Shown here piece after piece: positions 1-64,000 of a stretch of DNA of 64,000 nucleotides. Source of the stretch: a phage. The stretch lies in sequence record PV467748.1. One strand, written 5' to 3'. The notes under the pieces were generated by a model. The model ran no database searches and had not been told where the DNA came from. It saw nothing but the letters and a program-made list of their open reading frames with translations. Positions within the stretch are counted from its first letter, which is position 1; each line of letters starts with the position of its first letter. A program made the position numbers and the translations under genes.

Positions 1-642
1 TCAAACTTGGCTGCGAAACGAGCGTCCTGACCTTCACCACGAGCCCATAACAGTACATGGTAATCGGCAGGCATCATTTTCATATTAGTTTTGTTGATAA
101 TGAATTTGAATTCAGGGCCATCATGGTCTGCAACCACTAAGGAATACAATGGACGTGCCAGGTCCTTATCATCAACTTGTTTGTAGCCATTGATTACAAT
201 TTTACCATTGTCTACAGTAATAGCAAATGTATCAATACTCAGTCCAGAGGACACACGCATCAACTGTTGGTAATCTTCGGCTTTAAGGTCAAAAATAACT
301 TCAGCCACCGGGAACGGAATAGCTTTGCTTGGGAATGCAATTGTACTTGGGTCGGCAATAGGCCACTTAATAGTTGAACGTTGGTCTTTAATAATTAGAG
401 TGGTTTGGTCTTCACTTACCGAAACTTCAGCGCTATCAGATACCAATGACAGAATACTTAAGAAGCCGTTCAAATCATAGATTGCGGCTTCGATATCAAA
501 GGTATCACTTACAGTAGCTTCACCATAACTTGCACCCGTTACTGAACGAGTTAGAATAGTGTTACCAGGCTTAAGCATGATACCTGGGTTAATACTGGAG
601 AAGTTTTTCAGAATGGTCAGAGTTTCTTTAGAGAATTTCATA
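1..642 (-). CDS. 45: DNA polymerase sliding clamp gp45, N-terminal ~214 codons (gene runs off the window edge)
   Basis: Hand translation of the minus strand from the ATG near 642 gives MKFSKETLTILKNFSSINPGIMLKPG..., closely matching recalled T4 gp45; not in the ORF track because it has no stop in the window. Confidence 0.85.
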
Positions 643-665
643 ATGTTTCCTTATCAAGTCAAAAA

Positions 666-1079
666 TTAAGCAATAACGATCATTTGTTTACGAATGGATT
701 CAGGCAGAGATTTAATATACTCTGGAATCTGGGAAGCAACAATAGCACCGGCTTCAAGCAGTTGTTCGTCAAAATCTACGCAATAATCATCTTCGAGACG
801 TTCAGAACCATCACGGTCGATAACCAGTTTAGCACCTGCGGCCAATGAATCATTATAATGGCGACGCATAATTTCTACCCACTTATCAGATACGTCGTTA
901 TCAATGATACCGTAGAGCATGAACTTAGTTTCTTGTGGAAGAGACTGCAATCGACGTGCAGAGTCGGTATCAATATTCAGTACCCATGATTTACGGATAC
1001 GGTTTTGATTGTGTGGGTTGGAGTCAGTACGAATGGTTTTAACTTGGATATCTTTAACAGTAATAGCGTTAGCAAACAT
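666..1079 (-). CDS. small early protein in the rpbA position (RNA polymerase-binding protein A-like)
   Basis: Track ORF 666..1121 trimmed to the internal ATG (MFANAITVKD...); sits between genes 45 and 46 as rpbA does in T4. Identity is by position only. Confidence 0.4.
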   Translation of the reverse strand: MFANAITVKDIQVKTIRTDSNPHNQNRIRKSWVLNIDTDSARRLQSLPQETKFMLYGIIDNDVSDKWVEIMRRHYNDSLAAGAKLVIDRDGSERLEDDYCVDFDEQLLEAGAIVASQIPEYIKSLPESIRKQMIVIA

Positions 1080-1134
1080 AATATTTTCTCTCATTTGGTT
1101 GGTAGATGTATTATAAATCAATATTTTAAAGCAC

Positions 1135-1332
1135 TTAACGTTTAATCAAGTATTCATAAACGAACCAGGCAGGGTTCCTGTTCGACATGATTCTATCATA
1201 CTCTGACTTAAAAGCATTTCGGAGATAATCTTCAGTAACAAGATGTTCGTCTCCAGAGAAGTTGTTAACTAAAACATACCGCTTTAGTTCAGGAACGGCC
1301 AACAAATGCTGGCCTGTTATAAAATCACTCAT
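1135..1332 (-). CDS. hypothetical small protein (gene 45.2 position)
   Basis: Track ORF of 65 aa between 45 and 46; its start overlaps the gp46 stop. Confidence 0.4.
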   Translation of the reverse strand: MSDFITGQHLLAVPELKRYVLVNNFSGDEHLVTEDYLRNAFKSEYDRIMSNRNPAWFVYEYLIKR

Positions 1333-3011
1333 TCCATCACCGTGAATCGTCCAACTTTCTTCATTTGAAGATGTTGGCCATAAGCTTGTGGGTCATGGTC
1401 TCGGTGAGAGATAATGAACACGTTCGTATCTTCAAGGCTATTCAAGATGGTTGCAATGCTCTTAACACCCTCGGCGTCAGTAGCACTGTCAAAAACTTCA
1501 TCAAGAATTAATGTGCTGATATTAACACCGGATACCTTTGAAGCAATATCACGCCAGGTAAAAAGTAGTGCGATATCAATACGTGCTTTCTCACCCTGTG
1601 AAAATGAAGCATAACTAAAGTCTTCACGTCCACGTGATTTAATCGTCTCATTGAATTCTTCGTCTAGGGTAAAGACGTAGTCGGCTTCCATAATCTTCAA
1701 ATAAGAATTTATCTGCTTATTAAAGATAGGAATGTATTTCTTAATAATGGAACCTTTAATACCGGTATCCTTCAACATTTCTGTTAGAATTCCACGATGA
1801 TATTTTTCCATTACCAATGTGGATTTGGTAGAGACGATTTTATCAAGCTCTGCTTGAAGCGTGGCAATCTCTTCGGCATTACTTACAAACTCTGCAGCTG
1901 CTTGGTCTATTAATACTTTAACCTTTTTAGCCTTCTCAACAGCAGTAACAGCTTGTTGCTTATGAGTAGCTATCTGGGATTTAATAGCCAGCGCTTTATT
2001 ACGTTGCTCAGTTACTTGGTCTTTAATAAGTTTGAGCTCTTGGTATTGCTCATTAATCTTATCCAAAGATTTTTGAAGCTCAAAGTTTTTATCCTTAATT
2101 TTAGTAAGGATATTACCATGCTCTTCTAACCCTTGCATACACGTAGGACAGCTGCCACCAGTTTCGTATAATTTCACGACCTTAGTAAAGGTTGCCATAT
2201 CATTCTTGATTGCAAACCCTTTATTGCTCAGGTCACTCATGGAGTCGCTAGGGTCATCGTCGACAATGACATTGAGTAATTCATCAGTTAGTTTTTCTAT
2301 ATTGCCCTTCGCAGTCCTGGCTTCTTTAACGAGCTCATCATACATTAATTGTAGTCGTGCCGCGTTCTCGCCGGATAATTTACGCTGACGCTCTTCGTTG
2401 TCATTATAAATTTTAATCTGTTGGGTAATAGAATCCTGTTTAACGTCTATTACCTGGATTTGGCTATTAGTCTCACGAATCAGAGATTTGTTCAACTTAT
2501 CCATATCCGCTAATACAGAAACCTCTAAAAGGTCTTCCACCAGCTTTCGACGCGCTGGGGTTGACAAACCCATGAAGGGGGTATACCCTGCCGTGCCAAG
2601 AACGACAATCTGTTTGAAGCTTGCATAGGACATTCCGATAAGCTGTTCAAATTCTGCTTGGAAGTCTTTACTGCTGGCAGATTCATCAAGACGTTCACCG
2701 CCACAAGAGATTTCAAAAACGTTCGGTTTTTGCCCACGTTTGATGTAGTATTCTTTGTCGTCATATTCCATCCACAGTTCGACCAAAAGGTCTTTCTTGT
2801 TACTTGAGTTAATTAATTGCCCTTTCTTAACATCACGAAAAGGCTTACCGAACAGAGCAAATGTAACAGCTTCAAGGAACGTAGATTTCCCTGCACCATT
2901 TTTACCTGTGACTAAGGTCTTTTGGACCTTATCAAGTTGGATTGTAATAGGCTGCTGGCCTACTGACATGATATTTTTATACGTTACTTTCTTTAACTTA
3001 AAAGTCTTCAT
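1329..3011 (-). CDS. 46: recombination endonuclease subunit gp46 (SbcC/Rad50-like ATPase)
   Basis: 560-aa track ORF with Walker A GKNGAGKST, long coiled-coil middle and C-terminal LILDEVFD motif; same length as T4 gp46; followed by gp47. Confidence 0.9.
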   Translation of the reverse strand: MKTFKLKKVTYKNIMSVGQQPITIQLDKVQKTLVTGKNGAGKSTFLEAVTFALFGKPFRDVKKGQLINSSNKKDLLVELWMEYDDKEYYIKRGQKPNVFEISCGGERLDESASSKDFQAEFEQLIGMSYASFKQIVVLGTAGYTPFMGLSTPARRKLVEDLLEVSVLADMDKLNKSLIRETNSQIQVIDVKQDSITQQIKIYNDNEERQRKLSGENAARLQLMYDELVKEARTAKGNIEKLTDELLNVIVDDDPSDSMSDLSNKGFAIKNDMATFTKVVKLYETGGSCPTCMQGLEEHGNILTKIKDKNFELQKSLDKINEQYQELKLIKDQVTEQRNKALAIKSQIATHKQQAVTAVEKAKKVKVLIDQAAAEFVSNAEEIATLQAELDKIVSTKSTLVMEKYHRGILTEMLKDTGIKGSIIKKYIPIFNKQINSYLKIMEADYVFTLDEEFNETIKSRGREDFSYASFSQGEKARIDIALLFTWRDIASKVSGVNISTLILDEVFDSATDAEGVKSIATILNSLEDTNVFIISHRDHDPQAYGQHLQMKKVGRFTVME

Positions 3012-3232
3012 GTATTGTTCTCACGAATTGTTTGTTCGGCATATTCTAGCATTTCTTCGGAAGAAGCAAACACGTCGTCAAGTTCCATGGCCCATGAAAC
3101 ACCTTCAGAATATTCAGAAGTGACATACATAGTTCCGGTATACCAAGAACCATCCACGTCCCATTCTACATTACCAAACCAGCCATCGCCAATATGAAAA
3201 TCATGTTTATACATTTTCATCATTATAAGCAT
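3008..3232 (-). CDS. hypothetical protein (gene 46.1 position)
   Basis: 74-aa track ORF between 47 and 46 with overlapping stop/start. Confidence 0.45.
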   Translation of the reverse strand: MLIMMKMYKHDFHIGDGWFGNVEWDVDGSWYTGTMYVTSEYSEGVSWAMELDDVFASSEEMLEYAEQTIRENNT

Positions 3233-3470
3233 CCTTGATGCATGATTCAGCCATATGAATTAATGTTTCTGGAGTATCATCTACCATTACATTAAAGCTA
3301 AATTCTACAGCCCAATCAGTGGCAACATAAACTTTAATAAGCTCGTTGGTATCACGAGTGCTCACGGCTTCAAACCAGAACTTAATAATACTCGTTTGTC
3401 CATCGTCATCAATAACTGTGCAGTCATGCTCCAGTTCAAGTCCTGATTTTTTGAATTCATCTAAAGTCAT
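3207..3470 (-). CDS. hypothetical protein (gene 46.2 position)
   Basis: 87-aa track ORF; its start overlaps the gp47 stop. Confidence 0.45.
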   Translation of the reverse strand: MTLDEFKKSGLELEHDCTVIDDDGQTSIIKFWFEAVSTRDTNELIKVYVATDWAVEFSFNVMVDDTPETLIHMAESCIKDAYNDENV

Positions 3471-4489
3471 CGTGTAACCTCATTATAAAGTTGTGCAGCC
3501 ATAGTCTTAAGGGCTTTAACATCGTCTTCGGTGTGACCATCAGGAAGGGCATCGATATAATCATACATCATATCCAAGAGGGACTTAACTTCATCTTCCT
3601 CTTCAGAATCATCGATATCAACGCTGTTATCTACCTTAGACACAATACGTAAAGAGTGAACAACCTTTTCAAGTTCAGATTCGAACTTGGTAAGCCCGTC
3701 ATCAATTTTATCGACTATAACACGAACCGCAATATTTGTAAAATCTTTGTAATCGATAGTCGCATTCGGGTAATGAATCTTACGATGCCAACAGGTTTCA
3801 TTGATGATGAAATCCATTTTATGCGTTTCTGTATCGAAAATCCAGAAGCCACGAGGGTCGTTCTCATCACCGGCAGTTAGGGTCCATGGCGTACCAATAT
3901 ACTTAACGTTTGCCGCATCAGAAATGGTGTGGAAGTGGCCAGACCATACTTGCTTATACTTCTTAAGGAAATCAGGTTCTAAACCATGTGATTTCATTCC
4001 TTTATAGAAATAGAAACCATTTAATTCCCAGTGGCCAATACAGAAATCTGCTGTAGTATTTTTGATATGGTCCATGATATCGGTCGTGTTTTCTTCACAC
4101 ATCCATGGAATCAAATCAATTTCGGTGCCATCAAAGTTAACCGTAGTAGGTTTTTCAATAACCTTGATATGGTCGTATTTACCCAGAACTTCAGAAGCCG
4201 CGTTCGGCGTCAGGGTGTTTTTGTAGTGCATATCATGGTTGCCAACGATAGTATACATGGTAATGCCGTTGGCTTTAAGCAAATCAGAGATTTCGCGAGC
4301 GAATTCCATACACTTATGGGTAATTGCTTTACGAACGTCAAAGATATCACCGTATTGAATCCATACAGTAATGCCATTTGCTTTAGAATAATTAATAGCG
4401 TCTTGGATACCTTGACGTTGGATATTTTGTACCCACACATCATCGGCCTTCACTCCAAGGTGCCAGTCACCTGTGTTTAATATTTTCAT
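3467..4489 (-). CDS. 47: recombination nuclease subunit gp47 (SbcD/Mre11-like phosphoesterase)
   Basis: Track ORF 3467..4516 begins at a TTG; the first ATG gives MKILNTGDWHLGVKADD...GNHDMHYKN, near-identical to recalled T4 gp47, with calcineurin-like phosphoesterase motifs. Confidence 0.9.
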   Translation of the reverse strand: MKILNTGDWHLGVKADDVWVQNIQRQGIQDAINYSKANGITVWIQYGDIFDVRKAITHKCMEFAREISDLLKANGITMYTIVGNHDMHYKNTLTPNAASEVLGKYDHIKVIEKPTTVNFDGTEIDLIPWMCEENTTDIMDHIKNTTADFCIGHWELNGFYFYKGMKSHGLEPDFLKKYKQVWSGHFHTISDAANVKYIGTPWTLTAGDENDPRGFWIFDTETHKMDFIINETCWHRKIHYPNATIDYKDFTNIAVRVIVDKIDDGLTKFESELEKVVHSLRIVSKVDNSVDIDDSEEEDEVKSLLDMMYDYIDALPDGHTEDDVKALKTMAAQLYNEVTR

Positions 4490-4629
4490 AAGCCAAGCAC
4501 CGTTATTGCAATGCAAAATAAAATTATTGAAATGACCCCGTCAGGAGTGGAAAAGAATCCTATCCAACAAGCTCGTGTGAATGTGTAGAATGCCATGAAT
4601 AACACGACATATCCTAAAAGTAGTTCCAT
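4486..4629 (-). CDS. small hydrophobic peptide (47 aa), translationally coupled to gene 47
   Basis: Hand translation: MELLLGYVVLFMAFYTFTRACWIGFFSTPDGVISIILFCIAITVLGL; SD GAGGAGA 5 nt upstream; stop overlaps the gp47 ATG (ATGA). Below the track length cutoff. Confidence 0.45.
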   Translation of the reverse strand: MELLLGYVVLFMAFYTFTRACWIGFFSTPDGVISIILFCIAITVLGL

Positions 4630-4671
4630 ATGTTCTCCTCAGTTGGTTCATTTTATCATCCGAATATAAAG

Positions 4672-4692
4672 CAAAAAAGGAGCCTAAGCTCC
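4672..4692 (-). terminator. intrinsic-terminator-like hairpin (GGAGC-TTAG-GCTCC then U-run on minus strand)
   Basis: Plus sequence caaaaaaggagcctaagctcc read on the minus strand gives stem-loop followed by TTTTTTG. Confidence 0.45.
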
Positions 4693-4857
4693 TTTACCAA
4701 CTAATACACCATACAGAGGTTCATGAGAAGACCTGAACTTAATAGGCTTATATGTAATAGTACCTTCGTTTTCTGCTTTAATACGAGCGGCTTCAAATTT
4801 AAGAATCATCTCGTTTTTGTCAGATTTAATCTTATCAAAATCCATCGAATTCGTCAT
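4687..4857 (-). CDS. hypothetical small protein (56 aa)
   Basis: Hand translation MTNSMDFDKIKSDKNEMILKFEAARIKAENEGTITYKPIKFRSSHEPLYGVLVGKGA with SD AAGAGG 8 nt upstream; stop sits in the terminator hairpin; below the track cutoff. Confidence 0.35.
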
Positions 4858-5099
4858 TCATACGACCTCTTAAACTTTTTCGTATTCGTCATTCATTAGC
4901 CTGCAGTCCATGTTATCATCGCTGCCACCATTTCTTAAGTTGATGCGAATCTACCCAAACCTTGGCTACGGGCTCAATCCGAAAAATTCCATCGGAATAC
5001 TGGCCGACCATTTTGTATTCGGTTTCGGACTGCTTAATACAGATATTACCGTATGAGCGAAGTCTAAAGGCGGCTCCAATAAGAAGCCGTTTAAAGGGT

Positions 5100-5411
5100 T
5101 TATTTACTAGAGCCATTGACGATTTCCCAAATTTGTTTGCGGGTAGATTCCCACATCAATTGAACAAGTTCATCAGTAACAGGTTGACGGTAAATACCAC
5201 GTAATTTAATTAAAGCGTACTTATATGCTTCAAAGTTGTTTTCAAGTACAGCGCCTTGGGCATGGAGATTTAAACGACGGATTTCACGAGCATTCTTCTT
5301 AAGAATCTTAGCCGCTTGCGAATTAGCTTCTTTAATATTGTGCTCTTCTAAACGTTGCTGGGCTTCTTCAATTTGCTCATCAGTCAATTGAGAAATGTCA
5401 TGGCTTTGCAT
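5100..5411 (-). CDS. hypothetical protein (103 aa, helical, K/E-rich)
   Basis: Track ORF with SD AAAGGA upstream of the ATG; lies between 55 and 47 where T4 has a-gt and 47.1. Confidence 0.5.
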   Translation of the reverse strand: MQSHDISQLTDEQIEEAQQRLEEHNIKEANSQAAKILKKNAREIRRLNLHAQGAVLENNFEAYKYALIKLRGIYRQPVTDELVQLMWESTRKQIWEIVNGSSK

Positions 5412-5412
5412 A

Positions 5413-5643
5413 TTAATCCTTTGGAGTCAATTCAATAGTGAAGTAGAAATTAGCGTTCTCAACATGATAACGATAATCTACGTTATTGTCAGGAGAAGTG
5501 AATTCAATATTCCTGACGTTAAGTGGGTCAATATCAATAGGAAGACCTTTAACATCCCGTAATATCAATTTAATAAAATAAGGGAGTGCTTCGAAGTCTT
5601 CCATTCCATCTAAAAGTGGAGTGATATTAATCTGATGTTCCAT
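5413..5643 (-). CDS. hypothetical protein
   Basis: Track ORF 5413..5679 starts at GTG inside the gp55 3' end; the first ATG gives [11 protein letters not shown]...; weak RBS. Confidence 0.3.
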
Positions 5644-6184
5644 ATAAAAAATCCAGTTCACCAACTTTAGGTTCGGCACTCTTATCAGACCCTGGTGCTT
5701 TAGTTAAAGAGGTTTCATACTGTGTCATTTTATCGTAGATATCTTGGATAAAGGTTTCATCTGCAATACCTACCATATCGTCATCATTACTGTCGTAGAC
5801 ATTATGGACGAAGTAGCTATATTTCTTTGCCATTTCTTTACGTTCTTTTTTGATACGCTGAACGAAGGCATTAAAACAAGCCATAGTGATATATGCATGT
5901 GGGTTGTCGTATTTTGTTTCGTCGAAGTTGTGAAGACCTTTAATAGAAGCTTCGATTCCATCAGAAATCATTTCTTGCTTCCAGGATTGGGTATATCCTG
6001 AGAAGTTGAAACGTTTACTTAGTCCTTCAGCAATGAGCATAATAGCCAAGCCTATAACGTCGTTCTGACGAACTATTTTATTTGGATCGGTATTTTCTCT
6101 GAGCTCTGTTTTCCATTGGGTAATAGCTTTCAGAAGCTCCTTATTATTTACATAATTATTTTTAGTCAGTTTAATTTCGGTCAT
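5627..6184 (-). CDS. 55: late-transcription sigma factor gp55
   Basis: 185-aa track [31 protein letters not shown]...[12 protein letters not shown]... closely matching recalled T4 gp55 in sequence and length. Confidence 0.9.
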
Positions 6185-6250
6185 TGTTACCTCAGATAAC
6201 TCAAATCATAGGTCTATTATATCATGGTATTTGAAGACCCGTTTAAAGCA

Positions 6251-6514
6251 TCAACGGAGTAAGCAATAAGCCTGAAATACGGTTTCAAGGATTTGTATGA
6301 ACTCGGAATAAGAAATTGTATCAGTACATCCATGTTCAGACATATATCCACAAAATTCTTTAAAAAGACCTGGATATTCACGATGGTTGTATTTGGAAAT
6401 ATGAGACTTCCATACTAAAGAAGTCTCACCACAAACAAACTCAACATCCATACAGTTATCTATTAAGAAAAATCCGAGACCTTCATAAGCGAGGGTGGTG
6501 GATACGGGTTTCAT
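6251..6514 (-). CDS. hypothetical protein (87 aa)
   Basis: Track ORF in the gene-dense minus-strand early block (T4 55.x region). Confidence 0.45.
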   Translation of the reverse strand: MKPVSTTLAYEGLGFFLIDNCMDVEFVCGETSLVWKSHISKYNHREYPGLFKEFCGYMSEHGCTDTISYSEFIQILETVFQAYCLLR

Positions 6515-6777
6515 TGTAGGAATCGAGCTCCTTCTAATGCATCATCAAGATTATCAAACTCATCGACGTAATCAATACCGCCAACTTCATCTTTAGCGTA
6601 TAGCCAGTACCGTTTAAATTCATATTCGATAATAAAGTGGGCACCTTCAATCTGGAGAACCCCATCACCATTAAATTGGACTGCATAACCTGTAAAGCGG
6701 ACATCATCCAGGAGTTCTTCTTTCATAGCAATCATTTCCAAGTTTTTATCGTAATTAGAGAGTTTTATTTTAATCAT
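6511..6777 (-). CDS. hypothetical protein (88 aa)
   Basis: Track ORF; stop/start overlaps with neighbours. Confidence 0.45.
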   Translation of the reverse strand: MIKIKLSNYDKNLEMIAMKEELLDDVRFTGYAVQFNGDGVLQIEGAHFIIEYEFKRYWLYAKDEVGGIDYVDEFDNLDDALEGARFLQ

Positions 6778-7103
6778 TTCGCAGCCTTAACAATTTTCAG
6801 GTCAACGAATTTTTTCTTACGTTGGTTTTTCATGCGGCGGATAGTTTTATCCGTAATTTCACCTGGCTGCCAAGCTTTAGATTCAACACCAAAGGCGGCC
6901 ACATCAAACTCGTCGAGAATATATTGAACCAGGATTTCACGAATACCATTCTTACCAATTTTCTGGTCTTTAGAATGCATAATTGGTAACAGTTCAGCAA
7001 CCCATTGGTCGAGAATTTCAGGAGTCACAAAACCTGTATTCATCAGTTCGTTTACTTTATCGAAAGCGAAAGAGTTCAGTACGTTTTTGATTGCTTGTGA
7101 CAT
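6774..7103 (-). CDS. hypothetical protein (109 aa) with MSQAI N-terminus
   Basis: Track ORF 6774..7265 trimmed to the ATG preceded by CTGAGGAAATTATT; the N-terminal extension in the track covers promoter sequence. Confidence 0.5.
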   Translation of the reverse strand: MSQAIKNVLNSFAFDKVNELMNTGFVTPEILDQWVAELLPIMHSKDQKIGKNGIREILVQYILDEFDVAAFGVESKAWQPGEITDKTIRRMKNQRKKKFVDLKIVKAAK

Positions 7104-7175
7104 AATAATTTCCTCAGTTTTAAATTTATAATCCGTAGGACCATTATACTCTGGTCCCAAGAGTTTGTAAACTAT
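7104..7175 (-). promoter_or_regulatory. early-type promoter plus conserved leader (GTTTAC -35, ~18-bp spacer, TATAAT then GGTCCTACGG, SD GAGGAAATTATT)
   Basis: Minus-strand read: TAGTTTACAAACTCTTGGGACCAGAGTATAATGGTCCTACGG...CTGAGGAAATTATTATG; leader shared with the gene starting at 14376. Confidence 0.5.
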
Positions 7176-7372
7176 TTTTGTGCTTTGGCGCCTTTCCAAC
7201 CTTCGTACATCATTGCTGCGGAAATTAACAAAGCACCTGAGCAACTTGAATATTTGTGATTCCAAAACCAGTTCAGAAAAACTTCGTCATCAATACCTTG
7301 GGCTATCATATTTTCAAAGAACTGACGACGAGATTCGGCGATTCGCTGTGATAATTTAGATTCAGGATTCAT
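7172..7372 (-). CDS. hypothetical protein (66 aa)
   Basis: Track ORF 7172..7465 trimmed to the ATG preceded by GCTGAGGAAAAT. Confidence 0.4.
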   Translation of the reverse strand: MNPESKLSQRIAESRRQFFENMIAQGIDDEVFLNWFWNHKYSSCSGALLISAAMMYEGWKGAKAQK

Positions 7373-7379
7373 ATTTTCC

Positions 7380-7673
7380 TCAGCTATATCGATAACACTC
7401 GTTTGATTTACGTTTTGCAACTTGATGAGAAGTATTGTAATCAGGTTCATCGTCGTTGTAAACATCTTTTTTCAGCTTTCTCACTTCTTTACGAAGCTGG
7501 CGATTCATTTCATTCTTAACTTCAGAATCAACACCGCGCATACGTTTCCACTTGTCAGAACGGAAGATATTTTCTTCAACTCGTTCCTGACTTACGCCGT
7601 CAGGCGCTTTACGGCGTCCGGAATAATAAAAATCTTTTACAGACAATTCTTTACGACGAATAGTTTTACCCAT
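7380..7673 (-). CDS. hypothetical basic protein (97 aa)
   Basis: Track ORF with SD GAGGT upstream; K/R-rich. Confidence 0.45.
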   Translation of the reverse strand: MGKTIRRKELSVKDFYYSGRRKAPDGVSQERVEENIFRSDKWKRMRGVDSEVKNEMNRQLRKEVRKLKKDVYNDDEPDYNTSHQVAKRKSNECYRYS

Positions 7674-7675
7674 AG

Positions 7676-7930
7676 TTACCTCAGCAGTTTGTATCCAATA
7701 AGATGTTTAATGTACTGGATATCTTTGATATCCAAATCCAACTTAAGGTCTTTCAGACGGTCGGCCAGGGTCAAAAAGGTTACATGCTTCCAATTCTTAA
7801 CAGGACAGCAATAAGTTTTAGGGCCGTTGGCGATTTCAATATTCTTATCAGTGACGGTGAGAAAAATCAGGCGCTCATCATCCAGATTAAGGGTGACGAC
7901 ATTTTTCATTGAATGTAATTTCAGGCTCAT
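7676..7930 (-). CDS. hypothetical protein (84 aa)
   Basis: Track ORF with SD AAGGAAA upstream. Confidence 0.45.
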   Translation of the reverse strand: MSLKLHSMKNVVTLNLDDERLIFLTVTDKNIEIANGPKTYCCPVKNWKHVTFLTLADRLKDLKLDLDIKDIQYIKHLIGYKLLR

Positions 7931-8109
7931 AATTTGATTTCCTTAGCTATTGAACAAAACACGCTACGGTCACATACCATCATTGGAATATTTCTATGGT
8001 CCAGTACACGATACCATACGTCTGAATCGCTAGCAGCAATTACACGAACCGCACGCCCATTTACCAAATAATACTGGTCGGCTTTAATTTCTTTATCTTG
8101 GATAGTCAT
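7927..8109 (-). CDS. hypothetical protein (60 aa)
   Basis: Track ORF directly downstream of the promoter cassette at 8114-8168, SD GAGGAG. Confidence 0.45.
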   Translation of the reverse strand: MTIQDKEIKADQYYLVNGRAVRVIAASDSDVWYRVLDHRNIPMMVCDRSVFCSIAKEIKL

Positions 8110-8113
8110 AATG

Positions 8114-8168
8114 TTCTCCTCATGTGTTGATAGGATAGACTATAACACGTGAGGAGAGGAAGTAAACA
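8114..8168 (-). promoter_or_regulatory. early promoter cassette (PeSL-like): -35 GTTTAC, 17-bp spacer, -10 TATAGT, inverted-repeat arms ctcctcatgtg/cacgtgaggag enclosing the SD
   Basis: Plus sequence ctcctcatgtgttgataggatagactataacacgtgaggagaggaagtaaacac; member of the repeated family. Confidence 0.6.
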
Positions 8169-8486
8169 CTAATCTTCAATTAAATCTTGGTCATAACCAA
8201 GTTCAATCAAAAGTGACTTAAAGGCAGGAATATTTTCTATTTTCTTATTATCGACAAATATGACAGGATAGCGTATCGCTAAGCTCTTGAAGCCTGCACG
8301 TTTGGCCAATGATACTATAAGAGGCTTGTCATATACTGCGCCTGACAGCGTCTGGTTAATCACAGGATAGAAAGTATGTGGGATAGAAAGGGAATTTAGG
8401 AGCGATAGAACAGCAATGCACCCTGGACAGCGCATGACTGTCTCAGGGATACCGTAAATCTCAATTTTAGTTAACTTTTGGTCCAC
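8169..8486 (-). CDS. nrdH: glutaredoxin/thioredoxin-like redoxin (NrdH-like)
   Basis: 105-aa track ORF with CPGC active-site motif near the N-terminus; lies between 55 and 49 where T4 carries nrdH. Confidence 0.6.
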   Translation of the reverse strand: MDQKLTKIEIYGIPETVMRCPGCIAVLSLLNSLSIPHTFYPVINQTLSGAVYDKPLIVSLAKRAGFKSLAIRYPVIFVDNKKIENIPAFKSLLIELGYDQDLIED

Positions 8487-8763
8487 AGGAAATAACTCCT
8501 TGGTAGTCCCAGGTTTTTAGAACTTCGTCTTCATTAGTTCCGTACGGAACGTAAATCTGGATAAGGAACCCGGTATCATCAAAAGAGAAGTAGACAGTAG
8601 GTTTAATACCATGAATCTCTGACAGAGCATAGATGTCCTTGAGGTCTTCTTCCTTATCTTTAAAGAATTCTTGGTTCAGGTCACAGTCATGGAAGTACCA
8701 ATCATCACCAAACTTGTCCCATGCGGCCCAATTCAAAGCTACATATTCTTCAAAACGTTTCAT
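8467..8763 (-). CDS. hypothetical protein (98 aa)
   Basis: Track ORF. Confidence 0.45.
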   Translation of the reverse strand: MKRFEEYVALNWAAWDKFGDDWYFHDCDLNQEFFKDKEEDLKDIYALSEIHGIKPTVYFSFDDTGFLIQIYVPYGTNEDEVLKTWDYQGVISCGPKVN

Positions 8764-8975
8764 TCTTTCACCTTCATCATTTTTACTATAACACTATGAA
8801 CAGCCTGGATTCGTTTGTTGAACTCAGACCCTTCAAGACCCTTTTCAGTACTCAGAGCACCAATAATCACGAACAGCAATCCAAACGGAATAGCCAGGAT
8901 TAAAAGGCACACGATAAACAGAACCAATGTAATATTGGCCAGGATATCAGAAACAGCATTACGAAATTTATTCAT
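8760..8975 (-). CDS. small membrane protein
   Basis: Track ORF 8760..8987 trimmed to ATG (MNKFRNAVSDILANITLVLFIVCLLILAIPFGLLFVIIGAL...); one or two predicted TM helices. Confidence 0.4.
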   Translation of the reverse strand: MNKFRNAVSDILANITLVLFIVCLLILAIPFGLLFVIIGALSTEKGLEGSEFNKRIQAVHSVIVKMMKVKE

Positions 8976-9096
8976 TAAAGAACCCACATATTAGTTACAA
9001 CAAATAACCATTGGGCAGGATACTCAACACCCATAATACGCACTGCATCGTTCAGAGATTCGGCTAAAGCATAAAATGTGTAGCCATAAAAATTAA

Positions 9097-9570
9097 TCAT
9101 TTAAGCGATTTCCTCAGTTGTTTTTTAAATGAACCGACCATTTGTTTCTTTGTGTCAGATTCATTATAAGTCATTCCATGTGAAAGCATTTCAGCAATCA
9201 TTTCTTCCTTACCTAATCTACTGAACTCTTTGGTTTTATCAGTTACAAAGGTAGGGTGAATAGGATTCTTGGAGCAATCATTCTCGAGGTACGCAACTAG
9301 ATTTTTAAGACACTCGAGGTAGTCGTTGCCACGACCTTTAAGACCAGAGCGTACAAATTGGTGTCTGCTGCGTCCTTCCCAGGCGTTACAAAGATTACAG
9401 AGCAACCCACGAACTCGTCCGGCTTGTGGCCCTTCTAAATCATGAGAGTGGTCTAAGTGGTTACTTTGAACATCCGTATTTAGATGTTGTTTACATACTA
9501 AACACAAGCCCTGTTGGTCTTTGTACATCTGTTCTTTTTGTTCTTTATAAAGCTTGCCAGTCAACAACAT
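9097..9570 (-). CDS. 49: endonuclease VII (Holliday-junction resolvase) gp49
   Basis: 157-aa track ORF MLLTGKLYKEQKEQ...GLLCNLCNAWEG...SFKKQLRKSLK matching recalled T4 gp49 in sequence and exact length. Confidence 0.88.
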   Translation of the reverse strand: MLLTGKLYKEQKEQMYKDQQGLCLVCKQHLNTDVQSNHLDHSHDLEGPQAGRVRGLLCNLCNAWEGRSRHQFVRSGLKGRGNDYLECLKNLVAYLENDCSKNPIHPTFVTDKTKEFSRLGKEEMIAEMLSHGMTYNESDTKKQMVGSFKKQLRKSLK

Positions 9571-9606
9571 AATAAAACCCTTACCATTATTAGATAAGGG
9601 TATTTA

Positions 9607-9792
9607 TTATTTTTCGAATGTACTATAAAACGAGCGATGTAATCGTTTAAATTGACGCATCATCTTTTTGGTAGGTCGAGTGTATAACCCTACACAGGTG
9701 GCCATAAACTGGTCAGTAGGACTTCCTTTGATAAGAAGTTTCCAGAACTTTGCGCCATTTAATTTTTCAGTATAAATCAGTTCAGTTTTCAT
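9607..9792 (-). CDS. hypothetical protein (61 aa)
   Basis: Track ORF. Confidence 0.35.
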   Translation of the reverse strand: MKTELIYTEKLNGAKFWKLLIKGSPTDQFMATCVGLYTRPTKKMMRQFKRLHRSFYSTFEK

Positions 9793-9971
9793 CAGAACGG
9801 CCTATCAGCAAAGCGAAGTTGGGCTTCAAGCCAATGGATATAATCAGCTGCAGCTTTAATCAAGCCGGATTCTTCATCAGGTAACTTACGAGAATCTGAC
9901 AATTCATAAAGTGAATGTTCAATCAGACGGCCTTTATGACGGCCAATTTCAATTTTGGTACTCATAGCCAT
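9792..9971 (-). CDS. hypothetical protein
   Basis: Track ORF 9792..9983 trimmed to the first ATG (MAMSTKIEIGRHKG...). Confidence 0.35.
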   Translation of the reverse strand: MAMSTKIEIGRHKGRLIEHSLYELSDSRKLPDEESGLIKAAADYIHWLEAQLRFADRPF

Positions 9972-10090
9972 ATTCCATATCAATTAAATCATTGTTTGAA
10001 GGTTCATTATACTCTATTTCGGAATTGTTGTAAACAGGTTCCTCTGGCTCGGTAGGTTCTATCGTATCCCACCGAGCGACATACCATGGC

Positions 10091-10399
10091 TTAACGGTCA
10101 CACCACCAACTTGACACTTCAAAATCAGGCTCGCCGTTTTCCCAATACCAAGGGCCAACTGGATGCCAATCGCCATGCTCATCTTCTTCAAATTCTTCAG
10201 ATTCTAGCCCAACGTATTGCCATTGGACTTCATAAGCAGTGCCACCGATTACAACAGTATTCTCACCATACGGATTAGCCACAACAAAATCAATACCTTC
10301 TGCTTTAGCCAACCAAACCATGTATTCATAAAGTTTATATTCTAGGTCGTCTTCAGTACCATCACCTAGAAAAATGGTCTGTTCGTTTAATCCAATCAT
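10091..10399 (-). CDS. hypothetical acidic protein (102 aa)
   Basis: Track ORF; D/E- and W-rich. Confidence 0.4.
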   Translation of the reverse strand: MIGLNEQTIFLGDGTEDDLEYKLYEYMVWLAKAEGIDFVVANPYGENTVVIGGTAYEVQWQYVGLESEEFEEDEHGDWHPVGPWYWENGEPDFEVSSWWCDR

Positions 10400-10557
10400 T
10401 TAAAGTTCCAGAATGAAGCACCAACCAGAAATAAAGGCCAACAAATCATAGACGTCAGCCACCAACAAAAGTCACCGGAATCATCTAATTTAGCTAGAGT
10501 CTTAGCATAACCAATACCGATGATAAGATACAAAACAACCAACGATAATTCAATCAT
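10397..10557 (-). CDS. small membrane peptide (52 aa), coupled to nrdC
   Basis: Hand translation MIELSLVVLYLIIGIGYAKTLAKLDDSGDFCWWLTSMICWPLFLVGASFWNFK; its ATG overlaps the nrdC stop (ATGA); below the track cutoff. Confidence 0.4.
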
Positions 10558-10817
10558 TTGAAATATGCTCGCAGTTGGTCAAAGCCGCCAATAGAAGTTC
10601 CATCAGGAGCAAATACCTGAGGCATAGTCAAACCTACTTGAGATTCACGACCAAGAGCAGCCAGGAGTTCAGAAATCTTCTCGTCATCAAATACGCCTTT
10701 TTCCGGCATCACGTTAATGAATTCGTAAGGTTGCTTCTTAACATCAAGTAGACGTTTGGCATTATCACAGAAAACACAGCGGTGAATATTTGAATCATAA
10801 CCATAAACTTTAAACAT
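10554..10817 (-). CDS. nrdC: thioredoxin NrdC
   Basis: 87-aa track ORF MFKVYGYDSNIHRCVFCDNAKRLL... near-identical to recalled T4 NrdC (CVxC active site). Confidence 0.9.
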   Translation of the reverse strand: MFKVYGYDSNIHRCVFCDNAKRLLDVKKQPYEFINVMPEKGVFDDEKISELLAALGRESQVGLTMPQVFAPDGTSIGGFDQLRAYFK

Positions 10818-10818
10818 T

Positions 10819-11070
10819 TTAAATTCCTAATACTTGTTTGAATGCTTCAGAACGGTCAAGTTCTGTTCCATATTTTTCGAGGTGTTCGTATTTTAAATCA
10901 TACACATCAGATAGTATATTATTATACGAACGAGTTAAAGCAGATTTCAATACTGAATAACTGTCCGGAAATTTACCGTGCTCTTTATAATAAGCTAGAG
11001 TAAGTTCACGAACCGCCTTATCGGCGGCCTCTACATATTCTTTACGCTTTGCCATTTTCGTCTCGCTCAA
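10819..11070 (-). CDS. hypothetical protein (83 aa)
   Basis: Track ORF. Confidence 0.45.
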
Positions 11071-11263
11071 ATTTGTGCTTACAATGACGGCATTTATACT
11101 GAAGAGGGTTATGACGCCAATAAGTCAATTGGACCTGTTCAGTTCCACATTCAGGACAATTTGGAACATTCTTAGAAGCTCGTTCGCGACGTTCTACAAT
11201 TTTAATAATTTGATTCCAATCAGGAATACTTTGGTCGATATCATCGGCTAATTGGTATTTCAT
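11042..11263 (-). CDS. small zinc-ribbon protein (two CxxC pairs)
   Basis: 73-aa track ORF with CPEC...CRHC motif. Confidence 0.45.
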
Positions 11264-12270
11264 TTCAACAGCTCCAGAGCTTGTTCAAGACGGTCTAAAC
11301 GATTGGTAGACTCTTCCCAAAGTTTCTTGGCAGCGGTATATTGGCCAGCCAGTTTTTTGTTAATAGCAAGGGCATCTTTATACGCTTTTTCTAAGGCAAC
11401 GATTTCCGGTAACTTGGATTTAGTAATTGGTGTAGGAGCCATGATAGGGCTGTTCAAGTCGTTAATCAAGTCTTCTAATGTAGCAGGCTCTTTATCAGTA
11501 TTCACAATTTCCTCACATTTTTCTTGGTAAATTTCGGCGTCAGTTTTTGGAACAGGGCATTTGATTTCGCGAACTGTTACCAAAACTTCATATCCTTTCC
11601 AGCCTAAGTGGTGTTTAACTTCTTGGGTCTCATATTTCTCTACGGTATCCATCAAAGCTAAGGCTTGTTCGATAGTATTCAAGGTATCGTAAGCAATATC
11701 TTGATACTTTACAACTTCCGCATCATCTTTAGGTTTCCTATTAGGTGACCAAATAACAGAAATAATAGCTTTTCCTTTATAACTATTTGTTTTAATCATG
11801 CAATTAGCCATCGGGTGAATAGTACGGCAATCACCGGAAACTATAGTTTTAGAGGCCGCTTTGAGAATTAATGCAGAGTTAGCCTTGAATTCGCTAACCC
11901 AACGTTGCGGAAATAAACTACTAGGGTCCATACCTTTAATTTTGATATAACTATTTATGGTATCACCAAACCATTTGTAGCTAACAACACGGTTGGAACC
12001 TGGGTGTTTCTCTTTGCCAAACTCTGAAAGGATGTCCTTATTGACCAGTCGCGAAAGCAGTCGAGAACCTTTAAATGTTTTAATGATATCATGAATGCAC
12101 AAACGGCCTGCAATCTTTTCGATTTCAGCTTTGAAACAGCGCGATAATGCATCATCAATTTGGTCGACCCATTTATTGATATTAGAAACTATTACCACAT
12201 ATGGGGTTAATGGAGGGGTATTGGCAGTGATATACGTAGTAAAGGCATTGATGTATTCGGTACGGGTCAT
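11260..12270 (-). CDS. hypothetical protein (~336 aa) with C-terminal coiled coil
   Basis: Track ORF 11260..12330 trimmed to the ATG (MTRTEYINAF...) that follows the promoter cassette and SD GAGGAG; the first 20 track codons are promoter sequence. Confidence 0.5.
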   Translation of the reverse strand: MTRTEYINAFTTYITANTPPLTPYVVIVSNINKWVDQIDDALSRCFKAEIEKIAGRLCIHDIIKTFKGSRLLSRLVNKDILSEFGKEKHPGSNRVVSYKWFGDTINSYIKIKGMDPSSLFPQRWVSEFKANSALILKAASKTIVSGDCRTIHPMANCMIKTNSYKGKAIISVIWSPNRKPKDDAEVVKYQDIAYDTLNTIEQALALMDTVEKYETQEVKHHLGWKGYEVLVTVREIKCPVPKTDAEIYQEKCEEIVNTDKEPATLEDLINDLNSPIMAPTPITKSKLPEIVALEKAYKDALAINKKLAGQYTAAKKLWEESTNRLDRLEQALELLK

Positions 12271-12274
12271 GATA

Positions 12275-12329
12275 TTCTCCTCAGTAGTTGATAAAAGGAT
12301 TATACTCCATCCGTCCTTGGATGTAAACA
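12275..12329 (-). promoter_or_regulatory. early promoter cassette (-35 GTTTAC, ~18-bp spacer, -10 TATAAT)
   Basis: Plus ctcctcagtagttgataaaaggattatactccatccgtccttggatgtaaacat; degenerate family member without clear arms. Confidence 0.5.
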
Positions 12330-13223
12330 TTATTTTAGAGCTAATAGTGCCGCGCGAAGCTTGTCACGTTGGGCTTCCATATTCTTGATGCTATTCAGAA
12401 CGTCTTGAATACTCTTTTTCTCATCTTCAATCTGACCATTTAAACGGTGGATTGATTCCTGAATGCTATCTGCATAATAGGTCTCAATAGGTTTCATCGT
12501 AGGGTTAGTAACAACCAAAGAATTATCAGGTTTAATTTTCCAATGATACGGTTCTGAATTGAATGGCCTCGGCACAGCAGTGGTTTTGAATTTGTCATAA
12601 GTAGCATACTGACCTACAGGCCCATATGACGCAGTGGAGATTCGACGTTCCATTTGTGGTTCCTTTTGTTGGGATTGATAAGGGGCATAAGACAAAAGAT
12701 ATTCACGAGTTAGTTTAACATTAAAATACACCGCATCAGGCCGTCCGGAACAATCAGCATATTCATCGGTTGTAACCTTATATGATTCTACGGCCTTAAT
12801 ACGAGTCATTGCTTCTCTGAATAAGGTTTCGAATGCTTCACGAAGGGCCTTATTGCCTTTTGAGGTAGGACGGAAACGAACTTGGATACCGTCAGCCAGA
12901 ATATTAATGACTAGGTTACGAGCCGTAAAATTAATATTCTTGATATTGACAGGAACCGTAGAAATACGTCCTGCAGTAGCCAAGAGGTCTTTAATATTAG
13001 CTCGTAATGTCGCGCCAAATAAATGAGCTGGGCTACGGCAATAATCGTTCAAAGAACTAATATAAGTTCCTTTACGGCCTACGCCGTAAGTGTAGTTACC
13101 ATTACGAATCTGGCCGAAGTCGGCCAGCCGATCGATAGCGATACGACGTGTGGTATCAAAATCATATCGGGAATATTCTTTACGCGTTTTAATGTTCATA
13201 TTAAAGTCCAAATAATTTTTCAT
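12330..13223 (-). CDS. hypothetical protein (297 aa) with C-terminal coiled coil
   Basis: Track ORF; C-terminus ...EAQRDKLRAALLALK. Confidence 0.5.
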   Translation of the reverse strand: MKNYLDFNMNIKTRKEYSRYDFDTTRRIAIDRLADFGQIRNGNYTYGVGRKGTYISSLNDYCRSPAHLFGATLRANIKDLLATAGRISTVPVNIKNINFTARNLVINILADGIQVRFRPTSKGNKALREAFETLFREAMTRIKAVESYKVTTDEYADCSGRPDAVYFNVKLTREYLLSYAPYQSQQKEPQMERRISTASYGPVGQYATYDKFKTTAVPRPFNSEPYHWKIKPDNSLVVTNPTMKPIETYYADSIQESIHRLNGQIEDEKKSIQDVLNSIKNMEAQRDKLRAALLALK

Positions 13224-13401
13224 AGAATTTAGCTAAAGGCCAAGTCACAATAGAAACTATTCCAAATAAAGCAAGCACTGGCCAAATAAAGGTAGCGAAT
13301 ACTGCTTCGCCACCTGAGCTAATTTCCATATGTTTGCGGCCAATCAGAACAGTAATGAATCCTAATGCAAGGTACAGAAGAATAAAACCTGCGATTTCCA
13401 T
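13201..13401 (-). CDS. small membrane protein (66 aa, two predicted TM helices)
   Basis: Track ORF MEIAGFILLYLALGFITVLIGRK...IWPVLALFGIVSIVTW.... Confidence 0.45.
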   Translation of the reverse strand: MEIAGFILLYLALGFITVLIGRKHMEISSGGEAVFATFIWPVLALFGIVSIVTWPLAKFYEKLFGL

Positions 13402-13403
13402 AA

Positions 13404-14376
13404 TTAATCCTTAAGAAGATTTAAGATATCGATATATTTCTGGCGTTCAGCCTTAGCTTTGGCATTCAGACCAGAGAGTCGGAAAATCTCATCATCTTGT
13501 TGTTGAATTGTAACATTCAAGCAAGTAAGCAAATTGCTAAAATACTCGATTTGAGCTTGATGCTTCTCATTGCTGCGCACCGGTACAGGTTCTGGTTTAG
13601 GAGCTTGTTCTGAATGCTCCTCAGCCTGGTCTTTAATTTTATAAAGTTTAATACGCTGACCCACTCCAGTTTCGGCATCACCAAAACTAAGAACACCGCG
13701 CTGTTCTAATACAGACAGGGCCAATCGGAGATGGAACTTCCAGTTGTCATATTGACAACCACTAAAAGTTGAAATGGTATACTCATTTTCATTTCCGGGG
13801 TGGTTAACAATATTAAAGATAATCCGATCACCTGAACCATTAGTCTTAAAGGTCATTTGTTTATCTTGACCTTTTGCAAGTCGAGCACCAAGAGCCAGTA
13901 GACGTCGTTGGTTGGCATGAAGGTCTTGAACAACTTCGTCAAATGACATCGTCATCACCTGAACCATTAGTCTTAAAGGTCATTTGTTTATCTTGACCTT
14001 TTGCAAGTCGAGCACCAAGAGCCAGTAGACGTCGTTGGTTGGCATGAAGGTCTTGAACAACTTCGTCAAATGACATCGTCGGGATTAAACGTCCGTAGAG
14101 GTCATAGCCTTTGTTATAATTTTTAAGAATAATTTTGGCATTAGCACGAGACAACATACCCGTTTTACGAAGAGTTTTCATGACTCGGTCTTCTAACGTA
14201 AACGAACCTTTAGTCTTGTCAAAGATTTTAGTGAAGTCATCTTTAACAGTACAAACGTTGAACTTGTCCCACATCATATATAGAACCTTTTCAACTACTT
14301 CTTTAGTACTCGGAATACGACCAAATTTAATAACTTTTTTAACTTCAGAACGAATTTGATTAATTGCCTGTGACAT
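13404..14376 (-). pseudogene. gene split by a frameshifting 127-bp tandem duplication (two overlapping track ORFs; intact form ~280 aa)
   Basis: Track ORFs 13939..14376 and 13404..13967 both contain the 41-aa segment MSFDEVVQDLHANQRRLLALGARLAKGQDKQMTFKTNGSGD; codon arithmetic puts the two copies 127 nt apart; the first ORF ends DDVI* at the junction. Confidence 0.6.
13827..14080. repeat. perfect tandem direct duplication, 2 x 127 bp
   Basis: Copy 1 13827-13953 and copy 2 13954-14080 read identically (atcacctgaaccattagtcttaaaggtcatttgtttatcttgacc...caaatgacatcgtc). Confidence 0.8.
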
Positions 14377-14440
14377 AATAATTTCCTCAGTAAGTAATTA
14401 AGAACCTAGAACCATTATACCATCCTTGGTATAAAGCGTT
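14377..14440 (-). promoter_or_regulatory. middle-promoter-like element (MotA-box-like CGCTTTA, 12 nt, TGgTATAAT) plus conserved leader shared with 7104-7175
   Basis: Minus-strand read: AAACGCTTTATACCAAGGATGGTATAATGGTTCTAGGTTC...CTGAGGAAATTATTATGTCACAGGCAATT. Confidence 0.45.
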
Positions 14441-14964
14441 TATGCGAGAACCGTCTTTAAACGCTCTTCAAATTTCTGAAGCAGAGCTTGGCGTTCAACT
14501 CGTTGTGATTTGTACTGCTCGATACGACCTGAAGTGAGGGCGTACTGTTCGTTTACTGATTCCCGCATGAATTCAGGAATCTCTTTACAAGCTTTGATTT
14601 CGTCAAACTTATCAATAACAGCTTGTTGTTCGGCAATCAGATTATCGAAATAAGCGATATCAGATTTAACGTTTGCCAGGTCGGATTCAGTAGGCATTAA
14701 ACGTTTGTTACGTTCAGCTTGATAAGCTTGATTGTTTTCACGACTCCAGTGAAGAGTACGTTTTTTGTTAGTGTTTTTATAGAGCTCTACAATACCAACT
14801 GAATCGATGACTGCAATCCAGTTCCAACGGCTTTTGTAAATCTCTCCTCCAGATACGGTAATCTCATTACCACAAGCAACGTCGTTAAAGAACTTGCTTT
14901 GTTTTTCAGATTTGAAATTACCATTGTTAAAATTAATCAGTGAAAAAATATCTTTAGCGTTCAT
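14440..14964 (-). CDS. hypothetical protein (174 aa)
   Basis: Track ORF directly downstream of the promoter cassette 14969-15020. Confidence 0.5.
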   Translation of the reverse strand: MNAKDIFSLINFNNGNFKSEKQSKFFNDVACGNEITVSGGEIYKSRWNWIAVIDSVGIVELYKNTNKKRTLHWSRENNQAYQAERNKRLMPTESDLANVKSDIAYFDNLIAEQQAVIDKFDEIKACKEIPEFMRESVNEQYALTSGRIEQYKSQRVERQALLQKFEERLKTVLA

Positions 14965-14968
14965 GATA

Positions 14969-15020
14969 ACCTCCAGTAGTTGATAGGTCTATAGTATCAT
15001 TTCTACTGGAGATGTAAACA
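14969..15020 (-). promoter_or_regulatory. early promoter cassette (PeSL-like): -35 GTTTAC, 17-bp spacer, -10 TACTAT, perfect 9-bp arms ctccagtag/ctactggag
   Basis: Plus cctccagtagttgataggtctatagtatcatttctactggagatgtaaaca. Confidence 0.65.
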
Positions 15021-15021
15021 A

Positions 15022-15363
15022 CTAATAGAAACTTTTTTCACCTGCTTGACCACTAAACCATGCGGATTGAGTGTTCTCTTTCCGTTGGTGTTTAATACGA
15101 ATAAGGTATTCGTTCCTGATGGCGCAGAGTTCATCTCTGAAGTCGACTGCCAACTTAACCTGCTTACGGTCTAGATTTATTAAGGCCTGGGTCTTCGCGG
15201 CCAAGGCCAGTCTCTTGTAGTCTCCTTCTTCACAATCGGTTTTGTAAACCTTCTCGGCGAATTGGTGTTTAAATTCATTATCATAGTCTTCAATAGACTG
15301 TTTCATGGCATTAGAGTATTTCAACTCTGCTTTTATAAGGTCATAACTAAATTGTTCGAACAT
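15022..15363 (-). CDS. hypothetical protein (113 aa)
   Basis: Track ORF. Confidence 0.45.
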   Translation of the reverse strand: MFEQFSYDLIKAELKYSNAMKQSIEDYDNEFKHQFAEKVYKTDCEEGDYKRLALAAKTQALINLDRKQVKLAVDFRDELCAIRNEYLIRIKHQRKENTQSAWFSGQAGEKSFY

Positions 15364-15373
15364 AATTTCACCT

Positions 15374-16354
15374 TTATTTCAGAAGTGTAACTTCAGCGAT
15401 TTCGCTCCAGTCATTTTTATCGGTGGCAATGAAGTCCGCCAGATAAAGAGCCGTACGTAATGATACGTTACGAAGACGAGATACATTGGCCTTCATCCAT
15501 GCTAGAGCTTGATAAGTCTCAGCATCAGTCAGACCTCGGTTTTGCATCATATCAGTGGACAGGATAACGTCTTCAACACGAACCATAATCTCTTCATTCG
15601 AGTGAACTCCGAGGTCTAAGTAAACTGAACGAGATACTAAAGCCTGGAGGTGTGGAGCAAGTTTAGTGCCGCGTTCTAATTCACGGTCAATATCAACGTT
15701 GGTGATGAACACGATGGTGCCTTCATATTCGAATTCTTTATCGATATTTTTATCATCGAGGTAAGAACTTGAAGTGCTCCAGCACACCTTACGTTTTTCA
15801 CCGGTATCCAATGCCGCTTTTAACAGGTTCAGGATATCCATATCAGAGAATACATCGACATCATCGATAAGAAGAACACTATTAGGGCCGCGGTTATTCC
15901 AAAGCTGCTCGTAAAGACCGATTCCACTAATCTTTCCGTTGATTGATTTATATTCGATAGTTTCATTTTCGTGGGCATTCTGTAATGCTTTATCCAAAGA
16001 ATACGTTTTACCAATACCTGCGGCACCAGAGATGATAAGGGAACGAATTTTACCATCGATGATTCCGTTAGTCATCATGTTCATTACTTTAAAACGTTTG
16101 TTGATGCGGTGTTTCATTTCTTCAGCGGATTCAGTAACCACTACAGGAGCTTCAGCACCTTCCATTTCAACATCACATTTGAACACCCATATACCACGTT
16201 CAACACCATCAATCTGTACGAATACCTTGCCATCACCGAGGTGAGCTTCGGATTCATGAATTTTATTAGGGAACCAGGTTTTACCTGAACTCATGAACGT
16301 ACCAGAGATTTCATTACCGCGATAGATACCTTTGTTGATTTTGATAGTTAACAT
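15374..16354 (-). CDS. P-loop ATPase (AAA-like core)
   Basis: Track ORF 15374..16477 trimmed to the ATG (MLTIKINKG...) after SD GGAGAATATA; Walker A GAAGIGKT, Walker B VLLIDDVD, sensor-like FITN. Confidence 0.6.
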   Translation of the reverse strand: MLTIKINKGIYRGNEISGTFMSSGKTWFPNKIHESEAHLGDGKVFVQIDGVERGIWVFKCDVEMEGAEAPVVVTESAEEMKHRINKRFKVMNMMTNGIIDGKIRSLIISGAAGIGKTYSLDKALQNAHENETIEYKSINGKISGIGLYEQLWNNRGPNSVLLIDDVDVFSDMDILNLLKAALDTGEKRKVCWSTSSSYLDDKNIDKEFEYEGTIVFITNVDIDRELERGTKLAPHLQALVSRSVYLDLGVHSNEEIMVRVEDVILSTDMMQNRGLTDAETYQALAWMKANVSRLRNVSLRTALYLADFIATDKNDWSEIAEVTLLK

Positions 16355-16359
16355 TATAT

Positions 16360-16422
16360 TCTCCGTTTCACTCAGTAGATTTGATAGGTCCATAATAACA
16401 TGCTCTACGAGGTTGTAAACAC
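16360..16422 (-). promoter_or_regulatory. early promoter cassette (-35 GTTTAC, 17-bp spacer, -10 TATTAT)
   Basis: Plus ...ctcagtagatttgataggtccataataacatgctctacgaggttgtaaac. Confidence 0.55.
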
Positions 16423-16439
16423 TTTTTTGCACTAAACCC

Positions 16440-16462
16440 AAAAAAAGGACCCCGAAGGGTCC
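16440..16462 (-). terminator. intrinsic terminator (GGACCC-TTCG-GGGTCC then T7 on minus strand)
   Basis: Plus aaaaaaaggaccccgaagggtcc. Confidence 0.6.
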
Positions 16463-16686
16463 TAAATTGCGCTCCAATAATTATGGAAGCGGATATTATT
16501 GATAGCCCAGTTAATACAACGTCTTATCTGCTTAGTCGTAGGCTTGCATACGTACTTGAAATTGATTCTTCTACCGGTTTCTCTACAAACTACTTCAAGA
16601 TACCAACGACAGGTTTTATGAGGTCTTCCATATGACAGGAAAACCTTGATTTCTTCTTTAACGGTAATAAGAGTTGTGGTTGTCAA
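16462..16686 (-). CDS. small basic Cys-rich protein (74 aa)
   Basis: Track ORF; four Cys (CRW...C...C...C); overlaps the 3' end of the upstream gene by 29 nt. Confidence 0.35.
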   Translation of the reverse strand: MTTTTLITVKEEIKVFLSYGRPHKTCRWYLEVVCRETGRRINFKYVCKPTTKQIRRCINWAINNIRFHNYWSAI

Positions 16687-17668
16687 GATACACCTCTTCG
16701 ACGAACTTGTCCCAGAACTTCATGTCTACCTTCTCAGGCATACCGTTCTTAGCAGCCTGGATGGCTAGGACTTCAACCAAATCAACAGTATCTTCAAGAA
16801 GTTCTTGAACTTCTTTAAATGGTAATTCACCGGCTTTAATCAGCTTAATGATAGAGGCTTCACGCAATGGGAACACCAGGTCGCCTGTTTGGTAGATTTC
16901 CAACAATTGATACCCTGCGCGATAAGCATGGCTCAGAGCTTTCCAGTCAATACCTTCGTTAGCTTCAGCTTTACGGGCCCGTTCACCATATTCCGCATCG
17001 AGCTTATTCAGAGATTGCTTGAGCTCGATTAAAGATAAAGTAGTTTGGTACTTACGTCCAAGAACAGTATAGAACGTTTGAGGGCCTGTTTTCTCATGGT
17101 TATGGAATACCCATTCACAGAATTCGTTTTCAGGGAGTCGATGTTTGATATCTTCTACCTTAGTGCGACGTTGCTTAGTAGAACCATCTTCTTGATAATC
17201 AACCCACTGTTCAGGAATCTGGTTGACTATTGCCAGTACACCACGCAGAGCAGCCAGACGAGAACCTTTAACACCATATTTAGAAGCTTGCTTACGGACA
17301 TACCCTAAATAGGCTTTCATGTTGGTTGTATAGAACCGAGAACGGTTGTCTTGGATAAATTTCCATACATCAGGTAAATCAGATTTAACCACCATTTCAG
17401 GCGGAGTGTGGAGCATATCCAGAGCAACGGTTTCGCCATCAGCAGCCAGTTTAAAGAAATATTTCAGGCTATAAAGCTCATGGTCAACATCATCTTTAGT
17501 GTTTTTGGAAGCAGTGTTATTCGTGTTCAGGTTGGTATGGTTCATAGCCGTACCTAACAGAATATCACGCGGATGCGGAACAAAGATTTCTTTAAAATCG
17601 ATATCAGATTCCGGAGTACTTGTTCCATAAAGGTGGCTACCGAAGTAGCCCTTCATAATTGTTCTCAT
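16658..17668 (-). CDS. nucleotidyltransferase-fold protein (pol-beta superfamily motif GS-x10-SDIDF)
   Basis: Track ORF 16658..17698 starts at GTG; trimmed to the first ATG (MRTIMKGYFGSHLYGTSTPESDIDF...). Confidence 0.55.
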   Translation of the reverse strand: MRTIMKGYFGSHLYGTSTPESDIDFKEIFVPHPRDILLGTAMNHTNLNTNNTASKNTKDDVDHELYSLKYFFKLAADGETVALDMLHTPPEMVVKSDLPDVWKFIQDNRSRFYTTNMKAYLGYVRKQASKYGVKGSRLAALRGVLAIVNQIPEQWVDYQEDGSTKQRRTKVEDIKHRLPENEFCEWVFHNHEKTGPQTFYTVLGRKYQTTLSLIELKQSLNKLDAEYGERARKAEANEGIDWKALSHAYRAGYQLLEIYQTGDLVFPLREASIIKLIKAGELPFKEVQELLEDTVDLVEVLAIQAAKNGMPEKVDMKFWDKFVEEVYLDNHNSYYR

Positions 17669-18117
17669 TCTTTGTTCTCGAAGTGGATTACAGGACACAT
17701 CTTAGATTTACGAGCTTTAATGTATTGAATAACGATATTTTCTTTAGTTTCTCGGCCTTCACGCTCAGCTTGAATACGTTGCCATTCCTTTTCTTCTCTA
17801 CGGGCATCATACCATGCGTGTAAATTCATCGCACCAAATGCCAAACCGATGGATAGTGCAATAATAAGAGCTATTGTAATCAACCCTAAAGCAAACCCTA
17901 GACTCAACAGAACAGGAGTACTTAATACAAAGAAATGCTCTAATACCCCAGCGCCTGCAACAGTTAATCCAAAAAGCGTACTACCTGCAACAACAGCACA
18001 AGCAAAACAAGCCCAAACCATTTTCCAGAAATAAGCACACAAAGAGTGTGGTCGAGAATGACGGTCATAAAAACGGTCGTGTAATTTAACGTGCCAAGAG
18101 TTTGTGTTGATAATCAT
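17665..18117 (-). CDS. membrane protein (150 aa, about three TM helices)
   Basis: Track ORF with hydrophobic stretches FACAVVAGSTLFGLTVAGAGVL and LSLGFALGLITIALIIALSIGLAF. Confidence 0.5.
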   Translation of the reverse strand: MIINTNSWHVKLHDRFYDRHSRPHSLCAYFWKMVWACFACAVVAGSTLFGLTVAGAGVLEHFFVLSTPVLLSLGFALGLITIALIIALSIGLAFGAMNLHAWYDARREEKEWQRIQAEREGRETKENIVIQYIKARKSKMCPVIHFENKE

Positions 18118-18127
18118 AATATTTTCC

Positions 18128-18688
18128 TTAAGAGTTCATAGTTGGGATAACAGAGTTCAGATAAGAGACTAAAGCCTTGAGCTCGTCTTTAGTAAATACC
18201 ACTTCACTTTCACCATCGTGTCTTTGGGTCAAGGATAGCAAATCACGACCCTGATATTGATACACGGTTAATTCAGTATCATAATCCAGTTCTTCTTCGT
18301 CGCCTTCAAAGGTTTCACTAGAGCGAATTACAGCATCTTGACCAGGCACTTTCCATTCGACTTCTGGCTTGCATTCTTCCTGGAACAGTTTGAAAATACA
18401 ATCAAAGAATTTATCAGAATCGCTGATGCTCAGACATTCAATACCATTTTCCAGATTAAACCCAGTTTCATTTTTATAGATATAGGCAAACACATCATCA
18501 TTGATATCGATAGGAGCACTATGTCGACCGTTAAGATAATCGTGTCTATCTAAAACCATTAAATCATAAAGCGGTTTAATATCAGCGATAGTCAGTACGA
18601 TTTTATCGTCTTCTTGTGAAAGCTCAATTGCGTTATTAACTACTTCAGCGGACAGTTCGCCAAACAATTCAGTTGTTTCAATAATCAT
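18128..18688 (-). CDS. hypothetical highly acidic protein (186 aa)
   Basis: Track ORF; D/E-rich throughout. Confidence 0.5.
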   Translation of the reverse strand: MIIETTELFGELSAEVVNNAIELSQEDDKIVLTIADIKPLYDLMVLDRHDYLNGRHSAPIDINDDVFAYIYKNETGFNLENGIECLSISDSDKFFDCIFKLFQEECKPEVEWKVPGQDAVIRSSETFEGDEEELDYDTELTVYQYQGRDLLSLTQRHDGESEVVFTKDELKALVSYLNSVIPTMNS

Positions 18689-18698
18689 TTTCTATTCC

Positions 18699-18896
18699 TC
18701 AACGGTTATGTTTTAAAATACTATAAAGCTCTTCGACTTGGTCTGCATTCAGACAAATCATATCATTTTCTTGTTGGAGCGTAATTCCACCTTTTTCTTC
18801 CCAATCTTTAACAAAGACGTCATCGTCAGATTCTTCAACATCTGCTAAAAGGGCAATCACACCATCTTCAGAACAACCATTTGGATCGTATAACAT
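18699..18896 (-). CDS. hypothetical acidic protein (65 aa)
   Basis: Track ORF. Confidence 0.4.
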   Translation of the reverse strand: MLYDPNGCSEDGVIALLADVEESDDDVFVKDWEEKGGITLQQENDMICLNADQVEELYSILKHNR

Positions 18897-19016
18897 TTAC
18901 AATTTCCTCGCTAACCATGAAAAGAATAAACCGATTAAAATAGGGCCTATAATCATTGTTGACCAAGCCCAGGGTTCTAAGTAATAAATCATCTCATACT
19001 CCTGTGCCAATAGCCA

Positions 19017-19199
19017 TTATGCTTTCAACTCATTAAGATACTCAACCAATGCCGCTTTAGAGTTATCCAAATCTCGTTTACACTGCTCTATTGCGGAATA
19101 TGAATAGCCTTCACAATGTTCTACTGCACTATCATAAGAATCACGTTCAATAGCAGTAGCCAGTTTAAGGATTTGTTCAATCTGTTCAGTAGTTAACAT
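19017..19199 (-). CDS. hypothetical protein (60 aa)
   Basis: Track ORF. Confidence 0.4.
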   Translation of the reverse strand: MLTTEQIEQILKLATAIERDSYDSAVEHCEGYSYSAIEQCKRDLDNSKAALVEYLNELKA

Positions 19200-19203
19200 A
19201 TTA

Positions 19204-19440
19204 TCACCAGTATTTGTTGATGGTAGAAATCAATTCTTGGGCTTGAGTAGTCTTCAGCTTACACCCACAACCCTTTAATGTATCTTTAAGGAGCCATGGT
19301 TCCTTGAGCTCGTCCTTTTCTAGGCGAATTCTGTATCCTCGATAATCGACAAAGATGCTTTGGTCGTCGAATATCTTAACCTCAAGAAGGCGGTTATTAA
19401 TTTCATATTCTAATGAAACCGTAGTACTTGTAAGTTTCAT
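19204..19440 (-). CDS. hypothetical protein (78 aa)
   Basis: Track ORF directly downstream of promoter cassette 19446-19498, SD GAGGAG. Confidence 0.5.
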   Translation of the reverse strand: MKLTSTTVSLEYEINNRLLEVKIFDDQSIFVDYRGYRIRLEKDELKEPWLLKDTLKGCGCKLKTTQAQELISTINKYW

Positions 19441-19445
19441 TTTGT

Positions 19446-19498
19446 TCTCCTCATTAGTTGATAGGTCTATAGTATCACGTTCCTAGAGGATGTAAACA
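19446..19498 (-). promoter_or_regulatory. early promoter cassette (PeSL-like): -35 GTTTAC, 17-bp spacer, -10 TACTAT, imperfect arms
   Basis: Plus tctcctcattagttgataggtctatagtatcacgttcctagaggatgtaaaca. Confidence 0.6.
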
Positions 19499-19506
19499 CC
19501 TAAACG

Positions 19507-19532
19507 AAAAAAGGTCCCACCGAAGTGAGACC
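19507..19532 (-). terminator. intrinsic terminator (GGTCTCAC-TTCG-GTGGGACC then T6 on minus strand)
   Basis: Plus aaaaaaggtcccaccgaagtgagacc. Confidence 0.6.
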
Positions 19533-19537
19533 TTTGA

Positions 19538-19921
19538 TTATTCTAACGTTAACAAATATTTAGTCTGGTAAAAGACACCAGTGATATCGTCCAAAGTCGA
19601 CTGGATGGCCTTAGGAAGTGTATCATAGATTTTATCAGATGCTTTAAGAAGCTCGTCAAGAAAATCTACCGGGTCCTTAGGCAAGTCTGAAGCAGACGGT
19701 AATGATGCTTTATATTCTTTGCCACTGAATCCGAGATATTGCTCACTAAATTGGTCCAGTGGTCCTTGAACTTCTACATAATAGAAGTCATACGCTTTGT
19801 GTCTTGCATAGCTTTTGGTTTCTAAATGGGCTGACTTAAAATAGGCTAAAGAAACCAGTAGCCAACCAATATAAGAATCCACTTCAGACCCTCGACCGGG
19901 TACGAAATCATTGAACTTCAT
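19538..19921 (-). CDS. hypothetical protein (127 aa; rI.-1 position)
   Basis: Track ORF immediately downstream of the rI-like gene. Confidence 0.45.
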   Translation of the reverse strand: MKFNDFVPGRGSEVDSYIGWLLVSLAYFKSAHLETKSYARHKAYDFYYVEVQGPLDQFSEQYLGFSGKEYKASLPSASDLPKDPVDFLDELLKASDKIYDTLPKAIQSTLDDITGVFYQTKYLLTLE

Positions 19922-20201
19922 CTTCCACCTTCATTAGTTTTGCATAACGCTCTCCGATGGCACGACCTTCAATTGAGCATGTTTCTACAGTCTGACAACT
20001 TGAAATCTTCCAGGAAGCCGTAACATAGGCCCAATAGTCTTCGGAGGCCTTTACGCTAGGTCTACTCATTTGCGCATAAACAGGCATCGCACTACTAGCA
20101 AATGCATCCATCAATTTATCATGAGTATTATTTGCTAGTGAAACTGTAGGGCTTAAACATCCCGCCATAAGGATACAAGCCGCTGTACGGAAAATATCCA
20201 T
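19908..20201 (-). CDS. rI: lysis-inhibition regulator RI-like periplasmic protein
   Basis: 97-aa track ORF, same length as T4 RI; N-terminal hydrophobic signal-anchor; C-terminal pattern resembles recalled T4 RI; located just downstream of tk. Confidence 0.5.
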   Translation of the reverse strand: MDIFRTAACILMAGCLSPTVSLANNTHDKLMDAFASSAMPVYAQMSRPSVKASEDYWAYVTASWKISSCQTVETCSIEGRAIGERYAKLMKVEDEVQ

Positions 20202-20293
20202 ACAAAAGTCCTTTGTTGTTTTATACTATTTGCCTTTCGGCCTTAACCGATAGCGATTACCAAAAGCTAAAGCTCTACGGTTAGTATTATTAT

Positions 20294-20572
20294 TTATAGC
20301 TTTTTAAGCTTACGACAATAAGAATAGAACACGTCGTTAAAATTATGCTCAGCCCAATTCCTCTGTATAGGCGAGGTAATGGAAAGCATATAATGGGCTT
20401 TAATTAAGTCCATCCCATTTTTATTAGGACATTCTTTATTATTAGCATTATACGTCGCCGCTACAACCTCTATCTCTCTTTTGTAAGCCACCTCATCCAT
20501 GATAGGCGAAAGAACAATATAAGAAATAGCCACAGCGAACGCTAGAATTAAAATCTTTGAATTTAGGTCCAT
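20294..20572 (-). CDS. small membrane/secreted protein (92 aa)
   Basis: Track ORF with N-terminal hydrophobic segment ILILAFAVAISYIVLSPI. Confidence 0.45.
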   Translation of the reverse strand: MDLNSKILILAFAVAISYIVLSPIMDEVAYKREIEVVAATYNANNKECPNKNGMDLIKAHYMLSITSPIQRNWAEHNFNDVFYSYCRKLKKL

Positions 20573-20579
20573 AGTACCC

Positions 20580-21152
20580 TCAACTCGTTATTTCTATCCA
20601 GTGCTTCCTGCACAATGACACGTAAGAATCGTTGCCACCTATAGAAACTTGGGCTCCGTCCTTAATTGCGACACCATCTTGGACCCTAGCAGTCATAGTA
20701 GCTTTACGGCCGCAATGGCACACACCTTTGTACTCAACGAGTTTATCTGCCGTAGCGAGTAATTCAGCAGAACCAGGAAACAGTTTACCCTGAAAATCAG
20801 TTCTTAGCCCATAGCACATAACTGGAACATTATAATTGTCTACTATCTTTGCCAGTTGTTTTATCTGTGCAGGTTCTAAGAACTGTGCTTCATCCACAAA
20901 CACACAGTGGATATCTTTTTGAGATTCAGCCCAACGATAGAACTCGTATAGGTCCATATCCGGAGTCACTGCATTAGCCTCTTGACTAATCCCTATACGA
21001 GACGAAATGGTATGGCTTGATTCTCTATTGTCTATCGCAGGCTTTAAAAGGAGCACGCCCATACCACGTTCTTTGTAGTTATGAGCTGCCGTTAGCAATG
21101 AAGCGGTCTTACCTGAGTTCATTGCCGCATAGTGAAACATCAAACTTGCCAT
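20580..21152 (-). CDS. tk: thymidine kinase
   Basis: 190-aa track ORF MASLMFHYAAMNSGKTASLL...VFVDEAQF...CHCGRKA...CRKHW, closely matching recalled T4 Tk. Confidence 0.9.
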   Translation of the reverse strand: MASLMFHYAAMNSGKTASLLTAAHNYKERGMGVLLLKPAIDNRESSHTISSRIGISQEANAVTPDMDLYEFYRWAESQKDIHCVFVDEAQFLEPAQIKQLAKIVDNYNVPVMCYGLRTDFQGKLFPGSAELLATADKLVEYKGVCHCGRKATMTARVQDGVAIKDGAQVSIGGNDSYVSLCRKHWIEITS

Positions 21153-21877
21153 TTAGATACAATTCCTCTATAAGAACAATCAGGATAACCTTTATTCAGG
21201 GCTATCTTTTTAAACATATATGCCGAGGGCTTATTAGATTCTTCCCATAGCATTTTCAATTCGTCATAATATTTCCAAGCCTCATTTCTAATAGGAGAAG
21301 GTTTTCCTTTCATTGCACCTTGTTTACCAAACATAGGATTCTTTTCACCCTTTTTAGAATCACTCATGTTTTTAATAGTAGCACATGAATGCTTAAAGCC
21401 TTTTAATTTTTTAGAGGCTTGCCCTATTTTAGCTTTATGTTCGTCTGTAAACCCTATTCTATTTGAATAGTGGTTCTGGCCTTTATTAGAAGTAGTGTGT
21501 TTAGAAGCTTCTATCCTCGCGTCGCTCCATTTAACTCCTTTTTTAGACCTAGACATTTTATATTTGGTCAATAAAGATAACTTGGACCCTTTCTTTTTAC
21601 CACGTCCGCCATCAGCAAAATTTAAGGAATGTTTTCCATATTTTAATTTAGCTTTTTCTACTAAAGGAACTTCAGCGTCGTAAGCTTCATCCTCAGTTTC
21701 AAAGAATTTTAATATACGGGTTTTATAAGGGTGTTTTTTGCAAATATTTTTAACAACAGTACCACTTCCAAAATACCCATCAGAAAGATTATCGGTAGAA
21801 TGTTTTCCTACGTAATAATAGTTGGCCTTGAGGGTTTTTATTACAGTTAAATAATTATAATGGAATTCCTTTACCAT
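21140..21877 (-). mobile_element. free-standing GIY-YIG homing endonuclease gene (Seg-like) upstream of tk
   Basis: 245-aa track ORF with N-terminal GIY-YIG-type motifs (YYYVGKHST...YFGSG) and K-rich NUMOD-like repeats; its 3' end overlaps the tk start. Confidence 0.65.
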
Positions 21878-21886
21878 ATTACCTTC

Positions 21887-22081
21887 TTAAAGACTATTCA
21901 CATAAGCAATTAATTCATTTTCTTTTTTAGAAAACTCATCTTCTTCATCACCATACGCATCCCAAGGAAGAGAGTTATCTAATTCACATTCTGTATTGAG
22001 TTCCATAAGCTCATGGATAAGCTCAAACAATTTATCTTTCTGTTCTTTACTCAGACTCATAACCATTGCACCTTTAAGCAA
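21887..22081 (-). CDS. hypothetical acidic protein (64 aa)
   Basis: Track ORF. Confidence 0.4.
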   Translation of the reverse strand: MLKGAMVMSLSKEQKDKLFELIHELMELNTECELDNSLPWDAYGDEEDEFSKKENELIAYVNSL

Positions 22082-22269
22082 TATTCTTCTACATGCTGTT
22101 TACGTTTATTTTTATCTATAAAAGTATATTCAACATATTCACCGATATACCATTTATCAGTATTGTGTTGACTTTTTATAGGGCATTTAGTTACTCGTGT
22201 TTCGGTCCAGTGCCGAATAATTTCCGCTTTGTTTTTAGGGTCAAATGGATGCGGGTAATGTGCTTTCAT
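22057..22269 (-). CDS. hypothetical protein (70 aa)
   Basis: Track ORF. Confidence 0.4.
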   Translation of the reverse strand: MKAHYPHPFDPKNKAEIIRHWTETRVTKCPIKSQHNTDKWYIGEYVEYTFIDKNKRKQHVEEYCLKVQWL

Positions 22270-22720
22270 AATCCACCACTATTAAATCAATATCAGGAGT
22301 AAACATGTCGATTAATTTAGAAACCTTGTCCCAATCACCGCCAGCAATACCACAACCTATACGAGGAATATAAATTCTTGGTTTAAACAAAAGGTCATTT
22401 GCTTGTAGATTTAATTCTATCATACAGTTTACTAAAGCACCGTAATCAAGATTAGGGCCTGGTTCGTATTGGGTATATAAATTATAGCACATTGCAAATC
22501 CATTAGGCTTATGTTTAAAAACAATAGACATATCACCTAATTTATCTCGAGAGCCGTATTCGGTAGTAGTCTTATCAATTTCTAAAATTTTAGGATAAGC
22601 TCTTGCTAATTGACCTGCTACACCTGAACCCATAGTGTGAAAACAGTTGCACCCATGTGCAATAATATTACCTTGGAGAAACAGGGCGACGATATCGCCC
22701 TTAATATAATTAATAATCAT
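22241..22720 (-). CDS. macro-domain protein (ADP-ribose binding/processing fold)
   Basis: 159-aa track ORF with GDIV...NIIAHGCNCFHTMGSGVAGQLA and later IPRIGCGIAGGDW, matching the macro-domain glycine-rich loops. Confidence 0.6.
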   Translation of the reverse strand: MIINYIKGDIVALFLQGNIIAHGCNCFHTMGSGVAGQLARAYPKILEIDKTTTEYGSRDKLGDMSIVFKHKPNGFAMCYNLYTQYEPGPNLDYGALVNCMIELNLQANDLLFKPRIYIPRIGCGIAGGDWDKVSKLIDMFTPDIDLIVVDYESTLPASI

Positions 22721-23073
22721 TTAGAGTTTAGTCCTCGGTTGTAAGAGTCAACGAGTCTGTCTACCATAGACGCGCACATTTCTTTGTACTTTTTATCAGA
22801 TGGAACACATTCAGTAACGTTTAGACGTTGCTCGTATCTTTTAGAAAGAGTTTTCTCTTTCATTCGGCGATGCTCGACGTCGTTCTGTCCATCTTTAAAA
22901 GCAGCTGTTATTTTTGAACTGAATTCAATAACACATTCAGTATTACTAGGATGACAATAATCTTTTGCTGTACGGGTAGCATACTCGACAATTGAATTAT
23001 TACTATCACCAACTTGTGACGCTAATACTCCCGGAGCAATCAACATAAGCGCTATAGTCATCTGTTTAATCAT
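22717..23073 (-). CDS. secreted/periplasmic protein with signal peptide (118 aa)
   Basis: Track ORF; N-terminus MIKQMTIALMLIAPGVLASQ. Confidence 0.5.
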   Translation of the reverse strand: MIKQMTIALMLIAPGVLASQVGDSNNSIVEYATRTAKDYCHPSNTECVIEFSSKITAAFKDGQNDVEHRRMKEKTLSKRYEQRLNVTECVPSDKKYKEMCASMVDRLVDSYNRGLNSK

Positions 23074-23613
23074 TTAATATACCGCCTCAAACATCTTTTT
23101 AGATTTTAGGTAATTGGCCTTTTCTAGAACTTCGGAAGCATATTTACTGCCTGCTTTGACGTCCCAGCCCGCATTATAAGAAGCAATCGCTTTTCTCAGG
23201 TCACCTTTGTGAACATCAATCCAATAAGACAGTTCAATGTAGGCCCAAGAGGCACTGTTCTGTCGTTTTTGGACCATACGAATTATTTCTTTATCAGACA
23301 TCTTCCAACCTACCTGTTGAACACGACTTCTTAACGTAGGCAAGTAATTTTGGAACATGCCATAAGCATGGTGCTTATCTTTATTTAAACCCTGATTAAT
23401 TCCGGCGGATGATTCCTGCCATAGTAATCCGGCCATGATATATCCTAATCCTTTTTGATTAGGGTTTTCTTTGAACTTTCCCGACTTTTGGTATTGTTCA
23501 CCGAAAGCATACGCATAATGTAAATTGTCGAGCTGCTCACTGTTGAAAGTAGGCTCTACGCTATAGGCAGACATACTAACTGTCAATAGTAAAGTGGCTA
23601 ATACTTTTTTCAT
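23074..23613 (-). CDS. periplasmic lytic-transglycosylase-like protein (SLT domain)
   Basis: 179-aa track ORF with signal peptide MKKVLATLLLTVSMSAYS and motifs WQESS, YGMFQ, SYNAGW typical of SLT lysozyme-like domains. Confidence 0.55.
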   Translation of the reverse strand: MKKVLATLLLTVSMSAYSVEPTFNSEQLDNLHYAYAFGEQYQKSGKFKENPNQKGLGYIMAGLLWQESSAGINQGLNKDKHHAYGMFQNYLPTLRSRVQQVGWKMSDKEIIRMVQKRQNSASWAYIELSYWIDVHKGDLRKAIASYNAGWDVKAGSKYASEVLEKANYLKSKKMFEAVY

Positions 23614-23625
23614 GAGTCCTCATTA

Positions 23626-24084
23626 TTAAAGATAGATTACTTTCGTGCTGGTTTTACCTTCTAAACGTTTAGAGTTAACAAATGCCATACGACATTTTAA
23701 TGAATATCCTTTATCAGGATGTTTACGATCTACGGTCATACCCAACCATAAGGTTTTATCGGTAATCTCGAGACGCAGTGGGCGATACACTTTACCAGGG
23801 ACAATTTCAGATTCTATGTCAGGAAGAGGCTCCTGGATTAAAAATTCATGGATTTCTTTAACATGATTGTGGAGCTTCTTGAACAAAGAGAAAACGTATT
23901 TTTCGTCAATTTCACGTTGGATAGCACGGTCCAACAGGTGATTAGAGTACTTAATAAAGAAAGCTGGGACCCCGCTCTTGATGGCGGCTTTTTTGATGGA
24001 CGCGTTAAGTTCACGAAATTCGGTTTCGAACTGACGACGTAATTTGTTGCGGCGGATGAATACTTCTGAATTAATTTCTGACAT
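23626..24084 (-). CDS. regB: endoribonuclease RegB
   Basis: 152-aa track ORF MSEINSEVFIRRNKLRRQFETEFR...LDRAIQREIDEKYVF... closely matching recalled T4 RegB. Confidence 0.88.
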   Translation of the reverse strand: MSEINSEVFIRRNKLRRQFETEFRELNASIKKAAIKSGVPAFFIKYSNHLLDRAIQREIDEKYVFSLFKKLHNHVKEIHEFLIQEPLPDIESEIVPGKVYRPLRLEITDKTLWLGMTVDRKHPDKGYSLKCRMAFVNSKRLEGKTSTKVIYL

Positions 24085-24091
24085 TTTGTAA

Positions 24092-24141
24092 TCTCCTGTA
24101 GTTGATAGGTCTATAGTACCACGTCTACAGGAGATGTAAAC
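24092..24141 (-). promoter_or_regulatory. early promoter cassette (PeSL-like): -35 GTTTAC, 17-bp spacer, -10 TACTAT, perfect arms ctcctgtag/ctacaggag
   Basis: Plus ctcctgtagttgataggtctatagtaccacgtctacaggagatgtaaac, immediately upstream of regB. Confidence 0.65.
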
Positions 24142-24145
24142 TGCT

Positions 24146-24355
24146 TTATTCTTGGAATGGGGTAAGTTTTCCGACAGCAGAACAAATTTCTACCAGCACC
24201 GGATAAAACTCTTTCACCTGTTCAAGGCGCTGGGCTGCGTACTGCAATTCACCTTCTTCAATACAAGCCGTTTGGTCGTCAAGCAAGTATTTGTGGTAGC
24301 CGGTACAGGCTTCACCGATGATGCGTTGGAATTCTTGCAAACTTTCGATTTTCAT
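24146..24355 (-). CDS. hypothetical protein (~69 aa)
   Basis: Track ORF 24146..24397 trimmed to an internal ATG that abuts the upstream stop. Confidence 0.35.
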   Translation of the reverse strand: MKIESLQEFQRIIGEACTGYHKYLLDDQTACIEEGELQYAAQRLEQVKEFYPVLVEICSAVGKLTPFQE

Positions 24356-24633
24356 TAGTATTTCTCTTCCGGTTGGAAAACGGAACGACAGGCCCACATA
24401 CTAGCTTCTTTAAGACGGTCAATTGCATTACGAATCTGGGTAATGCGTTCATGAGCCTGGTCTAGTTCTTGTTCAGAAACCTCTTCGGCATCTAAGTTCA
24501 TATAATAGGTAACATGTTCTTCTTCTAATGCTTTAAAGATTAAGCCTAATCGAACTTCGGCATCTTTAATAGCATTCACTTTACTGATTTTGTCATCGGT
24601 ATGTGGCTTATAACCTTTGATATCTTCAATCAT
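24355..24633 (-). CDS. hypothetical protein (92 aa)
   Basis: Track ORF. Confidence 0.45.
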   Translation of the reverse strand: MIEDIKGYKPHTDDKISKVNAIKDAEVRLGLIFKALEEEHVTYYMNLDAEEVSEQELDQAHERITQIRNAIDRLKEASMWACRSVFQPEEKY

Positions 24634-24848
24634 TTCACTTCCTCACCTGTTCCAATATCATATTCTACCAAACGAAGGCCGTCAGTCCAGCCTTGCACCG
24701 AGATATACGTAGTCGGGTAAATCACTTCTTTACCATTCCACTGACCGCCGTCCCAGACTTCCAGAAAGTCTTGTTCACCCGGCCCATTAAACCATTCAAC
24801 AAATCTCTTCAGAGCTTCATCAGAGCCTTCAATTGTCAATTTAGACAT
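24630..24848 (-). CDS. hypothetical protein (72 aa)
   Basis: Track ORF. Confidence 0.45.
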   Translation of the reverse strand: MSKLTIEGSDEALKRFVEWFNGPGEQDFLEVWDGGQWNGKEVIYPTTYISVQGWTDGLRLVEYDIGTGEEVK

Positions 24849-25137
24849 ATTTTTTCCAGTCAGAAATCATATGAATCTCTTGGTCATACGTCAAGAGACT
24901 GCGAGTAATAATACCCTTACACGGCCCAGAGATGAACTCGAGAGTGAAGTAAGGAACCTGTTTCATTAATCGGATGCTTGGGGCATGACATCTAAAACGA
25001 GAGCCCTTAAAGGGCCCTGACATGAATACATATTCTAATGGATAGAAATAAGCATATTCGAAATTTGCAGTAAGGTCCTCTCTTCGAACCTTACGTGAGA
25101 AATAACAGAACTCAAAAAGTTCTTCATCAGTCATCAT
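24841..25137 (-). CDS. hypothetical protein (98 aa)
   Basis: Track ORF. Confidence 0.45.
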   Translation of the reverse strand: MMTDEELFEFCYFSRKVRREDLTANFEYAYFYPLEYVFMSGPFKGSRFRCHAPSIRLMKQVPYFTLEFISGPCKGIITRSLLTYDQEIHMISDWKKYV

Positions 25138-25661
25138 TGCATTCCTATCACAAAGAACAGCGGCAGAGGTTTAGAACCCTGGCACATAAATTTGTTAATC
25201 ATTACCTGGTAAGCTTCATAGAACTTATCCATCGATGGAAGGCGCATTGGCTCTTCGATAATAATCAATAATCGAGTAACTGATAGACCACGATACTTAT
25301 GGAAGTTATCTTCGTCTAAAAATGATCGCACGGTATCATATACAATAAACCCAGGACCTTCTACTTGAAGATGTGGATGAGCCTTAGAAACCCTTTTTAT
25401 TACATTACAGATTTCGCGTGACCGGTGCGAAGAACTCGACATAACAATCACATCATTACCCTTGGAAACCCAATCAGCTGCGAACTGGGCAAGGGCACTT
25501 GTTTTACCTGTTTGGCGTCCACCGTCAAGTCGAAGAGTACCAAACTCTTGCATTCTTGAAGTAGGTTCGTACCAGGTGTATTGGTTTGAGTCTAAACGTT
25601 CAATGGCGCGTTCAGCGAAGGCGTGCATTAAGGTTAGATAAATGGGAGTTAAAAATTTCAT
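25134..25661 (-). CDS. small P-loop NTPase (175 aa)
   Basis: Track ORF with Walker A GGRQTGKTSA and Walker-B-like LLIIIEEP. Confidence 0.5.
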   Translation of the reverse strand: MKFLTPIYLTLMHAFAERAIERLDSNQYTWYEPTSRMQEFGTLRLDGGRQTGKTSALAQFAADWVSKGNDVIVMSSSSHRSREICNVIKRVSKAHPHLQVEGPGFIVYDTVRSFLDEDNFHKYRGLSVTRLLIIIEEPMRLPSMDKFYEAYQVMINKFMCQGSKPLPLFFVIGMQ

Positions 25662-25810
25662 AGTGGTCTCTTAGTTGTGGGGCCATTCCTTGGCACATAA
25701 TTCATCCCTTTCTGCATTTACCCATTACCGCACTTGGGCTCGACCTTATTACAGGTTGGCGGGAGTCCCTCACAGAATTGTGAGGTCCAGGTTGCTCCCA
25801 TTTTTAAAGA
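25662..25810 (-). other. 149-nt structured intergenic region with a nested ~40-nt stem-loop and no promoter cassette
   Basis: Plus 25759-25800 gcgggagtccctcacagaattgtgaggtccaggttgctccc has outer arms GGGAG/CTCCC and inner arms CCTCACA/TGTGAGG. Confidence 0.35.
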
Positions 25811-26170
25811 TTAAAGATGGTCGAGTGCCGGGTTATGAGGCTTTTCTGCTTTAGCAGTATTTTTGTGCCAATCTGATTTAGAAACACGAATTGCATCCGC
25901 ACCGTAAGAGCTCTTAAGGAGGCCCTTTTTATTGTAAACACTTATAGAAGTAAGGGTGTCACCATTCCAAGTAGCATGGACGAAGTTGGATTTAGATTTA
26001 AGTTCTTTAGCCAGGCTCTGGTTGGTAGCCATGGAAGCAAAGTCTTTACCTGTAACTTTAAAAACTTCAGATGGGTTCAGCCCTTCTTTAGCCTTAGCCA
26101 ATTGTTCAGGAGACATAGCTTCGTTAATGCGCTGAGTAGATTCAGTAATAAATTGTTGGTAAGTTTTCAT
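25811..26170 (-). CDS. internal-protein-like gene with capsid-targeting sequence (CTS), 119 aa
   Basis: Track ORF starting MKTYQQFITE, matching the T4 internal-protein N-terminal CTS and prohead-protease site pattern [IL]-x-E. Confidence 0.6.
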   Translation of the reverse strand: MKTYQQFITESTQRINEAMSPEQLAKAKEGLNPSEVFKVTGKDFASMATNQSLAKELKSKSNFVHATWNGDTLTSISVYNKKGLLKSSYGADAIRVSKSDWHKNTAKAEKPHNPALDHL

Positions 26171-26212
26171 ATTATTCCTTAAGTTGATAGAAGTATTCTA
26201 TCACGGATTTAA

Positions 26213-26629
26213 TTAAGCGTAAATAGCCTTGCCGTAATGTTTGTACCAGGTAGGACGCTGTGCAATTTTTTCGTCCAAACGAGCTTGTGAAATGGCGATA
26301 GAAGCTTCGTGAGGAACATAATCACCACGGAATTCCTGAGGAATGTCACTAATGTCCTGGACCGTAGTATCCTTGATATTAAAGCCACGTTTTAAACATT
26401 CAGCTATAAGCTCAATTTGACGCTTACGTAAAAATTCAAGCTTATCATAAAAGAATGTAACGTGGCCTGTACCAAGGATAAAAGTAGGACTGATTTTAAA
26501 ATCACGAACACGTTTACCGTTAGCAACATGCTTACGAACTGCACCGAAAACACGTGGTAATTCACGATATTCGGCCATTAAGTGTTGGTCAGCCAATTCA
26601 GATACTAAGGTAAGGTTGATACGAGTCAT
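26213..26629 (-). CDS. denV: endonuclease V (pyrimidine-dimer DNA glycosylase) DenV
   Basis: 138-aa track [37 protein letters not shown]... essentially identical to recalled T4 DenV. Confidence 0.92.
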
Positions 26630-26635
26630 TTTTAA

Positions 26636-26686
26636 TCTCCTGTAGTTGATAGGTCTATAGTATCATGCCTACAGGAGATGTACACT
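26636..26686 (-). promoter_or_regulatory. early promoter cassette (PeSL-like): -35 GTGTAC, 17-bp spacer, -10 TACTAT, perfect arms ctcctgtag/ctacaggag
   Basis: Plus ctcctgtagttgataggtctatagtatcatgcctacaggagatgtacac, immediately upstream of denV. Confidence 0.6.
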
Positions 26687-26711
26687 GCTTTTTATCTATA
26701 AGAGGGCTTTA

Positions 26712-27308
26712 TTAATTACCACGGGCTGCATTAGCAACGGCGTAAGCGTACTGAACATTAGCGTCTTTAAACGTACCTTTAGAGGTATCTATTTCTGCCT
26801 TAAAGCCACCTTTAGCCATAACATCAGCAAATTCTTTACGGAAAGCCATTGCATCAAGACCTTTCCATGTTGATTTGTGCTTGGCAAATTCAAGACCGGC
26901 GAAGTTGACAGCCTTAGCCAATTTATTATCAATAGTCCATTTACCTGCTTTAGGTACAACTACCGGGCCTTTCTGTTTAGAGAACAGTTTTAAATTCCAG
27001 CGACGAAGGTCGCCGTCAGCTTTAACAAAAGCTGCGTCCAAGTTACTAGCAACAACATCCTGAATATGGCCAAATTTAAGCCCATCAGCTTCAATATTTA
27101 GGTCGTTACGCCAGCGAAGTCCTTCCCAGGCGAAAGCTTTAAAGTCAGAAGCTTTTGTAGCTAAGTACCGTTCAATAGGAGCTGTTTTAGCATCAAAACC
27201 GTTTCCTGGGCGATCAACGCCGTTTCCTCGGTAAGTCCACTCATCTTTATTAATGCCTTGGACCTTTCCTACAGAAGCTTCGGCGATAAATTCTTTATAC
27301 GTTTTCAT
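26712..27308 (-). CDS. internal-protein-like gene with CTS (198 aa; ipII position)
   Basis: Track ORF starting MKTYKEFIAE; lies between denV and e where T4 carries ipII/ipIII. Confidence 0.6.
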   Translation of the reverse strand: MKTYKEFIAEASVGKVQGINKDEWTYRGNGVDRPGNGFDAKTAPIERYLATKASDFKAFAWEGLRWRNDLNIEADGLKFGHIQDVVASNLDAAFVKADGDLRRWNLKLFSKQKGPVVVPKAGKWTIDNKLAKAVNFAGLEFAKHKSTWKGLDAMAFRKEFADVMAKGGFKAEIDTSKGTFKDANVQYAYAVANAARGN

Positions 27309-27324
27309 ACGGGTTCCTTAAAGG

Positions 27325-27390
27325 TAAATATTTTAATTGGTCTGTTCAAGTAACTGTATATATACTATCACAATTCTAGGAGATGTAAAC
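27325..27390 (-). promoter_or_regulatory. degenerate early promoter (-35 GTTTAC, 17-bp spacer, -10 TAGTAT) overlapping the 3' end of the upstream IP-like gene
   Basis: Minus-strand read GTTTACATCTCCTAGAATTGTGATAGTAT.... Confidence 0.45.
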
Positions 27391-27789
27391 TTATTTGTAA
27401 GTTTTCATCCAATTCTTGAACAAAGCCGCGACGTCTTTCTCTTTAACGTTCAGTTTAACGTCCAGCATTTTGCCACCAGCGGCACGTGTCTGACGAATCT
27501 TAGCCGTACCGGTTTCGCCGTTCCACTCAACATAATACTGTCCGGTGTTCATAGCGATACCATCGCCATAGTCTTCATTTTTAGAAGTGGTGAATGCCAG
27601 CTTCATAGTCTTAGATACACGAGCCTGCATGCCTGACTGTAGAGCGTTACGAACGCGAATAACCTGAGGAGTGGCCTGGGTCAGGTTCTCGTTCAGTTCT
27701 TCGGTGAACTCTTCGGATTCGAACATCGCCAAAAGTTCTTTAGATGCAGGAACTACATTCTCTGCGATAAATTCATTATAAGTTTTCAT
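27391..27789 (-). CDS. internal-protein-like gene with CTS (132 aa; ipIII position)
   Basis: Track ORF starting [10 protein letters not shown]; ends ...KNWMKTYK*, a CTS-like remnant at the 3' end. Confidence 0.6.
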
Positions 27790-28270
27790 ATGCTTTCCAA
27801 GTACCTGTTTTAAATGTTGAAATCACGCGCTTAGCACGGTTAGGAGTTTGCTTGTACCAACGAGATTGAGCCAGGTTAACTGCCGCATCGTTCCAACGTT
27901 TCTGTTGGAGCATACGTAAAGAGTTAGTGAACCCTGCTACACCTGCTTCACCCATTTGGAAGACCATATTAATCAATGCGCAACGACGAACTTCGTCCAA
28001 CACATCATAAACCGGTTTCAATTTAGGATTACGCATTATAGCTCTACGAGCATTTTCCACTGAACGATTAAAGAGTTGTTCGGCTTCAGCCATAGTAATA
28101 CGACCATTACAAACTCGACCCATAAGCTTATCAAGTTCAGCGCGGGCAACATCTTTAGATGGGTTCTTGGTAACTAACTGGCCAATACCAATAGTCCAAT
28201 AACCTTCAGTGTCTTTATAAAGATTTAAATCAAGACCTTCGTCTTGACGTAACATATCAAAAATATCCAT
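27776..28270 (-). CDS. e: lysozyme (endolysin) e
   Basis: 164-aa track [35 protein letters not shown]... closely matching recalled T4 lysozyme in sequence and length. Confidence 0.92.
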
Positions 28271-28274
28271 AATA

Positions 28275-28300
28275 CCTCCTGAGTATAGGAGGTATTTATA
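28275..28300 (-). promoter_or_regulatory. late promoter TATAAATA with SD-sequestering hairpin (CCTCCT/AGGAGG) for gene e
   Basis: Minus-strand read GATATAAATACCTCCTATACTCAGGAGGTATTATG; same architecture as described for T4 gene e. Confidence 0.6.
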
Positions 28301-28750
28301 TCAAAAGAGCGAATCTAAAACCTTAAACATCGACGGGCCCATGACATATTTCCATTGTGGACGTTTAATCAAGGCAAAGGCATCGAATTCAGGAATCGTA
28401 CGACCATCAGGGAACGTATGGTAAGCTGTACATTTGCAATTCTTGAACTGCTCGTGTTCCACAGGCACAGTATATAAGAACAGGTGTAGATTCTTATTGC
28501 TTGAATATTTGAACTCGCCTAGGTCTTTCAGGAATGCAGGATCGTATGCCGTGAATCCAATCTCTTCTTCGGTTTCACGCATTGCGGCTTGAATAGGCTC
28601 TTCGCCTGGTTCTACATGACCTTTAGGAATGTCCCATTTATGACGCATGTTCTCTGGATTACGAGAGCCTGTTACACGACCCATAACTAGTTCTTTATCA
28701 ACGGTCATGAACAAAATACCGGCAGATAGTTCTTTCACTTTCTTACTCAT
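28301..28750 (-). CDS. nudE: Nudix hydrolase NudE
   Basis: Track ORF 28301..28855 trimmed to ATG (MSKKVKELSAGILFM...); Nudix box GHVEPGEEPIQAAMRETEEEIG; sits directly downstream of e as in T4. Confidence 0.8.
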   Translation of the reverse strand: MSKKVKELSAGILFMTVDKELVMGRVTGSRNPENMRHKWDIPKGHVEPGEEPIQAAMRETEEEIGFTAYDPAFLKDLGEFKYSSNKNLHLFLYTVPVEHEQFKNCKCTAYHTFPDGRTIPEFDAFALIKRPQWKYVMGPSMFKVLDSLF

Positions 28751-28979
28751 CGTCTCGTTTCCATGATTGGTTAAAAATATCTTGCATAATAATTTGAAGT
28801 CTATTTTCTGATGATGGACTTTCACTATCAGACACTTGAAGCATATAGTCACCAATAGGACAGAACATATTCATATCGCTTTCTAAATCTTCTTTGATTT
28901 TCTCTTCTGACGTTCCGGTATCATAGGAATACAGATAAGAATCACATGACTCAGATTTAATATAAATTGCAATACTCAT
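28743..28979 (-). CDS. hypothetical acidic protein (78 aa)
   Basis: Track ORF; start coupled to the upstream stop. Confidence 0.4.
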   Translation of the reverse strand: MSIAIYIKSESCDSYLYSYDTGTSEEKIKEDLESDMNMFCPIGDYMLQVSDSESPSSENRLQIIMQDIFNQSWKRDDE

Positions 28980-29569
28980 TTACGGCATTCCTTAATAAAC
29001 TCATTTAAATTATGTTTGTTTTTACCTTCGTCGTAAAGACGTTGTTGACGACGTAAACGCCATGGCATTTCAATAGCCAAGCACCAAATACTTAAAGCAG
29101 CGCCAGCTGTGAAAAGATTCATTAATCCGGCGCCAATAATAGTTCGTTCTAGCGCATCATTCCAGTTAGCATCGATTAAAAATGAACTCAACACTAACAT
29201 TGGAAGTAAAGTAATAAAATACGCTACAACATATCGTCCGAACGTAAGCCATTCAGTATCGATGAGCTTAGCCTTTCCATCTTGGAGACAAATATACTTA
29301 TCGTCAGTGCGGGTGATTTTCTTTACCGGTTGCCAACCATTTACGATATAACCCATTCTGAACTCCTCAATTAAAAGCTGTTTCATTTCGGCAGTACAAC
29401 CTGACCAATCTATTGTACTGGCTGAAATTCCTTCATCACCGTCATCGATATTTCGCCAGGACTTTTTAATAATCATAGTCTCACCACTTGGGATAATAAT
29501 TCCGGCATTTTCCGACCGACGGATGAAGTTTGTATCAATACCCATACAACCAGGTTCATAAAGGGCCAT
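28976..29569 (-). CDS. membrane protein (197 aa) with C-terminal tail ...NEFIKECRK
   Basis: Track ORF; two C-terminal TM helices then a basic tail whose last codons contain the SD of the next gene. Confidence 0.5.
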   Translation of the reverse strand: MALYEPGCMGIDTNFIRRSENAGIIIPSGETMIIKKSWRNIDDGDEGISASTIDWSGCTAEMKQLLIEEFRMGYIVNGWQPVKKITRTDDKYICLQDGKAKLIDTEWLTFGRYVVAYFITLLPMLVLSSFLIDANWNDALERTIIGAGLMNLFTAGAALSIWCLAIEMPWRLRRQQRLYDEGKNKHNLNEFIKECRK

Positions 29570-30255
29570 TACCAGCCCTCCATAGGAAATTCCAGATATA
29601 CTTGAGCATTAACGCGGATTTCATTTGTAATCTTTTTAACACGGTCGGTATTACGAGACACACGACCAAACCAGCGCCACCCGTTACTTACTGCACGAGA
29701 ACCTGTATGCCATGTTTGCCAATCAAACTGGAGTAACGTGCGGTCAGGAGCATCCCACTTGGTTAATTCATTGGACTCAATTTTTTCCAGAACTTCTTTA
29801 TGCCACTGGCGATAGATAAGTTCGCCTTCAGGAATCTGACTGAACCAGGCAGTTCCGGTTGCAAAATGAGTAGGACACACATCAGCGTTAACAAGACCAA
29901 GAATATGTTCAGAATGGTATCGAGGATTATCATAATCAGGTTGGCCTGCGGTAATAAAGTGTTGACCCACCGGAATATCCGGGCGTGGTACATCATCATG
30001 GTGATAACCTGGGATAGCAGGATACCAACCAGGCATCAGCATATGAACCCGAGAATCAAATACGCATTCAACGGCTTTCCACTCATCAGGGAGATTAGTA
30101 ATAAAGCTACGAGTAATAGGACCACCATTTTGTGCAGCAAAATTCAAATCGCAGTTAAAGAACATAGGCTCGTTTTTAATATCATCATTAGAAATATGAC
30201 CTGCAAAACCACCTACTGCACGAGCTTTAGAATTAAAAGTTTTTGGACCGTTCAT
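29569..30255 (-). CDS. hypothetical protein (228 aa) with His/Asp cluster YHHDD
   Basis: Track ORF; possible metal-binding HxD...H arrangement, not a confident family assignment. Confidence 0.45.
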   Translation of the reverse strand: MNGPKTFNSKARAVGGFAGHISNDDIKNEPMFFNCDLNFAAQNGGPITRSFITNLPDEWKAVECVFDSRVHMLMPGWYPAIPGYHHDDVPRPDIPVGQHFITAGQPDYDNPRYHSEHILGLVNADVCPTHFATGTAWFSQIPEGELIYRQWHKEVLEKIESNELTKWDAPDRTLLQFDWQTWHTGSRAVSNGWRWFGRVSRNTDRVKKITNEIRVNAQVYLEFPMEGW

Positions 30256-30269
30256 AATATTTTCCTCAC

Positions 30270-30482
30270 TTACTTTTTGTTGAAAAAGTACATTTTACCT
30301 TTAGGAGATAAGGATACACGAAGGGCGTTACCAATACCAACTGAACATTTAACCAGGTCAGCAGATTTCAATTCACCAAATGCTTGACGAAGGTCTCCAT
30401 CACGGGTGTTAACCATCAGGCATTTAGCACCAGCTGCACGAACTTCGTTTAACATGTTGATTGCTTGGTTAGAAAGTTTCAT
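30270..30482 (-). CDS. hypothetical protein (~70 aa)
   Basis: Track ORF 30270..30560 starts at TTG within promoter sequence; trimmed to the ATG (MKLSNQAINML...) after SD GGAGAATAAA. Confidence 0.45.
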   Translation of the reverse strand: MKLSNQAINMLNEVRAAGAKCLMVNTRDGDLRQAFGELKSADLVKCSVGIGNALRVSLSPKGKMYFFNKK

Positions 30483-30493
30483 TTTATTCTCCA

Positions 30494-30551
30494 TTTCACT
30501 CTGTTGTTTTGATAGGTCTATAGTATCACACCTATAGACCTTGTACACTGT
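30494..30551 (-). promoter_or_regulatory. early promoter cassette variant with internal 10-bp palindrome aggtctatag/ctatagacct (-35 GTGTAC, -10 TACTAT)
   Basis: Plus ctctgttgttttgataggtctatagtatcacacctatagaccttgtacac. Confidence 0.55.
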
Positions 30552-30560
30552 TTTGTGCAA

Positions 30561-31520
30561 TTATTTTTCGAAAGGACGAATTAAATGATGGTTATCTTGG
30601 AAACGCTTGATGTAGTCGTTTTCACCTAAAGTCTTATACATATTCACTACAGCTTGGTAGTTTTCCCAGGCGTACTCGCGGAACCAACCTGAAGTGATTG
30701 AGGTACACACTTTCTCAAGAGCCATATAAAAACTTAATGATGGTGAAATATTGAAATCATTAGGAACCTGTGAACGTTCTAGTGCCAGGACACAAGTTTC
30801 TTCATATACACCAGCCAGTTTAATAGCTTCAGGCAAAGCCTCGAACTTCTCACGAGAGGTCATGACTTCAGAACCTTCCTTCATATAAAAGGTATATGCA
30901 GGGCGTCCAGCCAATGCTACTGCTTCATGAATAGAGTCATGGTCCAGCGTATAAATGGTATCATTAAAGAACGATGATTTGTTTACGTCCAATTTAGGGT
31001 GAGAATAGCTCAACGTTTCTTTTTGACGTTGCAACATAATTTCCTGGAGTTCTTCGTTCAGGGTGATACCTTTATTACGAAGGTATTTGATGTGGGACAT
31101 AGTTTTCAAGAAGAACGGATTATTCTTCAGGAAACGATGAGAGGTTTTGATAGCCAGACAGATATCAGGGGTTGCCCAATAGAAACCAGTAAGACGGTCC
31201 TTTTTAATATGATTTTCAGCATATTTCAGGAGACGATAGCTTGAAGTGAAATCTTCGTCTTGAAGCTCACCGGTAATTTCTCGTACGTTAGTCAGGGCAC
31301 GAACGATATAAGCTTCAAAATAGGTTTCTTTACCGTTGTACATGCATTTAAAAGCCTGGACATCAGGGTTATCCACAGGAACATGAGCGCCGAACATACG
31401 TGCTTTAAAGTGATTCCATGAGCCTTGGTCGGCAATGAAATCCCAATCAGAATTTTCGATATGCTTACTTTCAATCAGACCTGCGTGGTGCAGTGCACGA
31501 GAACCAATAACTAGCATCAT
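30561..31520 (-). CDS. hypothetical protein (319 aa); N-terminal GS...SDWDF motif loosely resembles a nucleotidyltransferase loop
   Basis: Track ORF MMLVIGSRALHHAGLIESKHIENSDWDFIAD...; assignment weak. Confidence 0.45.
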   Translation of the reverse strand: MMLVIGSRALHHAGLIESKHIENSDWDFIADQGSWNHFKARMFGAHVPVDNPDVQAFKCMYNGKETYFEAYIVRALTNVREITGELQDEDFTSSYRLLKYAENHIKKDRLTGFYWATPDICLAIKTSHRFLKNNPFFLKTMSHIKYLRNKGITLNEELQEIMLQRQKETLSYSHPKLDVNKSSFFNDTIYTLDHDSIHEAVALAGRPAYTFYMKEGSEVMTSREKFEALPEAIKLAGVYEETCVLALERSQVPNDFNISPSLSFYMALEKVCTSITSGWFREYAWENYQAVVNMYKTLGENDYIKRFQDNHHLIRPFEK

Positions 31521-31547
31521 AATATTTTCCTCATTAATAAAGACGAG

Positions 31548-31700
31548 TTACTTCATATTTACCCAGTTCAGATTTTTTGCTTCAATACGCGTTGCGGCTA
31601 GATTAGCAGCCTCTAGTGAAGAAAATTGGACCACTTGGGAAGTATTCTGCCTTACGCCACCTTGTGGGTGAGTAACAAAAACAATAAGAACATTATACAT
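31548..31700 (-). CDS. hypothetical small protein (50 aa)
   Basis: Hand translation MYNVLIVFVTHPQGGVRQNTSQVVQFSSLEAANLAATRIEAKNLNWVNMK; fills an otherwise empty gap; weak SD; below the track cutoff. Confidence 0.3.
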   Translation of the reverse strand: MYNVLIVFVTHPQGGVRQNTSQVVQFSSLEAANLAATRIEAKNLNWVNMK

Positions 31701-31721
31701 AATATTTTCCTCAGAGTAAAC

Positions 31722-31961
31722 TTAAATTTCAGCAACGTAATCGTTATGCAATTCCCACATATCATCAGAATTATTCTTAATGATAGGAATTATCTCATTA
31801 GAGATTTCTTCTGCATAAGGGTCATTGATACAGTGAGCATCTTCAAAACTAACACCGTAATCAGACTTCTTATAGGCAAAGCCATAAATCTTTTTAAACT
31901 TGACACGACTAATTCGTACCGGCTCATCAGACTTATCAGACAATGGAGAGTAATACCACAT
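31722..31961 (-). CDS. hypothetical protein (79 aa)
   Basis: Track ORF. Confidence 0.45.
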   Translation of the reverse strand: MWYYSPLSDKSDEPVRISRVKFKKIYGFAYKKSDYGVSFEDAHCINDPYAEEISNEIIPIIKNNSDDMWELHNDYVAEI

Positions 31962-32002
31962 ATGTTCTCCTCGTTTGTGTAGGGTAATAGTAACATGATT
32001 TT

Positions 32003-32332
32003 CTAGAGTTGTACATCACTTCTGCAATATTCTAAAAATAATTTATCATTGTCTACTGTATCCCAACGACGCCAAGATGGGTTCCAGACCAAAGCGTTGT
32101 CACCACAATCATTGAGCTTAAAATGGTCGTAGTACATAGCTATATGTCTGGTTTCGTCGCCAGAGAACCCTAGTATAGGCTCACCATGAGTATGATACAT
32201 ATGATGGTGCATTGAGAGGTCGCATTTGTAAAACATCTCACGTTTACCACGAATGAACAAGAAAGCTTGACCATTCATATAGAATTCTTTATCTGTTTTC
32301 AAAAGATATTTGAATACCGAATCTTTATGCAT
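32003..32332 (-). CDS. hypothetical His-rich protein
   Basis: Track ORF 32003..32347 trimmed to ATG (MHKDSVFKYL...); contains HHHMYHTH. Confidence 0.4.
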   Translation of the reverse strand: MHKDSVFKYLLKTDKEFYMNGQAFLFIRGKREMFYKCDLSMHHHMYHTHGEPILGFSGDETRHIAMYYDHFKLNDCGDNALVWNPSWRRWDTVDNDKLFLEYCRSDVQL

Positions 32333-32362
32333 AAGTCCTCCTACCACATCCTTGTGGTTAAA

Positions 32363-32590
32363 TTATTTTCCTAACGAAACACGAGTAGGTTTTTTACCAA
32401 AATAGTCTTCATAAGACCCATCTAAACGACCTGCTTTAGACCGACAATATGAATCGTACTTTTTGTAATAAGACATCTCAGTATTATACCGCGGGTGTCT
32501 ATCAGACATAATAATACTTAACGGCCAACCTTTGGCATAATCGCGAAGACCATTTATTTTACGAATGTATCTTTTCTTTAATTTTAGCAT
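32363..32590 (-). CDS. hypothetical basic protein (75 aa)
   Basis: Track ORF. Confidence 0.4.
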   Translation of the reverse strand: MLKLKKRYIRKINGLRDYAKGWPLSIIMSDRHPRYNTEMSYYKKYDSYCRSKAGRLDGSYEDYFGKKPTRVSLGK

Positions 32591-32808
32591 GAGCTCGGAT
32601 ACCAGATTTTACCATCGGCCTGGGCAACGAAGGTACGACCAGCTTCTTCACCATAACAAGAGCTATTCAGCCAATCTTCGAGACGAACTTCGCCGTCATA
32701 ATCGTCGAGCTCAACACCAAAACTTTGAGCAGAAGCCATATCTTTTACTTTCTTATACAGTGCAGCCAGTTCAAGTGCCGCTTTTTCTAATTCATTAATA
32801 TCAGACAT
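32584..32808 (-). CDS. small protein, paralog family member 4 (C-terminus ...YPSSC)
   Basis: Track ORF 32584..32958 trimmed to internal ATG (MSDINELEKAALELAALYKK...). Confidence 0.45.
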   Translation of the reverse strand: MSDINELEKAALELAALYKKVKDMASAQSFGVELDDYDGEVRLEDWLNSSCYGEEAGRTFVAQADGKIWYPSSC

Positions 32809-32818
32809 TTTTATCGCC

Positions 32819-33031
32819 TTAGCAAGACATAGAGGATGTAAACCAGAAACCTTCACCATCCGGGATACCGTAATCATCACGGGCCCATTCATAATCATCA
32901 TATTCCGGATTCTTTGGAGAAATGTATTGTCCACGACCAGAAACATGGAACTCTTCACCCGTTTCGTCAGCCACGGCCTGGCCTTTACGTACTAATTCGC
33001 GGATTTGTTTTTCAATTTCATCAATAGTCAT
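32819..33031 (-). CDS. small protein, paralog family member 3 (C-terminus ...FTSSMSC)
   Basis: 70-aa track ORF with SD AAGGAAATAAA upstream. Confidence 0.5.
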   Translation of the reverse strand: MTIDEIEKQIRELVRKGQAVADETGEEFHVSGRGQYISPKNPEYDDYEWARDDYGIPDGEGFWFTSSMSC

Positions 33032-33040
33032 TTTATTTCC

Positions 33041-33322
33041 TTAACATTCAGAAGAAGAGGACACCCAACCGCCATTTTCTAGGCTGGTGGTGTAATCATG
33101 CTGGTTTACAATAGCGTACTGGGCTTCACCGTATTCTTCCCAGTGGGCAAGGTCGGCTTTCAAGGCGCCAGGAGAATAATAGTCACCGCCCATACCGCGA
33201 GCAGGGTATATATTAAAATGAGTCTCATATTTGTCAGCAATTTCCTCAGCACGACGAATAGCTTTGTGGATATCATTTACTGCGTCAGCCAGCTCTTTAT
33301 TTTTATGGTAATCATTCATCAT
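33041..33322 (-). CDS. small protein, paralog family member 2 (C-terminus ...VSSSSEC)
   Basis: 93-aa track ORF; shares the EEIADKY motif with member 1. Confidence 0.5.
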   Translation of the reverse strand: MMNDYHKNKELADAVNDIHKAIRRAEEIADKYETHFNIYPARGMGGDYYSPGALKADLAHWEEYGEAQYAIVNQHDYTTSLENGGWVSSSSEC

Positions 33323-33331
33323 AAAATTTCC

Positions 33332-33622
33332 TTAGCACATTGCCGAAGAGGAGATCCAAGCACCAACTGTAACGACGCCATTTTCAACTTCACCACCGTT
33401 GTTTTCAATTTCATCTTTAAACCACTGGGAGCATTCATAACCAACAGGGTAGTATGTACGTCCTGAGCCATAATCACCTGTTCCGAATTGAATACCGTAC
33501 TTATCGGCAATAGCTTCACATTTGGATTCGATGGTATCCACTTTATTCAGAAGAGCATAGATAGCCTTTTCTGCAGATTTCTCGTCGTTGTGTTCTGGGA
33601 TTTCGATTTCAATTTTATTCAT
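33332..33622 (-). CDS. small protein, paralog family member 1 (C-terminus ...ISSSAMC)
   Basis: 96-aa track ORF; EAIADKYGIQF motif; GGWxSSSxxC-type C-terminus. Confidence 0.5.
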   Translation of the reverse strand: MNKIEIEIPEHNDEKSAEKAIYALLNKVDTIESKCEAIADKYGIQFGTGDYGSGRTYYPVGYECSQWFKDEIENNGGEVENGVVTVGAWISSSAMC

Positions 33623-33969
33623 GATTTACATTCCTTAATAAAGGTTTCAAGGTCATTACGTTTGGTTTGTTTTACATACTCATTATAATTAGCCATCTCT
33701 AAAGCATATCTCTTTTTACGCGGCTTGTTTATCCTATTGGTGTTGATAATATCCAAGACCAGAGGGATAAAGTATCCTATTAAAGCTGGAACCCAAATCC
33801 AGGCAAGGTTCAATTCAAATAGGTTTTGTGTCGTATCATTAACGACTCCACCAGCAATTAGTCCAACAAATCCGGCAATCGTACCAGTGACAAGTCCAGC
33901 GAATAAAGAAATAGCGATATCATAATCTGCTAATGCGTAACCAGGGTCGGTTTTACTAGGCTTATACAT
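33619..33969 (-). CDS. membrane protein (~116 aa) with C-terminal tail ...DLETFIKECKS
   Basis: Track ORF 33619..34005 trimmed to ATG (MYKPSKTDPG...); TM helices then basic tail. Confidence 0.5.
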   Translation of the reverse strand: MYKPSKTDPGYALADYDIAISLFAGLVTGTIAGFVGLIAGGVVNDTTQNLFELNLAWIWVPALIGYFIPLVLDIINTNRINKPRKKRYALEMANYNEYVKQTKRNDLETFIKECKS

Positions 33970-34498
33970 TTTGAACCTCTTTAGCGTATTCACGGCATTC
34001 AGCAATAAAACGATTAAGCTTCCGTTGTTGTTTACGACTTTCTAATGTGTACTCAGTAGTTAAGATACCAAGCTCGGCTTTATCATAATTTTTAATATCA
34101 GTGTAAGATGGGCGACGGTCGACCATTCCAAATACATCACCATTTTCTAAAGCTACATAGCATACTAAATGGTAATCATCGTCTGCTATATTAAGAAGCA
34201 CACAATCAGCGCTCTCGTTTAAAGAATATACTGAATAACGTAGTCCGGCGAATTCCACTCGTTGAATAGCCAGATTTACGTCAATAATTTCCAAAGCATC
34301 TTCAAAAGAAAGGTCTTCAGCTAAAGCAAAAATAAAAGGTAATTTGGTAGTATCGCCACGGCTAGATGTTCTGCTTAAGAAATCGTTTGAATAGCCTAGG
34401 TCTTGGCGAATTCTATAAAGAACTGAATTGGTTTCATGGGAAAGACCGCTATTTTTAAACCAATCAATATTAGATATCAAATTATCATATAAGCTCAT
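33962..34498 (-). CDS. hypothetical protein (178 aa) with tail motif ...NRFIAECRE
   Basis: Track ORF with SD GGAGGAGAGGAG upstream. Confidence 0.5.
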   Translation of the reverse strand: MSLYDNLISNIDWFKNSGLSHETNSVLYRIRQDLGYSNDFLSRTSSRGDTTKLPFIFALAEDLSFEDALEIIDVNLAIQRVEFAGLRYSVYSLNESADCVLLNIADDDYHLVCYVALENGDVFGMVDRRPSYTDIKNYDKAELGILTTEYTLESRKQQRKLNRFIAECREYAKEVQNV

Positions 34499-34514
34499 AA
34501 TATTCTCCTCTCCT

Positions 34515-34539
34515 CCAAATAGGGAGACCGAAGTCTCCC
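34515..34539 (-). terminator. terminator-like hairpin (GGGAGAC-TTCG-GTCTCCC) followed by the SD of the next gene
   Basis: Plus agggagaccgaagtctccc; weak U-run. Confidence 0.4.
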
Positions 34540-34546
34540 GGTAATA

Positions 34547-35140
34547 TTACTTAAGTGAATTAATGTAGTCTTCGATATCAGCAGAAGTCGTATCCATTCC
34601 AACTTGTGGGCCTTTAAACGTTTCTACACGAAGCAGGGTATCTTCAATATCAATCTTAGTCAGTGCAGCGATTTCAACAACATCATCGGCAGTAGCAATA
34701 CCAAGGGCAGCCATATTACGAGTTTCACGGATGTACTCGAGCTTAACGGCTAGTTCCTGACGGGAGTCATCAAGTTCCTTGACCTTCAGTTTAATTTCAT
34801 TACGCATTTCGATATAATCATCGGCTTTCTTACGAAGTTGAGTAGCCGTACGACGGTAAAGGAGGCCAAGTTTAGCATGCACCTGAACATCAGAGCCTTC
34901 TTTAATCAGTTTACGAATTTCGCGTTCTTTAGAACTAGCCAGTTGGTCTTTTTCGTTAGCAAGTTCACGAATACGTTTTTCTTCATTCACCGACTTAACA
35001 TGAGCAGTCTGGAGTTCAGTAATTTTATCAATCAGGGTAGAAGCAGCTTTAGTATACTGGTCTTCGATTGACAGGTTCTGAGTCATTGCGGTACCCAGTT
35101 TAGAACGGATGAACTCAACAATTTTCTTTAAAGTATTCAT
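34547..35140 (-). CDS. coiled-coil protein (~198 aa), possibly PspA/IM30-like
   Basis: Track ORF 34547..35215 trimmed to the ATG ([15 protein letters not shown]...) after SD GAAGGAAATACT; long heptad-rich helices; family assignment tentative. Confidence 0.4.
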
Positions 35141-35159
35141 AGTATTTCCTTCAGTTGGT

Positions 35160-35216
35160 TGGTATTTTGTAATCCATGAGGACATTATACCCTGTCCTCT
35201 GAGGGGTGTAAACATT
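35160..35216 (-). promoter_or_regulatory. early promoter (-35 GTTTAC, 18-bp spacer, -10 TATAAT) with arms GAGGAC/GTCCTC flanking the -10
   Basis: Minus-strand read GTTTACACCCCTCAGAGGACAGGGTATAATGTCCTCATGG. Confidence 0.55.
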
Positions 35217-35218
35217 TT

Positions 35219-35617
35219 TTATTTCATTTTTGCTAGGCAGATTTCATTGGCTTCCCATTGAGCTTGCTTAATAATAGCTTTGGATACAGGAACCCTTTGG
35301 CCATAAGTTTTTGACGTTGAGAGAACAATGTATTTGTTTGCTTCATTATGCCAGCCCCGTGATTTTTCGCCATGGGTGCCTTTAACTACAGCTGACACCT
35401 CAACAGAGCAACCACCATCAGAAATCTTGGTTTCGACAATCCATTCATTTCTCTCAGCAGCTTCAAGTTCCAATCTAGTTTTTTCTTCATACATCGCGGC
35501 CCAATCAGTTTTTGCCAAGTTGAAAGTAAGAGCTTTCTCTAATTCTTTGGCATATTTTTGTTGTTCAGGTGTTAATGAATTATACAACTCTTGCATTTCT
35601 TTATCTTCGATATTCAT
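35219..35617 (-). CDS. hypothetical protein (132 aa)
   Basis: Track ORF. Confidence 0.45.
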   Translation of the reverse strand: MNIEDKEMQELYNSLTPEQQKYAKELEKALTFNLAKTDWAAMYEEKTRLELEAAERNEWIVETKISDGGCSVEVSAVVKGTHGEKSRGWHNEANKYIVLSTSKTYGQRVPVSKAIIKQAQWEANEICLAKMK

Positions 35618-35675
35618 TATGTTCTCCTCAAATTATGGGCTCATAATATCTTAATCATGGGCCCATGTAAACGTT

Positions 35676-35942
35676 TTATTTCATATTATTGAAATAATCT
35701 TCCGCATCAAAATCATTATCATGATAAACTTTGGTAGACAATTTAACATAACCTTCGGCAGCGAACATATTAACCACAACCTTTACAGTATACCATTGTC
35801 CATCATCTTCATTACCCATTACTGCATAGGTTTCATACACCGGGTGTTCAGGACCGACAACCTTAATATCGTTAACTGTGGCACCAAATTCTTCCGGAAC
35901 ACATTTCATAAAGAAATTAAACACTTCACCATAATTATCCAT
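35676..35942 (-). CDS. hypothetical protein (~88 aa)
   Basis: Track ORF 35676..35957 trimmed to ATG (MDNYGEVFNFF...) after SD GGAGAGTAAA. Confidence 0.45.
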   Translation of the reverse strand: MDNYGEVFNFFMKCVPEEFGATVNDIKVVGPEHPVYETYAVMGNEDDGQWYTVKVVVNMFAAEGYVKLSTKVYHDNDFDAEDYFNNMK

Positions 35943-35948
35943 TTTACT

Positions 35949-36007
35949 CTCCTTCACTCTGTTGTTTTGATAGGTCTATAGTATCATGTTCTACGAAAGA
36001 GTAAACA
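35949..36007 (-). promoter_or_regulatory. early promoter cassette (-35 GTTTAC, 17-bp spacer, -10 TACTAT); leader shared with cassette at 30494
   Basis: Plus cactctgttgttttgataggtctatagtatcatgttctacgaaagagtaaacatc. Confidence 0.6.
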
Positions 36008-36028
36008 TCTTTTTAAACCTTTTAGAAA

Positions 36029-36057
36029 CAAAAAAGGCCCAACCTTTCGGAAGGGCC
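36029..36057 (-). terminator. intrinsic terminator (GGCCC...CCTTCCGAAAGG...GGGCC then T6 on minus strand)
   Basis: Plus aaaaaaggcccaacctttcggaagggcc. Confidence 0.6.
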
Positions 36058-36062
36058 TAGAA

Positions 36063-36617
36063 TCAGTTCTTGTAGAACCGGAATGGGTTTATGTGGAAGG
36101 CTAACATAGCCTTAGGGATTTTACGAGACAAAAGGCTCTTAAGCTTCCAACCACAGTACACGCGAAGGTAAAAGGTAATCCCACCAACCTTAAGATATGG
36201 AACTGAAGCAAATACACCCCAGGCGTCGTCATTCCACATCCATAACCACCCGTGATGAGCTTTATCAGGAGAACCGGATTCCACGTCGGGATTACCTCGA
36301 TAATGGAATTCCGAGCTACAATCACGACCGAGTTTATGGTAAGCAAAGTTATAAGCTTTATTTCGCCATAGCCAAGCTACTCTCTGAAGATAAACGCCGC
36401 CCGGCATTTTCCTGATGTTAGCCCAACGTTTAATATGACCTTTATCACCGTCAATTGGATTATCGTATGTCATCATCCAATCAAAGCCGTACGGTAATTT
36501 ACCTGTCTTTTTATTGTGGAAAGGAACCACAAATGGTGCAAGGATAACAGCCAGAACCATAGAGATAAAATCTAGTGGGACCAACAGAACCCAACTCAAA
36601 TATTTTAAAAGTTTCAT
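36063..36617 (-). CDS. membrane-anchored Trp-rich protein (~185 aa)
   Basis: Track ORF 36063..36722 trimmed to ATG (MKLLKYLSWVLLVPLDFISMVLAVILAPFVVPF...) downstream of the terminator at 36635. Confidence 0.45.
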   Translation of the reverse strand: MKLLKYLSWVLLVPLDFISMVLAVILAPFVVPFHNKKTGKLPYGFDWMMTYDNPIDGDKGHIKRWANIRKMPGGVYLQRVAWLWRNKAYNFAYHKLGRDCSSEFHYRGNPDVESGSPDKAHHGWLWMWNDDAWGVFASVPYLKVGGITFYLRVYCGWKLKSLLSRKIPKAMLAFHINPFRFYKN

Positions 36618-36634
36618 ATATTTCTCTAAGTTAA

Positions 36635-36656
36635 CCAAAAAGCCCCAGATGGGGCT
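36635..36656 (-). terminator. intrinsic terminator (AGCCCC-ATCT-GGGGCT then T5 on minus strand)
   Basis: Plus aaaaagccccagatggggct. Confidence 0.55.
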
Positions 36657-36660
36657 TTCG

Positions 36661-37125
36661 TTATTTGATTTGTTTAGCAGACCAGATACGGTCTTTGATG
36701 ATTTTCTGAATATCTTCAACATACTCTAAGTCGTGAGCATGCGGATTATCTTTGAAGCTATGTGCTCGTGCCAGTTTCTGGCCTTCTGTTTTGATTACTA
36801 AAAGCTCTTTAAGAATTGCTTCATACTTAGAAATAATTCCTTTGGCGATATTTTTTTCTTGAGCGGCTTTAGGGTCCGCTTTTGTCGCAGGTGCTTTACC
36901 TGTAGCTTTCTGGAACAATTCACCTGATGCAGCTAGGCTTTTAAAAACTCGGCTAACAGTATTAGCATTAGTAAAACCTTCGGCTTTAAAATCTTTAATA
37001 AAACGGAAACGTTCTTCATCAGAGGCGTCTTTGTAAGAATATTTACCTGCTTGAATTGCTGCAATAGCAGCGGCTTTTACATCTGAACTAGATTGTTCGG
37101 TCAAAAATTCATTGTAAGTTTTCAT
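36661..37125 (-). CDS. internal-protein-like gene with CTS (154 aa)
   Basis: Track ORF starting MKTYNEFLTE; first gene downstream of the tRNA locus. Confidence 0.55.
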   Translation of the reverse strand: MKTYNEFLTEQSSSDVKAAAIAAIQAGKYSYKDASDEERFRFIKDFKAEGFTNANTVSRVFKSLAASGELFQKATGKAPATKADPKAAQEKNIAKGIISKYEAILKELLVIKTEGQKLARAHSFKDNPHAHDLEYVEDIQKIIKDRIWSAKQIK

Positions 37126-37164
37126 TATTATTTCCTAAGTTAATTAACTTATCTATTTATTATG

Positions 37165-37194
37165 CCAAAAAGCCCCAACCTTTCGGAAGGGGCT
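37165..37194 (-). terminator. intrinsic terminator (AGCCCC...CCTTCCGAAAGG...GGGGCT then T5 on minus strand)
   Basis: Plus ccaaaaagccccaacctttcggaaggggct; same core as the terminator at 36029. Confidence 0.55.
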
Positions 37195-37243
37195 ATGCCT
37201 TGCGGCAACCTTGTCGGGGTTCCACCTGCTAAGGCAAGTGTTT

Positions 37244-37335
37244 GTACGAAACGCCGGGATTCGAACCCGGTTATTAAGTAGTTGACGCTACTCAATATTT
37301 TTAAAAGGCCATATCTCGACCATATCCGAACGTTC
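37244..37335 (-). ncRNA. tRNA-like structured RNA (canonical T-arm and acceptor-like stem, overall too long for a standard tRNA)
   Basis: Minus-strand CCGGGTTCGAATCCCGG T-arm followed by CGTTTCG, with complementary CGGAACG about 85 nt upstream; could be a type-II tRNA or a T4-type small stable RNA. Confidence 0.3.
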
Positions 37336-37576
37336 CGTCAAAAACGCTACTCGGCTTACGGCAAAGATATTTCCTCGAATCGATAATTCTGTGCGCCGTT
37401 TCTGCTGTGATGTAAGGGGACGTTAACAGATCGTAAAGATTTGTTAATGCCAGTCCTTACTCAGGGAACATCAGTCCGACGACTTACCGGTAGCGACCCG
37501 GTTTCTTGTTTGTTGCGCCGGTGAATGCTGGTAATCAGTCTTCATACGACGGCTTGACTATATAATAGTCTTCATT

Positions 37577-37651
37577 TGGTATCCCGCCCTGGGATCGAAC
37601 CAGGACCGCAAACTTAGAAGGATCGTATGCTATCCATTACACCAGCGGGAC
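37577..37651 (-). tRNA. tRNA-Arg (anticodon UCU)
   Basis: Minus-strand GTCCCGCTGGTGTAATGGATAGCATACGATCCTTCTAAGTTTGCGGTCCTGGTTCGATCCCAGGCGGGATACCA; anticodon loop CTTCTAA; T-loop TTCGATC; encoded CCA. Confidence 0.65.
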
Positions 37652-37656
37652 GTAGT

Positions 37657-37733
37657 TGGTGACCCAGACCAGATTTGAACTGGTAACCTTTCCCTTATGA
37701 GGGGACTGCTGCTAACCATTGAGCTACAGGGCC
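37657..37733 (-). tRNA. tRNA with CAU anticodon (Ile-lysidine type or Met)
   Basis: Minus-strand GGCCCTGTAGCTCAATGGTTAGCAGCAGTCCCCTCATAAGGGAAAGGTTACCAGTTCAAATCTGGTCTGGGTCACCA; anticodon loop CTCATAA; T-arm ACCAG-TTCAAAT-CTGGT. Confidence 0.6.
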
Positions 37734-37818
37734 TTAATTCTATTATGAAAGGCTCTTTGAGGGAAGAACCTTTGGTAATAGAGGGTATTAATGATAGAGT
37801 AATAATATCATATAATTC

Positions 37819-38295
37819 TTAAAGCATATCAAGTGCTTTCACATCAGGAATTTTAATTTCTTCTTCAATGATATACAGCTTGACATAAGAAATTACACGG
37901 ATAAAATCGCCATCATATTCACAAGCCATACCAAGGAGCTCAGTAAGGGCTTCATTCAAGTAGTATTCTTCCTCGTCGTCATTCAGCAAAGCTTCTAAGT
38001 CTTGGACCCAAAGGACTTTATCTAAAAATTCAGGAGTCAACTGGCCTGATTTTACACCAGATTCAATGTGAGCAATAACCAAGTGCTTAACTACGTCCCA
38101 TTCCGAATTACCACATTTATCCGGGTTGTTGCAATGCGAACCATGGAAAAGTTCTAGGATATATTTGTACTGTTGGATTTCATGTTCTTCTACGCCAAAT
38201 ACAGTCTGGGTTTTATAGTTATCGCCATCATTTTCCCAGGTTTCAATTTCAATCGCATAACCTTTAGGGATAGTTTGTCCGAATTTAATATTCAT
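37819..38295 (-). CDS. hypothetical acidic protein (~158 aa)
   Basis: Track ORF 37819..38304 trimmed to ATG (MNIKFGQTIPKG...). Confidence 0.45.
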   Translation of the reverse strand: MNIKFGQTIPKGYAIEIETWENDGDNYKTQTVFGVEEHEIQQYKYILELFHGSHCNNPDKCGNSEWDVVKHLVIAHIESGVKSGQLTPEFLDKVLWVQDLEALLNDDEEEYYLNEALTELLGMACEYDGDFIRVISYVKLYIIEEEIKIPDVKALDML

Positions 38296-38582
38296 TGCGG
38301 CCACATATTAATGTAATCAAGTTTAATAGAAGCAATCTTCAAAGGATTTTTAAAGATGTCGTATTCGACCAATCCGTTTTCAGTTGCGGTGTAGAAAGTA
38401 AAGTTAACAGAATTATAACGGCGACCATTAACTTTTAGTTTAACGTCGCTTGAACTACGACCAATATTAACCTGTTGGACATCAAGCACAGCATCTTTGC
38501 CAAAGTTGCGAATCAGTAGCTCTGCTGCAACCTGGTCTGAATTATATCCATTCTCTGGATTAGTAACCTTAACGTATAACAT
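38292..38582 (-). CDS. hypothetical protein (96 aa)
   Basis: Track ORF. Confidence 0.45.
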   Translation of the reverse strand: MLYVKVTNPENGYNSDQVAAELLIRNFGKDAVLDVQQVNIGRSSSDVKLKVNGRRYNSVNFTFYTATENGLVEYDIFKNPLKIASIKLDYINMWPQ

Positions 38583-38984
38583 TTAACCCTCGTCTACAAT
38601 AGTATGGGTATTAGCATTAACAATCTGCCACCAGTCAAAACGATCGGAGCCGTAAAGAAACTTATTCTCGTTTTCTTTAACAATTTCACGTAGTTCATCT
38701 TCAGTGGCAGCTTTAGCGATTAAATCGGTATAGCCACCACGTGGATAGTAGTTATCACCCGCGAACAGAAGGAAATTTACTTTACCAGAAGGAACATATG
38801 CTTCCTTAGGATACTTGTTTCCTGCTTGGTCTACCACTTCAATATAACGGTAAGGAATATCAGTACTTTCAACCCATTGCCAAGCCGCAGCAGGGGATTC
38901 AAAAGCATCTACACCTAAACGGTTATCTTCATCTTTAGACGGATTATTTTCATAATCCGCATATACATAATATTCAACGTTCAT
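38583..38984 (-). CDS. hypothetical protein (133 aa)
   Basis: Track ORF. Confidence 0.45.
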   Translation of the reverse strand: MNVEYYVYADYENNPSKDEDNRLGVDAFESPAAAWQWVESTDIPYRYIEVVDQAGNKYPKEAYVPSGKVNFLLFAGDNYYPRGGYTDLIAKAATEDELREIVKENENKFLYGSDRFDWWQIVNANTHTIVDEG

Positions 38985-39169
38985 TATTCACCTTTAGAGA
39001 TTTTATCCATAACGAAAGAAATTGAACCAATTAAGAATGCCACTACTAAAGAAATTATATTCTCGGAAGTTGAAAGCATATCGAGCATGAATCCTGTAAA
39101 CATACTAAAGCCAAAAGCGGTAACAGCGGCCAGTGCAGTAACATTTCTAATTAATTCACAACGTTTCAT
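38984..39169 (-). CDS. small membrane protein (~61 aa)
   Basis: Track ORF 38984..39181 starts at TTG; trimmed to ATG (MKRCELIRNVTALAAVTAFGFSMFTGFMLDM...). Confidence 0.45.
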   Translation of the reverse strand: MKRCELIRNVTALAAVTAFGFSMFTGFMLDMLSTSENIISLVVAFLIGSISFVMDKISKGE

Positions 39170-39184
39170 TTTATTCTCCAATCA

Positions 39185-39236
39185 CTCATTTGTTTTGATA
39201 GGACTATAGTACCATCACTAAAGCCCGTTGTAAACA
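39185..39236 (-). promoter_or_regulatory. early promoter cassette variant (-35 GTTTAC, -10 TACTAT)
   Basis: Plus tcactcatttgttttgataggactatagtaccatcactaaagcccgttgtaaaca. Confidence 0.55.
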
Positions 39237-39237
39237 A

Positions 39238-39510
39238 TTATTTTAAATAAATTGCATATTTTTTATAACCAGCTGTCTCGTGGCGCAGCCCTTTTTCATT
39301 AGCAAAACGTTCAATATTATTGATTTGATTCTGGTCAAGTTCTGACGTGTCAAATACAAAAAAGTTTCGCTTGTTGCCTAAAGTTACATGATTAGTCAAA
39401 TCGATGTTATAGAGATGATTTATATTATCAATCATGGTCTTAACAGATTTGTTAATTTTTGCTTCTTCATTAAGAATAGATTCAGCGATAAATTCTTGAT
39501 AAGTTTTCAT
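39238..39510 (-). CDS. internal-protein-like gene with CTS (~91 aa)
   Basis: Track ORF 39238..39555 trimmed to ATG giving MKTYQEFIAESILNEE.... Confidence 0.55.
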   Translation of the reverse strand: MKTYQEFIAESILNEEAKINKSVKTMIDNINHLYNIDLTNHVTLGNKRNFFVFDTSELDQNQINNIERFANEKGLRHETAGYKKYAIYLK

Positions 39511-39519
39511 TTTGATTTC

Positions 39520-39578
39520 CGTGTGGTTGGTTTGTTTTGATAGGTCTATAGGCATGATACTATAGACCTTGTAAACAC
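39520..39578 (-). promoter_or_regulatory. early promoter cassette variant with internal palindrome aggtctatag/ctatagacct (-35 GTTTAC)
   Basis: Plus ttttgataggtctataggcatgatactatagaccttgtaaacacc. Confidence 0.5.
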
Positions 39579-39587
39579 CTTTTTAAA

Positions 39588-40486
<899 letters not shown>

Positions 40487-40494
<8 letters not shown>

Positions 40495-41248
40495 TTTTAT
40501 TTCCTAATAATTTATCAATAGTGGTGTATAGTTCAGAAAGAGTGCCGTTATTTTCAACAACAACGTCACCAGGTAAAATTGGTAGACCCGCTTCAGTGAT
40601 GTGCGAGTCTTGTACTTGACCGGTTTCAGCGCGAACTACATGAATAATCGTAGCACCCATCGCTCTGAGCGAATCAATTTCGTGTGTTTGACGAACATCA
40701 GGTACGACATAGTATTTCGCATCAGAGTATATTTTATCAAAATAGTCTAAAGCGAACAACTTAACCCAATACATCTTATCAAATTGGTTAACAATAATGT
40801 CGGTCCCAAGGGTCTGCATGAGACGACGTACTGACCAATTGTTATTTTTATTTATTACTTCAAATAGCTGGTCTTTTGTTTCTTCAGACAGATACTGGAC
40901 CGGGGTAAGACCATAATGATATGCGGTACGAATGTCCATTCCTGGAATAGGAAGGATATTATTCAGTTTGACAATAGCATGTTCAAAAATATCAACCACA
41001 TCATATGGTTTTAAAGGAAGGATTTCTTCACGGTCGTAACCGATACCTTCAAAACAGTTGAAATCCAGTTTAGGCATATAACTACGGTCGAATACAGGGT
41101 CATCAGAGATGTATTCATAGGCTTCAGCCAGATACTTTTTAATAGGACCCGCGAGCTGAAATTTTACCGAATCCATATTTTCGATTACATAGTTAGCAAC
41201 GGTATCCTTACCGCTACGTTTGATTCCTACAATTGATATTAGTTTCAT
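40487..41248 (-). CDS. 1: deoxynucleoside monophosphate kinase gp1
   Basis: 253-aa track ORF MKLISIVGIKRSGKDTVANY...VRRLMQTLGTD...MYWVKLFALDY matching recalled T4 gp1. Confidence 0.88.
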
Positions 41249-41838
41249 TATTTTCTCATAGATGGATGCATAGACATACGAGCCACACGTTGTTCGGCAT
41301 ACGAATCAATTTGTGGACGACCTGTAACTATTGTACCATCTATTTCTACAGCAAACGATTTGAAGTTGAATGTTGCTGTAGCGATTATCGCAGGGTCAGA
41401 ATCTTCTTTATACGAGTACTGGATTTCCGAGAGGTCGGATGGCCATCCACCGTAGTAATGAATGCTCATTACGATTTTCTGTTTGTTGTTATCAAGGATG
41501 TGGAGGGTGATAGCTTCCGGCTGTCCTTTAGGATGCCAGGCTTCTGAATCATGGGTTACATAGTTGTTTAATGACAACATCCACTTATAAACGTCAAGCC
41601 ATGATTTCAATTCTTTGTCCACAAGAAAGTTCACGACCAATGGGTCGAATTCTACAGTAGAACCTGGCAGCTTAGCACGATGTATGCCCTGGGTCGATCC
41701 TGGGACGTCTGAGACCGGAATATGGATACCCGGTAGTGTTACATCTTGTACGTTCAATTTGAATGCCTGCGTCATTCCTGCGTCACTAACCTCTAAGATA
41801 AAGTTAGTAGTGTTAGTTTGGTTAAATAAACCGTTCAT
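41248..41838 (-). CDS. 3: tail completion / sheath stabiliser gp3
   Basis: Track ORF 41248..42003 trimmed to internal ATG (MNGLFNQTNTTNFILEVSDAGMTQAFKLNVQDV...), removing the overlap with gene 2; SD AGGAA upstream. Confidence 0.75.
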   Translation of the reverse strand: MNGLFNQTNTTNFILEVSDAGMTQAFKLNVQDVTLPGIHIPVSDVPGSTQGIHRAKLPGSTVEFDPLVVNFLVDKELKSWLDVYKWMLSLNNYVTHDSEAWHPKGQPEAITLHILDNNKQKIVMSIHYYGGWPSDLSEIQYSYKEDSDPAIIATATFNFKSFAVEIDGTIVTGRPQIDSYAEQRVARMSMHPSMRK

Positions 41839-41850
41839 AGGGTTCCTATA

Positions 41851-41885
41851 TTGCTTAAGTCCTAGCCAGTGTATAATGGTCCTAG
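41851..41885 (+). promoter_or_regulatory. plus-strand promoter-like element (MotA-box-like TGCTTAA, 13 nt, TATAAT then GGTCCTAGGT) antisense to the early genes
   Basis: Plus atattgcttaagtcctagccagtgtataatggtcctaggtctg; the downstream motif TATAATGGTYCTAGG recurs on the minus strand at 7144 and 14414. Confidence 0.35.
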
Positions 41886-41923
41886 GTCTGTTCCATTCAA
41901 TAACTGGCTGGGATAATAGATTA

Positions 41924-42760
41924 TTATGAGTTCTTCCATACTTTCTGAGCTGAGTAACGCTTACCTTTAGACATAAATTGCTGAAGTGGAAGCATGACCA
42001 CATTAGCCCAATCAGCAGGTTTTATCTCTACTAAAGGTCCCTTAATATTTCCAGGGATATAAGCCTTAATCATCACGTCTGCACCAGCGAATCCTTTTAC
42101 CTTACTCCAATCGATTTTTAATTTAGTCGAGTTAGTAATGGTAGGCGTACTCGCGTATTGCTTCAGCAATTCTTCCAGAAATTGTTGACGTGCTTTAGGT
42201 GGAATATAGTGTAAGTTCAGTCCGTACATTAAATTATGCTTACCTAACCCAAGATAAATGATTAAAGGATATTTGTCCCAGTATGGTAGGGTATCCTTGT
42301 GCTTGGCGTCATAGATATAAGCATAAAGCTTACCAGGAGATGGTTTAGATATCTGGTGTCCACGAATTCCTTTCTTTAATGTTTCTGTAAACCATTTAGC
42401 TGATTTATTGTTTACGGCAGCGCCTTCGTTAGCAATCTTATCACGAATACTCTTTCTAAAACTATTCACCAAAATTAATTGACGTTCGGCTTTGGTTAAT
42501 TTATTGCCAGGTTTCTTCTGAAGTTTTTCAACCTGTACAGCAGTTTTAATTCGACTCGAGTATCGAGACATCGCAGATGTAAAGCTAGAATACTTAATGC
42601 CTTTATCTTCAGCGAATTTCTTAGCCGAAACACCTTTAGCCTTAGCCTTGGCATATTCAACGCCTAAAGTTATCCATTGTTGTTCTGAACGGGTAGGCTT
42701 GGAACCTTTTGTAGTTTCAGTAGCCTCGTTTATGTAAGAAAATATACTCATCCTTTCCAT
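41924..42760 (-). CDS. 2: DNA end-protector protein gp2
   Basis: 278-aa track ORF in the gene 2 position between 3 and 4; length close to T4 gp2. Confidence 0.7.
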
Positions 42761-43197
42761 CCTAATTTTTTCAGTGAGTTTTCGGTAATCAATCTGAAAT
42801 TAATTCCCATTTTATCTGCTGTAGCTTTAGCAGCTTTCCATTTATCTTTATTTACACTCCATGTATAATGTTCGTTGATATATCTCTTTTTAGCAGCTGT
42901 AGTCATTTTAGCAGGCGCCGCTGGAGGATGGGTTTCTTTAAAAGGTTTGACTTCGAAAAAGAATTGTTGACCGTTGTCGAACTTCACCCAGAAGTCCATA
43001 AAATACCGACGTTTCTTTCCATCGGCGTTACTAAAATATGGAATCACAACCTCTTCCGAGTTCCACTGGACGACATTAGGATGGTTGTCAAGCCAACGCA
43101 TAAGCCATGCTTCCCAAGAGGAACGATATTGGATTTTCTTCCAATCACCTTTATATTTTTGTAAGTTTGTAGGTTTAAATTTCCCTGAGTAGGCCAT
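42748..43197 (-). CDS. 4: head completion protein gp4
   Basis: 149-aa track [21 protein letters not shown]... matching the recalled T4 gp4 N-terminus and length; divergent from gene 53. Confidence 0.8.
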
Positions 43198-43207
43198 AGT
43201 GCCTCCT

Positions 43208-43215
43208 TATAAATA
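43208..43215 (+). promoter_or_regulatory. late promoter TATAAATA for gene 53 and the baseplate operon
   Basis: Exact TATAAATA 27 nt upstream of the gp53 ATG. Confidence 0.7.
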
Positions 43216-43222
43216 TTAATAT

Positions 43223-43230
43223 TATTTATA
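43223..43230 (-). promoter_or_regulatory. late promoter TATAAATA for gene 4
   Basis: Plus tatttata is TATAAATA on the minus strand, about 25 nt upstream of the gp4 ATG. Confidence 0.65.
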
Positions 43231-43242
43231 CTCGGAGGCACT

Positions 43243-43845
43243 ATGCTCTTCTCATTTTTCGACCCTATAAATTACGAATCAAAAACAGTCAAGGCAGATT
43301 CCGGCTCATTAACAAATGCCGATGTATTGAGCGTACCGATGACTGATATATTTAGAAATTATAAAGAATATTTTGATAGAGTGGCTAAAAATTATACACT
43401 AAAAACTTATTATATCAATGGAGCCCCGCGTCCGGAAGAATTAGCCCATCAACTTTATGGTAACGTGCAATTATATTGGGTTTTATTGATGTGTAATAAT
43501 ATATACGACCCTTATTACGGCTGGATTACAGGCCAAGAAGTTGCATATCAAGCAGCTATTCAACGTTATGCTACTGCAGGCGGAAACCAAGTTCTTTATC
43601 ATGTCAATGAAAAAGGTGAGAAATTCTGGAATCTTGTTAATACCCCAGAAAATCCTTATACTTGGTACGATAAAGGCGATACAGAAAAACGTTATCCTCA
43701 ATATGAAGGTCCTTTGGCCGCAGTAGATATTTACGAGGATGCCATTCGTAAAAATGAATATAAGCGCGAAATAAAGATTATAGACCCTAATGACATCGAG
43801 TCCTTTGTTTCCGCTTTAATTAGAGAAATGGAAAAAGCGCTATGA
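43243..43845 (+). CDS. 53: baseplate wedge protein gp53
   Basis: 200-aa track ORF in the gene 53 position, followed by gp5. Confidence 0.75.
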   Translation: MLFSFFDPINYESKTVKADSGSLTNADVLSVPMTDIFRNYKEYFDRVAKNYTLKTYYINGAPRPEELAHQLYGNVQLYWVLLMCNNIYDPYYGWITGQEVAYQAAIQRYATAGGNQVLYHVNEKGEKFWNLVNTPENPYTWYDKGDTEKRYPQYEGPLAAVDIYEDAIRKNEYKREIKIIDPNDIESFVSALIREMEKAL

Positions 43846-45629
43846 TTAACATGTCTGATAATGTCAGTTGGTTCGTCGGTGTAGTTGAAGACCGAATGGA
43901 CCCACTCCAACAAGGCCGAGTACGCGTGCGAGTATGGGGTATGCATCCATATGAAAAAGTGCAAGGTCCAGTAAAAGGCCTTCGTACAGAAGATTTACCA
44001 TGGATGTCTGTATTAATGCCTACATCTTCCGCCTCTGTTTCAGGTATTCAAACCGCTATGACTGGTATGGTTCCTGGTACACAGGTTTATGGGCATTTTC
44101 TTGATAAGTGGAAATTAAACGGACTTGTCCTTGGTACATACGGTTCCGCTTCAAGACAGAAGGCTAATCCTAATGAAGGTTTTAGCGATCCAACAGGTCA
44201 ATATCCGCTTTATTTAGGTAACGATGCCGCTGCACTAAACCGAGGTGGTGAAGTTGGATATGATGCCACTTCCAACGTAATACAAGATGCAAACACCGAT
44301 GTAGGTATTAATCCTGATGGTTTAGATTTGAGCCAGGTTAAGCCTGATGATAATCCTAATTTCACAATAGAAAACATGCTTCACCGTGATGAAGGGCTTC
44401 GACTGAAGGTATATTGGGACACCGAAGGATACCCTACTATAGGTATAGGCCACCTTATCGCCCCACAACCTATTAGAGATATGAATCGAATAAACAAAAT
44501 ATTATCTAATCAGGTAGGACGAGAAGTTAAAGGTAACCCTGGTGCAATATCAATGGATGAGGCTTCTAAATTATTCCAAGAAGACCTTAAAAAAGTCCAA
44601 AACGATATAGGTCGGCATAGTGTTGTAGGTCCTGTTTACAATAAAGAAAACCGTTCAAGACAAATGGCTCTTGAAAACATGGCTTTCCAAATGGGATTAG
44701 GTGGATTGGCTAAATTCCGTGGAATGCTTAGTGCAATGCTAATAGGCGATTATAAAAAGGCATTTGAGGAAGCTCGTAATTCAGTATGGTTTAACCAAAC
44801 TAAAGGTCGCGCATCAAGGGTATCAATGATTATCCTTACAGGTAACATGGAATCATATGGTATTATGGCCCCTAAAGAAAGGTCATTTAATGGTCGTTCG
44901 TATAGAATGATTCAAACATTTGCTGCCCCTACAAATTCGGACCCTGCAGACCCGTGGACTCCAGAAGACACAAGGATTCTTTTTAAAGAACCTGATTCTA
45001 GTTATAAAGGCGAATATCCATATGTCCAAACCATGCAAACTGAAGGTGGGCATATCCAAGAATTCGATAATACCCCAGGGCAAGAACGTTATCGATTAAT
45101 CCATCCTACCGGTAGTTATGAAGAAGTTGCTCCTGATGGTCGTAAAACTTCTAAGACGGTAGCCGATGGTTATTATATGACCCAAGGCGATTCAAATACT
45201 TATGTTGGTGGTAATAATAAAGTCAACGTTGGCGGTGATGAAACCTATTATAATATGGCTAACGTTCGCCGTCAGACTGATGGGTCTGAAAGCATTCATA
45301 TTCGAGGTAATGAAACCAAAACTGTAGAAGGTAATGGAACTCTGCTTGTTAAAGGAAATGTTAAAATAGTTATTATGGGTACTGCTGATATAACTGTTGA
45401 ACAAGAAGCATATATTACGGTTGAAAAGGATACAACAGTTAATGTCAACCAGAATGCAGATATAAGCGTTAAACAAAAGGCCACAATCAATGCTCAAAAT
45501 ATGGATGTAAATGTCGAACAAGATTTAAATTTTGCAGCGACGAACATTAATTTAAACGCATCAAATACTGTGCATATGGATGGTGGTTCATTAGCTAAAG
45601 TATCTGGTGGCAACGTACAGGTCGGTTAA
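43842..45629 (+). CDS. 5: baseplate hub and tail lysozyme gp5 (cell-puncturing device)
   Basis: 595-aa track ORF with internal T4-lysozyme-like domain (MLHRDEGLRLKVYWDTEGYPTIGIGHLI) and C-terminal beta-helix repeats (VNVNQNADISVKQKATINAQNMDVNV). Confidence 0.9.
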   Translation: MINMSDNVSWFVGVVEDRMDPLQQGRVRVRVWGMHPYEKVQGPVKGLRTEDLPWMSVLMPTSSASVSGIQTAMTGMVPGTQVYGHFLDKWKLNGLVLGTYGSASRQKANPNEGFSDPTGQYPLYLGNDAAALNRGGEVGYDATSNVIQDANTDVGINPDGLDLSQVKPDDNPNFTIENMLHRDEGLRLKVYWDTEGYPTIGIGHLIAPQPIRDMNRINKILSNQVGREVKGNPGAISMDEASKLFQEDLKKVQNDIGRHSVVGPVYNKENRSRQMALENMAFQMGLGGLAKFRGMLSAMLIGDYKKAFEEARNSVWFNQTKGRASRVSMIILTGNMESYGIMAPKERSFNGRSYRMIQTFAAPTNSDPADPWTPEDTRILFKEPDSSYKGEYPYVQTMQTEGGHIQEFDNTPGQERYRLIHPTGSYEEVAPDGRKTSKTVADGYYMTQGDSNTYVGGNNKVNVGGDETYYNMANVRRQTDGSESIHIRGNETKTVEGNGTLLVKGNVKIVIMGTADITVEQEAYITVEKDTTVNVNQNADISVKQKATINAQNMDVNVEQDLNFAATNINLNASNTVHMDGGSLAKVSGGNVQVG

Positions 45630-45630
45630 T

Positions 45631-47694
45631 ATGAATTACTACGATAAAGTTGATGAAGTGGTAGGGACTGTAACAAGTCCCTGTGATGACGCAGTAGGAC
45701 CCGGTGAATATCGCCGGGTTAAATGGGAATTATATAACCCAACAGGTGCTTTTATTCAACCCGGGAATGGCGTTGAATGGGATACCGAGATTATTCCACT
45801 AGCTACACATTTATACACACAAAATCCATTTGGTAATAAGTCCGAAACTTTTCCTGCACCTCCCCCGCCGGAAGATGGAACAAGTCAAGGTATCTGGTGT
45901 GCTAAACTCGGAATATTCTTTATTACGCAATTGGATTTAGAAAATTATGTAGAATCGATTGGTGCAACTCTTTTGCCCGGTAATGATTGGTATGGCGCTG
46001 ATTTATCAAAATCTGTATTGTATAAAACATCTATTGAATATGATATGTATCGCATCGAAAACTGTGGCGGTGTATGGACGTCACAAGGCCCCAGAATGGA
46101 CCCCAGGACGATGATTGCAGTTACGGCTGATTATCATATGTATGTCAACTTTAACGGCCTTGGTGACTCCCGCAGGGCTTATTTGAAGTACTATGAGACA
46201 AAACCTTGTACTTATGTTGGACTGGTATTAAATCTAGATGTTGATATGAGTATCCCAGGAACTCCGATTCCAGGACCGGTATCCATCGGGTCTTTACCAC
46301 CAGAAATAACCGGGCGAGCCAGGGCAATAAGCTGTGTTCCTTTTACAGCGGAATTCCCTTACAACGGATTGACCAATGCGATTATGGCTTCATGGAATAC
46401 ATCTAGGAATTCATTCAAATTATATTGGGATATGCTCCCTGGATGGCCATCATCTGGTGGGACCGATTGGGAAAAATTCTTCGATTCTGGGTATAGTAAG
46501 CTATCGGTCGCAATGGAAGAGCTAGGCAACTCAGCTGTTGCTATGTGTCAATATGTTCAGCAAATGGCTTTTCTTGCATTTAAAGATGCCATATCACAGG
46601 TCTTGAATATTGTTGGTGGTGGGTGGGACTTACTTAAAAGCTTTTTACCCTCGATTACTATTATGGGCATGACTATTGACCTGGAAGACCTCTGCACTTC
46701 AGGTGATGGTGTACAGAAATTAAAAGAAGCATGGAAAAACTTTAATTTAGAAGAAACCATCCAATCGATTTATTCTGCCATTGGGTCGGCATACGATTAT
46801 TCGGTTGAACGCGTCAAGATGTATTCGCGTGACCTTATTGATGCAATTACAGACTTGTATGACTGGGCCTGGTCTCAATTGCTTATGGCTGGTGTTGCAT
46901 TATCAAAACTGTGTGTAGACCTCGCTCAAATATGGAGTATGCCTCCTATAGTTCCGAACCCAGTTTGGAGCGTTATTACTGCGGTCAAGGAAATGATGAA
47001 GCAAGTTAAACCACTGGACATGATAATGAGCGGTAACTTTCCAGGATTCACGGCATCAGATGTTTATCAAGTGGTTATGGAAAAGGTAGACCAGAAAATA
47101 GACGAAGCTTATGCAATGATTGAGGCTCTTAAAACCCAGGCACTCAATCTGTGGAATGAGATTAAGCTCAAAAAGCAAGAAGTACAAAAACAAGCTATTG
47201 AATTTAAACAATATCTTTCAGGAATGTACGAAAAAGTTACAGACGAGCTAACTGCTCAGAAGGAAGCCGCATTAGCACAAGCTGAAGCTGCACTTGAACT
47301 TTTAAAGAATAAATATAAACAGATTAAGAACTCTATTACCGAAAGTCAAACCTCCGTTTCTGATGTATTAGATATGGCTTTAGAAGAATTCAAAAAACTT
47401 CCTATTGTGGCTCAAATGGAAGAACTTCTCGGTATGCTCGGAGCTACTGTAGATGATATCATGGTTATATACGAGAACTCAGTAACTAAAGCAAAATCTT
47501 TATATCACGAATTTACTGATGGTTCCAGGTCAATGAAAGACTTGTGCAAATCAATGTATAACCAAATATCAACATTATCCTTAAGTAAGGTGGTACAATG
47601 GATTAATAAGATGCTGGGAATATTCGGTTTAACGATTGCATTTCCATCCCTTTCCATTTGCATACCTTGTTTAGAATCTCCTACTAGGAATTAA
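45631..47694 (+). CDS. large uncharacterised protein (687 aa) in the gene 5.1-5.4 position
   Basis: Track ORF 45607..47694 trimmed to the ATG 2 nt after the gp5 stop; Gly/Pro/Trp-rich N-terminal half, Ala/Lys-rich coiled-coil near residue 520, hydrophobic Cys-containing C-terminus; no PAAR motif seen. Confidence 0.6.
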   Translation: MNYYDKVDEVVGTVTSPCDDAVGPGEYRRVKWELYNPTGAFIQPGNGVEWDTEIIPLATHLYTQNPFGNKSETFPAPPPPEDGTSQGIWCAKLGIFFITQLDLENYVESIGATLLPGNDWYGADLSKSVLYKTSIEYDMYRIENCGGVWTSQGPRMDPRTMIAVTADYHMYVNFNGLGDSRRAYLKYYETKPCTYVGLVLNLDVDMSIPGTPIPGPVSIGSLPPEITGRARAISCVPFTAEFPYNGLTNAIMASWNTSRNSFKLYWDMLPGWPSSGGTDWEKFFDSGYSKLSVAMEELGNSAVAMCQYVQQMAFLAFKDAISQVLNIVGGGWDLLKSFLPSITIMGMTIDLEDLCTSGDGVQKLKEAWKNFNLEETIQSIYSAIGSAYDYSVERVKMYSRDLIDAITDLYDWAWSQLLMAGVALSKLCVDLAQIWSMPPIVPNPVWSVITAVKEMMKQVKPLDMIMSGNFPGFTASDVYQVVMEKVDQKIDEAYAMIEALKTQALNLWNEIKLKKQEVQKQAIEFKQYLSGMYEKVTDELTAQKEAALAQAEAALELLKNKYKQIKNSITESQTSVSDVLDMALEEFKKLPIVAQMEELLGMLGATVDDIMVIYENSVTKAKSLYHEFTDGSRSMKDLCKSMYNQISTLSLSKVVQWINKMLGIFGLTIAFPSLSICIPCLESPTRN

Positions 47695-47695
47695 A

Positions 47696-49654
47696 ATGGC
47701 TACTCCTACGAATTACCAATTAACAAGAACCGTTAACGCTATCCCAAAAGTATTTGTGGGAGCTACGTTTGAAGAGATTAAAAAGAATATTATCGATTGG
47801 CTTTCTAGCCAGGACGAATTTAAGGATTACGATTTCGTTGGTTCGCGAATGAATATCCTGATTGACATGTTAGCTTACAACACCCTGTATATGCAGCAGT
47901 TTGCTAATACCGCGGTATATGAATCTTTCATCGGTACTGCTAACTTGCGTTCCTCCGTCGTCCAGGCTGCACAGGATAACGGCTATTTGCCAAGTTCTAA
48001 ATCAGCAGCCAAAACAAGTATCATGTTGACATGTACTCAAGCCCTGAATGAAAAGAATATTCGTATCCCACGTGGTACTAAATTCCTGGCCTATGCCCGT
48101 GATACTTCAGCGGACCCATATGCTTTTGTTACCACGGAAAACGTTATTGCCGTACGTGATGTTAATAACCAATATCTTCCTATCGTATCTTTAGCACAGG
48201 GCCGTATTATTCGTACCGAACTTAAGTATGACCCTAAAACCCCTATTCTTATTCGTGACCCGGATATCGATAGACAAGAAGTTAAACTTTATGTTGATGG
48301 CGCAGAATGGGCTAACTGGACTAATAAATCCATGGTTCATGCTGGTAGTACATCAACAATTTACTATATGCGTGAAACCGTAGATGGTAATACTGAATTC
48401 TTCTTTGGTGAAGGTGTTGCTGAAAAATCAGTTGCAGGTGGGGTATTAGAAGCTAATTATATTGGTGGTTTAAAACCTGTTAAAGATGCCACCATTGTTA
48501 TAGAATACCTTCGTACAGACGGCGAAGTTGCTAATGGGGCAGTGGACTTTAGTTATGCGGATTCTTTGGCATATATTACGGTTGAAAAAATTACAGAAAA
48601 CTACGATGAAAATCCGGATTATGTAGGTGCTGATGGTGGTGGTGACCCTGAAGATATTGAACGTATTCGTGAATTGGCTGTAGTTAAACGTGAAGCCCAG
48701 ATGCGTGCTGTAACTGGTACAGATTATGATACATTCGTTTCAGAGCGATTTGGTTCTATTGTACAAGCAGTACAAACCTTTACAGACCCAAATAAACCGG
48801 GTTACGCCTTTGTTACCATTAAACCTAAATCAGGATTGTATTTGACGGCAGTACAACGTGAAGATATCCAAAATTATCTTTCAGAATTTAACTTGGCACC
48901 TATTACCCCTTCGGTTATTTCTCCTGACTACTTGTTCTTGAAGCATAAAATTAAGGTTTCATATGCACTGAACAAATTACAGGAATCCGAACAATGGCTA
49001 ACGGCCCAAATCCTTTCCCAAATAGACCGTTATTATATTAACGAAGTTGAAATATTCAACCATGGGTTTGCCAAGTCTAAAATGTTGACTTATATTGATA
49101 ATGCAGACCACAGTATCCTTGGCTCTTCGGCTACGGTAACAATGGTTCGCGAAGTATTAAACTTCTTCAAAACACCTGAAGCAGGTATTAAATACTATAA
49201 TCAATACACCAACCGTTCTGTAACTTCTAGTGAATTTGAGTTCGTCCCAACAAACGTATCGGATGTTGTTAAATCTTACAACGTACGTATTGTTGCCACA
49301 GATAAAGACGAACGAGGCGATGGTAAAATGGTTATAGGTCCTTTCCGACCTGGCGATGTAATTGAAAACCAATACATTCAACCTTATACCGGAGATGACT
49401 TTGATAAAATGGCAGCGCCTGCAGACCAATCAGTCTACTATATTATTGGCGAAATTGATTATTACTCAGATTTTATTTTCTGGGATATCGCCGCAATAGG
49501 CCTTACTTCCGACCGTTTTGAAGTCCAGTCTATTGAACTTTATGCAGGGCCAGACCAAGACAACATCTTTACCAAAGACGGTTCTTTAATCGTATTTGAA
49601 GATGACCTTCGTCCTCAGTACACAACTATAGAGTTGGAACCAATTACAATATAA
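47696..49654 (+). CDS. 6: baseplate wedge protein gp6
   Basis: 652-aa track ORF MATPTNYQLTRTVNAIPKVFVGATFEEIKKN... closely matching recalled T4 gp6. Confidence 0.9.
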   Translation: MATPTNYQLTRTVNAIPKVFVGATFEEIKKNIIDWLSSQDEFKDYDFVGSRMNILIDMLAYNTLYMQQFANTAVYESFIGTANLRSSVVQAAQDNGYLPSSKSAAKTSIMLTCTQALNEKNIRIPRGTKFLAYARDTSADPYAFVTTENVIAVRDVNNQYLPIVSLAQGRIIRTELKYDPKTPILIRDPDIDRQEVKLYVDGAEWANWTNKSMVHAGSTSTIYYMRETVDGNTEFFFGEGVAEKSVAGGVLEANYIGGLKPVKDATIVIEYLRTDGEVANGAVDFSYADSLAYITVEKITENYDENPDYVGADGGGDPEDIERIRELAVVKREAQMRAVTGTDYDTFVSERFGSIVQAVQTFTDPNKPGYAFVTIKPKSGLYLTAVQREDIQNYLSEFNLAPITPSVISPDYLFLKHKIKVSYALNKLQESEQWLTAQILSQIDRYYINEVEIFNHGFAKSKMLTYIDNADHSILGSSATVTMVREVLNFFKTPEAGIKYYNQYTNRSVTSSEFEFVPTNVSDVVKSYNVRIVATDKDERGDGKMVIGPFRPGDVIENQYIQPYTGDDFDKMAAPADQSVYYIIGEIDYYSDFIFWDIAAIGLTSDRFEVQSIELYAGPDQDNIFTKDGSLIVFEDDLRPQYTTIELEPITI

Positions 49655-49681
49655 GCCTCTTCGGAGGTTTAAGGAGATTTA

Positions 49682-52600
49682 ATGTCTGTACAAGCGCCTT
49701 ATGTTACTAGTCTGAGAATTGATAAACTCTCGGCTAACCATGTGAGCATTCTTTGGGATGACGTAGGCGCCAACTTCTATTATTTCGTAGAACTGGCCCA
49801 AACGAAGGATGCGGGTGTAGAAATTCCCGACGATAGATTATTTTGGAGAAATTTAGGTTACACCCCTAATAACGAATGGTTTGAAGAGGCATTCATTTCT
49901 CCTAATTCATTTTATAAAATGCGAGTTGCGGTGGCCGCCCAGGGGTTTGAGCAGTCTGAATGGGTTTACACTGAAGAATTTGAAACTTTCTCTACCAACG
50001 CATATACGTTTGAGCATATGCGTGAATTCACTTTATCTAATAAATTTATTGAAGAAAAATTCACAAAAAATAATCAGAATTATGTGAACTTTAATACTGA
50101 TGCCATTATGGCTTCCTTAATGACGGAAGATTTTAACTTTACGCCGGCGTATTCGCATTTGTCATCTATATCAAATTATGTTTTAAAAGCAGACCGGTTC
50201 CATGAAATCCAAGGAAGCATTCAAGCAGTTTGTAAAGACCCTAAACGTTCTATTTTAATGGAACTTGGTGGTGTACTTTACCTTTTAGAAAGGTTCCAAA
50301 GTACTGCTAAGGTTTCTAATGATAAAGGGCAGAACTGGCATTATATCCGTTTGTTTAATGACCGAGTAGGTAACCCTGTTTCACGTACGGCACATTACCA
50401 AACTGAAACTACTACGTATGTTCTAGGTTATGACCAAATATTTTACGGACGTAAATCAAGTGATATTCGTTGGTCTGCTGATGATGTCCGTTTTAGCTCC
50501 CAAGATATAACATTTGCTAAAATAGGTAGTGATATCGACCTTCCATTTGAAATCGAGATATTTGGGTCATATGCAAAACTTCCTTTGCCTATTTCCACTA
50601 TTGCCGAAGCTATATGCGCTTCTGATGATTTCATTTATGTTGCAGGTAGAGACAGAGTTTATAAAGCAAAAACATCTGAGGCCCCTATAGACACCGACCC
50701 TAGTTCTCCGACTTATGGAGAGAAGATATTTGAAAGCGGATATTCGACTATCACAGGGAACCCTAAAGCTGTTTGTTATAAATTAGATTCTATCCAAGGC
50801 CATACATTTGCTTTAATTACAGGTGAAGTTAAAGAAGAAAAAATGGACCCTACGGTCGAATCCAATGTGGTTGATTCTGAATCCAAAGGTGTTTATTGGT
50901 TAGACACTTCAACTGATACATGGATCCGTGTATTTGGAAACACTGAAGAAGAACGTCGTCGTATAGAGCATGGATATACCAGCATGTCTACTGATGGAGA
51001 GGAATTATTTTTCAGTTCAAGCAACTTTAGATATGAAGTAGAGGTTGATTCTGAGCTTCCTTTGGAATACCCTGAAATTGTCACCTCCGCCGTTAAATAT
51101 GTTAAAGATGAACAATGGATTCACGATAAACATTATTTGATGATGAGTTTTAGGTCTAACTCTAAATCCGATTTCAAAGAATTTAAACCCGGGCGTATGG
51201 CTTATTATGCCGAACCATTCTTTAGTTGGTCTCGACGCGATGGAACCCGTTCATGGATTACCACTGGTGGCCATGCGATGGTTGTTTATAACGATGCTTT
51301 ATACCAGAAAATTATCGACCTGAACAGTGGTTCTTCACCTGAACGTATTGTTCATGAGATTTGGAATAAAGGTTTTTGTAAAGTCACATCTCCTAATATA
51401 GAGTTCAACGGCTTTAAGAAATATTCTTCTGGAATGATGATTCACAAATCTACAGGTGAATTGGTTGGATATTTTGAATTCGACTATCGTGTACGCGATG
51501 AAGTCCGTGTTATTTGGAAGCCTAAAGAAATTATGTTTACGGCTGAATTGCAAAACCAAGAACATGAAATCCCGTGGAAACCTAAAGAGGAAGTTGGTGA
51601 GCAAGACCCGGACCTCCAGCCTTTACTGGTTAAAATGATTCCAGATAGTTATTTGCTTCAAGATAGCAACTTTGAAAAATTCTGTGAATACTATCTCCAA
51701 TTTATTAGTGATGGCTCAGGTACACACTATAATAATTTGTTGAATCTTATTCGTAACCAATACCCACGTGAAGAAGATTCATGGGAATATTTGTGGTCGG
51801 AAATCTATAAGCGTAATATCTATTTGTCGAAAGAAAAACGCGACGAAGTAGTTCGTTTTTTCCAGGCACGCCAAACCGATTTTTGGTCTACAAAAGGTAC
51901 CGAAGCTTCTTATAAGTTCCTGTTTAAATTGCTTTATAACGAAGATGTCGAAATTGATATCGAGTCCAAGAACTCTATCGAATATGATATCATCGTAGAA
52001 TCCGACAATATCAGTGAAGATATCGTAGGCCAAACGATTTATACTCCTACAGGTCGTAGTAATGTTACTTATATAGAACGAAATTACAAAGATGGTAAAC
52101 TGCAATGGCGTTTAACCATTCATAATCTTTTAGGTCGTTTTATAGTCGGACAGGAAATTAAATCTGAACGTACTTCGTTCAAGGGTATGATTGTTCAGGG
52201 CGTACGTGGTAAAGAGCTTTTGAGTAACAATATCGACTATATCAACCGTAACCGTTCTTATTATGTGATGACCATTAAGTCTAATCTCCCTACCTCTCGT
52301 TATCGCAACGATGTTTTGAGATTTGTTCATCCAGTAGGTTTCGGCTTTGTAGGTATAACTTTGCTTTCTATGTTCGTTAACGTAGGTTTAACGCTAAAAC
52401 ATACAGAAACTATTATTAATATCCTTAAGAACTACAAATGGGACTCAGGTTTGCCATCTGAATGGTATGATAGAGTTGCTGTAATAGGTTTTGATGGTAA
52501 TATAGAACGAGACCCTAGAACAGGACTTCCGGTTTATAACGTTGGGCCTAAAGCAGGAGAACCGTTTGATATTCCTGTTGATTATGATGCAGAAAATGAT

Positions 52601-52777
52601 TTCTCTGTATTCCAAGGTCAATTACCACACGAACGTATTAAAAAGCATAGTCCATTGTTTGACCAAAGTGCTGTGACCTTTGCCAATTGGCGTGCACTGG
52701 TTGATAAGCGTCTTAAAGACGATATTGGAAATCCTAGAGACCCTAAAGTTCCAACTCAGGTAAAAATTAATGATTAA
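49682..52777 (+). CDS. 7: baseplate wedge protein gp7
   Basis: 1031-aa track ORF (T4 gp7 is 1032 aa) in the expected position; SD AAGGAG upstream. Confidence 0.85.
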   Translation: MSVQAPYVTSLRIDKLSANHVSILWDDVGANFYYFVELAQTKDAGVEIPDDRLFWRNLGYTPNNEWFEEAFISPNSFYKMRVAVAAQGFEQSEWVYTEEFETFSTNAYTFEHMREFTLSNKFIEEKFTKNNQNYVNFNTDAIMASLMTEDFNFTPAYSHLSSISNYVLKADRFHEIQGSIQAVCKDPKRSILMELGGVLYLLERFQSTAKVSNDKGQNWHYIRLFNDRVGNPVSRTAHYQTETTTYVLGYDQIFYGRKSSDIRWSADDVRFSSQDITFAKIGSDIDLPFEIEIFGSYAKLPLPISTIAEAICASDDFIYVAGRDRVYKAKTSEAPIDTDPSSPTYGEKIFESGYSTITGNPKAVCYKLDSIQGHTFALITGEVKEEKMDPTVESNVVDSESKGVYWLDTSTDTWIRVFGNTEEERRRIEHGYTSMSTDGEELFFSSSNFRYEVEVDSELPLEYPEIVTSAVKYVKDEQWIHDKHYLMMSFRSNSKSDFKEFKPGRMAYYAEPFFSWSRRDGTRSWITTGGHAMVVYNDALYQKIIDLNSGSSPERIVHEIWNKGFCKVTSPNIEFNGFKKYSSGMMIHKSTGELVGYFEFDYRVRDEVRVIWKPKEIMFTAELQNQEHEIPWKPKEEVGEQDPDLQPLLVKMIPDSYLLQDSNFEKFCEYYLQFISDGSGTHYNNLLNLIRNQYPREEDSWEYLWSEIYKRNIYLSKEKRDEVVRFFQARQTDFWSTKGTEASYKFLFKLLYNEDVEIDIESKNSIEYDIIVESDNISEDIVGQTIYTPTGRSNVTYIERNYKDGKLQWRLTIHNLLGRFIVGQEIKSERTSFKGMIVQGVRGKELLSNNIDYINRNRSYYVMTIKSNLPTSRYRNDVLRFVHPVGFGFVGITLLSMFVNVGLTLKHTETIINILKNYKWDSGLPSEWYDRVAVIGFDGNIERDPRTGLPVYNVGPKAGEPFDIPVDYDAENDFSVFQGQLPHERIKKHSPLFDQSAVTFANWRALVDKRLKDDIGNPRDPKVPTQVKIND

Positions 52778-53774
52778 TTCTACAGTAGTTTATCGTTCTA
52801 TTGTTACTTCAAAATTTAGAACGGAAAAAATGTACAACTTTTACAGAACAATAGGTGATGGCGAAGACCAGAACACTATGTATGTATCTTTCGGAAGGGC
52901 CCGACCATGGGCCGATAACGAAAATGACCCTGGTTTTGCTCCGCCTTATCCTGTAGATGATTCTGAGGGCGTAGAAGACGTCTGGACAAACATGATGGGT
53001 TGTGTTAAGGTTTATAAGAGTATGTTGGATTGTGTTGTTCCTCGCAAAGACTGGGGCGATACCTCTTATCCTAATCCGTTTACTTTCCAGATTGGTGAAA
53101 TTGTAGTGGCGAACAGCCAGCCGCAAAACCGTACTGATGTCGGTGCCGGGTGGATGGTTTATCGTTGTGTAGATATTCCGGAATCAGGTACATGTTCTAT
53201 TTTGTCCCTTGATAATAAAACTGAGTGTATTAAACTTGGTGGTAAATGGACTTCAAACGTACAATCGGTTAAAGCCCCTGCAGGACAAGGCGATACGGAA
53301 GGTATGGTTGATACAGGTGATGGTTATCTCTGGGAATATTTGTATGAGATTCCGCCTGATGTAAGTATCAACCGTTGCACTAATGAATATATTGTGGTTC
53401 CATGGCCGGAAGAAATTGCCGAAGACCCAGAACGTTGGGGATACGAGAATAACCTTACTTGGCAGCAAGACGATTATGGATTGATTTATCGTATTAAAGG
53501 CAATACCATTCGTTTTAAAGCATTCTTAGATTCAGTTTACTTCCCTGAATTTAGTCTTCCTGGTAACAAAGGATTTAGACAGCTTTCGATAATCTCTAAT
53601 CCATTAGAAGCTAAAGCTCACCCATCCGATCCGATCATTAAAGCCGAAAAAGAGTACTATGATGTTATAGACCTCTCCCGCCATTCAGGTGAAATGATTT
53701 ATATGGAAAACCGCCCTCCGGTTATTCGTTCCATGGACCAAACAGAAGAAATTAACATTATCTTCGAATTCTAA
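52770..53774 (+). CDS. 8: baseplate wedge protein gp8
   Basis: 334-aa track ORF, same length as T4 gp8, correct position. Confidence 0.85.
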   Translation: MINSTVVYRSIVTSKFRTEKMYNFYRTIGDGEDQNTMYVSFGRARPWADNENDPGFAPPYPVDDSEGVEDVWTNMMGCVKVYKSMLDCVVPRKDWGDTSYPNPFTFQIGEIVVANSQPQNRTDVGAGWMVYRCVDIPESGTCSILSLDNKTECIKLGGKWTSNVQSVKAPAGQGDTEGMVDTGDGYLWEYLYEIPPDVSINRCTNEYIVVPWPEEIAEDPERWGYENNLTWQQDDYGLIYRIKGNTIRFKAFLDSVYFPEFSLPGNKGFRQLSIISNPLEAKAHPSDPIIKAEKEYYDVIDLSRHSGEMIYMENRPPVIRSMDQTEEINIIFEF

Positions 53775-53776
53775 TA

Positions 53777-53795
53777 AGGGCCGCAAGGCCCTTTC
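53777..53795 (+). terminator. stem-loop (AGGGCC-GCAA-GGCCCT) after gene 8
   Basis: Plus agggccgcaaggccct followed by ttcgggttt. Confidence 0.4.
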
Positions 53796-53835
53796 GGGTT
53801 TAATAAATACAGTATATCAATAATGAGGCATACCT

Positions 53836-54696
53836 ATGATTAAGCAAACTGGTAAAGAACTAATTGACGTCGGTGAAATTGGTAATGCCAGCACCGGCGA
53901 CATTCTTTATGATGGCGGTGTTAAACTGAACACTGACTTAAACAACATCTATAATACTTTCGGCGACCAACGTAAAACTGCTTTAACTGGCGAATTAACC
54001 GGTCAGAAATTACACGCTACAGGTTATTATCAAAAATTTGGTGATATGGACCAAGCAAGCTCAGTAGATTTAGGCTCTTTGGTGGATATCGATGCTTCTA
54101 CCGGTTCTATCGTGTTAACCACTGTAAAAGGTGCGGTCGGTGAAGGTATTGAAATAATTAACTCTAATGGAAGTATTTCAGCTACCAACTATCTTGAAAT
54201 CCGTATATTGGATACTTTCGCAAGCCATTCATCTTCGTCTTTGCGTATTGTGACACCTTATACACGAGTTCTTTTATGGTGTGTATCAGATACAAACGGC
54301 ATTGCAGTATGGGATTATTCAATTGAAAGTATGTTTGGTGATAAACGTGTTCCATTAAATAAGACATATAATATATCTTCTGTTGCTCGTGATATTCCGG
54401 TGGTTTATTCTGGCCAGTATTCATTGGTCAAACTTTTAGTTACAGCAGTGAATGCCAACGAAACCATTTACAAAGCTTCAGAATACCTTGTGTTTATCGA
54501 CAACCAAGCTAGAAAGATTTATTCCACCGAATACGCCGTTATTAAACGTGGACAAACTTCAGATGATGACGAAATTTATTCCCTAGATTTTAAATTCGAT
54601 ACATCAAACTATATTATCGCGACCGCTTCTTCTGTCAATCCTATGAGGCTTGCAATTAAGGTCGTAGAAACCCAAACTATTGGAGTTCCAGTATAA
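53836..54696 (+). CDS. 9: baseplate protein gp9 (long tail fibre socket)
   Basis: 286-aa track ORF (T4 gp9 is 288 aa), correct position. Confidence 0.85.
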   Translation: MIKQTGKELIDVGEIGNASTGDILYDGGVKLNTDLNNIYNTFGDQRKTALTGELTGQKLHATGYYQKFGDMDQASSVDLGSLVDIDASTGSIVLTTVKGAVGEGIEIINSNGSISATNYLEIRILDTFASHSSSSLRIVTPYTRVLLWCVSDTNGIAVWDYSIESMFGDKRVPLNKTYNISSVARDIPVVYSGQYSLVKLLVTAVNANETIYKASEYLVFIDNQARKIYSTEYAVIKRGQTSDDDEIYSLDFKFDTSNYIIATASSVNPMRLAIKVVETQTIGVPV

Positions 54697-56507
54697 TGAA
54701 ACAAGACTTAAAAGTAGGTTCCGCTGTTGATGACGGGTCCGGTGATTACCTGCGTGCAGGTGGTCTTAAAATTAATAACAACTTCAATGAGCTTTATTAC
54801 CAATTAGGTGATGGCAACAACCCGCATGCAGCAGGCGCTTGGAAACAGCATTCTACTGCAGATGGTGCTTTGTTGAACGCTGTAATGGGTCATAGCTATA
54901 CACTTAATACTCAAGGTGGGCGTATTAACGTTCAGCTTCCTAAAGGCTCCCCTGAAGAATATAACTTTGTTATCCGTGTACGTGACGTGTATTCTTCATG
55001 GCAAGCTAACCCAGTAACCCTAATCCCTGCCACAGGTGATACCATTAAGGGTTCAGCTACTCAAGTAGAAATTGCTCGCAACTTCTCTGACCTTGAATTA
55101 GTTTATTGTGCGCCAGGACGTTGGGAATATGTTGAAAATAAGCAAGTAAACCGTATTCCAAATAACGACCTCGCTACTGTAGCAACTAAGCAGTTTATTG
55201 CCACTGAAGGCCAAACGGATTTTCTAGACATTTTCCCAGGGCTTTCTTATAACGTGGCGAGTTTAAGCGTTTCACAACGTGGTAACAATTTGTTCTACGG
55301 TGTTGATGATATTTTTGATGCTGCTACCGCAGAGTTCGGTTCTCCAGGTGCTCAACCAGGTGAATTGGTAGCTTTGAATGGTAAGGACATCCGTTTAAAA
55401 TATCCTTGTGAAGCCGGTGATACTGTTATTATCAAATCATATAATGACGGACTTGCCCAATGGCGTAGCTCTTATAACCGCCGTGATATAACAATCCAAA
55501 GTTCAGAATTGACTAAAAACGTTTCTGTTCCTGGTTCTTCTTTCGTCGGAGATTTGAATACTTCGCATGTTATATCGGCCGCTGATTTGAATATTTCTGT
55601 TAACAGCCCTATCAACCCAAATGCTTGTCAAGTCATGCTTAATAGCACATTACTTCATCAAGCTGGTACAGCTGGACTTCCTTCGTTTTATTGTGAAGGT
55701 GCTGATGGCCGTACTGCTACCGAGTGTTTTAATGCTGGTGGCCAATGGACCCAATCTAAATCAGACTATATTTTTAATTTGACTCCTGAAGATAAGATTG
55801 AATCCATCGAATTTGGACGTAACTTTGAACACGGTGATATTCTTACAGTAATTTGGTACAATAATGATATCGGTACCACCATGGAAATTGATGAGATTTT
55901 GGATTATACCAACAACATCTATATTTCTAAAGGGCCTTCTATCGATATAACAGGTCAAGTTCGTATCACTGATGTAGACAATCCTTTTGCACCTAACGTT
56001 GAACCGGTCGCCGCATCCAATATTACAATAGACACAGCAGCAACGTTTTTTGATTTGATTTATCCAATAGGAACCATCTATGAGAACACAGTGAACCCTA
56101 ATAACCCTAAAACTTATATGGGCTTTGGTTCATGGAAGCGTTTATCTGATGTGTTCTTAGTAGGTTGGTCTCCTGACGCTAGTTCTTTGTTTAATGCAAA
56201 TAACAACGATCTGGATTCTGCTGGTATTCCACAGTCAACTGCCGGTGGTACTGGTGGCGCTCATGTGGCTAATTTGAAATATGAGAATATCCCTGAACTT
56301 AATACCGATGATAAAGTCCTTATTGCTGATAACGATGGCCCTATTTTTGTAGGTGGATGTTTAGTTGACCCTGATTCACAAGGACCAGCTTATACAAAAT
56401 ATCGTGAAGATAAAGCCAGTATTAATAAGGCTCAAGGAACCACTCCTATCCCGGTTAATACTCTACCACCATACTTAACTGTTCATCGCTGGATGAGGAT
56501 TGCATAA
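54696..56507 (+). CDS. 10: baseplate wedge protein gp10
   Basis: 603-aa track ORF (T4 gp10 is 602 aa), correct position. Confidence 0.85.
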   Translation: MKQDLKVGSAVDDGSGDYLRAGGLKINNNFNELYYQLGDGNNPHAAGAWKQHSTADGALLNAVMGHSYTLNTQGGRINVQLPKGSPEEYNFVIRVRDVYSSWQANPVTLIPATGDTIKGSATQVEIARNFSDLELVYCAPGRWEYVENKQVNRIPNNDLATVATKQFIATEGQTDFLDIFPGLSYNVASLSVSQRGNNLFYGVDDIFDAATAEFGSPGAQPGELVALNGKDIRLKYPCEAGDTVIIKSYNDGLAQWRSSYNRRDITIQSSELTKNVSVPGSSFVGDLNTSHVISAADLNISVNSPINPNACQVMLNSTLLHQAGTAGLPSFYCEGADGRTATECFNAGGQWTQSKSDYIFNLTPEDKIESIEFGRNFEHGDILTVIWYNNDIGTTMEIDEILDYTNNIYISKGPSIDITGQVRITDVDNPFAPNVEPVAASNITIDTAATFFDLIYPIGTIYENTVNPNNPKTYMGFGSWKRLSDVFLVGWSPDASSLFNANNNDLDSAGIPQSTAGGTGGAHVANLKYENIPELNTDDKVLIADNDGPIFVGGCLVDPDSQGPAYTKYREDKASINKAQGTTPIPVNTLPPYLTVHRWMRIA

Positions 56508-57172
56508 TGACTTTAACTGAAATGAAAAGCGGGTTAAAATCCCGCTTAGCCGATTATTTGGAATTATCTTACACTAGTGACAAGCCTACTGCTGTCGCTG
56601 ACCAACGTCCTATCGGTGGGCCTTCTGCAAACCAAACCCAGAAGGGTGTTTATTTTCCTACAGTCCAAAGTGCAATAGATGATATTGCATTTAGAACAGA
56701 GCTTCCTGTGAACTCTGTTATTATTACCACAGAAAACAGAGCACCTGGATTTATTCAGCAATCTGATAAAATTACATTTACCGGTTCTATTTCTTCAGGT
56801 GGTGAACTTGGCGACCCGGTTATTATTAAAGTGTTCGGACTTCCTGTAGAGGTCTTAGTTGGCGATTCATCTGTATTGGTTGCATCTAAAGTAAATGATG
56901 TGTTTTTAGACGCTATTGCTAATAGCTATATTTTAGCCGAAACTGCTATTGATGCCTTAGACCAATCTACCTTGAATATTAAATACAATGACTATCAGAA
57001 TCATATTTTTTCACCATATAAACAATCGGGTTGTACAATTTCCCATACTATAGTCCAACAGCCAAGGGCTGGATACGGTAAGTGGGAATACTTAGGTAAC
57101 TCTACCCAATCGTTAGCAGGTGGTACAGTTAACGGCACGATTCCTTTATATTACTATAAGAGATTATATTAA
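56507..57172 (+). CDS. 11: baseplate wedge protein gp11 (short tail fibre attachment)
   Basis: 221-aa track ORF (T4 gp11 is 219 aa), correct position. Confidence 0.85.
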   Translation: MTLTEMKSGLKSRLADYLELSYTSDKPTAVADQRPIGGPSANQTQKGVYFPTVQSAIDDIAFRTELPVNSVIITTENRAPGFIQQSDKITFTGSISSGGELGDPVIIKVFGLPVEVLVGDSSVLVASKVNDVFLDAIANSYILAETAIDALDQSTLNIKYNDYQNHIFSPYKQSGCTISHTIVQQPRAGYGKWEYLGNSTQSLAGGTVNGTIPLYYYKRLY

Positions 57173-58698
57173 TGTCAACAAACACACTAAAACACATTAG
57201 TGATAAATCGGAATTCAAATCATTCGACCCTACTGGGTCGAATTTCCCGCCTGATATTACTAATGTTCAAGAAGCATTGGCAACTATTTCATTAATCGGC
57301 GTCACAGGTAATGTTCCTTCAGCTACAGAAACGTCCCAAGGCATTATTCGTCTTGCCACAACACAAGAAGTAATGGATGGTCTGGATGCTTATAGTGCAG
57401 TGACACCAGCAACTTTAAAAGCTCGTTTAGATATTCCTACTCAGGCAACAGAAACTTATGTAGGTATCACCCGTTATGCTACTAATGCTGAAGCTATAGC
57501 AGGCACAGAGCCCCAGGCTGCAATCGTAGCAACCTCTTTGAAAGCGGTAATGGATTATACATTTGAGAACCGTTTATCAACAGAGAACGCCACAGGCGTT
57601 ATCAAGATTTCAACTACACCTGCCGCATTAGCTGGTACCGACGATACCACAGCAATGACCCCACTTAAAGTATCGCAAGCAATTGGCGCGGCCACAGCGG
57701 CGTTACCGGTTTATTCTACAGCAACGACCACAAATGAAGGTTTGGTTCGTTTAGCTACTAATGCTGAAGTTGGCAATGGAAGTCTTTCGGTAGGTATTGC
57801 TATTTCTCCAGCCGGATTAGCCACATTAACTTCCACCGAAGCTCGAAGCGGTATTATTAAACTCGCTGGTTGGGATATGGTATCTAATGGTACCGACCAC
57901 ACTGCCGCTGTTACACCGGCTTCTTTGTTAGCTCGTACAGGTAATACCGGACGTATTGGGTTGGTTCGTTTATCTACTACCGTAGGTCAAGGTGATGGTA
58001 ATACAGCACTGGCTTATAATGCTAACGTTATTTCTACTTCAGGTGGTGAAATATGGGGTACTTTAAACGTTAATGGCGCGTTACGTCGTAACGGTGTTGA
58101 TGTTGTTACACATGACCAATTATCAGATAGCGTTCCGGTAGGTACTATTTGTATGTGGGGTGGCAATGAAGGTAATATACCTGGTAAATGGCGAGCTTGT
58201 GTAGGTGGGACTTATACTGGCGGTGCATATTTAAATGCTGTTGGTGGGCGTTGGGGATGGTGGGGTGCTATTCCAGATTTCCGTGGATTATATCCTCGTG
58301 GCGCTAACATGGTTGGTGGATATTCTGAAGGCGAAGTTAACCCACATATTGCTGGTAACCGAGGACAAGACGGTAAAGGTAAAGCCCGTTTAGGTAACGG
58401 TGTCGGTTCGTTCCCACAATCTTCCGTTCAAGCCCAAGCATTACGTTATCATAAACATGCCGGTGGTTTTGGTGAACATGATAACTATGGCGCTTTTGGT
58501 AACACCGCTAACTCCGGGTATGTTGGTACTCGTAAAGGCCTTGACTGGGATAACCGTAGTTATTATACCAACGAAGGTTTTGAGACCACCGATCCTTGGA
58601 ACCGTGATGGACATACCACATTGAATAGTGAAGGTCTTATTGCCAACGAAACACGTCCATGGACAATGTCCGTTCTTTTTATTATTAAAGTAGAATAA
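57172..58698 (+). CDS. 12: short tail fibre protein gp12
   Basis: 508-aa track ORF with repeated ATxxGxIRLAT-type motifs and a C-terminal His-rich knob region (RYHKHAGG). Confidence 0.85.
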   Translation: MSTNTLKHISDKSEFKSFDPTGSNFPPDITNVQEALATISLIGVTGNVPSATETSQGIIRLATTQEVMDGLDAYSAVTPATLKARLDIPTQATETYVGITRYATNAEAIAGTEPQAAIVATSLKAVMDYTFENRLSTENATGVIKISTTPAALAGTDDTTAMTPLKVSQAIGAATAALPVYSTATTTNEGLVRLATNAEVGNGSLSVGIAISPAGLATLTSTEARSGIIKLAGWDMVSNGTDHTAAVTPASLLARTGNTGRIGLVRLSTTVGQGDGNTALAYNANVISTSGGEIWGTLNVNGALRRNGVDVVTHDQLSDSVPVGTICMWGGNEGNIPGKWRACVGGTYTGGAYLNAVGGRWGWWGAIPDFRGLYPRGANMVGGYSEGEVNPHIAGNRGQDGKGKARLGNGVGSFPQSSVQAQALRYHKHAGGFGEHDNYGAFGNTANSGYVGTRKGLDWDNRSYYTNEGFETTDPWNRDGHTTLNSEGLIANETRPWTMSVLFIIKVE

Positions 58699-58707
58699 GG
58701 GTAAAAA

Positions 58708-60297
58708 ATGATTAACAAATTGGAACTTAGTGAGTTACCATTTGTTGACGGCGTACCTGATGCTCCTCAAAAGCGTATCCAATGGATACGCGAGGGTGAT
58801 TGTATGTCTGCAGCAAAAACAAAATACGGCAATGAAGGTAATTTGAACGCTGCTGCTTTAGGAGTTCAGAAAAACGTTGAAGCTCTTGATGCGAATGATT
58901 TGAAAACCGCAGATAAAGTTAACGAACTGGTAGAAAACGTTAATAATATCAATGATGCCTTAGAAATGGCTACGGATATTTCCGTCATCCAACAAATTGA
59001 GAAAAACCGTGTTGATATCGTAGAGCTTAAGAGAGTAGAAGGCGAAACCACTACTGGGCTAAACAATTTAACCATAAATTTCGACCACCTAAAAGAAGAC
59101 GTTGGTTACCATGACCCTTTACAAGATGGCCCATATTTAACTGTACGTGAAAATATTGTTCTTCTTAAAACCGAAATAGGTCATTATGAAAACCAGGATA
59201 TAAATGGTAATCCGTTGCCTCCTGGTGAAACCAGTGAAGCCACCGGTATGAAACGTCGCATCATTGATAATACCACTCAATTGGTCGACCATCGTCTTCG
59301 CATTGATACCCTTGAAAGGAATTATGAAGATTCTGACGTCGGGCAACTAGGTATTAAATTAAATGAAATTCGTGCTGAACTTGGCCCTCATTCTGATACT
59401 GTAGGTAAACAACAGGCTTATACCCGAATTTCTGTATTAGAAACGGCTGCAATTAATTTCAATACATCTATCGACGAAATTAAGACTAATATTGATTTCT
59501 CCGGTATGCCTATAAAGGACCGAGTAACTACTTTAGAAAACAAAACTCTTACCCTAGAAAATTCAGTCAACGTTGATTTAAAACCTCGTGTAACATCAAT
59601 TGAAACCCAAATAGGTTCTGAATCAACTCCTACTTCTATTAATGGACGTTTAAGCGGTCTTCGTACTGATGTAAATGACCTTAAAACCATAGTGGGTGTT
59701 AGTTCAAGTGATGGCTTACGTTTCCAAGTTACTGATATCAACCGCCGTTTAGGTAGTGAAGTATCTCCGGCAGCTGGGACCGTTAATAAGCGTTTAAATG
59801 ACGTTATTATCCAAGCAAACCAATCTACTTCATCTATCCAGGATATTCAAGTAGAAATTGGAAATAACCAATCCGGTATTAAGGGTACTTTACTTAAACT
59901 CACCAATAAGGTTGACGGGACAAACCCTAACGGTACTACTGTAGAAGAACGTGGTCTTATTAATGCGGTTACTTCTTTAGAAACCCAGATGTTAGGTAAG
60001 TTGAATGATGCCCCTTCCGATGGTAAGCTTTATGCTCGTCGTAATGCTACGTGGACCGAAGTTCCTAACGTTTCTACTGAAATAGGGACCGTTAAAGCTG
60101 ATTTAGTTGTTACCGATGGTAATGTGGCAGCTTTAACTTCTAGAGTTACTACGGCAGAAGATAAAATCACTGCATTAGAAACTGAACTTGCTAAACGTCC
60201 GCCAGTGGCTCCTGTTGCTGATGGACTTCCGTATGTTCTGGTTGATAATGCGTGGGTGCTATTGTCAGATTTTGTGACTTTAAACCCATCACCATAA
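58708..60297 (+). CDS. wac: fibritin (whisker) Wac
   Basis: 529-aa track ORF with N-terminal LPFVDG motif, long coiled-coil body and foldon-like C-terminus (DGLPYVLVDNAWVLLSDFV). Confidence 0.85.
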   Translation: MINKLELSELPFVDGVPDAPQKRIQWIREGDCMSAAKTKYGNEGNLNAAALGVQKNVEALDANDLKTADKVNELVENVNNINDALEMATDISVIQQIEKNRVDIVELKRVEGETTTGLNNLTINFDHLKEDVGYHDPLQDGPYLTVRENIVLLKTEIGHYENQDINGNPLPPGETSEATGMKRRIIDNTTQLVDHRLRIDTLERNYEDSDVGQLGIKLNEIRAELGPHSDTVGKQQAYTRISVLETAAINFNTSIDEIKTNIDFSGMPIKDRVTTLENKTLTLENSVNVDLKPRVTSIETQIGSESTPTSINGRLSGLRTDVNDLKTIVGVSSSDGLRFQVTDINRRLGSEVSPAAGTVNKRLNDVIIQANQSTSSIQDIQVEIGNNQSGIKGTLLKLTNKVDGTNPNGTTVEERGLINAVTSLETQMLGKLNDAPSDGKLYARRNATWTEVPNVSTEIGTVKADLVVTDGNVAALTSRVTTAEDKITALETELAKRPPVAPVADGLPYVLVDNAWVLLSDFVTLNPSP

Positions 60298-60299
60298 TA

Positions 60300-60319
60300 A
60301 AGGGCTTCGGCCCTTTTTT
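60300..60319 (+). terminator. intrinsic terminator (AGGGC-TTCG-GCCCT then T6)
   Basis: Plus agggcttcggcccttttttg immediately after wac. Confidence 0.7.
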
Positions 60320-60321
60320 GC

Positions 60322-60329
60322 TATAAATA
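60322..60329 (+). promoter_or_regulatory. late promoter TATAAATA for gene 13
   Basis: Exact TATAAATA about 21 nt upstream of the gp13 ATG. Confidence 0.7.
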
Positions 60330-60350
60330 CGGTTATTAGAGGAATAAACC

Positions 60351-61286
60351 ATGGCAAGTGAATCATATAACCCTAAGCAACTCAAGGACGCAATCCTGCG
60401 CCGCCTGGGTGCACCGATTACGAATATTGAAGTAACTACAGACCAAGTATACGATTGCATCCAGCGCGCCCTGGAGCTCTACGGTGAGTATCATTATAAC
60501 GGCTATAACAAAGGTTATCAGGCTTTTTATATAGGTCATGATGATGAAGAAAAATTCCGTAACGGCGTATTTGACCTTAAAGGTCGTAATATATTTGCAG
60601 TGACACAAATTTTAAGAACCAATGTGGGTTCTTTAACATCTATGGACGGTCAAGCGACTTATCCATGGTTTACTGATTTTGTATTGGGCCTAGCTGGTAT
60701 TAATGGTGGTCTTGGAACTTCTTGTAATAGCTTTGGACCTAATGCCTTCGGTGCTGACCTCGGTTATTTTACCCAACTGATGCAATATCGTTCTATGATG
60801 CAGGACCTTTTGGTTCCATTGCCTGATTATTGGTATAACGATGCCACCGAACAATTGAAGGTAATGGGCAACTTTGTTAAAGGCGACTTTATTGTAATTG
60901 AAGTTTATACCCGTTCATTTAATGGCGTTGATTCCATGGTTGGGAATACAGCAGGATATGGATATGCTTCTGGTGGCTGTGACGAAAATGAATGGAGCCC
61001 TGGGGCTATTTGGGATAACCCGGCTCGTCGTATTTCAGGTATGAGGGCAGGTGAAGACCTTGGTTTGCAAGATGGTTCATATAATAACCGTTGGGTCAAA
61101 GATTATGCCACGGCATTGGTTAAAGAAGTCAATGGTAATATTTTGGCCAAACACCAAGGCATGCAACTTGCGGGTGGAACCACTGTAGATGGTATTCGAT
61201 TGATTGAAGAAGCCCGTTTAGAAAAAGAACGTCTTCGCGAAGAATTAGATTTACTCGACCCACCAACACCTATTTTAATTGGATAA
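60351..61286 (+). CDS. 13: neck protein gp13
   Basis: 311-aa track ORF (T4 gp13 is 309 aa), correct position after wac. Confidence 0.85.
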
Positions 61287-61288
61287 TT

Positions 61289-61933
61289 ATGAACTATAAT
61301 AAGATTTACAAATCTTTAATAAATAAGGGCCTCGAAAGAGGTCTAAATAAAAAGAAGGTAGGGTTTTATACAGAGAAGCATCATATTGTCCCTAAATCCA
61401 TGGGTGGTAGTGAAGACAAATCCAATTTTGTCCTTTTAACCGCTAGAGAACATTTTGTAGCTCATCAATTATTGTATAAAATACACAAAAACCGTTCTAT
61501 GGCCCATGCTATGATTAATATGTGTGCTGATAGCACAGGTAATAGGGTTAATTCTAAGTTATTAGATTGGCACCGTAAAGCTAAGGCTAAGGCCCAAAGT
61601 GAGATGGTTTCAGGTGAAAACCATCCTATGTATAACAAGAAACATAAAAAAGAAACATTAGAAAAAATGAGATTGGCCAAATTAGGCGTCCCATGGACTG
61701 AAGAAGTTAAGGAATCTAGAAGAGAAGAATTACTTAAAACCTCTGAACACGCTAGGACTTTCATCGACTATAAATCTGGCGGAGAAAATTCAGCCGCAAA
61801 GAAAATATGTATAGAAGGTATAGTATTTGATTATATGGAAGAAGCGGTTCCTTGGTGTAATATATCAAGAAGAACTCTTTTAAATAGAATCAAATCTTCA
61901 GACCCTAAATGGAGGGATTGGAATTATGTCTAA
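61289..61933 (+). mobile_element. free-standing HNH homing endonuclease gene inserted between genes 13 and 14
   Basis: 214-aa track ORF with HNH motif EKHHIVPKSMGGSEDKSNFVLLTAREHFVAH and NUMOD-like GENHPMYNKKHKKETLEKMRLAKLG; no gene occupies this junction in T4. Confidence 0.7.
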
Positions 61934-62702
61934 CACTTTTGATTCAAGCTTATTTGCTAGGCTTGAGGATGGTTCAGGTTACGTTAATACAAATAAAAGC
62001 GAAATTCTCAATCCGTTCGTCAACTTTTATCGCCATGAGAATACTCAAACATTGGCCGATGCTTTAGTTGCAGAATCTATCCAAATGAGGGGAATTCCTT
62101 TATATTATATCCCTAGACAGTATGTTAAGCCTGACCAATTGTTCGGCGAAGACCTCCAAAACAAGTTTACAGTGGCCTGGAAATTTGCAGGGTATTTGGA
62201 TTCCTTTGAAGGTTATTCCGGTGACAATACTTATTTCAGTAAGTTCGGTATGATGGTTAATGATGAAGTAACAATCACAATTAACCCTAACCTTTTTAAA
62301 CATCAATGCAATGGCACTGAACCTGTTTCAGGCGATTTGATTTATTTCCCAATGGACAACAGCCTATTCGAAATTAACTGGGTACAACCTTACGACCCAT
62401 TCTATCAAGTAGGAGCTAACGTCCAGCGTCGCATCACTGCTACCAAGTTCATTTACAATGGTGAAGAACTTCGTCCTGAATTACAGAGAAATGAAGGTAT
62501 TAATATTCCTGAGTTTAGTGAGCTTGATTTAATGCCCGTTAAGAATATCGACGGATTGGCTGATATCTCCGACATTCAATACGAAGAGGTCAATGAGATT
62601 AATGCTGAAGCGGCTGAATTCGTACATCCTTATGTTGTAATTAATGGACGAGGAGAGGATGCTCCTCCTACAGCATTTGATGATGCTTTTTTAGATGATT
62701 AA
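61926..62702 (+). CDS. 14: neck protein gp14
   Basis: 258-aa track ORF (T4 gp14 is 256 aa). Confidence 0.85.
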
Positions 62703-62710
62703 ATAATACA

Positions 62711-62732
62711 TGGCGCATGGTGCGCCATTTTA
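62711..62732 (+). terminator. stem-loop (ATGGCGCA-TGG-TGCGCCAT then TTTT) after gene 14
   Basis: Plus atggcgcatggtgcgccatttt, followed by SD AGGAGG of gene 15. Confidence 0.5.
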
Positions 62733-62741
62733 GGAGGTTTG

Positions 62742-63608
62742 ATGTTTGGACATTGGTATAATAGTTCGCTACGTCGCTATATTGTTTTGATGGGTGATTT
62801 ATTTTCCCATGTTCAAGTAGCACGTCAAAGAGAAGATACAGGACTTAAATTTATTAAGGTTCCTATTACATATGCTTCTAAAGAAAGATTTATGGCTAAC
62901 TTAGGTAAATGGACGGCAGTACAGAATATTCCAAATCCTAATATGACAGCTAAAGAACGGGCCGAACAAAAAGCTAAAGTGGAAACAGTTCTTCCGCGTA
63001 TGAACCTCCAAATGGTTGATATGCTTTACAACTCACAATATAAAACGGCCCTTCAAAACAGAACACAAATTCAATTTGAGAATGGCGACCCACGTAAGCG
63101 TGTCAGCCAATATTCTCCTACTCCGGTTAAAATGATTTTCGAACTGGGTATTTACACTAGAACCCAAGATGATATGTTCCAAATTGTAGAACAGATTATG
63201 CCTTATTTCCAACCTCACTTCAATACAACTATCACTGAACTCTATACAAACGAAATTAAATTTGACCGTGATATCCGTATTGTGTTCCAATCTATAGCAA
63301 TGGATGAACAATTAGAAGGTGATACCACTTCTAGACGTCGCTTAGAGTGGTCTATGATGTTTGAGGTTAATGGTTGGTTATATCCTCCTGTGAAGGAAAT
63401 GGAAGGCGAAATTAAAACCATTTATCTTGATTTCTTTGCCAACTCAAAGGAACTCGCTCCTGAAGGTAATTTCGAATCGGTTGATAGCGAAGTGGTTCCT
63501 AGAGGTGTAGAAGAAAAAGAATGGGACGGTAGGTCCATTCAAACATATTCACAAGATATTCCAGTGCCTGTCGAGCCAGCGCCTCCAGCACCAAGGAGAA
63601 ACCCATGA
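62742..63608 (+). CDS. 15: tail sheath stabiliser and completion protein gp15
   Basis: Track ORF 62739..63608 starts at TTG; ATG one codon later; SD AGGAGG; position after gp14. Confidence 0.85.
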
Positions 63609-64000
63609 GCGATTTAGATATCAGTAAATTAATGGATATTACCGACCTCCCTGGCTTGTCCGGGGAGGAAGTTACAGCCTACGAACCATTAGTATTAAAG
63701 GAAGTGGAAAGTAATCCACAAAACCGAACTCCAGATTTAGAAGATGACTATTCAGTGGTTCGTAGAAACTTACACTTCCAGCAGCAGATGTTAATGGATG
63801 CAGGTAAAATATTTTTAGAAGCCGCTAAGAACGCAGAATCACCACGCCATATGGAAGTATTTGCCACATTAATGGGTCAGATGACTACCACTAACAAAGA
63901 GCTTTTAAAACTTCATAAAGAAATGAAAGATATTACCGCTGAACAAATCGGTACTAAAGGTGGAGAGCCTAATCAAACTAATATCCAAAATGCTACTATT
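63605..64000 (+). CDS. 16: terminase small subunit gp16, N-terminal part (gene runs off the window)
   Basis: Hand translation [114 protein letters not shown]... matching recalled T4 gp16; ATG overlaps the gp15 stop. Confidence 0.85.

Follow-up and report, generated by a model that had tools for sequence, protein, structure and literature searches.

The recurrent element in the window (the whole 64,000-nucleotide stretch of phage DNA analysed here, PV467748.1) is, judged by its sequence anatomy, an ordinary strong early promoter of the T4 type joined to a ribosome-binding site, and the original prediction of a repeated early-promoter cassette is correct. The kind of element has already been described as PeSL and is not new. 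The window belongs to a T4-like coliphage of the JS98 group, genus Dhakavirus (JS98/JS10/QL01-like), shares 92-96% identity with Dhakavirus genomes and has the gene order 46-55-nrdC-tk-regB-denV-ipIII-e-tRNA-57-1-3-2-4. Very probably the cassettes are Dhakavirus early promoters which are fired by the host sigma-70 RNA polymerase and whose transcripts would be targeted by the phage nuclease RegB; most of them carry an embedded, putatively insulating hairpin.

All 13 sites originally listed bear a promoter-like element on the minus strand which ends at a Shine-Dalgarno (SD) sequence and an ATG (Table 1). The claim of at least 13 copies stood but fell short of the actual number, as the window contains 17 intergenic copies and two within ORFs, all on the minus strand, of which four intergenic copies and both intra-ORF copies had been missed. 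No good copy was found on the plus strand of the window or in its late-gene part (43.3-64 kb).

Table 1. Early-promoter cassettes and promoter-like elements in the window (energies in kcal/mol; an empty fourth column marks copies missing from the original prediction).
Span	Strand	Location	Original coordinate	-35 G	Features
7101..7192	-	5' of 55.2 (ATG 7103)		7172	hairpin GGGACC/GGTCC(T), -10 TATAAT in loop; duplex -14.2
7370..7483	-	within 55.5 ORF		7463	promoter-like element
8107..8187	-	5' of 55.6	8114		spacer CTCTCCTCACGTG pairs with SD region CACATGAGGAG; pairing -18.3; MFE -21.1, z -6.1
9963..10055	-	within 49.1 coding sequence		10035	promoter-like element
12268..12348	-	5' of nrdC.4	12275		diverged core TATAAT CCTTTTATCAAC; weak hairpin
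14962..15039	-	5' of nrdC.8	14969		spacer ATCTCCAGTAG pairs with SD region CTACTGGAGGT; pairing -17.8; z -3.6
16352..16463	-	5' of nrdC.10	16360		preceded by terminator 16446-16463
19438..19535	-	5' of 78-aa ORF	19446		preceded by terminator 19510-19535; weak spacer-SD pairing
24082..24161	-	5' of regB	24092		11-bp stem ATCTCCTGTAG/CTACAGGAGAT surrounding -10, predicted start site and leader; SD GGAG buried; -18.6, z -3.8
26168..26244	-	5' of 119-aa internal-protein-like gene		26224	weaker promoter ATTTAC...TAGAAT...TATCAAC; no hairpin
26627..26705	-	5' of denV	26636		stem as in regB copy; -18.7, z -4.35
27306..27410	-	5' of ipIII	27325		53-nt leader; hairpin degraded relative to T4 ipIII copy
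30480..30568	-	5' of 70-aa ORF	30494		10-bp stem AGGTCTATAG/CTATAGACCT, 3' arm spanning last 4 nt of -10 and discriminator; -15.9, z -2.8
31959..32036	-	5' of 79-aa ORF		32016	weaker promoter ATGTAC...TACTAT; no hairpin
35138..35233	-	5' of e.6	35160		stem GAGGAC/GTCCTC, -10 TATAAT in loop; -13.2
35615..35692	-	5' of e.7-like ORF		35672	stem ATGGGC/GCCCAT around -10; z -3.7
35940..36059	-	5' of e.8	35949		preceded by terminator 36031-36059; TTTACTCT pairs with AGAGTAAA adjoining ATG
39167..39255	-	5' of trna.4	39185		hairpin GGGCT.TAGTG/TACTA.AGTCC, -10 within 3' arm; -12.1
39508..39596	-	5' of internal-protein gene	39520		10-bp stem as in 70-aa ORF copy (30548); 8-nt loop inverted, TATCATGC vs GCATGATA in ten related copies; z -5.05

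The cassette is built of an A-rich UP-like region, a -35 GTTTAC, a spacer of 17-18 nt and an extended -10 TGnTAYTAT (of the general form TAnnnT preceded by TGn across the 13 sites), followed by the conserved discriminator AGACCT, a predicted A start within ATCAA, a leader of 24-53 nt and usually a GGAG SD with an A-rich tail. Over the 22 nt preceding the -35 the A content is 0.44 against a background of 0.32 (p<1e-4). The -10 at 39520 reads GCCTAT because the hairpin loop is inverted. Near-identity applies to the core TAYTATRGACCTATCAA in eight copies and does not extend to the 13 copies throughout, which share a mean pairwise identity of 51% over 84 nt (range 36-77%); AGACCTATCAA is absent at 27325 and 35160 and present in diverged versions at 8114 and 12275.

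A motif search of the whole window with the strict pattern GTTTAC-N16-18-TACTAT gave 5 matches against 0.03 expected, and the 17-mer core with at most one mismatch gave 8 against 0.00 expected, on the minus strand only. An unbiased repeat search recovered the element as the three largest direct-repeat families (D1-D3). Since a generic sigma-70 consensus scan was not enriched (63 found, about 59 expected), only the T4-specific pattern is informative. The placement relative to gene starts is non-random, the end of the -10 lying 24-53 nt (median 29) before the ATG.

According to the same scan run on T4, about 12 of the 19 cassette positions are syntenic with T4 promoter-like elements, the common junctions being those of nrdC.4, nrdC.8, nrdC.10, regB, denV, ipIII, e.6, e.7, e.8, trna.4, the IP locus, 55.6 and 55.4. 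The element within the 55.5 ORF is kept in every relative and also in T4; there it stands before 55.4, a gene deleted in the window. The element within 49.1 is likewise kept in relatives and T4. The denV promoter core is 100% identical between T4 and the window. Most cassette positions are conserved in T4 and not mobile, and overall the identity is higher between orthologues (0.69) than between paralogues (0.58). The nearest core is nevertheless a same-genome paralogue and not the T4 orthologue in 6 of 12 cassettes, which suggests homogenisation. The identification as PeSL is borne out both by these shared junctions and by the consensus TTTACW-N17-TAYWAT published for PeSL promoters of the T4/PST type (PMC4122927), which the window elements fit; T4 regB is itself preceded by a typical early promoter (PMC3014915).

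A stem-loop is present, but in most copies it is an inverted repeat inside the promoter and not an upstream terminator; a terminator directly upstream, originally proposed for several copies, was found at three and not at the others. Its 5' arm is in most copies part of the -35/-10 spacer, and the 3' arm takes in the -10 and discriminator or else the SD. The spacers pair with their own downstream sequence at a mean of -11.7 kcal/mol compared with -8.0 kcal/mol for the sequences of other cassettes, a copy-specific value not reached in any of 20,000 permutations (p<5e-5), and the same test on T4 gave -11.7 versus -7.1, again with 0 of 20,000 permutations as low. Dinucleotide shuffles yielded z-scores of -2.8 to -6.1 in seven copies. 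Furthermore, the stem of the e.7-like copy shows compensatory changes (ATGGGC/GCCCAT in the window, ACGGGC/GCCCGT in AnYang, ATAGGC/GCCTAT in T4). In the regB promoters of six lineages a hairpin starting in the spacer is always kept while the arm sequences are unrelated, and its 3' arm lies at the SD or at the -10 depending on the lineage, so that sequestration of the SD cannot be the universal function. Neither is the hairpin obligatory, since a convincing one is missing in 6 of the 17 intergenic cassettes.

Host sigma-70 RNA polymerase would initiate at the cassettes immediately after infection, and each downstream gene, having its own promoter, would obtain its own immediate-early transcript. 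The GGAG with its A-rich tail would then expose this transcript to cleavage by RegB, ending its translation early. GGAG occurs in the SD region of 12 of the 17 cassette genes compared with 8 of the 84 other genes (p=4e-7), and RegB is known to cleave GGAG followed by A-rich sequence, secondary structure being protective (PMC3014915). Due to the position of the 5' arm ahead of the predicted start site, the hairpin would form in RNA only upon read-through from an upstream promoter, and we infer that it may insulate the units from one another. In the copies with the SD as 3' arm (55.6, nrdC.8, regB and denV; 8167, 15019, 24141 and 26685), RNA arriving by read-through would be neither translatable at that gene nor open to RegB; in those with a 3' arm at the -10 and discriminator, the hairpin may act as an intercistronic attenuator or a 3' stabiliser.

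Instead of insulating translation, the embedded stem-loops could terminate or attenuate incoming upstream transcription, as proposed for the RB49/phi1 PeSLs, where one RB49 stem-loop lowered downstream lacZ expression to the same degree as rrnB T1 (PMC2839356). Every hairpin is situated at the 3' end of the preceding cistron, and both positional classes are compatible with such a role. However, a U-tract is absent after every embedded hairpin, which are thus not canonical intrinsic terminators, the stems, of 8-15 bp, are short and rich in AT, the SD class has a loop of about 28 nt, and the separate canonical terminator just 5' of three cassettes would be redundant. Termination or attenuation in place of translational insulation seems rather unlikely.

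Support for the modular shuffling put forward in the original prediction is limited. Scored against nine relatives, four events have crossovers within cassettes: JS10 carries a hybrid of the e.8 cassette (36006) and that at 35672 and has lost e.8; in JS10 and JS98-like phages the nrdC.10 cassette (16420) is duplicated and flanks an extra ORF; one relative lost ipIII by a crossover within GTTTACATCTCCT; and another lost 35230-35666 at 23 nt of cassette homology. Such events would fit cassettes that are dedicated mobile modules of recombination (PeSLs in the strong sense), whose main role in evolution would be to target recombination, to excise mini-circles of an ORF plus a cassette, mini-circles having been demonstrated in RB49/phi1 (PMC2839356), and thereby to make the region plastic. 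Cassette footprints make up 3.4% of the sequence but contain a boundary of 18 of the 66 distinct indel or replacement events (binomial p=2e-7), and the homogenisation noted above points in the same direction. Per junction, however, there is no enrichment, 11 of 17 cassette junctions being variable compared with 39 of 83 others (p=0.14) and, among the remaining intergenic gaps of 40 nt or more, with 7 of 12 (p=0.51). Most events occurred at other short homologies, such as the coding repeats of internal-protein targeting peptides and terminator repeats, or via microhomologies of 4-40 nt or homing-endonuclease insertions. Taking furthermore into account the conservation of positions in T4 and the closer identity of orthologues, we doubt that the cassettes are dedicated modules. 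As repeated early promoters they sometimes recombine homologously and thereby delete, duplicate or swap the flanked ORFs, which we regard as a by-product of being repeats and not as their primary function.

The inverted repeats might also act in the DNA, forming hairpins or cruciforms when it is single-stranded or supercoiled, and either serve as hot spots of recombination or template switching or contribute to the shut-off of early promoters by occlusion of the -10. How early promoters are shut off in T4 has been described as not understood (PMC3014915, PMC2988021). The stems are almost pure Watson-Crick, the sense strand being more stable in 5 of 12 and the antisense strand in 7, and since they fold equally on both strands a role in RNA is not distinguished from one in DNA. 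Moreover, the inverted loop of the last copy (39576), which destroyed the -10, is the expected product of intrastrand template switching at a DNA hairpin. On the other hand, this is the only inversion, no protein or topological trigger was identified, and a loop of about 28 nt as in the SD class is, by general cruciform energetics, judged too large for cruciform extrusion, so that either role in DNA appears quite improbable. That the repeats match by chance or through composition, or form a MITE- or REP-like mobile element that is not a promoter, is ruled out by placement and enrichment: although the generic scan does not rise above shuffles, the specific patterns give 5-8 matches against 0.00-0.03 expected, every copy is on the coding strand and keeps a fixed distance to a start codon, T4 synteny holds, and there are no terminal inverted repeats, target duplications or Rfam family matches.

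Compared with known systems, the window elements resemble the T4 early promoters (Pe), 'uber' promoters of the UP/-35/TGn/-10 type (PMC2988021), in GTTTAC, the 17-18 nt spacer, TGn, TAnnnT, the A-rich upstream region, the conserved TATCAAC around the start and the gene junctions; the denV, regB and nrdC.8 copies have nearly the same sequence as the T4 denV promoter. They differ in the discriminator (predominantly AGACCT, whereas several T4 copies have ACAACT) and, at orthologous sites, in the arm sequences of the embedded hairpin. With the T4/PST-type PeSLs (Comeau, Arbiol and Krisch 2014, PMC4122927) they share the composite of early promoter, stem-loop, SD and ATG, AT-rich stems of variable size, a location among small non-essential early genes including IP loci, and recombinants some of which cross within the element; the same composite is found in the PeSL-like elements at T-even internal-protein loci, as Repoila et al. 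1994 are cited in PMC2839356. The T4/PST stem-loops are placed just 5' of the promoter in the 2014 figure legend (PMC4122927), whereas the commonest stem-loop in the window, and in T4 by the present scan, starts in the spacer and closes over the -10 or SD. Dhakavirus lies outside the published PeSL catalogue, JS98 being named solely for its g43 locus. The RB49/phi1 PeSLs (Arbiol et al. 2010, PMC2839356) follow the same concept, with stem-loops likewise between -35 and -10 or overlapping the -10 and with excision and insertion between flanking cassettes; unlike the window elements they have near-perfect sigma-70 TTGACA/TATAAT and polyG/polyC stems, and their authors termed the T-even elements analogues, not homologues. 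An SD as 3' arm, as in the window, falls outside the five RB49/phi1 subclasses (PMC2839356).

The four SD-class copies, with a predicted start inside an SD-closing hairpin folded only by upstream-initiated RNA, share this arrangement with T4 e, soc, 49 and I-TevI. Translation of these T4 genes is reportedly controlled by a promoter-containing hairpin that sequesters the ribosome-binding site (RBS), as attributed to McPheeters et al. in 1986 and related work. Those known cases have a late or middle internal promoter and an early read-through RNA that is silent, whereas in the window copies the internal promoter is itself predicted to be early. The mobE hairpin is a related RBS-sequestering case, as cited in PMC3014915. 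In the window, the late promoter of gene e also lies inside an SD-sequestering hairpin (28270-28300).

According to the sequence analysis the recurrent cassettes on the minus strand are T4-type early promoters, predicted to fire immediately after infection. The element was present on this strand at all 13 coordinates of the original prediction, and a regular-expression scan for a T4-type promoter followed by a Shine-Dalgarno sequence (SD) and an ORF revealed 19 minus-strand sites in the window, 17 of them intergenic and two within ORFs. The intergenic sites that were newly found are marked in the table. The 19 sites have the anatomy of T4-type early promoters, namely a -35 GTTTAC, a spacer of 17 +/- 1 nt and a -10 TAnnnT, often with a TGn motif; TG precedes the -10 at 24140, 19496, 15018, 16419, 8166 and 39234. 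The 22 nt before the -35 are rich in A (fraction 0.44 versus 0.32 in the background; 0 of 10,000 random samples as high). The strict pattern GTTTAC-N16-18-TACTAT matched five times versus 0.03 expected and the core TAYTATRGACCTATCAA eight times versus 0 expected, without any match on the plus strand, and in a repeat search without prior assumptions the element made up the three largest families.

The placement of the cassettes relative to gene starts is not random. They are co-oriented with the downstream gene, their -10 being located 24-53 nt from the ATG, and all 17 intergenic copies carry the SD and the start codon of this gene at their 3' end. In the one window examined all copies fall into the 43 kb occupied by small early genes, and a scan of its 20-kb late-gene part detected none, in agreement with the proposed location in the hyperplastic region. 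A 14-kb slice of the window matched about 1000 T4-like phage records, the best hits being Dhakavirus genomes of 92-96% identity (QL01, WG01, MX01, AnYang, JS10 and a Salmonella phage). The JS10 proteins are collinear with the minus strand between position 1 and about 43,200 (45/rpbA/46, 55, nrdH, 49, nrdC, mobD, tk, vs, regB, denV, ipIII, e, tRNAs, 57, 1, 3, 2, 4), and baseplate genes occupy the plus strand from 43.2 kb onward. Based on this gene order, the cassettes occupy what is classically the early region in T4-type genomes. For annotation purposes they map out 17-19 early transcription units of a Dhakavirus; phage-therapy collections make use of this genus.

Two details of the earlier description have to be revised. 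The 13 elements had been called near-identical, but their mean identity is 51% over 84 nt and the motif AGACCTATCAA is missing altogether from two of them. An intrinsic terminator directly upstream had been described for several copies; a canonical terminator does adjoin cassettes, but only three of them. A loose search for AGACCTATCAA with two mismatches (31 matches versus 21.6 expected) and a generic sigma-70 scan of the window were uninformative.

Cassettes and associated features of the window (cassette position, G of the -35)
Position	Strand	Feature	Hairpin class or remark
7172	minus	cassette of 55.2, new	3' arm over -10 or discriminator
8167	minus	cassette of 55.6	3' arm is SD, strong
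12328	minus	cassette of nrdC.4	3' arm is SD, weaker pairing
15019	minus	cassette of nrdC.8	3' arm is SD, strong
16420	minus	cassette of nrdC.10	
19497	minus	cassette of 78-aa ORF	3' arm is SD, weaker pairing
24141	minus	cassette of regB	3' arm is SD, strong
26224	minus	cassette of 119-aa gene, new	
26685	minus	cassette of denV	3' arm is SD, strong
27390	minus	cassette of ipIII	
30548	minus	cassette of 70-aa ORF	3' arm over -10 or discriminator
32016	minus	cassette of 79-aa ORF, new	
35213	minus	cassette of e.6	3' arm over -10 or discriminator
35672	minus	cassette of e.7-like gene, new	3' arm over -10 or discriminator
36006	minus	cassette of e.8	3' arm is SD, weaker pairing
39235	minus	cassette of trna.4	3' arm over -10 or discriminator
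39576	minus	cassette of internal-protein gene	3' arm over -10 or discriminator
39540-39568	minus	hairpin with inverted loop	
28262-28310	minus	late promoter and hairpin of gene e	
13827-14080		127-nt tandem duplication	
13404-13967, 13939-14376		ORFs of the split nrdC.6 homologue	
21140-21877	minus	245-aa ORF between tk and tk.2	
26712-27789		ipIII and 132-aa gene	compared with JS10 L001 27361-28397
36031-36059, 37167-37195		terminator repeat	
26170, 27308, 27789, 37125, 39510	minus	starts of genes sharing an N-terminal peptide	
37577-37733	minus	tRNA genes	

The same promoter scan was applied to the homologous 50 kb of T4, where elements were detected at the matching junctions of nrdC.4, nrdC.8, nrdC.10, regB, denV, ipIII, e.6, e.7, e.8, trna.4, the ipI locus, 55.6 and 55.4, so that 12-13 junctions are common to both phages. 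The T4 denV element (GTTTAC ATCTCCTGTAGGTATGA TACTAT AGACCTATCAACTACAGGAGAAC) is essentially the same as a cassette of the window. T4 early promoters have been described as being of the UP/-35/TGn/-10 type with additional conserved positions (PMC2988021), and TTTACW-N17-TAYWAT was published as the promoter consensus of the promoter-early stem-loops (PeSLs) of T4/PST (PMC4122927). Taking together this synteny, these promoter descriptions and the consensus, the identification of the cassettes as PeSL-like was right and the kind of element was already known. The T-even PeSLs rest on T4 early promoters and have weaker, AT-rich stem-loops (PMC2839356). While PeSLs of the RB49/phi1 type combine a TTGACA -35 with polyG/polyC stems, the cassettes of the window have a GT(T/G)TAC -35 and AT-rich stems; they are analogues of the RB49-type PeSLs and members of the T-even type. 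A search of Rfam revealed no family for these elements. Both the original observation and its interpretation are correct, the Dhakavirus elements being T4-type early promoters or T-even PeSLs. The only part found to go beyond the literature consulted is the generality and covariation of a hairpin anchored in the -35/-10 spacer, including a form that buries the SD; its function is a proposal. These promoter-embedded hairpins offer a lead, as they are copy-specific, covary across genera and also occur in T4, the best-studied phage.

The spacers pair with their own -10-to-ATG segment with a mean duplex energy of -11.7 kcal/mol compared to -8.0 kcal/mol for mismatched combinations, a mean reached by 0 of 20,000 permutations (p<5e-5). 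At 11 of the 19 sites the cassette's own duplex had an energy no higher than -12 kcal/mol, and dinucleotide shuffling gave z-scores of -2.8 to -6.1 in seven copies; the hairpin is without support in six of the 17 intergenic cassettes. The cassettes thereby combine an early promoter with a stable stem-loop in or beside it, as is characteristic of PeSLs. The 3' arm covers either the -10 or the discriminator, or it consists of the SD and ends 3-6 nt before the ATG (see table). The T4 promoters show the same spacer complementarity with the same statistics, and in T4 regB and nrdC.8 the spacer pairs with the SD through sequences that differ from those of the window. Furthermore, compensatory changes are present in orthologous copies, and in each of six lineages the regB promoter has retained a hairpin starting in the spacer, despite varying arm sequences and a 3' arm whose position also varies.

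A late promoter within a hairpin that buries the SD is a known translational-control arrangement of T4 gene e. In the window the late promoter motif TATAAATA leads straight into the hairpin AUACCUCCU-AUACUC-AGGAGGUAU. The SD of lysozyme gene e is buried by this hairpin, and the classical T4 control appears to be conserved. Its recovery provides the hairpin approach with a positive control. A comparable geometry, with the SD buried and the 5' arm upstream of the internal start, is strongly developed in the cassettes of 55.6, nrdC.8, regB and denV (8167, 15019, 24141 and 26685) and weakly in three others. This geometry was deduced from where the -10 is located.

The cassette genes also differ from other genes in their SD region, which contains GGAG in 12 of 17 cassette genes versus eight of 84 others (p=4e-7), typically followed by an A-rich tail. 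GGAG with an A-rich tail is a strong site for S1 and the phage nuclease RegB, and secondary structure shields it from cleavage (review PMC3014915).

A function of the inverted repeats as binding site of a sequence-specific protein was rejected, since the arm sequences differ between copies. For the hairpins over the -10 or discriminator a role as attenuator or 3'-stabiliser would be more plausible; no T-run follows the embedded hairpin in any copy, and an attenuator-like role was proposed earlier for the RB49 stem-loops (PMC2839356). The stems are strand-symmetric, the comparison of sense and antisense stability not separating an RNA from a DNA role, and the repeats may therefore act in the DNA, where they would have a part in the as yet unexplained shut-off of early promoters. 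Because the predicted start is located downstream of the 5' arm, the hairpin would exist as RNA only in transcripts arriving from upstream. In the SD class translation would then probably depend on the early transcript of the gene itself, and read-through RNA would be silent and RegB-resistant. We tentatively put forward, while considering it doubtful, that the spacer-anchored inverted repeat is a general, selected insulation device of T4-type early promoters or else such a DNA-level aid to their shut-off. As an insulation device it would leave transcripts from the gene's own promoter without the 5' arm and hence translatable and RegB-accessible, while RNA reading through from upstream would form the hairpin, which would silence it and make it resistant to RegB at the gene concerned. 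Each early gene would in this way be expressed for a short time only.

The cassette at 39576, upstream of an internal-protein gene, contains the hairpin AGGTCTATAG-TATCATGC-CTATAGACCT, whose 8-nt loop has the opposite orientation to that of ten related copies with the loops GCATGATA, GCGTGATA or GTGTGATA. The inversion looks like a template switch at a DNA hairpin. It changes the -10 from TACTAT to GCCTAT, the only site at which the -10 is lost, and has probably inactivated the promoter. Since the element is palindromic except for the loop, such an allele cannot be found by a pattern search alone, and its orientation was read from the flanks.

The proposed modular gene shuffling was addressed by aligning the 43-kb early block to nine relatives, which yielded 66 distinct indel or replacement events. 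The count leaves out events >2 kb caused by the 127-nt duplication, which breaks the alignment chain for some relatives, and, in one IMG/VR contig (155,101 nt), many deletions of about 100 nt resembling assembly artefacts. Cassette footprints, representing 3.4% of the sequence, are touched by 18 of the 66 events (p=2e-7 versus uniform placement). Indels in this genome concentrate at gene boundaries generally, however, and variable junctions were not significantly more frequent with a cassette (11/17) than among the others (39/83, p=0.14) or among other gaps measuring 40 nt or more (7/12, p=0.51). Recombination from cassette to cassette with deletion or insertion of the flanked ORF does occur, with four events in the nine relatives: JS10 carries a hybrid of the e.8 and e.7-like cassettes and has lost e.8, the nrdC.10 cassette is present twice in JS10 and JS98-like phages, on either side of an extra ORF, ipIII was lost in one relative through a crossover in GTTTACATCTCCT, and 35230-35666 (BLAST coordinates only) was lost in another. 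We conclude that recombination makes occasional use of the cassettes, without a demonstrable preference for them. They account for several gene-content differences among close relatives, but their junctions are not measurably more recombinogenic here than other gene junctions, so that the idea of cassettes driving plasticity needs a proper null model. Core identity averages 0.69 between orthologues and 0.58 between paralogues, and six of 12 cassettes have the nearest relative of their core within their own genome, pointing to some homogenisation between the cassettes of one genome.

Other repeats serve as recombination sites as well, namely a 28-nt terminator repeat and a 37-nt repeat coding for an internal-protein targeting peptide. 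Two copies of a terminator hairpin (plus-strand sequence AAAAAGGCCCAACCTTTCGGAAGGGCCTA) are 93% identical, and the 1.1 kb between them is missing in the Salmonella phage ABTNLS3, with the repeat as junction. Five genes share an N-terminal peptide of about ten residues, MKTY(K/Q)EFI..., resembling the sequence that targets T4 internal proteins to the capsid; the 30-40 nt shared at their starts form the direct-repeat families D5, D6 and D9, and a 37-nt copy is the breakpoint of an Ip8 deletion relative to QL01 and others.

The perfect 127-nt tandem duplication, whose length is no multiple of 3, splits the nrdC.6 homologue into two ORFs, while the gene is single and uninterrupted in relatives; the duplication may be genuine or may stem from the assembly. 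The 245-aa ORF, missing from seven of nine compared relatives, probably represents an insertion of the homing-endonuclease type; ABTNLS3 has it too, under the annotation NUMOD3 DNA-binding protein. The tRNA region differs from each compared relative by several indels and encodes only two tRNAs (Arg-TCT and Met-CAT) compared to three annotated in JS10 (Arg, Asn, Met). Finally, ipIII and the adjoining 132-aa gene are in swapped order relative to JS10, the order of the window being shared by QL01, AnYang and ABTNLS3.

Follow-up and report, generated by a model that had tools for sequence, protein, structure and literature searches.

The classical rII duplications of T4 are genuine tandem duplications in T-even phages, and real perfect tandem duplications do occur in phages. 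Headful packaging of the T4 type produces circularly permuted DNA, and because of this permutation a T4-type genome assembles as a cycle. Repeats can also be left behind by assembly itself. A length of 127 nt has been reported both as the top k value and as the length of the resulting artefact (PMC11210271, PMC5923482), and 127-bp terminal repeats have been taken off before a genome was "re-opened" (PMC8104045). In the CheckV study, the lengths of terminal repeats were found to pile up at k-mer sizes; the reason given is that a circular template is opened by the assembler at a random point, with a k-mer left on either end (PMC8116208). An internal repeat has been described as well: in PMC10438801, a 79-bp repeat in the SPAdes/Shovill assembly of a phage was identified as an artefact by a hybrid long-read workflow, and Sanger sequencing confirmed that such repeats were artefacts in most phages, that phage included.

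We analyzed a perfect internal repeat in a 64,000-nt stretch of phage DNA (here called the window; record PV467748.1). The window belongs to a T4-like phage of the JS98/JS10 group, genus Dhakavirus, with best matches that are 94 to 98% identical; no record identical to the window was present in the phage collection. The repeat consists of 2.0 copies of a 127-nt unit with 100% matches and no indels (TRF score, 508), and a perfect repeat of this size cannot arise by chance. Identity between base i and base i+127 extends over exactly 127 nt; the repeat boundaries are therefore unambiguous, with no microhomology at the ends, and the flanks of the two copies do not have even one further base in common. 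No third copy of the 127-mer was found in the window, nor was any other sizeable tandem repeat. The window also holds a short perfect tandem repeat (15 nt × 2; TATTCTTCGTCAGAA) at 40250 to 40285. Coordinates of the features discussed here are collected in Table 1.

Table 1. Positions of the repeat, the surrounding genes, the variant sites, and the promoter-like motifs in the window
Feature	Position	Strand	Description
Copy 1 of the 127-nt unit	13827-13953		Downstream copy in gene orientation; 100% identical to 13954-14080
Copy 2 of the 127-nt unit	13954-14080		Upstream copy in gene orientation
Central junction, 13953|13954	13940-13967		...CATCGTC|ATCACC...; sole sequence absent from the single-copy genome
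nrdC.6 orthologue	13404-14376	-	PHROG 2257, function unknown; 973 nt as written, 846 nt/281 aa with one copy removed
ORF1, 145 aa	13939-14376	-	nrdC.6 residues 1-141 plus DDVI; ends ...GSGDDDVI*; stop codon TGA at 13941-13939
ORF2, 187 aa	13404-13967	-	MVQVM plus nrdC.6 residues 100-281; starts MVQVMTMSFDE...
nrdC.8 orthologue, 174 aa	14440-14964	-	Upstream neighbor of nrdC.6; conserved synteny
66-aa ORF	13201-13401		Other neighbor of nrdC.6
Site Z	13826		G here, A in 11/11 relatives; TGG to CGG, W142R; base immediately left of the unit
Site Y	14079 (= 13952 in copy 1)		T here, C in 10/11 relatives; GCG to ACG, A100T; unit position 126
T4-type early-promoter-like motif	14980-15023	-	TTTACA-16-TACTAT with TG; upstream of nrdC.8; family D1
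Nine motif copies	14980-15023, 16381-16424, 19458-19501, 24102-24145, 26646-26689, 27351-27394, 30509-30552, 35967-36010, 39537-39580		

Compared with the described systems, the repeat resembles the T-even duplications in its head-to-tail arrangement, its location in an early, non-essential part of a T4-type genome, and its frameshifting effect. However, T-even duplications can have any length, often carry short direct repeats at their borders, and are unstable, whereas here the length is that of an assembler parameter and microhomology is lacking. The terminal overlaps left by SPAdes at k = 127 match it in being exactly 127 nt long, perfect, arbitrarily placed with respect to genes, and found in a phage of a type whose genome is circularly permuted. 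Such overlaps lie at the two ends of a contig, but the present copies are adjacent and internal, which would take one further step. The 79-bp repeat of the przondovirus Tokugawa (PMC10438801) is internal, comes from a SPAdes-based assembly, and was unsupported by read depth, and we liken the present repeat to it, although the two differ in length and in phage family.

Both copies lie within the orthologue of nrdC.6. Deletion of one copy restored an 846-nt ORF encoding 281 amino acids, with 95 to 97% amino acid identity to the single-copy proteins of JS10, ABTNLS3, and AnYang; the JS10 counterpart, EpJS10_0085, is annotated as "NrdC.6." The PHROG 2257 profile matched the restored protein over its full length (E value, 2.9e-125; residues 1 to 281 over profile positions 1 to 303). 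Synteny was kept with JS10, ABTNLS3, AnYang, and QL01, with nrdC.8 upstream and a small ORF downstream. The restored gene contains no further lesion. In comparisons with 11 relatives its dN/dS ratio ranged from 0.06 to 0.21, which indicates that nrdC.6 has been under strong purifying selection right up to the present genome. No significant Pfam domain was detected in the restored protein and no sequence relative in the PDB, and nrdC.6 was mentioned nowhere in the literature searched. In many relatives (e.g., OR756449.1 and PP693301.1), nrdC.6, nrdC.8, and their neighbors are called "thioredoxin," and one small neighboring ORF in relatives is annotated as "RNA ligase 1 and tail fiber attachment catalyst." The Pfam search found no significant thioredoxin domain in restored nrdC.6, and annotations of the thioredoxin type look like names that have spread from the nrdC.x gene labels. 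At its start, nrdC.6 shows 82% DNA identity to an otherwise unrelated 109-aa minus-strand ORF that starts at 7102; the similarity covers the ribosome-binding region and the first five codons (MSQAI). Paralogy of the two genes, considered on the basis of repeat family D6 (14360 to 14404 versus 7087 to 7131), was rejected, as they have nothing beyond this stretch in common; judged from the sequence, this similarity looks like a common translation-initiation cassette.

In the record as written, nrdC.6 is split into two ORFs because 127 is not divisible by 3. The preliminary description had reported a perfect, adjacent 127-bp duplication that breaks an early gene of about 280 aa into two overlapping ORFs, the upstream one ending in DDVI*, and had noted that restart at ATGs within the junction was possible. 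Our reanalysis agrees on each of these points: the copies are identical over their whole length, the two ORFs encode 145 and 187 aa in place of the 281 aa of the restored gene, ORF1 ends as described, and in-frame ATGs for ORF2 lie at 13967, 13955, and 13949, together with a GTG at 13958. Both ORFs also encode a common segment as reported, but this segment (TMSFD...GSGD) is 42 aa long rather than 41. The ATG at 13949 to 13947 is that of native M101; it lies behind an SD-like CAGGTGAT, 5 nt before the ORF1 stop codon. The calculated anti-SD duplex energy was -4.5 kcal/mol at this ATG, versus -6.1 kcal/mol at the true gene start.

These overlapping ORFs are all that speaks for a functional arrangement, in which the gene would be deliberately split or read by programmed frameshifting across the repeated segment. 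We consider such an arrangement to have almost no chance of being correct: it would exist in one genome only, against 581 single-copy records, its two copies are identical in DNA and not merely in protein, and the orthologues are uninterrupted reading frames. If a true tandem duplication had arisen very recently, by illegitimate recombination or by a template switch during T4-type replication, and had become fixed in the stock, it would leave the gene as an N-terminal fragment of 145 aa and a C-terminal fragment of 187 aa, both keeping the 42-aa middle segment; we regard this outcome, and the event behind it, as unlikely. Were it so, production of ORF2 by termination-reinitiation at the duplicated M101 ATG, behind the CAGGTGAT created by the junction, is conceivable from the sequence, and the locus would capture a T4-like phage gene in the course of fission through out-of-frame tandem duplication. 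Several observations are in keeping with a genuine event. The repeat is present in the sequence as given, its perfect identity fits a very young duplication, and the junction makes a moderate SD-ATG arrangement that overlaps the ORF1 stop. Loss of nrdC.6 is also plausible, since the gene has no known function and its product no Pfam or PDB match; that this loss could be tolerable, and that real duplications of this kind are found in phages, both count against an assembly artefact. However, a real event that happens to have the length of the SPAdes maximum k has a low prior, and the end points lack the microhomology that is typical, though not obligatory, of such events. The selection that has maintained nrdC.6 up to the present likewise argues against it, and homologous recombination of the T4 type would be expected to make a perfect tandem repeat of 127 nt unstable. 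Slippage between the flanking CC...CC, the nearest direct repeat in the ancestral-type sequence, was rejected as a route to the repeat: it predicts a unit of 128 nt, not 127.

The distribution of the duplication among related genomes weighs against a genuine event as well. In the phage collection, each of the 581 records holding the segment (581/581) carries exactly one copy. No record in the collection crosses the junction: an 80-mer centered on it was covered to at most 50%, and every BLAST match to this 80-mer (14 records) stops at the junction. The junction 24- and 30-mers were absent from IMG/VR, JGI metagenomes, and GTDB genomes. An allele-specific positive control, the native right boundary, was likewise absent from IMG/VR and JGI; the negatives from these two sources are weak because the control allele is private there, and it is the negative from the phage collection that carries weight. 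Exact-protein searches of a contig index that includes Logan assemblies gave no match to ORF1, ORF2, or nrdC.8.

We aligned the restored gene with its 11 relatives and compared 884 sites, 6 of which are private to the present genome. The sites of W142R and A100T (sites Z and Y in Table 1), the first private and the second nearly so, affect residues conserved in most of the aligned relatives and are at distances of 0 and 2 nt from the respective ends of the unit, and the interval from 13826 to 13952, inclusive, is 127 nt. Since 13826 is directly left of the unit, the unit is the 127-mer Z+1 to Z+127. A 30-mer that forced the BLAST seed through the G at 13826 matched 0 of 50,697 records, versus 16 records for the A version. 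In a k = 127 graph built from the circularized single-copy locus with A/G at 13826, there were only two branching vertices, and one of them was exactly the repeat unit. Walking the cycle of this graph from that vertex and re-opening the resulting contig untrimmed yielded window positions 11001 to 17127 base for base, a reconstruction that is partly true by construction. The adjacency of 13826 to the unit could be due to chance (P of about 0.06 for a private base next to the unit under a strict definition). A genuine duplication makes a new central junction only and does not predict a private change at an outer boundary. Neither an artefact nor a real duplication specifically predicts the variant at unit position 126. 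Among the variant configurations considered, the unit becomes a branch vertex in the k = 127 graph only if 13826 is the sole variant site. A two-haplotype bubble spanning both variants was rejected, as its break vertices would fall at other 127-mers. Consensus polishing on a falsely duplicated reference was also rejected as the source of the boundary variants: reads that overhang the false copies would push toward A at 13953 and C at 13951, and by the same reasoning the expected changes are not G at 13826 or T at 13952/14079. That the repeat unit abuts a private variant suggests that break points of this kind lie at sites where the sequenced stock is polymorphic.

The private base beside the unit also hints at a polymorphic stock in this region, as would be the case if a real duplication were carried by part of the phage population (heteroplasmy) and had been written into the consensus by the assembler. 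We consider this very improbable. The objections to a fixed duplication apply here equally, a k = 127 graph normally collapses rather than expands a minority structural variant, and nothing within the window supports it.

Taken together, these data strongly suggest that the duplication is an untrimmed 127-bp assembler overlap, that is, an artefact of assembly or curation and not a real mutation. The repeat length equals a de Bruijn k value, 127; that the repeat is exactly k long, perfect, free of microhomology, indifferent to reading frame, and confined to one record favors this explanation. Short reads from a circularly permuted T4-like genome would assemble into a cycle, which a de Bruijn assembler working at the SPAdes maximum of k = 127, presumably the one used here, would write out as a linear contig whose first 127 nt equal its last 127 nt. 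The original contig would thus begin and end with ATCACCTGAACC...GACATCGTC, copy 1 being its last 127 nt and copy 2 its first 127 nt. If this contig was then re-opened at a conventional start, or if two graph-adjacent contigs were concatenated, with the overlap left untrimmed, the two copies of the k-mer would come to stand head to tail inside the record, within nrdC.6. A variant at 13826 in the stock that was sequenced probably determined where the cycle was broken, in which case the 127-mer following the variant site would be the vertex at which the branches of the graph rejoin. In the real phage, nrdC.6 would be single and intact, with 281 aa.

The start of the window bears on the re-opening step. 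Position 1 falls within gene 45, at a point equivalent to 31.9 to 33.0 kb in records opened at the T4 start; this position, the one observation from which we infer re-opening, is compatible with the window being a slice from 32,001 to 96,000 of a re-opened record. The AnYang record (MK234886.1/NC_055782.1), as seen from its positions 1 to 751, opens a short way downstream of gene 45 instead of at the rIIA start used by T4 convention. Owing to this start, the coordinates of the locus in AnYang are by accident nearly equal to those of the window (window position 1 = AnYang position 111).

The preliminary description had offered three causes for the duplication, a recent event, an assembly artefact, and a population polymorphism, unranked. 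Our analysis favors the artefact over the other two. The frameshift that headed that description is likewise probably absent from the real phage, given the artefact-type length, the 581 single-copy records, the intact ORF under selection, and the graph vertex; because the evidence favors an assembly artefact, nrdC.6 is probably not frameshifted there. Since the duplication is most likely an assembly leftover, the finding is an ordinary one: its biological weight is small, and its value is that of a curation flag. If the repeat is an artefact, the record contains 127 spurious bases and overstates the genome length by 127 bp, a conserved gene, nrdC.6, is mistaken for two ORFs or for a pseudogene, and automated comparisons would report a false gene disruption. 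Other records could be screened for internal tandem duplications that are perfect, lack microhomology, match an assembler k value in length (55, 77, 99, or 127), and break an otherwise conserved ORF.

Several other sequence elements were observed around nrdC.6 and elsewhere in the window. The T4-type early-promoter-like motif just upstream of nrdC.8 supports the assignment of this region to an early transcription unit. This motif is one of nine copies in the window of a 44- to 63-nt element, which on the minus strand reads GTTTAC-N~17-TA(C/T)(T/A)AT...GACCTATCAA (Table 1). By its sequence, the element looks like a T4-type early promoter with a conserved downstream extension, and several copies immediately precede minus-strand genes. 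Close to the start of nrdC.6, on its upstream side, the minus strand contains AAACGCTTTA-N12-TATAAT (14405 to 14437), which we take to resemble a T4 MotA-box middle promoter; a simple sigma-70 scan did not list this element. Three diverged copies (61 to 71%) of a 49-nt segment were found within about 450 nt, at 57322 to 57370, 57445 to 57493, and 57721 to 57769, and presumably represent a repeat within a structural gene of the baseplate/fibritin region.

Follow-up and report, generated by a model that had tools for sequence, protein, structure and literature searches.

The analysed window is a 64,000-nucleotide stretch of record PV467748.1, from a Dhakavirus-type, T4-like phage whose early genes are encoded on the minus strand, as are all genes with the promoter cassettes described here. 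In the sense orientation these cassettes follow the pattern GTTTAC-N17-TAnnnT-leader-SD-ATG, or more fully GTTTAC (-35), N17, TACTAT (-10), AGACCTATCAA, an SD-bearing 3' arm and the ATG; an 18-nt core is matched nine times in the window, where 0.07 matches would be expected. At the promoters of four genes, i.e., nrdC.8, regB, denV, and a 60-aa ORF, an arm of 11–13 nt inside the -35/-10 spacer complements the arm that contains the SD, and we refer to these four as masking cassettes (Table 1). The regB ORF matches Pfam REGB_T4 (E = 2e-69) and the denV ORF matches Pfam Pyr_excise; the name nrdC.8 was assigned via synteny with NrdC.8 of phage QL01.

The first-pass annotation had described 9-nt inverted-repeat arms around the -10 element and proposed that they hide the SD in read-through transcripts. 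Inverted-repeat arms are indeed present around the -10, but 9 nt is too short: the stems are 11 bp in three of the four masking cassettes. The nrdC.8 stem, AUCUCCAGUAG/CUACUGGAGGU, includes one U.G pair among its 11, and AUCUCCUGUAG/CUACAGGAGAU is present twice, in regB and denV. The claim that the arms of these three copies differ yet stay complementary is confirmed. The copy at 8114, in front of the 60-aa ORF, does contain the single mismatch attributed to it (C.A), but again in a longer stem than claimed, of 13 bp. The SD had been assigned to the right arm, which is correct on the sense (minus) strand; plus-strand numbering puts the SD arm at the lower coordinates.

Table 1. Cassettes and gene e leader in the window, with predicted folding of long (read-through) and short (own-promoter) RNA.
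Feature	Span	Strand	ORF	Promoter elements	5' arm	3' arm	ATG	Predicted fold, long/short (kcal/mol)	Predicted P(SD unpaired), long/short	Remarks
nrdC.8, SD-masking	14962..15019	-	14440-14964	-35 GTTTAC 15014-15019; -10 TACTAT 14991-14996	AUCUCCAGUAG 15003-15013	CUACUGGAGGU 14969-14979	14962-14964	-19.5 (z = -4.2)/-2.2	0.00/0.23	3' arm SD-bearing
regB, SD-masking	24082..24141	-	23626-24084	-35 24136-24141; -10 24113-24118	AUCUCCUGUAG 24125-24135	CUACAGGAGAU 24091-24101	24082-24084	-18.3/-1.4	0.00/0.64	
denV, SD-masking	26627..26685	-	26213-26629	-35 GTGTAC 26680-26685; -10 26657-26662	26669-26679	26635-26645	26627-26629	-18.9/-1.6	0.00/0.31	3' arm SD-bearing
60-aa ORF, SD-masking	8107..8167	-	7927-8109	-35 8162-8167; -10 TATAGT 8139-8144	UCUCCUCACGUGU 8145-8157	ACACAUGAGGAGA 8115-8127	8107-8109	-21.6 (z = -4.2)/-2.3	0.00/0.67	one C.A mismatch
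Sibling, partial SD pairing	19438..19497	-							0.32/0.69	CCUC/GAGG and UAG/CUA with bulge
-10-bracketing sibling	30514..30548	-			AGGUCUAUAG 30532-30541	CUAUAGACCU 30514-30523				5' arm in spacer
-10-bracketing hairpin	39542..39576	-		-10 degenerate (GCCTAT)	39560-39569	39542-39551				fold -15.4 kcal/mol, z = -4.6
-10-bracketing hairpin	35178..35213	-			GAGGACA 35193-35199	UGUCCUC 35178-35184				surrounds TATAAT
-10-bracketing hairpin	35635..35672	-			AUGGGCCCAUGAU 35654-35666	AUUAUGAGCCCAU 35635-35647				
-10-bracketing hairpin	7138..7172	-			GGACCA 7152-7157	UGGUCC 7138-7143				
Gene e leader	28268..28300	-	27776-28270 (matches Phage_lysozyme)	late promoter TATAAATA 28293-28300	AAUACCUCCU 28287-28296	AGGAGGUAUU 28271-28280	28268-28270			loop 28281-28286; 3' arm contains SD

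A transcript from a cassette's own promoter must lack the 5' arm, whereas read-through RNA has both arms. The long RNAs of the four masking cassettes are predicted to fold at -18.3 to -21.6 kcal/mol (z = -3.1 to -4.2), compared to -1.4 to -2.3 kcal/mol, with z near 0, for the short RNAs. The mean predicted probability that the SD is unpaired is 0.00 in the long RNA of all four copies and 0.23–0.67 in the short RNA. The predicted folds agree, for every copy, with the proposed hairpin over the SD in read-through RNA and its release in own-promoter RNA. For three of the four masking cassettes, neither the cassette itself nor the sequence immediately before it contains a terminator-like site; that of the 60-aa ORF (8167) has only a weak one of 6 bp, at 8186-8201, immediately ahead of the -35. 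Given so few such sites, read-through into the masking cassettes is to be expected from the sequence. A true intrinsic terminator does lie at 19510-19535, just upstream of the sibling cassette in which the SD is partially paired.

The cassettes are PeSL-type (promoter-early stem-loop) elements, which have already been described. The PeSL module consists of an AT-rich stretch, a strong sigma-70-type early promoter, a stem-loop, an SD, and an ATG; PeSLs are clustered among small early ORFs, show signs of exchange between copies, and have PeSL-like counterparts noted in JS98, a relative of the source phage (PMC2839356; PMC4122927). The cassettes share with them the repeated intergenic module, the placement of the stem-loop, the small-early-ORF setting, and copy exchange. 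Arbiol et al. (2010; PMC2839356) located the stem-loops either in the -35/-10 interval or overlapping the -10. They reported that one from RB49 reduced lacZ downstream by as much as rrnB T1 did, and that PeSLs recombine into mini-circles whose crossovers map within or close to the stem-loop. In the PeSL papers, the stem-loop is regarded as a terminator or attenuator and a recombination site, and the words 'translation' and 'ribosome' do not occur in the 2010 main text (PMC2839356). The masking subclass differs from these descriptions in that its 3' arm is the SD and its arms are gene-specific and covarying. Moreover, Comeau et al. (2014; PMC4122927) placed T4/PST stem-loops just upstream of the promoter, whereas we found -10-bracketing inverted repeats in T4 also.

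Several statistics indicate that arm pairing exceeds chance. Among 11 cassettes of the same geometry, 97.5% of cells are paired and both-sided (compensatory) changes occur in 5/11 pairs; the observed pairing score was reached in 0/500 shuffles, and slid controls pair at 34–57%. For spacer/downstream pairs at 56 loci, mean ddG is -7.06 kcal/mol for cognate and -4.29 kcal/mol for non-cognate combinations, a cognate excess (z = -8.6) matched in 0/100000 permutations. The arm pairs contain 16 internal G.U pairs compared to 2 A.C mismatches, a bias that points to a structure in the sense-strand RNA. It is very unlikely that the inverted repeat acts instead at the DNA level, whether by extruding as a cruciform, by creating a hairpin hot spot for recombination, or by binding a dimeric protein at the promoter. 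The swapping of spacer types between loci and the mini-circle crossovers (PMC2839356) are compatible with such a role, but the arms vary freely with pairing kept, unlike a protein-binding site, 23-nt loops disfavour cruciform extrusion, and the G.U bias indicates selection on one strand only.

The anti-SD motif CTCC/CCTC, mostly at spacer position 3, is present in 19/56 spacers compared to 2.9 expected (0/5000 shuffles), an approximately 6-fold enrichment. The share of these spacers with an exact complement of at least 8 nt is 37% for the locus's own SD region and 5.4% for the SD regions of other loci. SD pairing is barely cognate-specific (cognate 0.30, non-cognate 0.27; z = 1.1), because CTCC/CCTC is common in spacers, and its position-specific occurrence could reflect a preference of promoter spacers that has nothing to do with RNA. 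Across 47 kb of phage QL01, predicted masking was not significantly commoner at promoter junctions (6/17) than at others (15/76; p = 0.20). SD masking is not general to early-promoter junctions.

Most hairpins of the family leave the SD free: 32/47 distinct arm pairs bracket the -10/discriminator only. SD hiding thus cannot be the general role of these hairpins, and some other selection also favours hairpins at these promoters; the SD-hiding interpretation of the first-pass annotation is only partly supported. In the sibling at 30514..30548, the 3' arm comprises the discriminator together with the 3' half of the -10, the SD follows 31 nt further on, outside the helix, and the predicted fold is a 10-bp hairpin within a -16.9 kcal/mol structure. 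Orthologues of the 7138..7172 cassette have the compensatory variants GGAGCA/UGCUCC and GAGAGCA/UGCUCUC. An equivalent of the 35635..35672 hairpin is present at the T4 e.7 promoter, and both trna.4 and e.7 are of the -10-bracketing type in T4 and in the source phage alike.

That two thirds of arm pairs bracket the -10 alone favours regarding the masking hairpins as generic PeSL stem-loops, selected as terminators, attenuators, or 3'-end stabilisers of incoming RNA and as recombination modules, with the SD overlap incidental to a short leader. The published stem-loop placement and the RB49 lacZ effect (PMC2839356) are in keeping with this, as are the near mutual exclusion of hairpin promoters and upstream T-runs (7/75 vs 34/72; Fisher p = 3e-7), the capacity of one locus to hold different spacer types, and the existence of the recombinant L065. 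We nevertheless consider this account unlikely. No U tract was found after the masking stems and none of the stems scored as terminator-like, the anti-SD motif is enriched, and the conserved core occurs with either arm type, so that the SD type was not forced by a missing alternative partner.

Comparison between lineages likewise argues against incidental overlap, since the SD class is kept gene by gene despite complete arm turnover. In T4, the denV cassette is the same as in the source phage; regB (UCCUCUUGACUG/CAGUUAAGAGGA) and nrdC.8 (GUUCCUCUGU/ACGGAGGAAC) mask the SD with different arms. The SD is masked by yet other arm sequences in five regB lineages, one with a 15-bp helix, and in the long RNA of 30/31 distinct denV upstream regions, the latter using 10 or more different arms; the AUG is also buried in many denV lineages. 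In some regB and denV lineages an outer helix over the SD is kept alongside an inner hairpin at the -10, a further point against the generic account. Telling against masking, only the -10-bracketing hairpin is present in one regB lineage (L081-083) and one nrdC.8 lineage (L098-100), and in L065 a mismatch is tolerated in an arm. On this sequence evidence, the masking class is gene-specific and evolutionarily stable despite differing arms.

We therefore think it probable, if not strongly so, that the masking cassettes form a gene-specific gate restricting translation to promoter-proximal early transcripts. From the sequences, covariation, predicted folds, and conserved design, we infer a sigma-70 early promoter embedded in a hairpin that would sequester the translation initiation region of its own gene: the 5' arm in the -35/-10 spacer carries the anti-SD CUCC, the -10 would lie in the loop, and the 3' arm is the SD. 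Polymerase arriving from upstream would copy both arms, and a hairpin forming in vivo once the SD emerges would keep 30S subunits off that cistron. Own-promoter RNA would start approximately 7 nt past the -10, without the 5' arm and with an open 20–23 nt leader. Early promoters are off 2–3 min after infection, with read-through and middle-mode transcription persisting. The net effect would be to limit translation of the masked genes to the immediate-early burst.

It is very unlikely that the helix serves translational coupling, whereby termination at the upstream stop would let the ribosome melt the 5' arm and activate the downstream SD in read-through RNA. In three of the four cassettes the upstream stop does precede the -35 by 1–4 nt, but the distance from stop to 5' arm is 9–12 nt in three and about 33 nt at denV. 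A terminating ribosome unwinds roughly 5–9 nt; the arm lies outside this reach or just at its limit, and at most 1–2 of the 11–13 pairs would open.

The hairpin in read-through RNA would probably also block RegB from its GGAG. RegB cuts the GGAG of early SDs, with consensus GGAGRAYARAA, and is inhibited by secondary structure (PMC3014915; PMC1702504). Many SDs here match this consensus (GGAGAAYAAAA), with the same GGAG-type SD and A-rich spacer as RegB/S1 sites in T4 early SDs, and regB itself is among the four masked genes. The RegB/S1 motif is a nuclease target rather than a structure, whereas the hairpin here would modulate access, secondary structure being known to protect. We judge it improbable that the helix mainly hides the GGAG from RegB/S1 in long polycistronic RNA, sparing downstream cistrons with translation loss as a side effect: the nrdC.8 SD (GGAGGUUAUC) has no A-rich 3' element, the AUG burial in denV lineages is not needed for shielding, and T4 denV RNA was classed as RegB-resistant and unstructured, with resistance ascribed to a missing 3' sequence element (PMC1702504). 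Shielding and translational gating are not exclusive.

The arrangement had been likened to that of T4 gene e, also present here. Its hairpin is confirmed at 28271-28296, where the leader folds with 10 bp, but the analogy is partial because the inner promoter of the cassettes is early sigma-70, not late. In T4 e, soc, 49, and I-TevI (reviewed in PMC3014915), long transcripts form a helix that occludes the SD and/or AUG, and an internal promoter gives a shorter, translated RNA without the 5' strand; the same is predicted for the cassettes. Their inner promoter is late (gp55, TATAAATA) and the gate opens late, whereas the cassettes have an early sigma-70 promoter with an arm in its spacer and would open only while early promoters fire. 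Masking in these four genes has experimental support, and in the literature, gene e is silenced about 100-fold by hairpins similar in size to those here; the cassettes are known from sequence and predicted folds. The cassettes would be the mirror image of gene e, whose in-hairpin late promoter confines translation to late times, and would extend the T4 lysozyme trick to early genes, including those for the RegB RNase and DenV repair. The ribosome-binding site of mobE in phage Aeh1 is also reportedly sequestered by an RNA hairpin within a longer transcript, according to Gibb and Edgell in 2009. The likeness lies in the concealment of a gene's ribosome-binding site by a hairpin when the gene is part of a longer T4-type phage transcript; mobE differs in being a single homing-endonuclease gene with no repeated promoter cassette and an arm outside any promoter spacer. 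The gene 49 hairpin is also in the window, at 9577-9601.

The four copies of a promoter-bearing inverted repeat claimed by the first-pass annotation are all present in the window, upstream of nrdC.8, regB, denV, and a 60-aa ORF. Genes were named from Pfam matches (REGB_T4, 2e-69; Pyr_excise; Phage_lysozyme) and from synteny with QL01, one of the Dhakavirus-type T4-like coliphages (e.g., QL01, IME540, and fDHCT2) that share 93-96% identity with an 8-kb stretch of the window. The minus strand carries the window genes from ~5 to 41 kb, and the cassettes are described here in sense orientation, which is complementary and reversed relative to the strand given. In each copy, a GTTTAC -35 is followed by a 17-nt spacer, a -10 of TACTAT or TATAGT with TG before it, the conserved discriminator/leader AGACCTATCAA, a Shine-Dalgarno sequence (SD), and ATG. 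One arm starts in the spacer, one nucleotide past the -35, and its partner comprises the SD and its 5' flank; the arms are real, but the stems are longer than had been annotated, at 11, 11, 11, and 13 bp. A conserved inner helix, UGAUA/UAUCA, cuts the effective loop to 9 nt. This 5-bp helix joins the extended -10 to the conserved leader and might be one reason why the ...CTATCAA leader is so strongly conserved, both here and in T4 early promoters.

Promoter-embedded hairpins and neighboring features of the window, with counterparts in T4 and related phages
Feature	Window position	Arms or sequence	Remarks
nrdC.8 cassette	-35 at 15019 (-)	AUCUCCAGUAG/CUACUGGAGGU	11 bp, one U.G pair
regB cassette	-35 at 24141 (-)	AUCUCCUGUAG/CUACAGGAGAU	11 bp
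denV cassette	-35 at 26685 (-)	AUCUCCUGUAG/CUACAGGAGAU	11 bp
60-aa ORF (7927-8109) cassette	-35 at 8167 (-)	UCUCCUCACGUGU/ACACAUGAGGAGA	13 bp, one C.A mismatch
Inner helix, example	14982-15000	UGAUA/UAUCA	5 bp
T4 regB		UCCUCUUGACUG/CAGUUAAGAGGA	SD-masking
T4 nrdC.8		GUUCCUCUGU/ACGGAGGAAC	SD-masking
Cassettes at 30548 and 39576	30514-30548; 39542-39576	AGGUCUAUAG/CUAUAGACCU	-10-bracketing
Cassette at 35213	35178-35213	GAGGACA/UGUCCUC	-10-bracketing
Related phages		GGUCUAUGGUA-GUGA-UACUAUAGACC	-10-bracketing
Further hairpins	35635-35672; 7138-7172		-10-bracketing
Cassette with degenerate -10	39537-39576	GCCTAT (-10)	-35 and 10-bp hairpin intact
Cassettes with GGAGAAYAAAAUG	19440; 30482; 39169; 16354; 35942		SD-to-ATG stretch
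Weak terminator-like candidate	8186-8201		6 bp, upstream of the 8167 cassette
Gene e hairpin	28268-28300		late promoter overlaps 5' arm
Late promoter of gene e	28293-28300	TATAAATA
Hairpin before gene 49 homologue (ORF 9097-9570)	9577-9601 (-)	ACCCUUAUCUAAUAAUGGUAAGGGU
Two tRNA genes	37580-37733 (-)		Rfam matches

This layout agrees with that of PeSLs, the promoter-early stem-loop cassettes of T4-type phages. The promoters are of the sigma-70-like early type (GTTTAC-N17-TAnnnT, extended by TGn and preceded by A-rich sequence), the SD and start codon lie at the 3' end of the cassette, and copies recur between small early ORFs; an 18-nt core has nine matches in the window against 0.07 expected. 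A promoter scan recovered the nrdC.8, regB, and 60-aa ORF cassettes but did not call that of denV, whose -35 is GTGTAC. Across the whole window, an Rfam scan returned no curated RNA family at gathering score except two tRNAs, and none at the cassettes. From SD to ATG, many cassettes have the sequence GGAGAAYAAAAUG, which fits the consensus published for RegB/S1 cleavage, GGAGRAYARAA, perfectly or nearly so.

To place the arms in a comparative setting, 73 related loci were gathered from IMG/VR with a 17-nt core as query, the arms being excluded, and the window and these loci (L001-L073) together yielded 147 distinct early-promoter cassettes, which stand for 56 loci. An inverted repeat scoring at least 6 between spacer and downstream sequence, the stem-loop of PeSLs, occurs in 75 of the 147, and cassette hairpins fold with z-scores of -2.4 to -4.6. 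Over the 56 loci, spacers interact more strongly with their own downstream sequence than with that of another locus (mean -7.06 versus -4.29 kcal/mol; z = -8.6; 0/100000 permutations). The claim that the arms covary also held: among 11 cassettes of the same geometry, 5 of the 11 pairs show changes on both sides, 97.5% of cells in the 11-bp helix are paired, and no shuffle reached the observed covariation score, whereas sliding the partner by 1-3 columns lowered pairing to 34-57%. Further perfectly complementary arms occur in related phages (AUUAG/CUAAU; UUCUCCUCAUG/CAUGAGGAGAA; UUCUCCUCUGGUU/AACCAGAGGAGAA). The permutation test, the covariation counts, and the unrelated arms found at orthologous genes together rule out chance or common descent alone.

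A repeat of this kind might instead serve a function in the DNA. Under a scoring scheme that penalizes G.U and A.C equally, the distinct arm pairs contain 16 internal G.U pairs but only 2 A.C mismatches; with each recurring spacer type counted once, the ratio is roughly 8 to 2. Such an excess points to structure in the sense-strand RNA, necessarily the read-through RNA, rather than in duplex DNA. The G.U bias, together with the free variation of arm sequences, disfavors a DNA-level function. At several loci, the spacer type differs between phages. The nrdC.8 cassette of L065 (IMG/VR 641509422) joins a CUCCAUUAG-type spacer arm to a CUACUGGAG leader with one U.C mismatch; it looks like a recombinant, consistent with exchange between cassettes within the conserved core.

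The four cassettes are no special set, but members of a wider family. Some inverted repeat with the -10 in or beside the loop accompanies nearly all strong early promoters of the window, in several registers. Among 47 distinct arm pairs scoring at least 6, the SD-masking class comprises 15, which end no more than 9 nt from the ATG; in the other 32, the spacer pairs with the -10/discriminator. The SD is untouched in this more numerous -10-bracketing class, which rules out that all early-promoter hairpins hide the SD. The -10-bracketing stems at times reach 11 bp with a GUGA tetraloop cap in relatives, and they also covary (GGACCA/UGGUCC, GGAGCA/UGCUCC, and GAGAGCA/UGCUCUC at one locus). Here too the hairpin would form in read-through RNA only and be missing from the cassette's own transcript. 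Its helix leaves out the SD. A generic role of PeSLs as attenuators or 3'-end stabilizers is needed to account for this class and could extend to the SD-masking one. One window cassette that retains its -35 and hairpin around a degenerate -10 resembles the 'half PeSLs' of Comeau et al. (2014).

Whether SD masking as such is selected was addressed in several ways. Predicted SD-spacer pairing is hardly more frequent in cognate than in non-cognate combinations (0.30 versus 0.27; z = 1.1), so that cognate-specific SD pairing is unsupported in this form. Non-cognate pairing is nearly as frequent because the anti-SD motif CTCC/CCTC is strongly and position-specifically enriched in the spacers: 19 of the 56 carry it, for the most part at spacer position 3, against 2.9 expected (0/5000 shuffles), and just four carry the sense motif GGAG/GAGG. 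The cognate-specific part is the extension past the CUCC/GGAG core, with exact complements of at least 8 nt in 37% of cognate pairs versus 5.4% of non-cognate pairs. Nor is SD masking supported as a general signature of promoter junctions, since, over 47 kb of QL01, the SD is predicted to be masked at 6/17 promoter junctions and 15/76 other junctions, a difference that is not significant.

The most telling point for selected SD masking is that the class of hairpin is stable for each gene while the arm sequences turn over. T4 regB and nrdC.8 mask the SD, the T4 denV cassette is the same one as in the window, and T4 trna.4, e.7, ipI, ipII (14 bp), and ipIII have -10-bracketing hairpins, as do their window counterparts. 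Both arm types are found with the same conserved core, which means that the SD-masking type does not result from the absence of other possible partners. Among regB orthologues, the SD is masked in five lineages with different arms, including a 15-bp helix in one; an inner -10 hairpin is nested in an outer UCUCC/GGAGA helix in two lineages, and the inner hairpin stands alone in one. For denV, 31 distinct upstream regions had a recognizable early promoter, and in 30 of them the predicted probability that the SD is unpaired was at most 0.10 in the long (read-through) RNA, compared to 0.29-0.88 in the short RNA expected from the cassette's own promoter. These orthologues use at least 10 different arm sequences; the SD partner lies in the spacer in 17 (-28 to -23 from the predicted start) and on the -10/discriminator (-4 to +1) in the remainder, where the 3' arm often covers the AUG.

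Given the position of the arm between -35 and -10, a transcript from the cassette's own promoter should start inside the structure and lack its 5' strand. A literature search found no genome-wide T4 start-site map. We took the short RNA to run from the expected start, 7 nt past the -10, and the long RNA from the -35 to ATG+12. The long RNAs of the four cassettes fold at -18.3 to -21.6 kcal/mol (z = -3.1 to -4.2), compared to -1.4 to -2.3 kcal/mol (z near 0) for the short RNAs. With 40 nt of upstream context, the mean predicted probability of an unpaired SD was 0.00 in the long and 0.23-0.67 in the short RNAs of all four. The proposal that read-through RNA hides the SD is thus borne out in silico for these cassettes, with the SD/AUG paired in the long transcript as in gene e-type systems, but it does not extend to the family, where 32 of 47 arm pairs lie off the SD.

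Read-through into the cassettes is to be expected, as no terminator was called at the hairpins and upstream candidates are absent or weak. The four hairpins are not among 19 terminator-like sites in the window, and their tails (GUUAUCAUG, UUACAAAAUG, UUAAAAAUG, and ACAUUAUG) have no U run, the feature that follows the G+C-rich stem of an intrinsic terminator, and that identity is ruled out. A terminator-like site upstream was absent at three cassettes, and the fourth has one weak candidate. Among the 147 cassettes, 7/75 hairpin promoters have a T5 run, the tail of an intrinsic terminator, within 30 nt on the upstream side of the -35, versus 34/72 hairpin-less ones (Fisher p = 3e-7; by locus, 6/37 versus 19/41, p = 0.007). 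An embedded hairpin and an upstream intrinsic terminator therefore look like alternative ways to handle incoming transcripts. In jumbo-phage contigs (345-378 kb; L128, L132, L134, and L138), the denV homologue has a composite element upstream: a strong terminator hairpin (GGGUUGACUUCGGUCAGCCCUUUUU) holds a TTGAC -35 in its stem and TATAAT comes after it, with no SD masking. Two further candidates were dropped: a MotA box in spacer type CTTTAAACATGA, which lies ~7 nt from the -10 rather than the required 11-13 nt, and a divergent opposite-strand promoter from the inverted -10 copy, which has no -35 partner.

Most likely, the four cassettes are PeSL-type modules whose promoter is embedded in a hairpin that sequesters the initiation region of the gene driven by that promoter. 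In read-through RNA, the cistron would be translationally silent and its GGAG probably also shielded from RegB, because RNA structure inhibits this enzyme (PMC3014915; PMC1702504); a role in RegB shielding is compatible with such sequestration. In promoter-proximal RNA, the initiation region would be accessible. In T4, early promoters cease to fire after 2-3 min, and regB 'must be tightly regulated' (PMC3014915), so the gate would confine synthesis to the immediate-early burst. Translational coupling, in which a terminating ribosome opens the helix, is unlikely because the upstream stop lies 9-12 nt from the 5' arm in three cassettes and ~33 nt from it at denV. More broadly, we tentatively suggest that immediate-early genes across the Tevenvirinae (regB, denV, nrdC.8, and others) might use a conserved promoter-in-hairpin gate, in which the choice of start would set translation and GGAG exposure to RegB, and hence the time window of expression. 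This idea can be tested directly in T4, since its regB, denV, and nrdC.8 share the design.

If it is true, synthesis of some early proteins, notably RNase RegB and endonuclease V, would be limited to promoter-proximal transcripts and thus to the opening minutes of infection, making this gate the early-only equivalent of the late-only one at gene e. It would add to T4-type early control a post-transcriptional layer that is apparently not spelled out in the classic literature. A module that silences read-through translation would also carry its own expression level, making the output of each mobile cassette independent of its genomic landing site and helping to explain how cassettes are shuffled safely. 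This would refine the view of PeSL stem-loops, which have been read as terminators or attenuators and as recombination modules (PMC2839356; PMC4122927); the main text of the 2010 PeSL paper does not mention translation or ribosomes (PMC2839356). The PeSL family is already known, as are promoters within hairpins that sequester the initiation region (genes e, soc, 49, and I-TevI). In the literature searched, which stops short of some older T4 sources, we found no description of an early sigma-70 promoter with a spacer-coded, gene-specific anti-SD arm conserved at regB/denV across Tevenvirinae; the regB or denV hairpins may nonetheless have been described earlier.

The gene e hairpin itself is present in the window, as had been claimed. 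Its internal promoter is the late TATAAATA, found only at this copy among the hairpins compared, whereas the four cassettes have GTTTAC/TACTAT early promoters. The proposed early gate would be the mirror image of that at gene e, where the late promoter overlaps the 5' arm of the hairpin. A further hairpin immediately precedes the start of the endonuclease VII (gene 49) homologue and matches the known T4 gene 49 structure that sequesters the translation initiation region (TIR), and the terminator scan lists this same hairpin as terminator-like.

Follow-up and report, generated by a model that had tools for sequence, protein, structure and literature searches.

The locus at positions 16658-17668 of the window, a stretch of 64,000 nt of phage DNA (sequence record PV467748.1), raises the question of which substrate receives a nucleotide from the nucleotidyltransferase (NTase) that it encodes. 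As the earlier note had claimed, the interval corresponded to exactly one gene when the stop codon was counted. The coding sequence (16658..17668, minus strand) specifies 336 amino acids (aa) plus the stop, and it was assigned from the open reading frame (ORF) and its sequence as the NrdC.11 orthologue, a putative RlaP-family pol-beta-type NTase. The strand had been left unstated in the earlier note. The translated protein begins with MRTIMKGYFGSHLYGTSTPESDIDF, and the GS...D-x-D motif that had been described for it was present as G10-S11, ten residues and then D22-I-D24-F. Residues 10-25, GSHLYGTSTPESDIDF (17594..17641, minus strand), comprise the G-S loop and the D22-x-D24 pair, read from the sequence as metal-binding. 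The ATG start at 17668 shares the four bases ATGA with the TGA stop of the upstream gene and is the start used in T4 and Bp7. A version of 346 aa with a GTG start, given by the ORF lister, was rejected in favour of the 336-aa reading because T4 and Bp7 both use the corresponding ATG and no further Met occurs close by in T4. All full-length relatives had a length of 328-338 aa.

Comparison with T4 NrdC.11 (NP_049709.1, 'nucleotidyltransferase') showed 82% aa identity over 336/336 residues with no gaps. The gene is already known; near-identical proteins (99% aa identity, phages IME540 and Bp7) are deposited and named nucleotidyltransferase, the RefSeq name is the same, and in Bp7 the gene is annotated as 'nrdC.11, nucleotidyltransferase'. 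Megablast matched the gene in 480 phage records, nearly all of them T4-like phages of enterobacteria, with vB_EcoM_IME540 (97.2% nt identity) and Bp7 (96.1% nt identity) as the top matches. The protein also matched PHROG 388 'nucleotidyltransferase' from end to end (residues 1-335, E 5e-134). The synteny was that of T4: the gene is flanked by orthologues of MobD.1 (y05I-like) and NrdC.10, and it has the same length, motif, position and strand orientation inside the early nrdC-tk cluster as T4 nrdC.11. Across its full length the window matched, in gene order, the segment of a Dhakavirus-type genome that runs gene 46/47 - nrdC - tk - e - tRNA - baseplate. The NTase assignment dates from 2006, when Nolan et al. 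first reported a match of nrdC.11 orthologues to the COG3541 nucleotidyltransferase. Judged from sequence and gene order, the gene is thus an orthologue of T4 nrdC.11, conserved and already catalogued. The earlier note had proposed that its reading would fail if the gene were a T4 orthologue of known unrelated function; the gene was found to be a T4 orthologue, but annotation and prediction both assign it this same fold and no unrelated function.

Codon comparison between the window and T4 showed 125 synonymous and 59 non-synonymous differences, and the nrdC.11 frame is therefore under strong purifying selection. Residues 141-240 were nearly identical to T4 (about 100% protein identity), with 53 synonymous and only 4 non-synonymous codon differences. 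Recent recombination with T4 was considered for this part and rejected, since nucleotide identity there was 70-92% with those 53 synonymous differences. On the codon counts, the near-identity of residues 141-240 is attributable to purifying selection.

The search against Pfam sharpened the placement. The protein matched PF10127 (RlaP, 'RNA repair pathway DNA polymerase beta family') with 45.1 bits (cut-off 23, E 1.3e-11), and the match was limited to residues 7-134, equivalent to model positions 24-142 of 249. On this profile evidence, the protein is placed in the RlaP family of RNA 3'-end NTases. The pattern of the pol-beta superfamily (Pfam clan CL0260), hG[GS], 9-13 residues and then [DE]h[DE]h, was also present. 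Among 1.84 billion representative proteins, searching with a profile produced 3965 relatives at E<=1e-3, with 1146 at E<=1e-30, and the best 150 of the 3965 were nearly all full length (about 305-360 aa). Conservation was assessed in an alignment of 88 diverse relatives, down to 34% identity, of which 87 matched PF10127. Residues G10, S11, G15, S21, D22, D24, N56, D60, Y131, R230, D241, H247, R250 and P267 were invariant, and D62, D84, K26, K130, R137 and K243 were at least 90% conserved. Together with the Pfam and PHROG scores and the codon counts, this conservation shows that the motif is no chance occurrence. The segment D60-V-D62 (17483..17491, minus strand) lies at the start of a predicted strand (61-67), and hhalign placed D62 on the invariant Asp of the LDxNGWD motif of canonical RlaP. 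Conservation and alignment together point to D62, or the invariant D60 two residues earlier, as the candidate third catalytic carboxylate, the acidic residue that the pol-beta superfamily carries on an adjacent beta strand.

The hhalign comparison aligned only the core, residues 4-93 of NrdC.11 with residues 39-121 of canonical RlaP, at a probability of 94%, and the C-terminal half was not aligned to canonical RlaP by either Pfam or profile-profile comparison with hhalign. Because the core alone aligns, the NrdC.11 clade is read from these profiles as a subfamily that has diverged within RlaP and carries a beta insert as well as its own C-terminal helical bundle. An AlphaFold2 (AF2) model built from the 88-sequence alignment had a mean pLDDT of 94 and a pTM of 0.82. 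It consisted of an alpha/beta core (1 to about 115), linking helices (118-149), a five-stranded beta insert (154-208) and a five-helix C-terminal bundle (213-335). The N-terminal NTase core, taken as residues 1-134 (17267..17668, minus strand), showed alternating strands and helices at pLDDT >95 and was the sole part that matched the canonical RlaP profile. The beta-rich insert (residues about 150-210; 17039..17221, minus strand) had predicted strands at 154-158, 164-168, 184-191, 195-202 and 205-208; it was variable in the wider family, where the alignment consensus was mostly x, and almost invariant among T4-like phages. The C-terminal helical bundle (residues 213-336; 16661..17032, minus strand) carries the invariant R230, D241, H247, R250 and P267. 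The best matches among solved structures were all NTases, namely HalB, 3c18 and kanamycin NTase (KNTase). The minimal NTase with a HEPN-related helical bundle is a likeness to KNTase/ANT(4') and to the MNT-HEPN systems; however, the nuclease motif R-x4-6-H of HEPN is absent from the NrdC.11 sequence, in difference to MNT-HEPN. The bundle is best read for that reason as the presumed substrate-binding domain, as in KNTase. The profile matches, the conserved catalytic residues and the confident model all gave a pol-beta-type NTase core, which bears out the fold claimed in the earlier note and answers the structure prediction that it had proposed as a check. Gene identity, family and fold, taken jointly, are held to be practically certain.

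The neighbours of related genes indicate a process in which such an enzyme might act. A total of 80 bacterial and archaeal loci with full-length relatives at 34-52% identity were collected and all ORFs within 5 kb were clustered. In raw counts, 15 of the 80 had at least one of RtcB, Pnkp, Hen1 and Ro60 at a distance of up to 5 kb, in most cases on the same strand, and the remaining 65 had no RNA repair neighbour. RtcB was present at 8 loci, the Pnkp kinase-phosphatase-ligase at 6, Hen1 at 5 and Ro60/TROVE at 4, while RtcA and a T4-type RNA ligase were also among the immediate neighbours of relatives. Besides a tandem RlaP paralogue, RNA repair genes were the only recurrent neighbours in the 80 loci. 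RNA repair genes are single-copy or rare in bacterial genomes, and the claim of enrichment rests on this. The gene order at a Nitrosospira locus (L035) was Ro60 - RtcB - RtcA - NrdC.11-like - RlaP - Hen1, and that of another locus (L050) was Hen1 - Pnkp - NrdC.11-like - RlaP. A shorter gene (255-273 aa) directly followed the NrdC.11-like gene in 17/80 bacterial loci and matched PF10127 over the full model (E 1e-51 to 1e-80). The side-by-side occurrence of the NrdC.11-like gene and a canonical RlaP gene in these 17 loci suggests that the two types are not redundant. A six-frame search of the window for a second, canonical RlaP gene found none.

Among 78 viral loci, eight distant ones (41-47% identity) had RNA repair genes within 10 kb: Rnl1 and Rnl2 together (L155), Rnl1 (L146), Pnkp (L136, L140 and, weakly, L151) and RtcB (L152, L153 and L162). 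The NrdC.11 subfamily is thus associated genomically, in raw counts, with RNA ligases and end-healing enzymes in bacteria and in other phages. In T4-like phages nrdC.11 was not adjacent to pseT, rnlA or rnlB; the genome of Bp7 carries all three, and its copies are >80 kb away.

The RlaP family has been described in published work. Its name was reportedly given by Burroughs and Aravind (2016) after the association of the family with RNA ligases. Iyer et al. (2021) reported that the distribution of RlaP in jumbo phages mirrors that of RNA ligases, and predicted that RlaP puts back the nucleotides that RloC and similar nucleases take out. Carruthers, Fatma and Huang (bioRxiv, December 2025; PMC12776372) placed T4 NrdC.11 in PF10127, in cluster 5 of their sequence similarity network (SSN) with 'unknown function', while the Pseudomonas RlaP enzymes that they characterised belonged to SSN cluster 1a; the placement of NrdC.11 in a divergent subfamily agrees with this network. 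The enzymes of Pseudomonas fluorescens (PfRlaP) and Pseudomonas aeruginosa (PaRlaP) were reported to extend an RNA 3'-OH by one or two NMPs or by dAMP, to prefer Mn2+ or Co2+, and to be inactive on DNA and protein (PMC12776372). In the same study, PfRlaP preferred the end in the broken anticodon loop of a cleaved-tRNA mimic to the acceptor end, and RlaP partly restored the aminoacylation of a tRNA minus one nucleotide. In the RlaP crystal structure the NTase domain is joined by a helical domain, and the cleft is positively charged (PMC12776372). The last helix of the canonical helical domain packs back on the NTase domain.

NrdC.11 resembles canonical RlaP in its Pfam family, in the signature of G-S, D-x-D and a third Asp, in the layout predicted for NrdC.11, where a helical domain comes C-terminally after the NTase core, and in its genomic ties to RtcB, Pnkp and other RNA ligases. 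In contrast, proteins of the NrdC.11 type exceed canonical RlaP in length by about 60-70 residues and have the beta insert. Substrate choice may differ from that of the characterised RlaP enzymes because the C-terminal half, on which this choice should depend, was unmatched and because the clade falls in cluster 5 and not in cluster 1a.

The reading that we prefer, with a probability of roughly 55%, is that the phage NrdC.11 acts as a template-independent RNA 3'-end NTase in the tRNA repair pathway of Pnkp and RNA ligase 1 (Rnl1). From the biochemistry of the Pseudomonas RlaP enzymes we infer that the phage enzyme would have the same activity and substrate and would act against nucleotide-excising nucleases. 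In such a pathway, a host anticodon nuclease would cut a tRNA and would also excise a nucleotide, as RloC does. Pnkp (pseT) would heal the break by converting the 2',3'-cyclic phosphate and 5'-OH to 3'-OH and 5'-P, NrdC.11 would put the nucleotide back, and Rnl1 would then seal the break. The predicted active site would hold two divalent metals, probably Mn2+, through D22, D24 and D62 (or D60), with G10-S11 positioning the NTP. The cleft between core and bundle, lined by K130, Y131, R137, R230, H247 and R250, would hold the RNA 3' end, to whose 3'-OH one or two NMPs would be added independently of a template. This chemistry would fit T4-like phages better than RtcB operons since Rnl1 needs the 3'-OH end that an NTase leaves. 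T4 stays viable when the block running from nrdC.11 to mobD.3 is removed, a dispensability that is expected for a conditional counter-defence gene. If this reading is true, T4 tRNA repair by Pnkp/Rnl1 would have a third component, which would reverse the RloC-type removal of nucleotides that makes repair futile. The idea of a third component is already in the literature and the biochemistry of the RlaP family was published in 2025. The remaining interest lies in the C-terminal half that sets the NrdC.11 clade apart, and in the candidate role of the enzyme in T4 RNA repair.

The same NTase activity at RNA 3' ends could be uncoupled from ligation, serving to restore the 3'-CCA of host or phage tRNAs where it is trimmed or damaged, or to tail RNA and alter its stability. 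The characterised RlaP enzymes show little NTP specificity and label not only cleaved tRNA but also rRNA and full-length tRNA (PMC12776372), phage tRNA genes are present within the window, and the lack of adjacency between nrdC.11 and the ligase genes in T4-like phages also speaks for uncoupling. However, the genes that recur beside members of the subfamily encode ligases and end-healing enzymes, PfRlaP favours the broken anticodon loop of the mimic and not its acceptor end, and a Pfam search at E up to 1 found no match to the CCA-adding or PolyA_pol families. Uncoupled action was therefore rated as possible and rather unlikely. A transfer to a protein or a small molecule, for instance one that neutralises a host toxin in the manner of the HEPN-AMPylating MNT antitoxins, or one like that of the aminoglycoside NTases, was considered distinctly unlikely. 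The match to NCBIfam MntA (NF047752) was sub-threshold, with 16.2 bits where the cut-off is 60, and spanned only the 18 residues 8-25, and Pfam gave no match to the ANT or KNTase families. The substrates of KNTase/ANT(4') and MNT-HEPN are antibiotics or toxin tyrosines, with no family-level sequence match to NrdC.11. E. coli proteins were unlabelled by canonical RlaP (PMC12776372), and the neighbouring genes of relatives point to RNA repair.

The synthesis of a free oligonucleotide or nucleotide signal, or of a decoy that manipulates host defence, would be comparable to Hailong HalB or to the CD-NTases, and HalB was the closest of the solved structures. This rank probably reflects that no RlaP structure was among the PDB entries compared, in whose sequences neither the protein nor the 88-sequence profile nor a canonical-RlaP profile found one. 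HalB (PDB 9dbh/9dbj) had 13% identity to NrdC.11 with no relationship at the sequence level; HalB has 217 aa, makes oligodeoxyadenylate and acts in host defence together with the membrane channel HalA, whereas NrdC.11 has no conserved partner resembling HalA. Searches of Pfam, NCBIfam and PADLOC gave nothing above threshold for CD-NTase signal synthases, CCA-adding enzymes or antibiotic NTases; there was no Pfam match to SMODS or CD-NTase, and the only PADLOC match was one of 15 bits on the motif. RlaP moreover requires an RNA primer and halts after one or two additions (PMC12776372), and T4 has mobD in place of the membrane protein encoded upstream, for which no relatives were found near the 80 bacterial homologues. 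A signal or decoy is very improbable on these grounds. We give similarly little credence to a variant in which the NrdC.11 type, as a structurally distinct clade with its own C-terminal domain, has a different product or substrate, such as short HalB-like primer-independent oligonucleotides that keep defences guarded by a decoy or a signal, such as Hailong, inactive; the adjacency of the two genes in the 17 bacterial loci does imply that NrdC.11-like proteins and canonical RlaP are not interchangeable. Finally, a decayed or non-catalytic remnant would be compatible with the deletion of nrdC.11 from T4 under laboratory conditions. The catalytic residues were all invariant in the 88 relatives, the frame is under the strong purifying selection described above, and the gene persists in the 480 phage records and in thousands of relatives, which leaves a remnant extremely improbable.

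The analysis also covered the surroundings of the gene in the window. A gene for a 150-aa membrane protein (phrog_944; 17665..18117, minus strand) with hydrophobic segments lies directly upstream, and its TGA stop overlaps the nrdC.11 ATG, so that the two genes are translationally coupled; T4 differs in having the homing endonuclease gene mobD at this position. A Hailong-like pair of membrane protein and NTase was considered for these two genes and rejected, since no such neighbour was found at the 80 bacterial homologues and T4 has mobD there. No relatives of the window neighbours were found beside the 80 bacterial homologues, and none of the PADLOC matches rose above noise for NrdC.11, the membrane protein, NrdC.10, DUF7279 or MobD.1. 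With neither such relatives nor a defence-model match, the flanking genes were regarded as context and not as parts of a system. The term 'defence-facing', used for this region in the earlier note, appears reasonable only in the sense of counter-defence by RNA repair, as we infer it here, and does not extend to the flanking genes as family-wide partners.

The arrangement downstream was as the earlier note had outlined it, with a small Cys-rich protein, a terminator and a P-loop ATPase. The small protein is encoded by a 74-aa ORF (DUF7279 / phrog_8921; 16462..16686, minus strand) with a TTG start and four Cys, which overlaps the 3' end of nrdC.11 by 29 nt and matched DUF7279 at E 6e-12. A terminator-like hairpin, AGGACCC-TTCG-GGGTCCT followed by T6, was identified at 16446..16463 (minus strand) directly after the DUF7279 stop codon, and a promoter-like site at 16419-16392. 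The DUF7279 ORF and terminator are extra in comparison with T4, and together with the promoter-like site they form an insert of about 230 nt. The insert was present in some Dhakavirus-type genomes (fDHCT2, 99.7% identity) and absent from Bp7, where the gap between nrdC.11 and nrdC.10 is 30 nt. The next gene (15374..16393, minus strand) encodes the NrdC.10 orthologue, a predicted P-loop (AAA/STAND-like) ATPase of phrog_1250 with the Walker A motif GAAGIGKT and 76% aa identity to T4 NrdC.10; its Pfam matches to AAA_14, AAA_22 and nSTAND were weak and below the cut-off. The start of NrdC.10 is uncertain and lies at 16393 or, by analogy with T4, at 16354.

In 17 of the 80 bacterial and archaeal loci encoding full-length relatives of NrdC.11, the RlaP-family nucleotidyltransferase of 336 aa at 16658-17668 (minus strand), the NrdC.11-like gene was directly followed by a gene for the shorter, canonical RlaP. 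The tandem in bacteria consisted of two different RlaP types side by side, and in some cases both genes were embedded in large RNA-repair operons, such as Ro60-RtcB-RtcA-NrdC.11-like-RlaP-Hen1 in a Nitrosospira locus (L035, 3555-11158) and Hen1-Pnkp-NrdC.11-like-RlaP in another locus (L050, 4088-9802). The two types could be aligned in the catalytic core only, which suggests that they have distinct roles. T4-like phages carried the NrdC.11 type only, without the canonical type.

Comparison of nrdC.11 in the window with T4 showed 53 synonymous and 4 non-synonymous codon differences for residues 141-240 (16949-17248), a segment spanning the beta insert plus the first helix of the C-terminal bundle, whose protein sequence was nearly identical to that of T4. 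The final 96 residues diverged from T4, with 22 synonymous and 34 non-synonymous codon differences. Residues 141-240 were the most variable part across the wider family, yet the most tightly constrained within T4-like phages.

Many GenBank and UniRef entries name nrdC.11 orthologues "thioredoxin" and one database entry uses "HNH homing endonuclease". Thioredoxin features were absent from the protein encoded at 16658-17668. Both labels look like annotation errors propagated from the gene name nrdC.11.

The adjacent NrdC.10 orthologue (15374-16393, minus strand) had 76% identity to T4 NrdC.10, contained the sequences GAAGIGKT (Walker A) and LLIDDVD (Walker B-like), and was weakly similar to AAA_14/AAA_22 and novel STAND NTPases, with a further weak similarity to a C-terminal HTH. 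The nrdC.10-nrdC.11 pairing was seen in T4 and in the window but not among the bacterial relatives. Compared to phage Bp7, approximately 230 nt were additionally present between the two genes (16380-16700, minus strand). This insert carried an ORF of 74 aa on the minus strand (TTG start, DUF7279/phrog_8921, four Cys) which overlapped the end of nrdC.11 by 29 nt. It also contained an extended -10 promoter-like site and a strong hairpin resembling a terminator. The insert was shared by phage fDHCT2 at 99.7% identity and by other Dhakavirus-type genomes at 84-97% identity.

Upstream, the stop codon of the gene at 17665-18117 (minus strand) overlapped the nrdC.11 start. This gene encodes a 150-aa product (phrog_944, "membrane protein") in which two or three segments are hydrophobic, and its place in T4 is taken by mobD, a homing endonuclease gene.

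Elsewhere in the window, two adjoining phage genes for tRNA-Arg(TCT) and tRNA-Met(CAT) were found at 37577-37733 (minus strand), where the T4-type tRNA cluster is expected.
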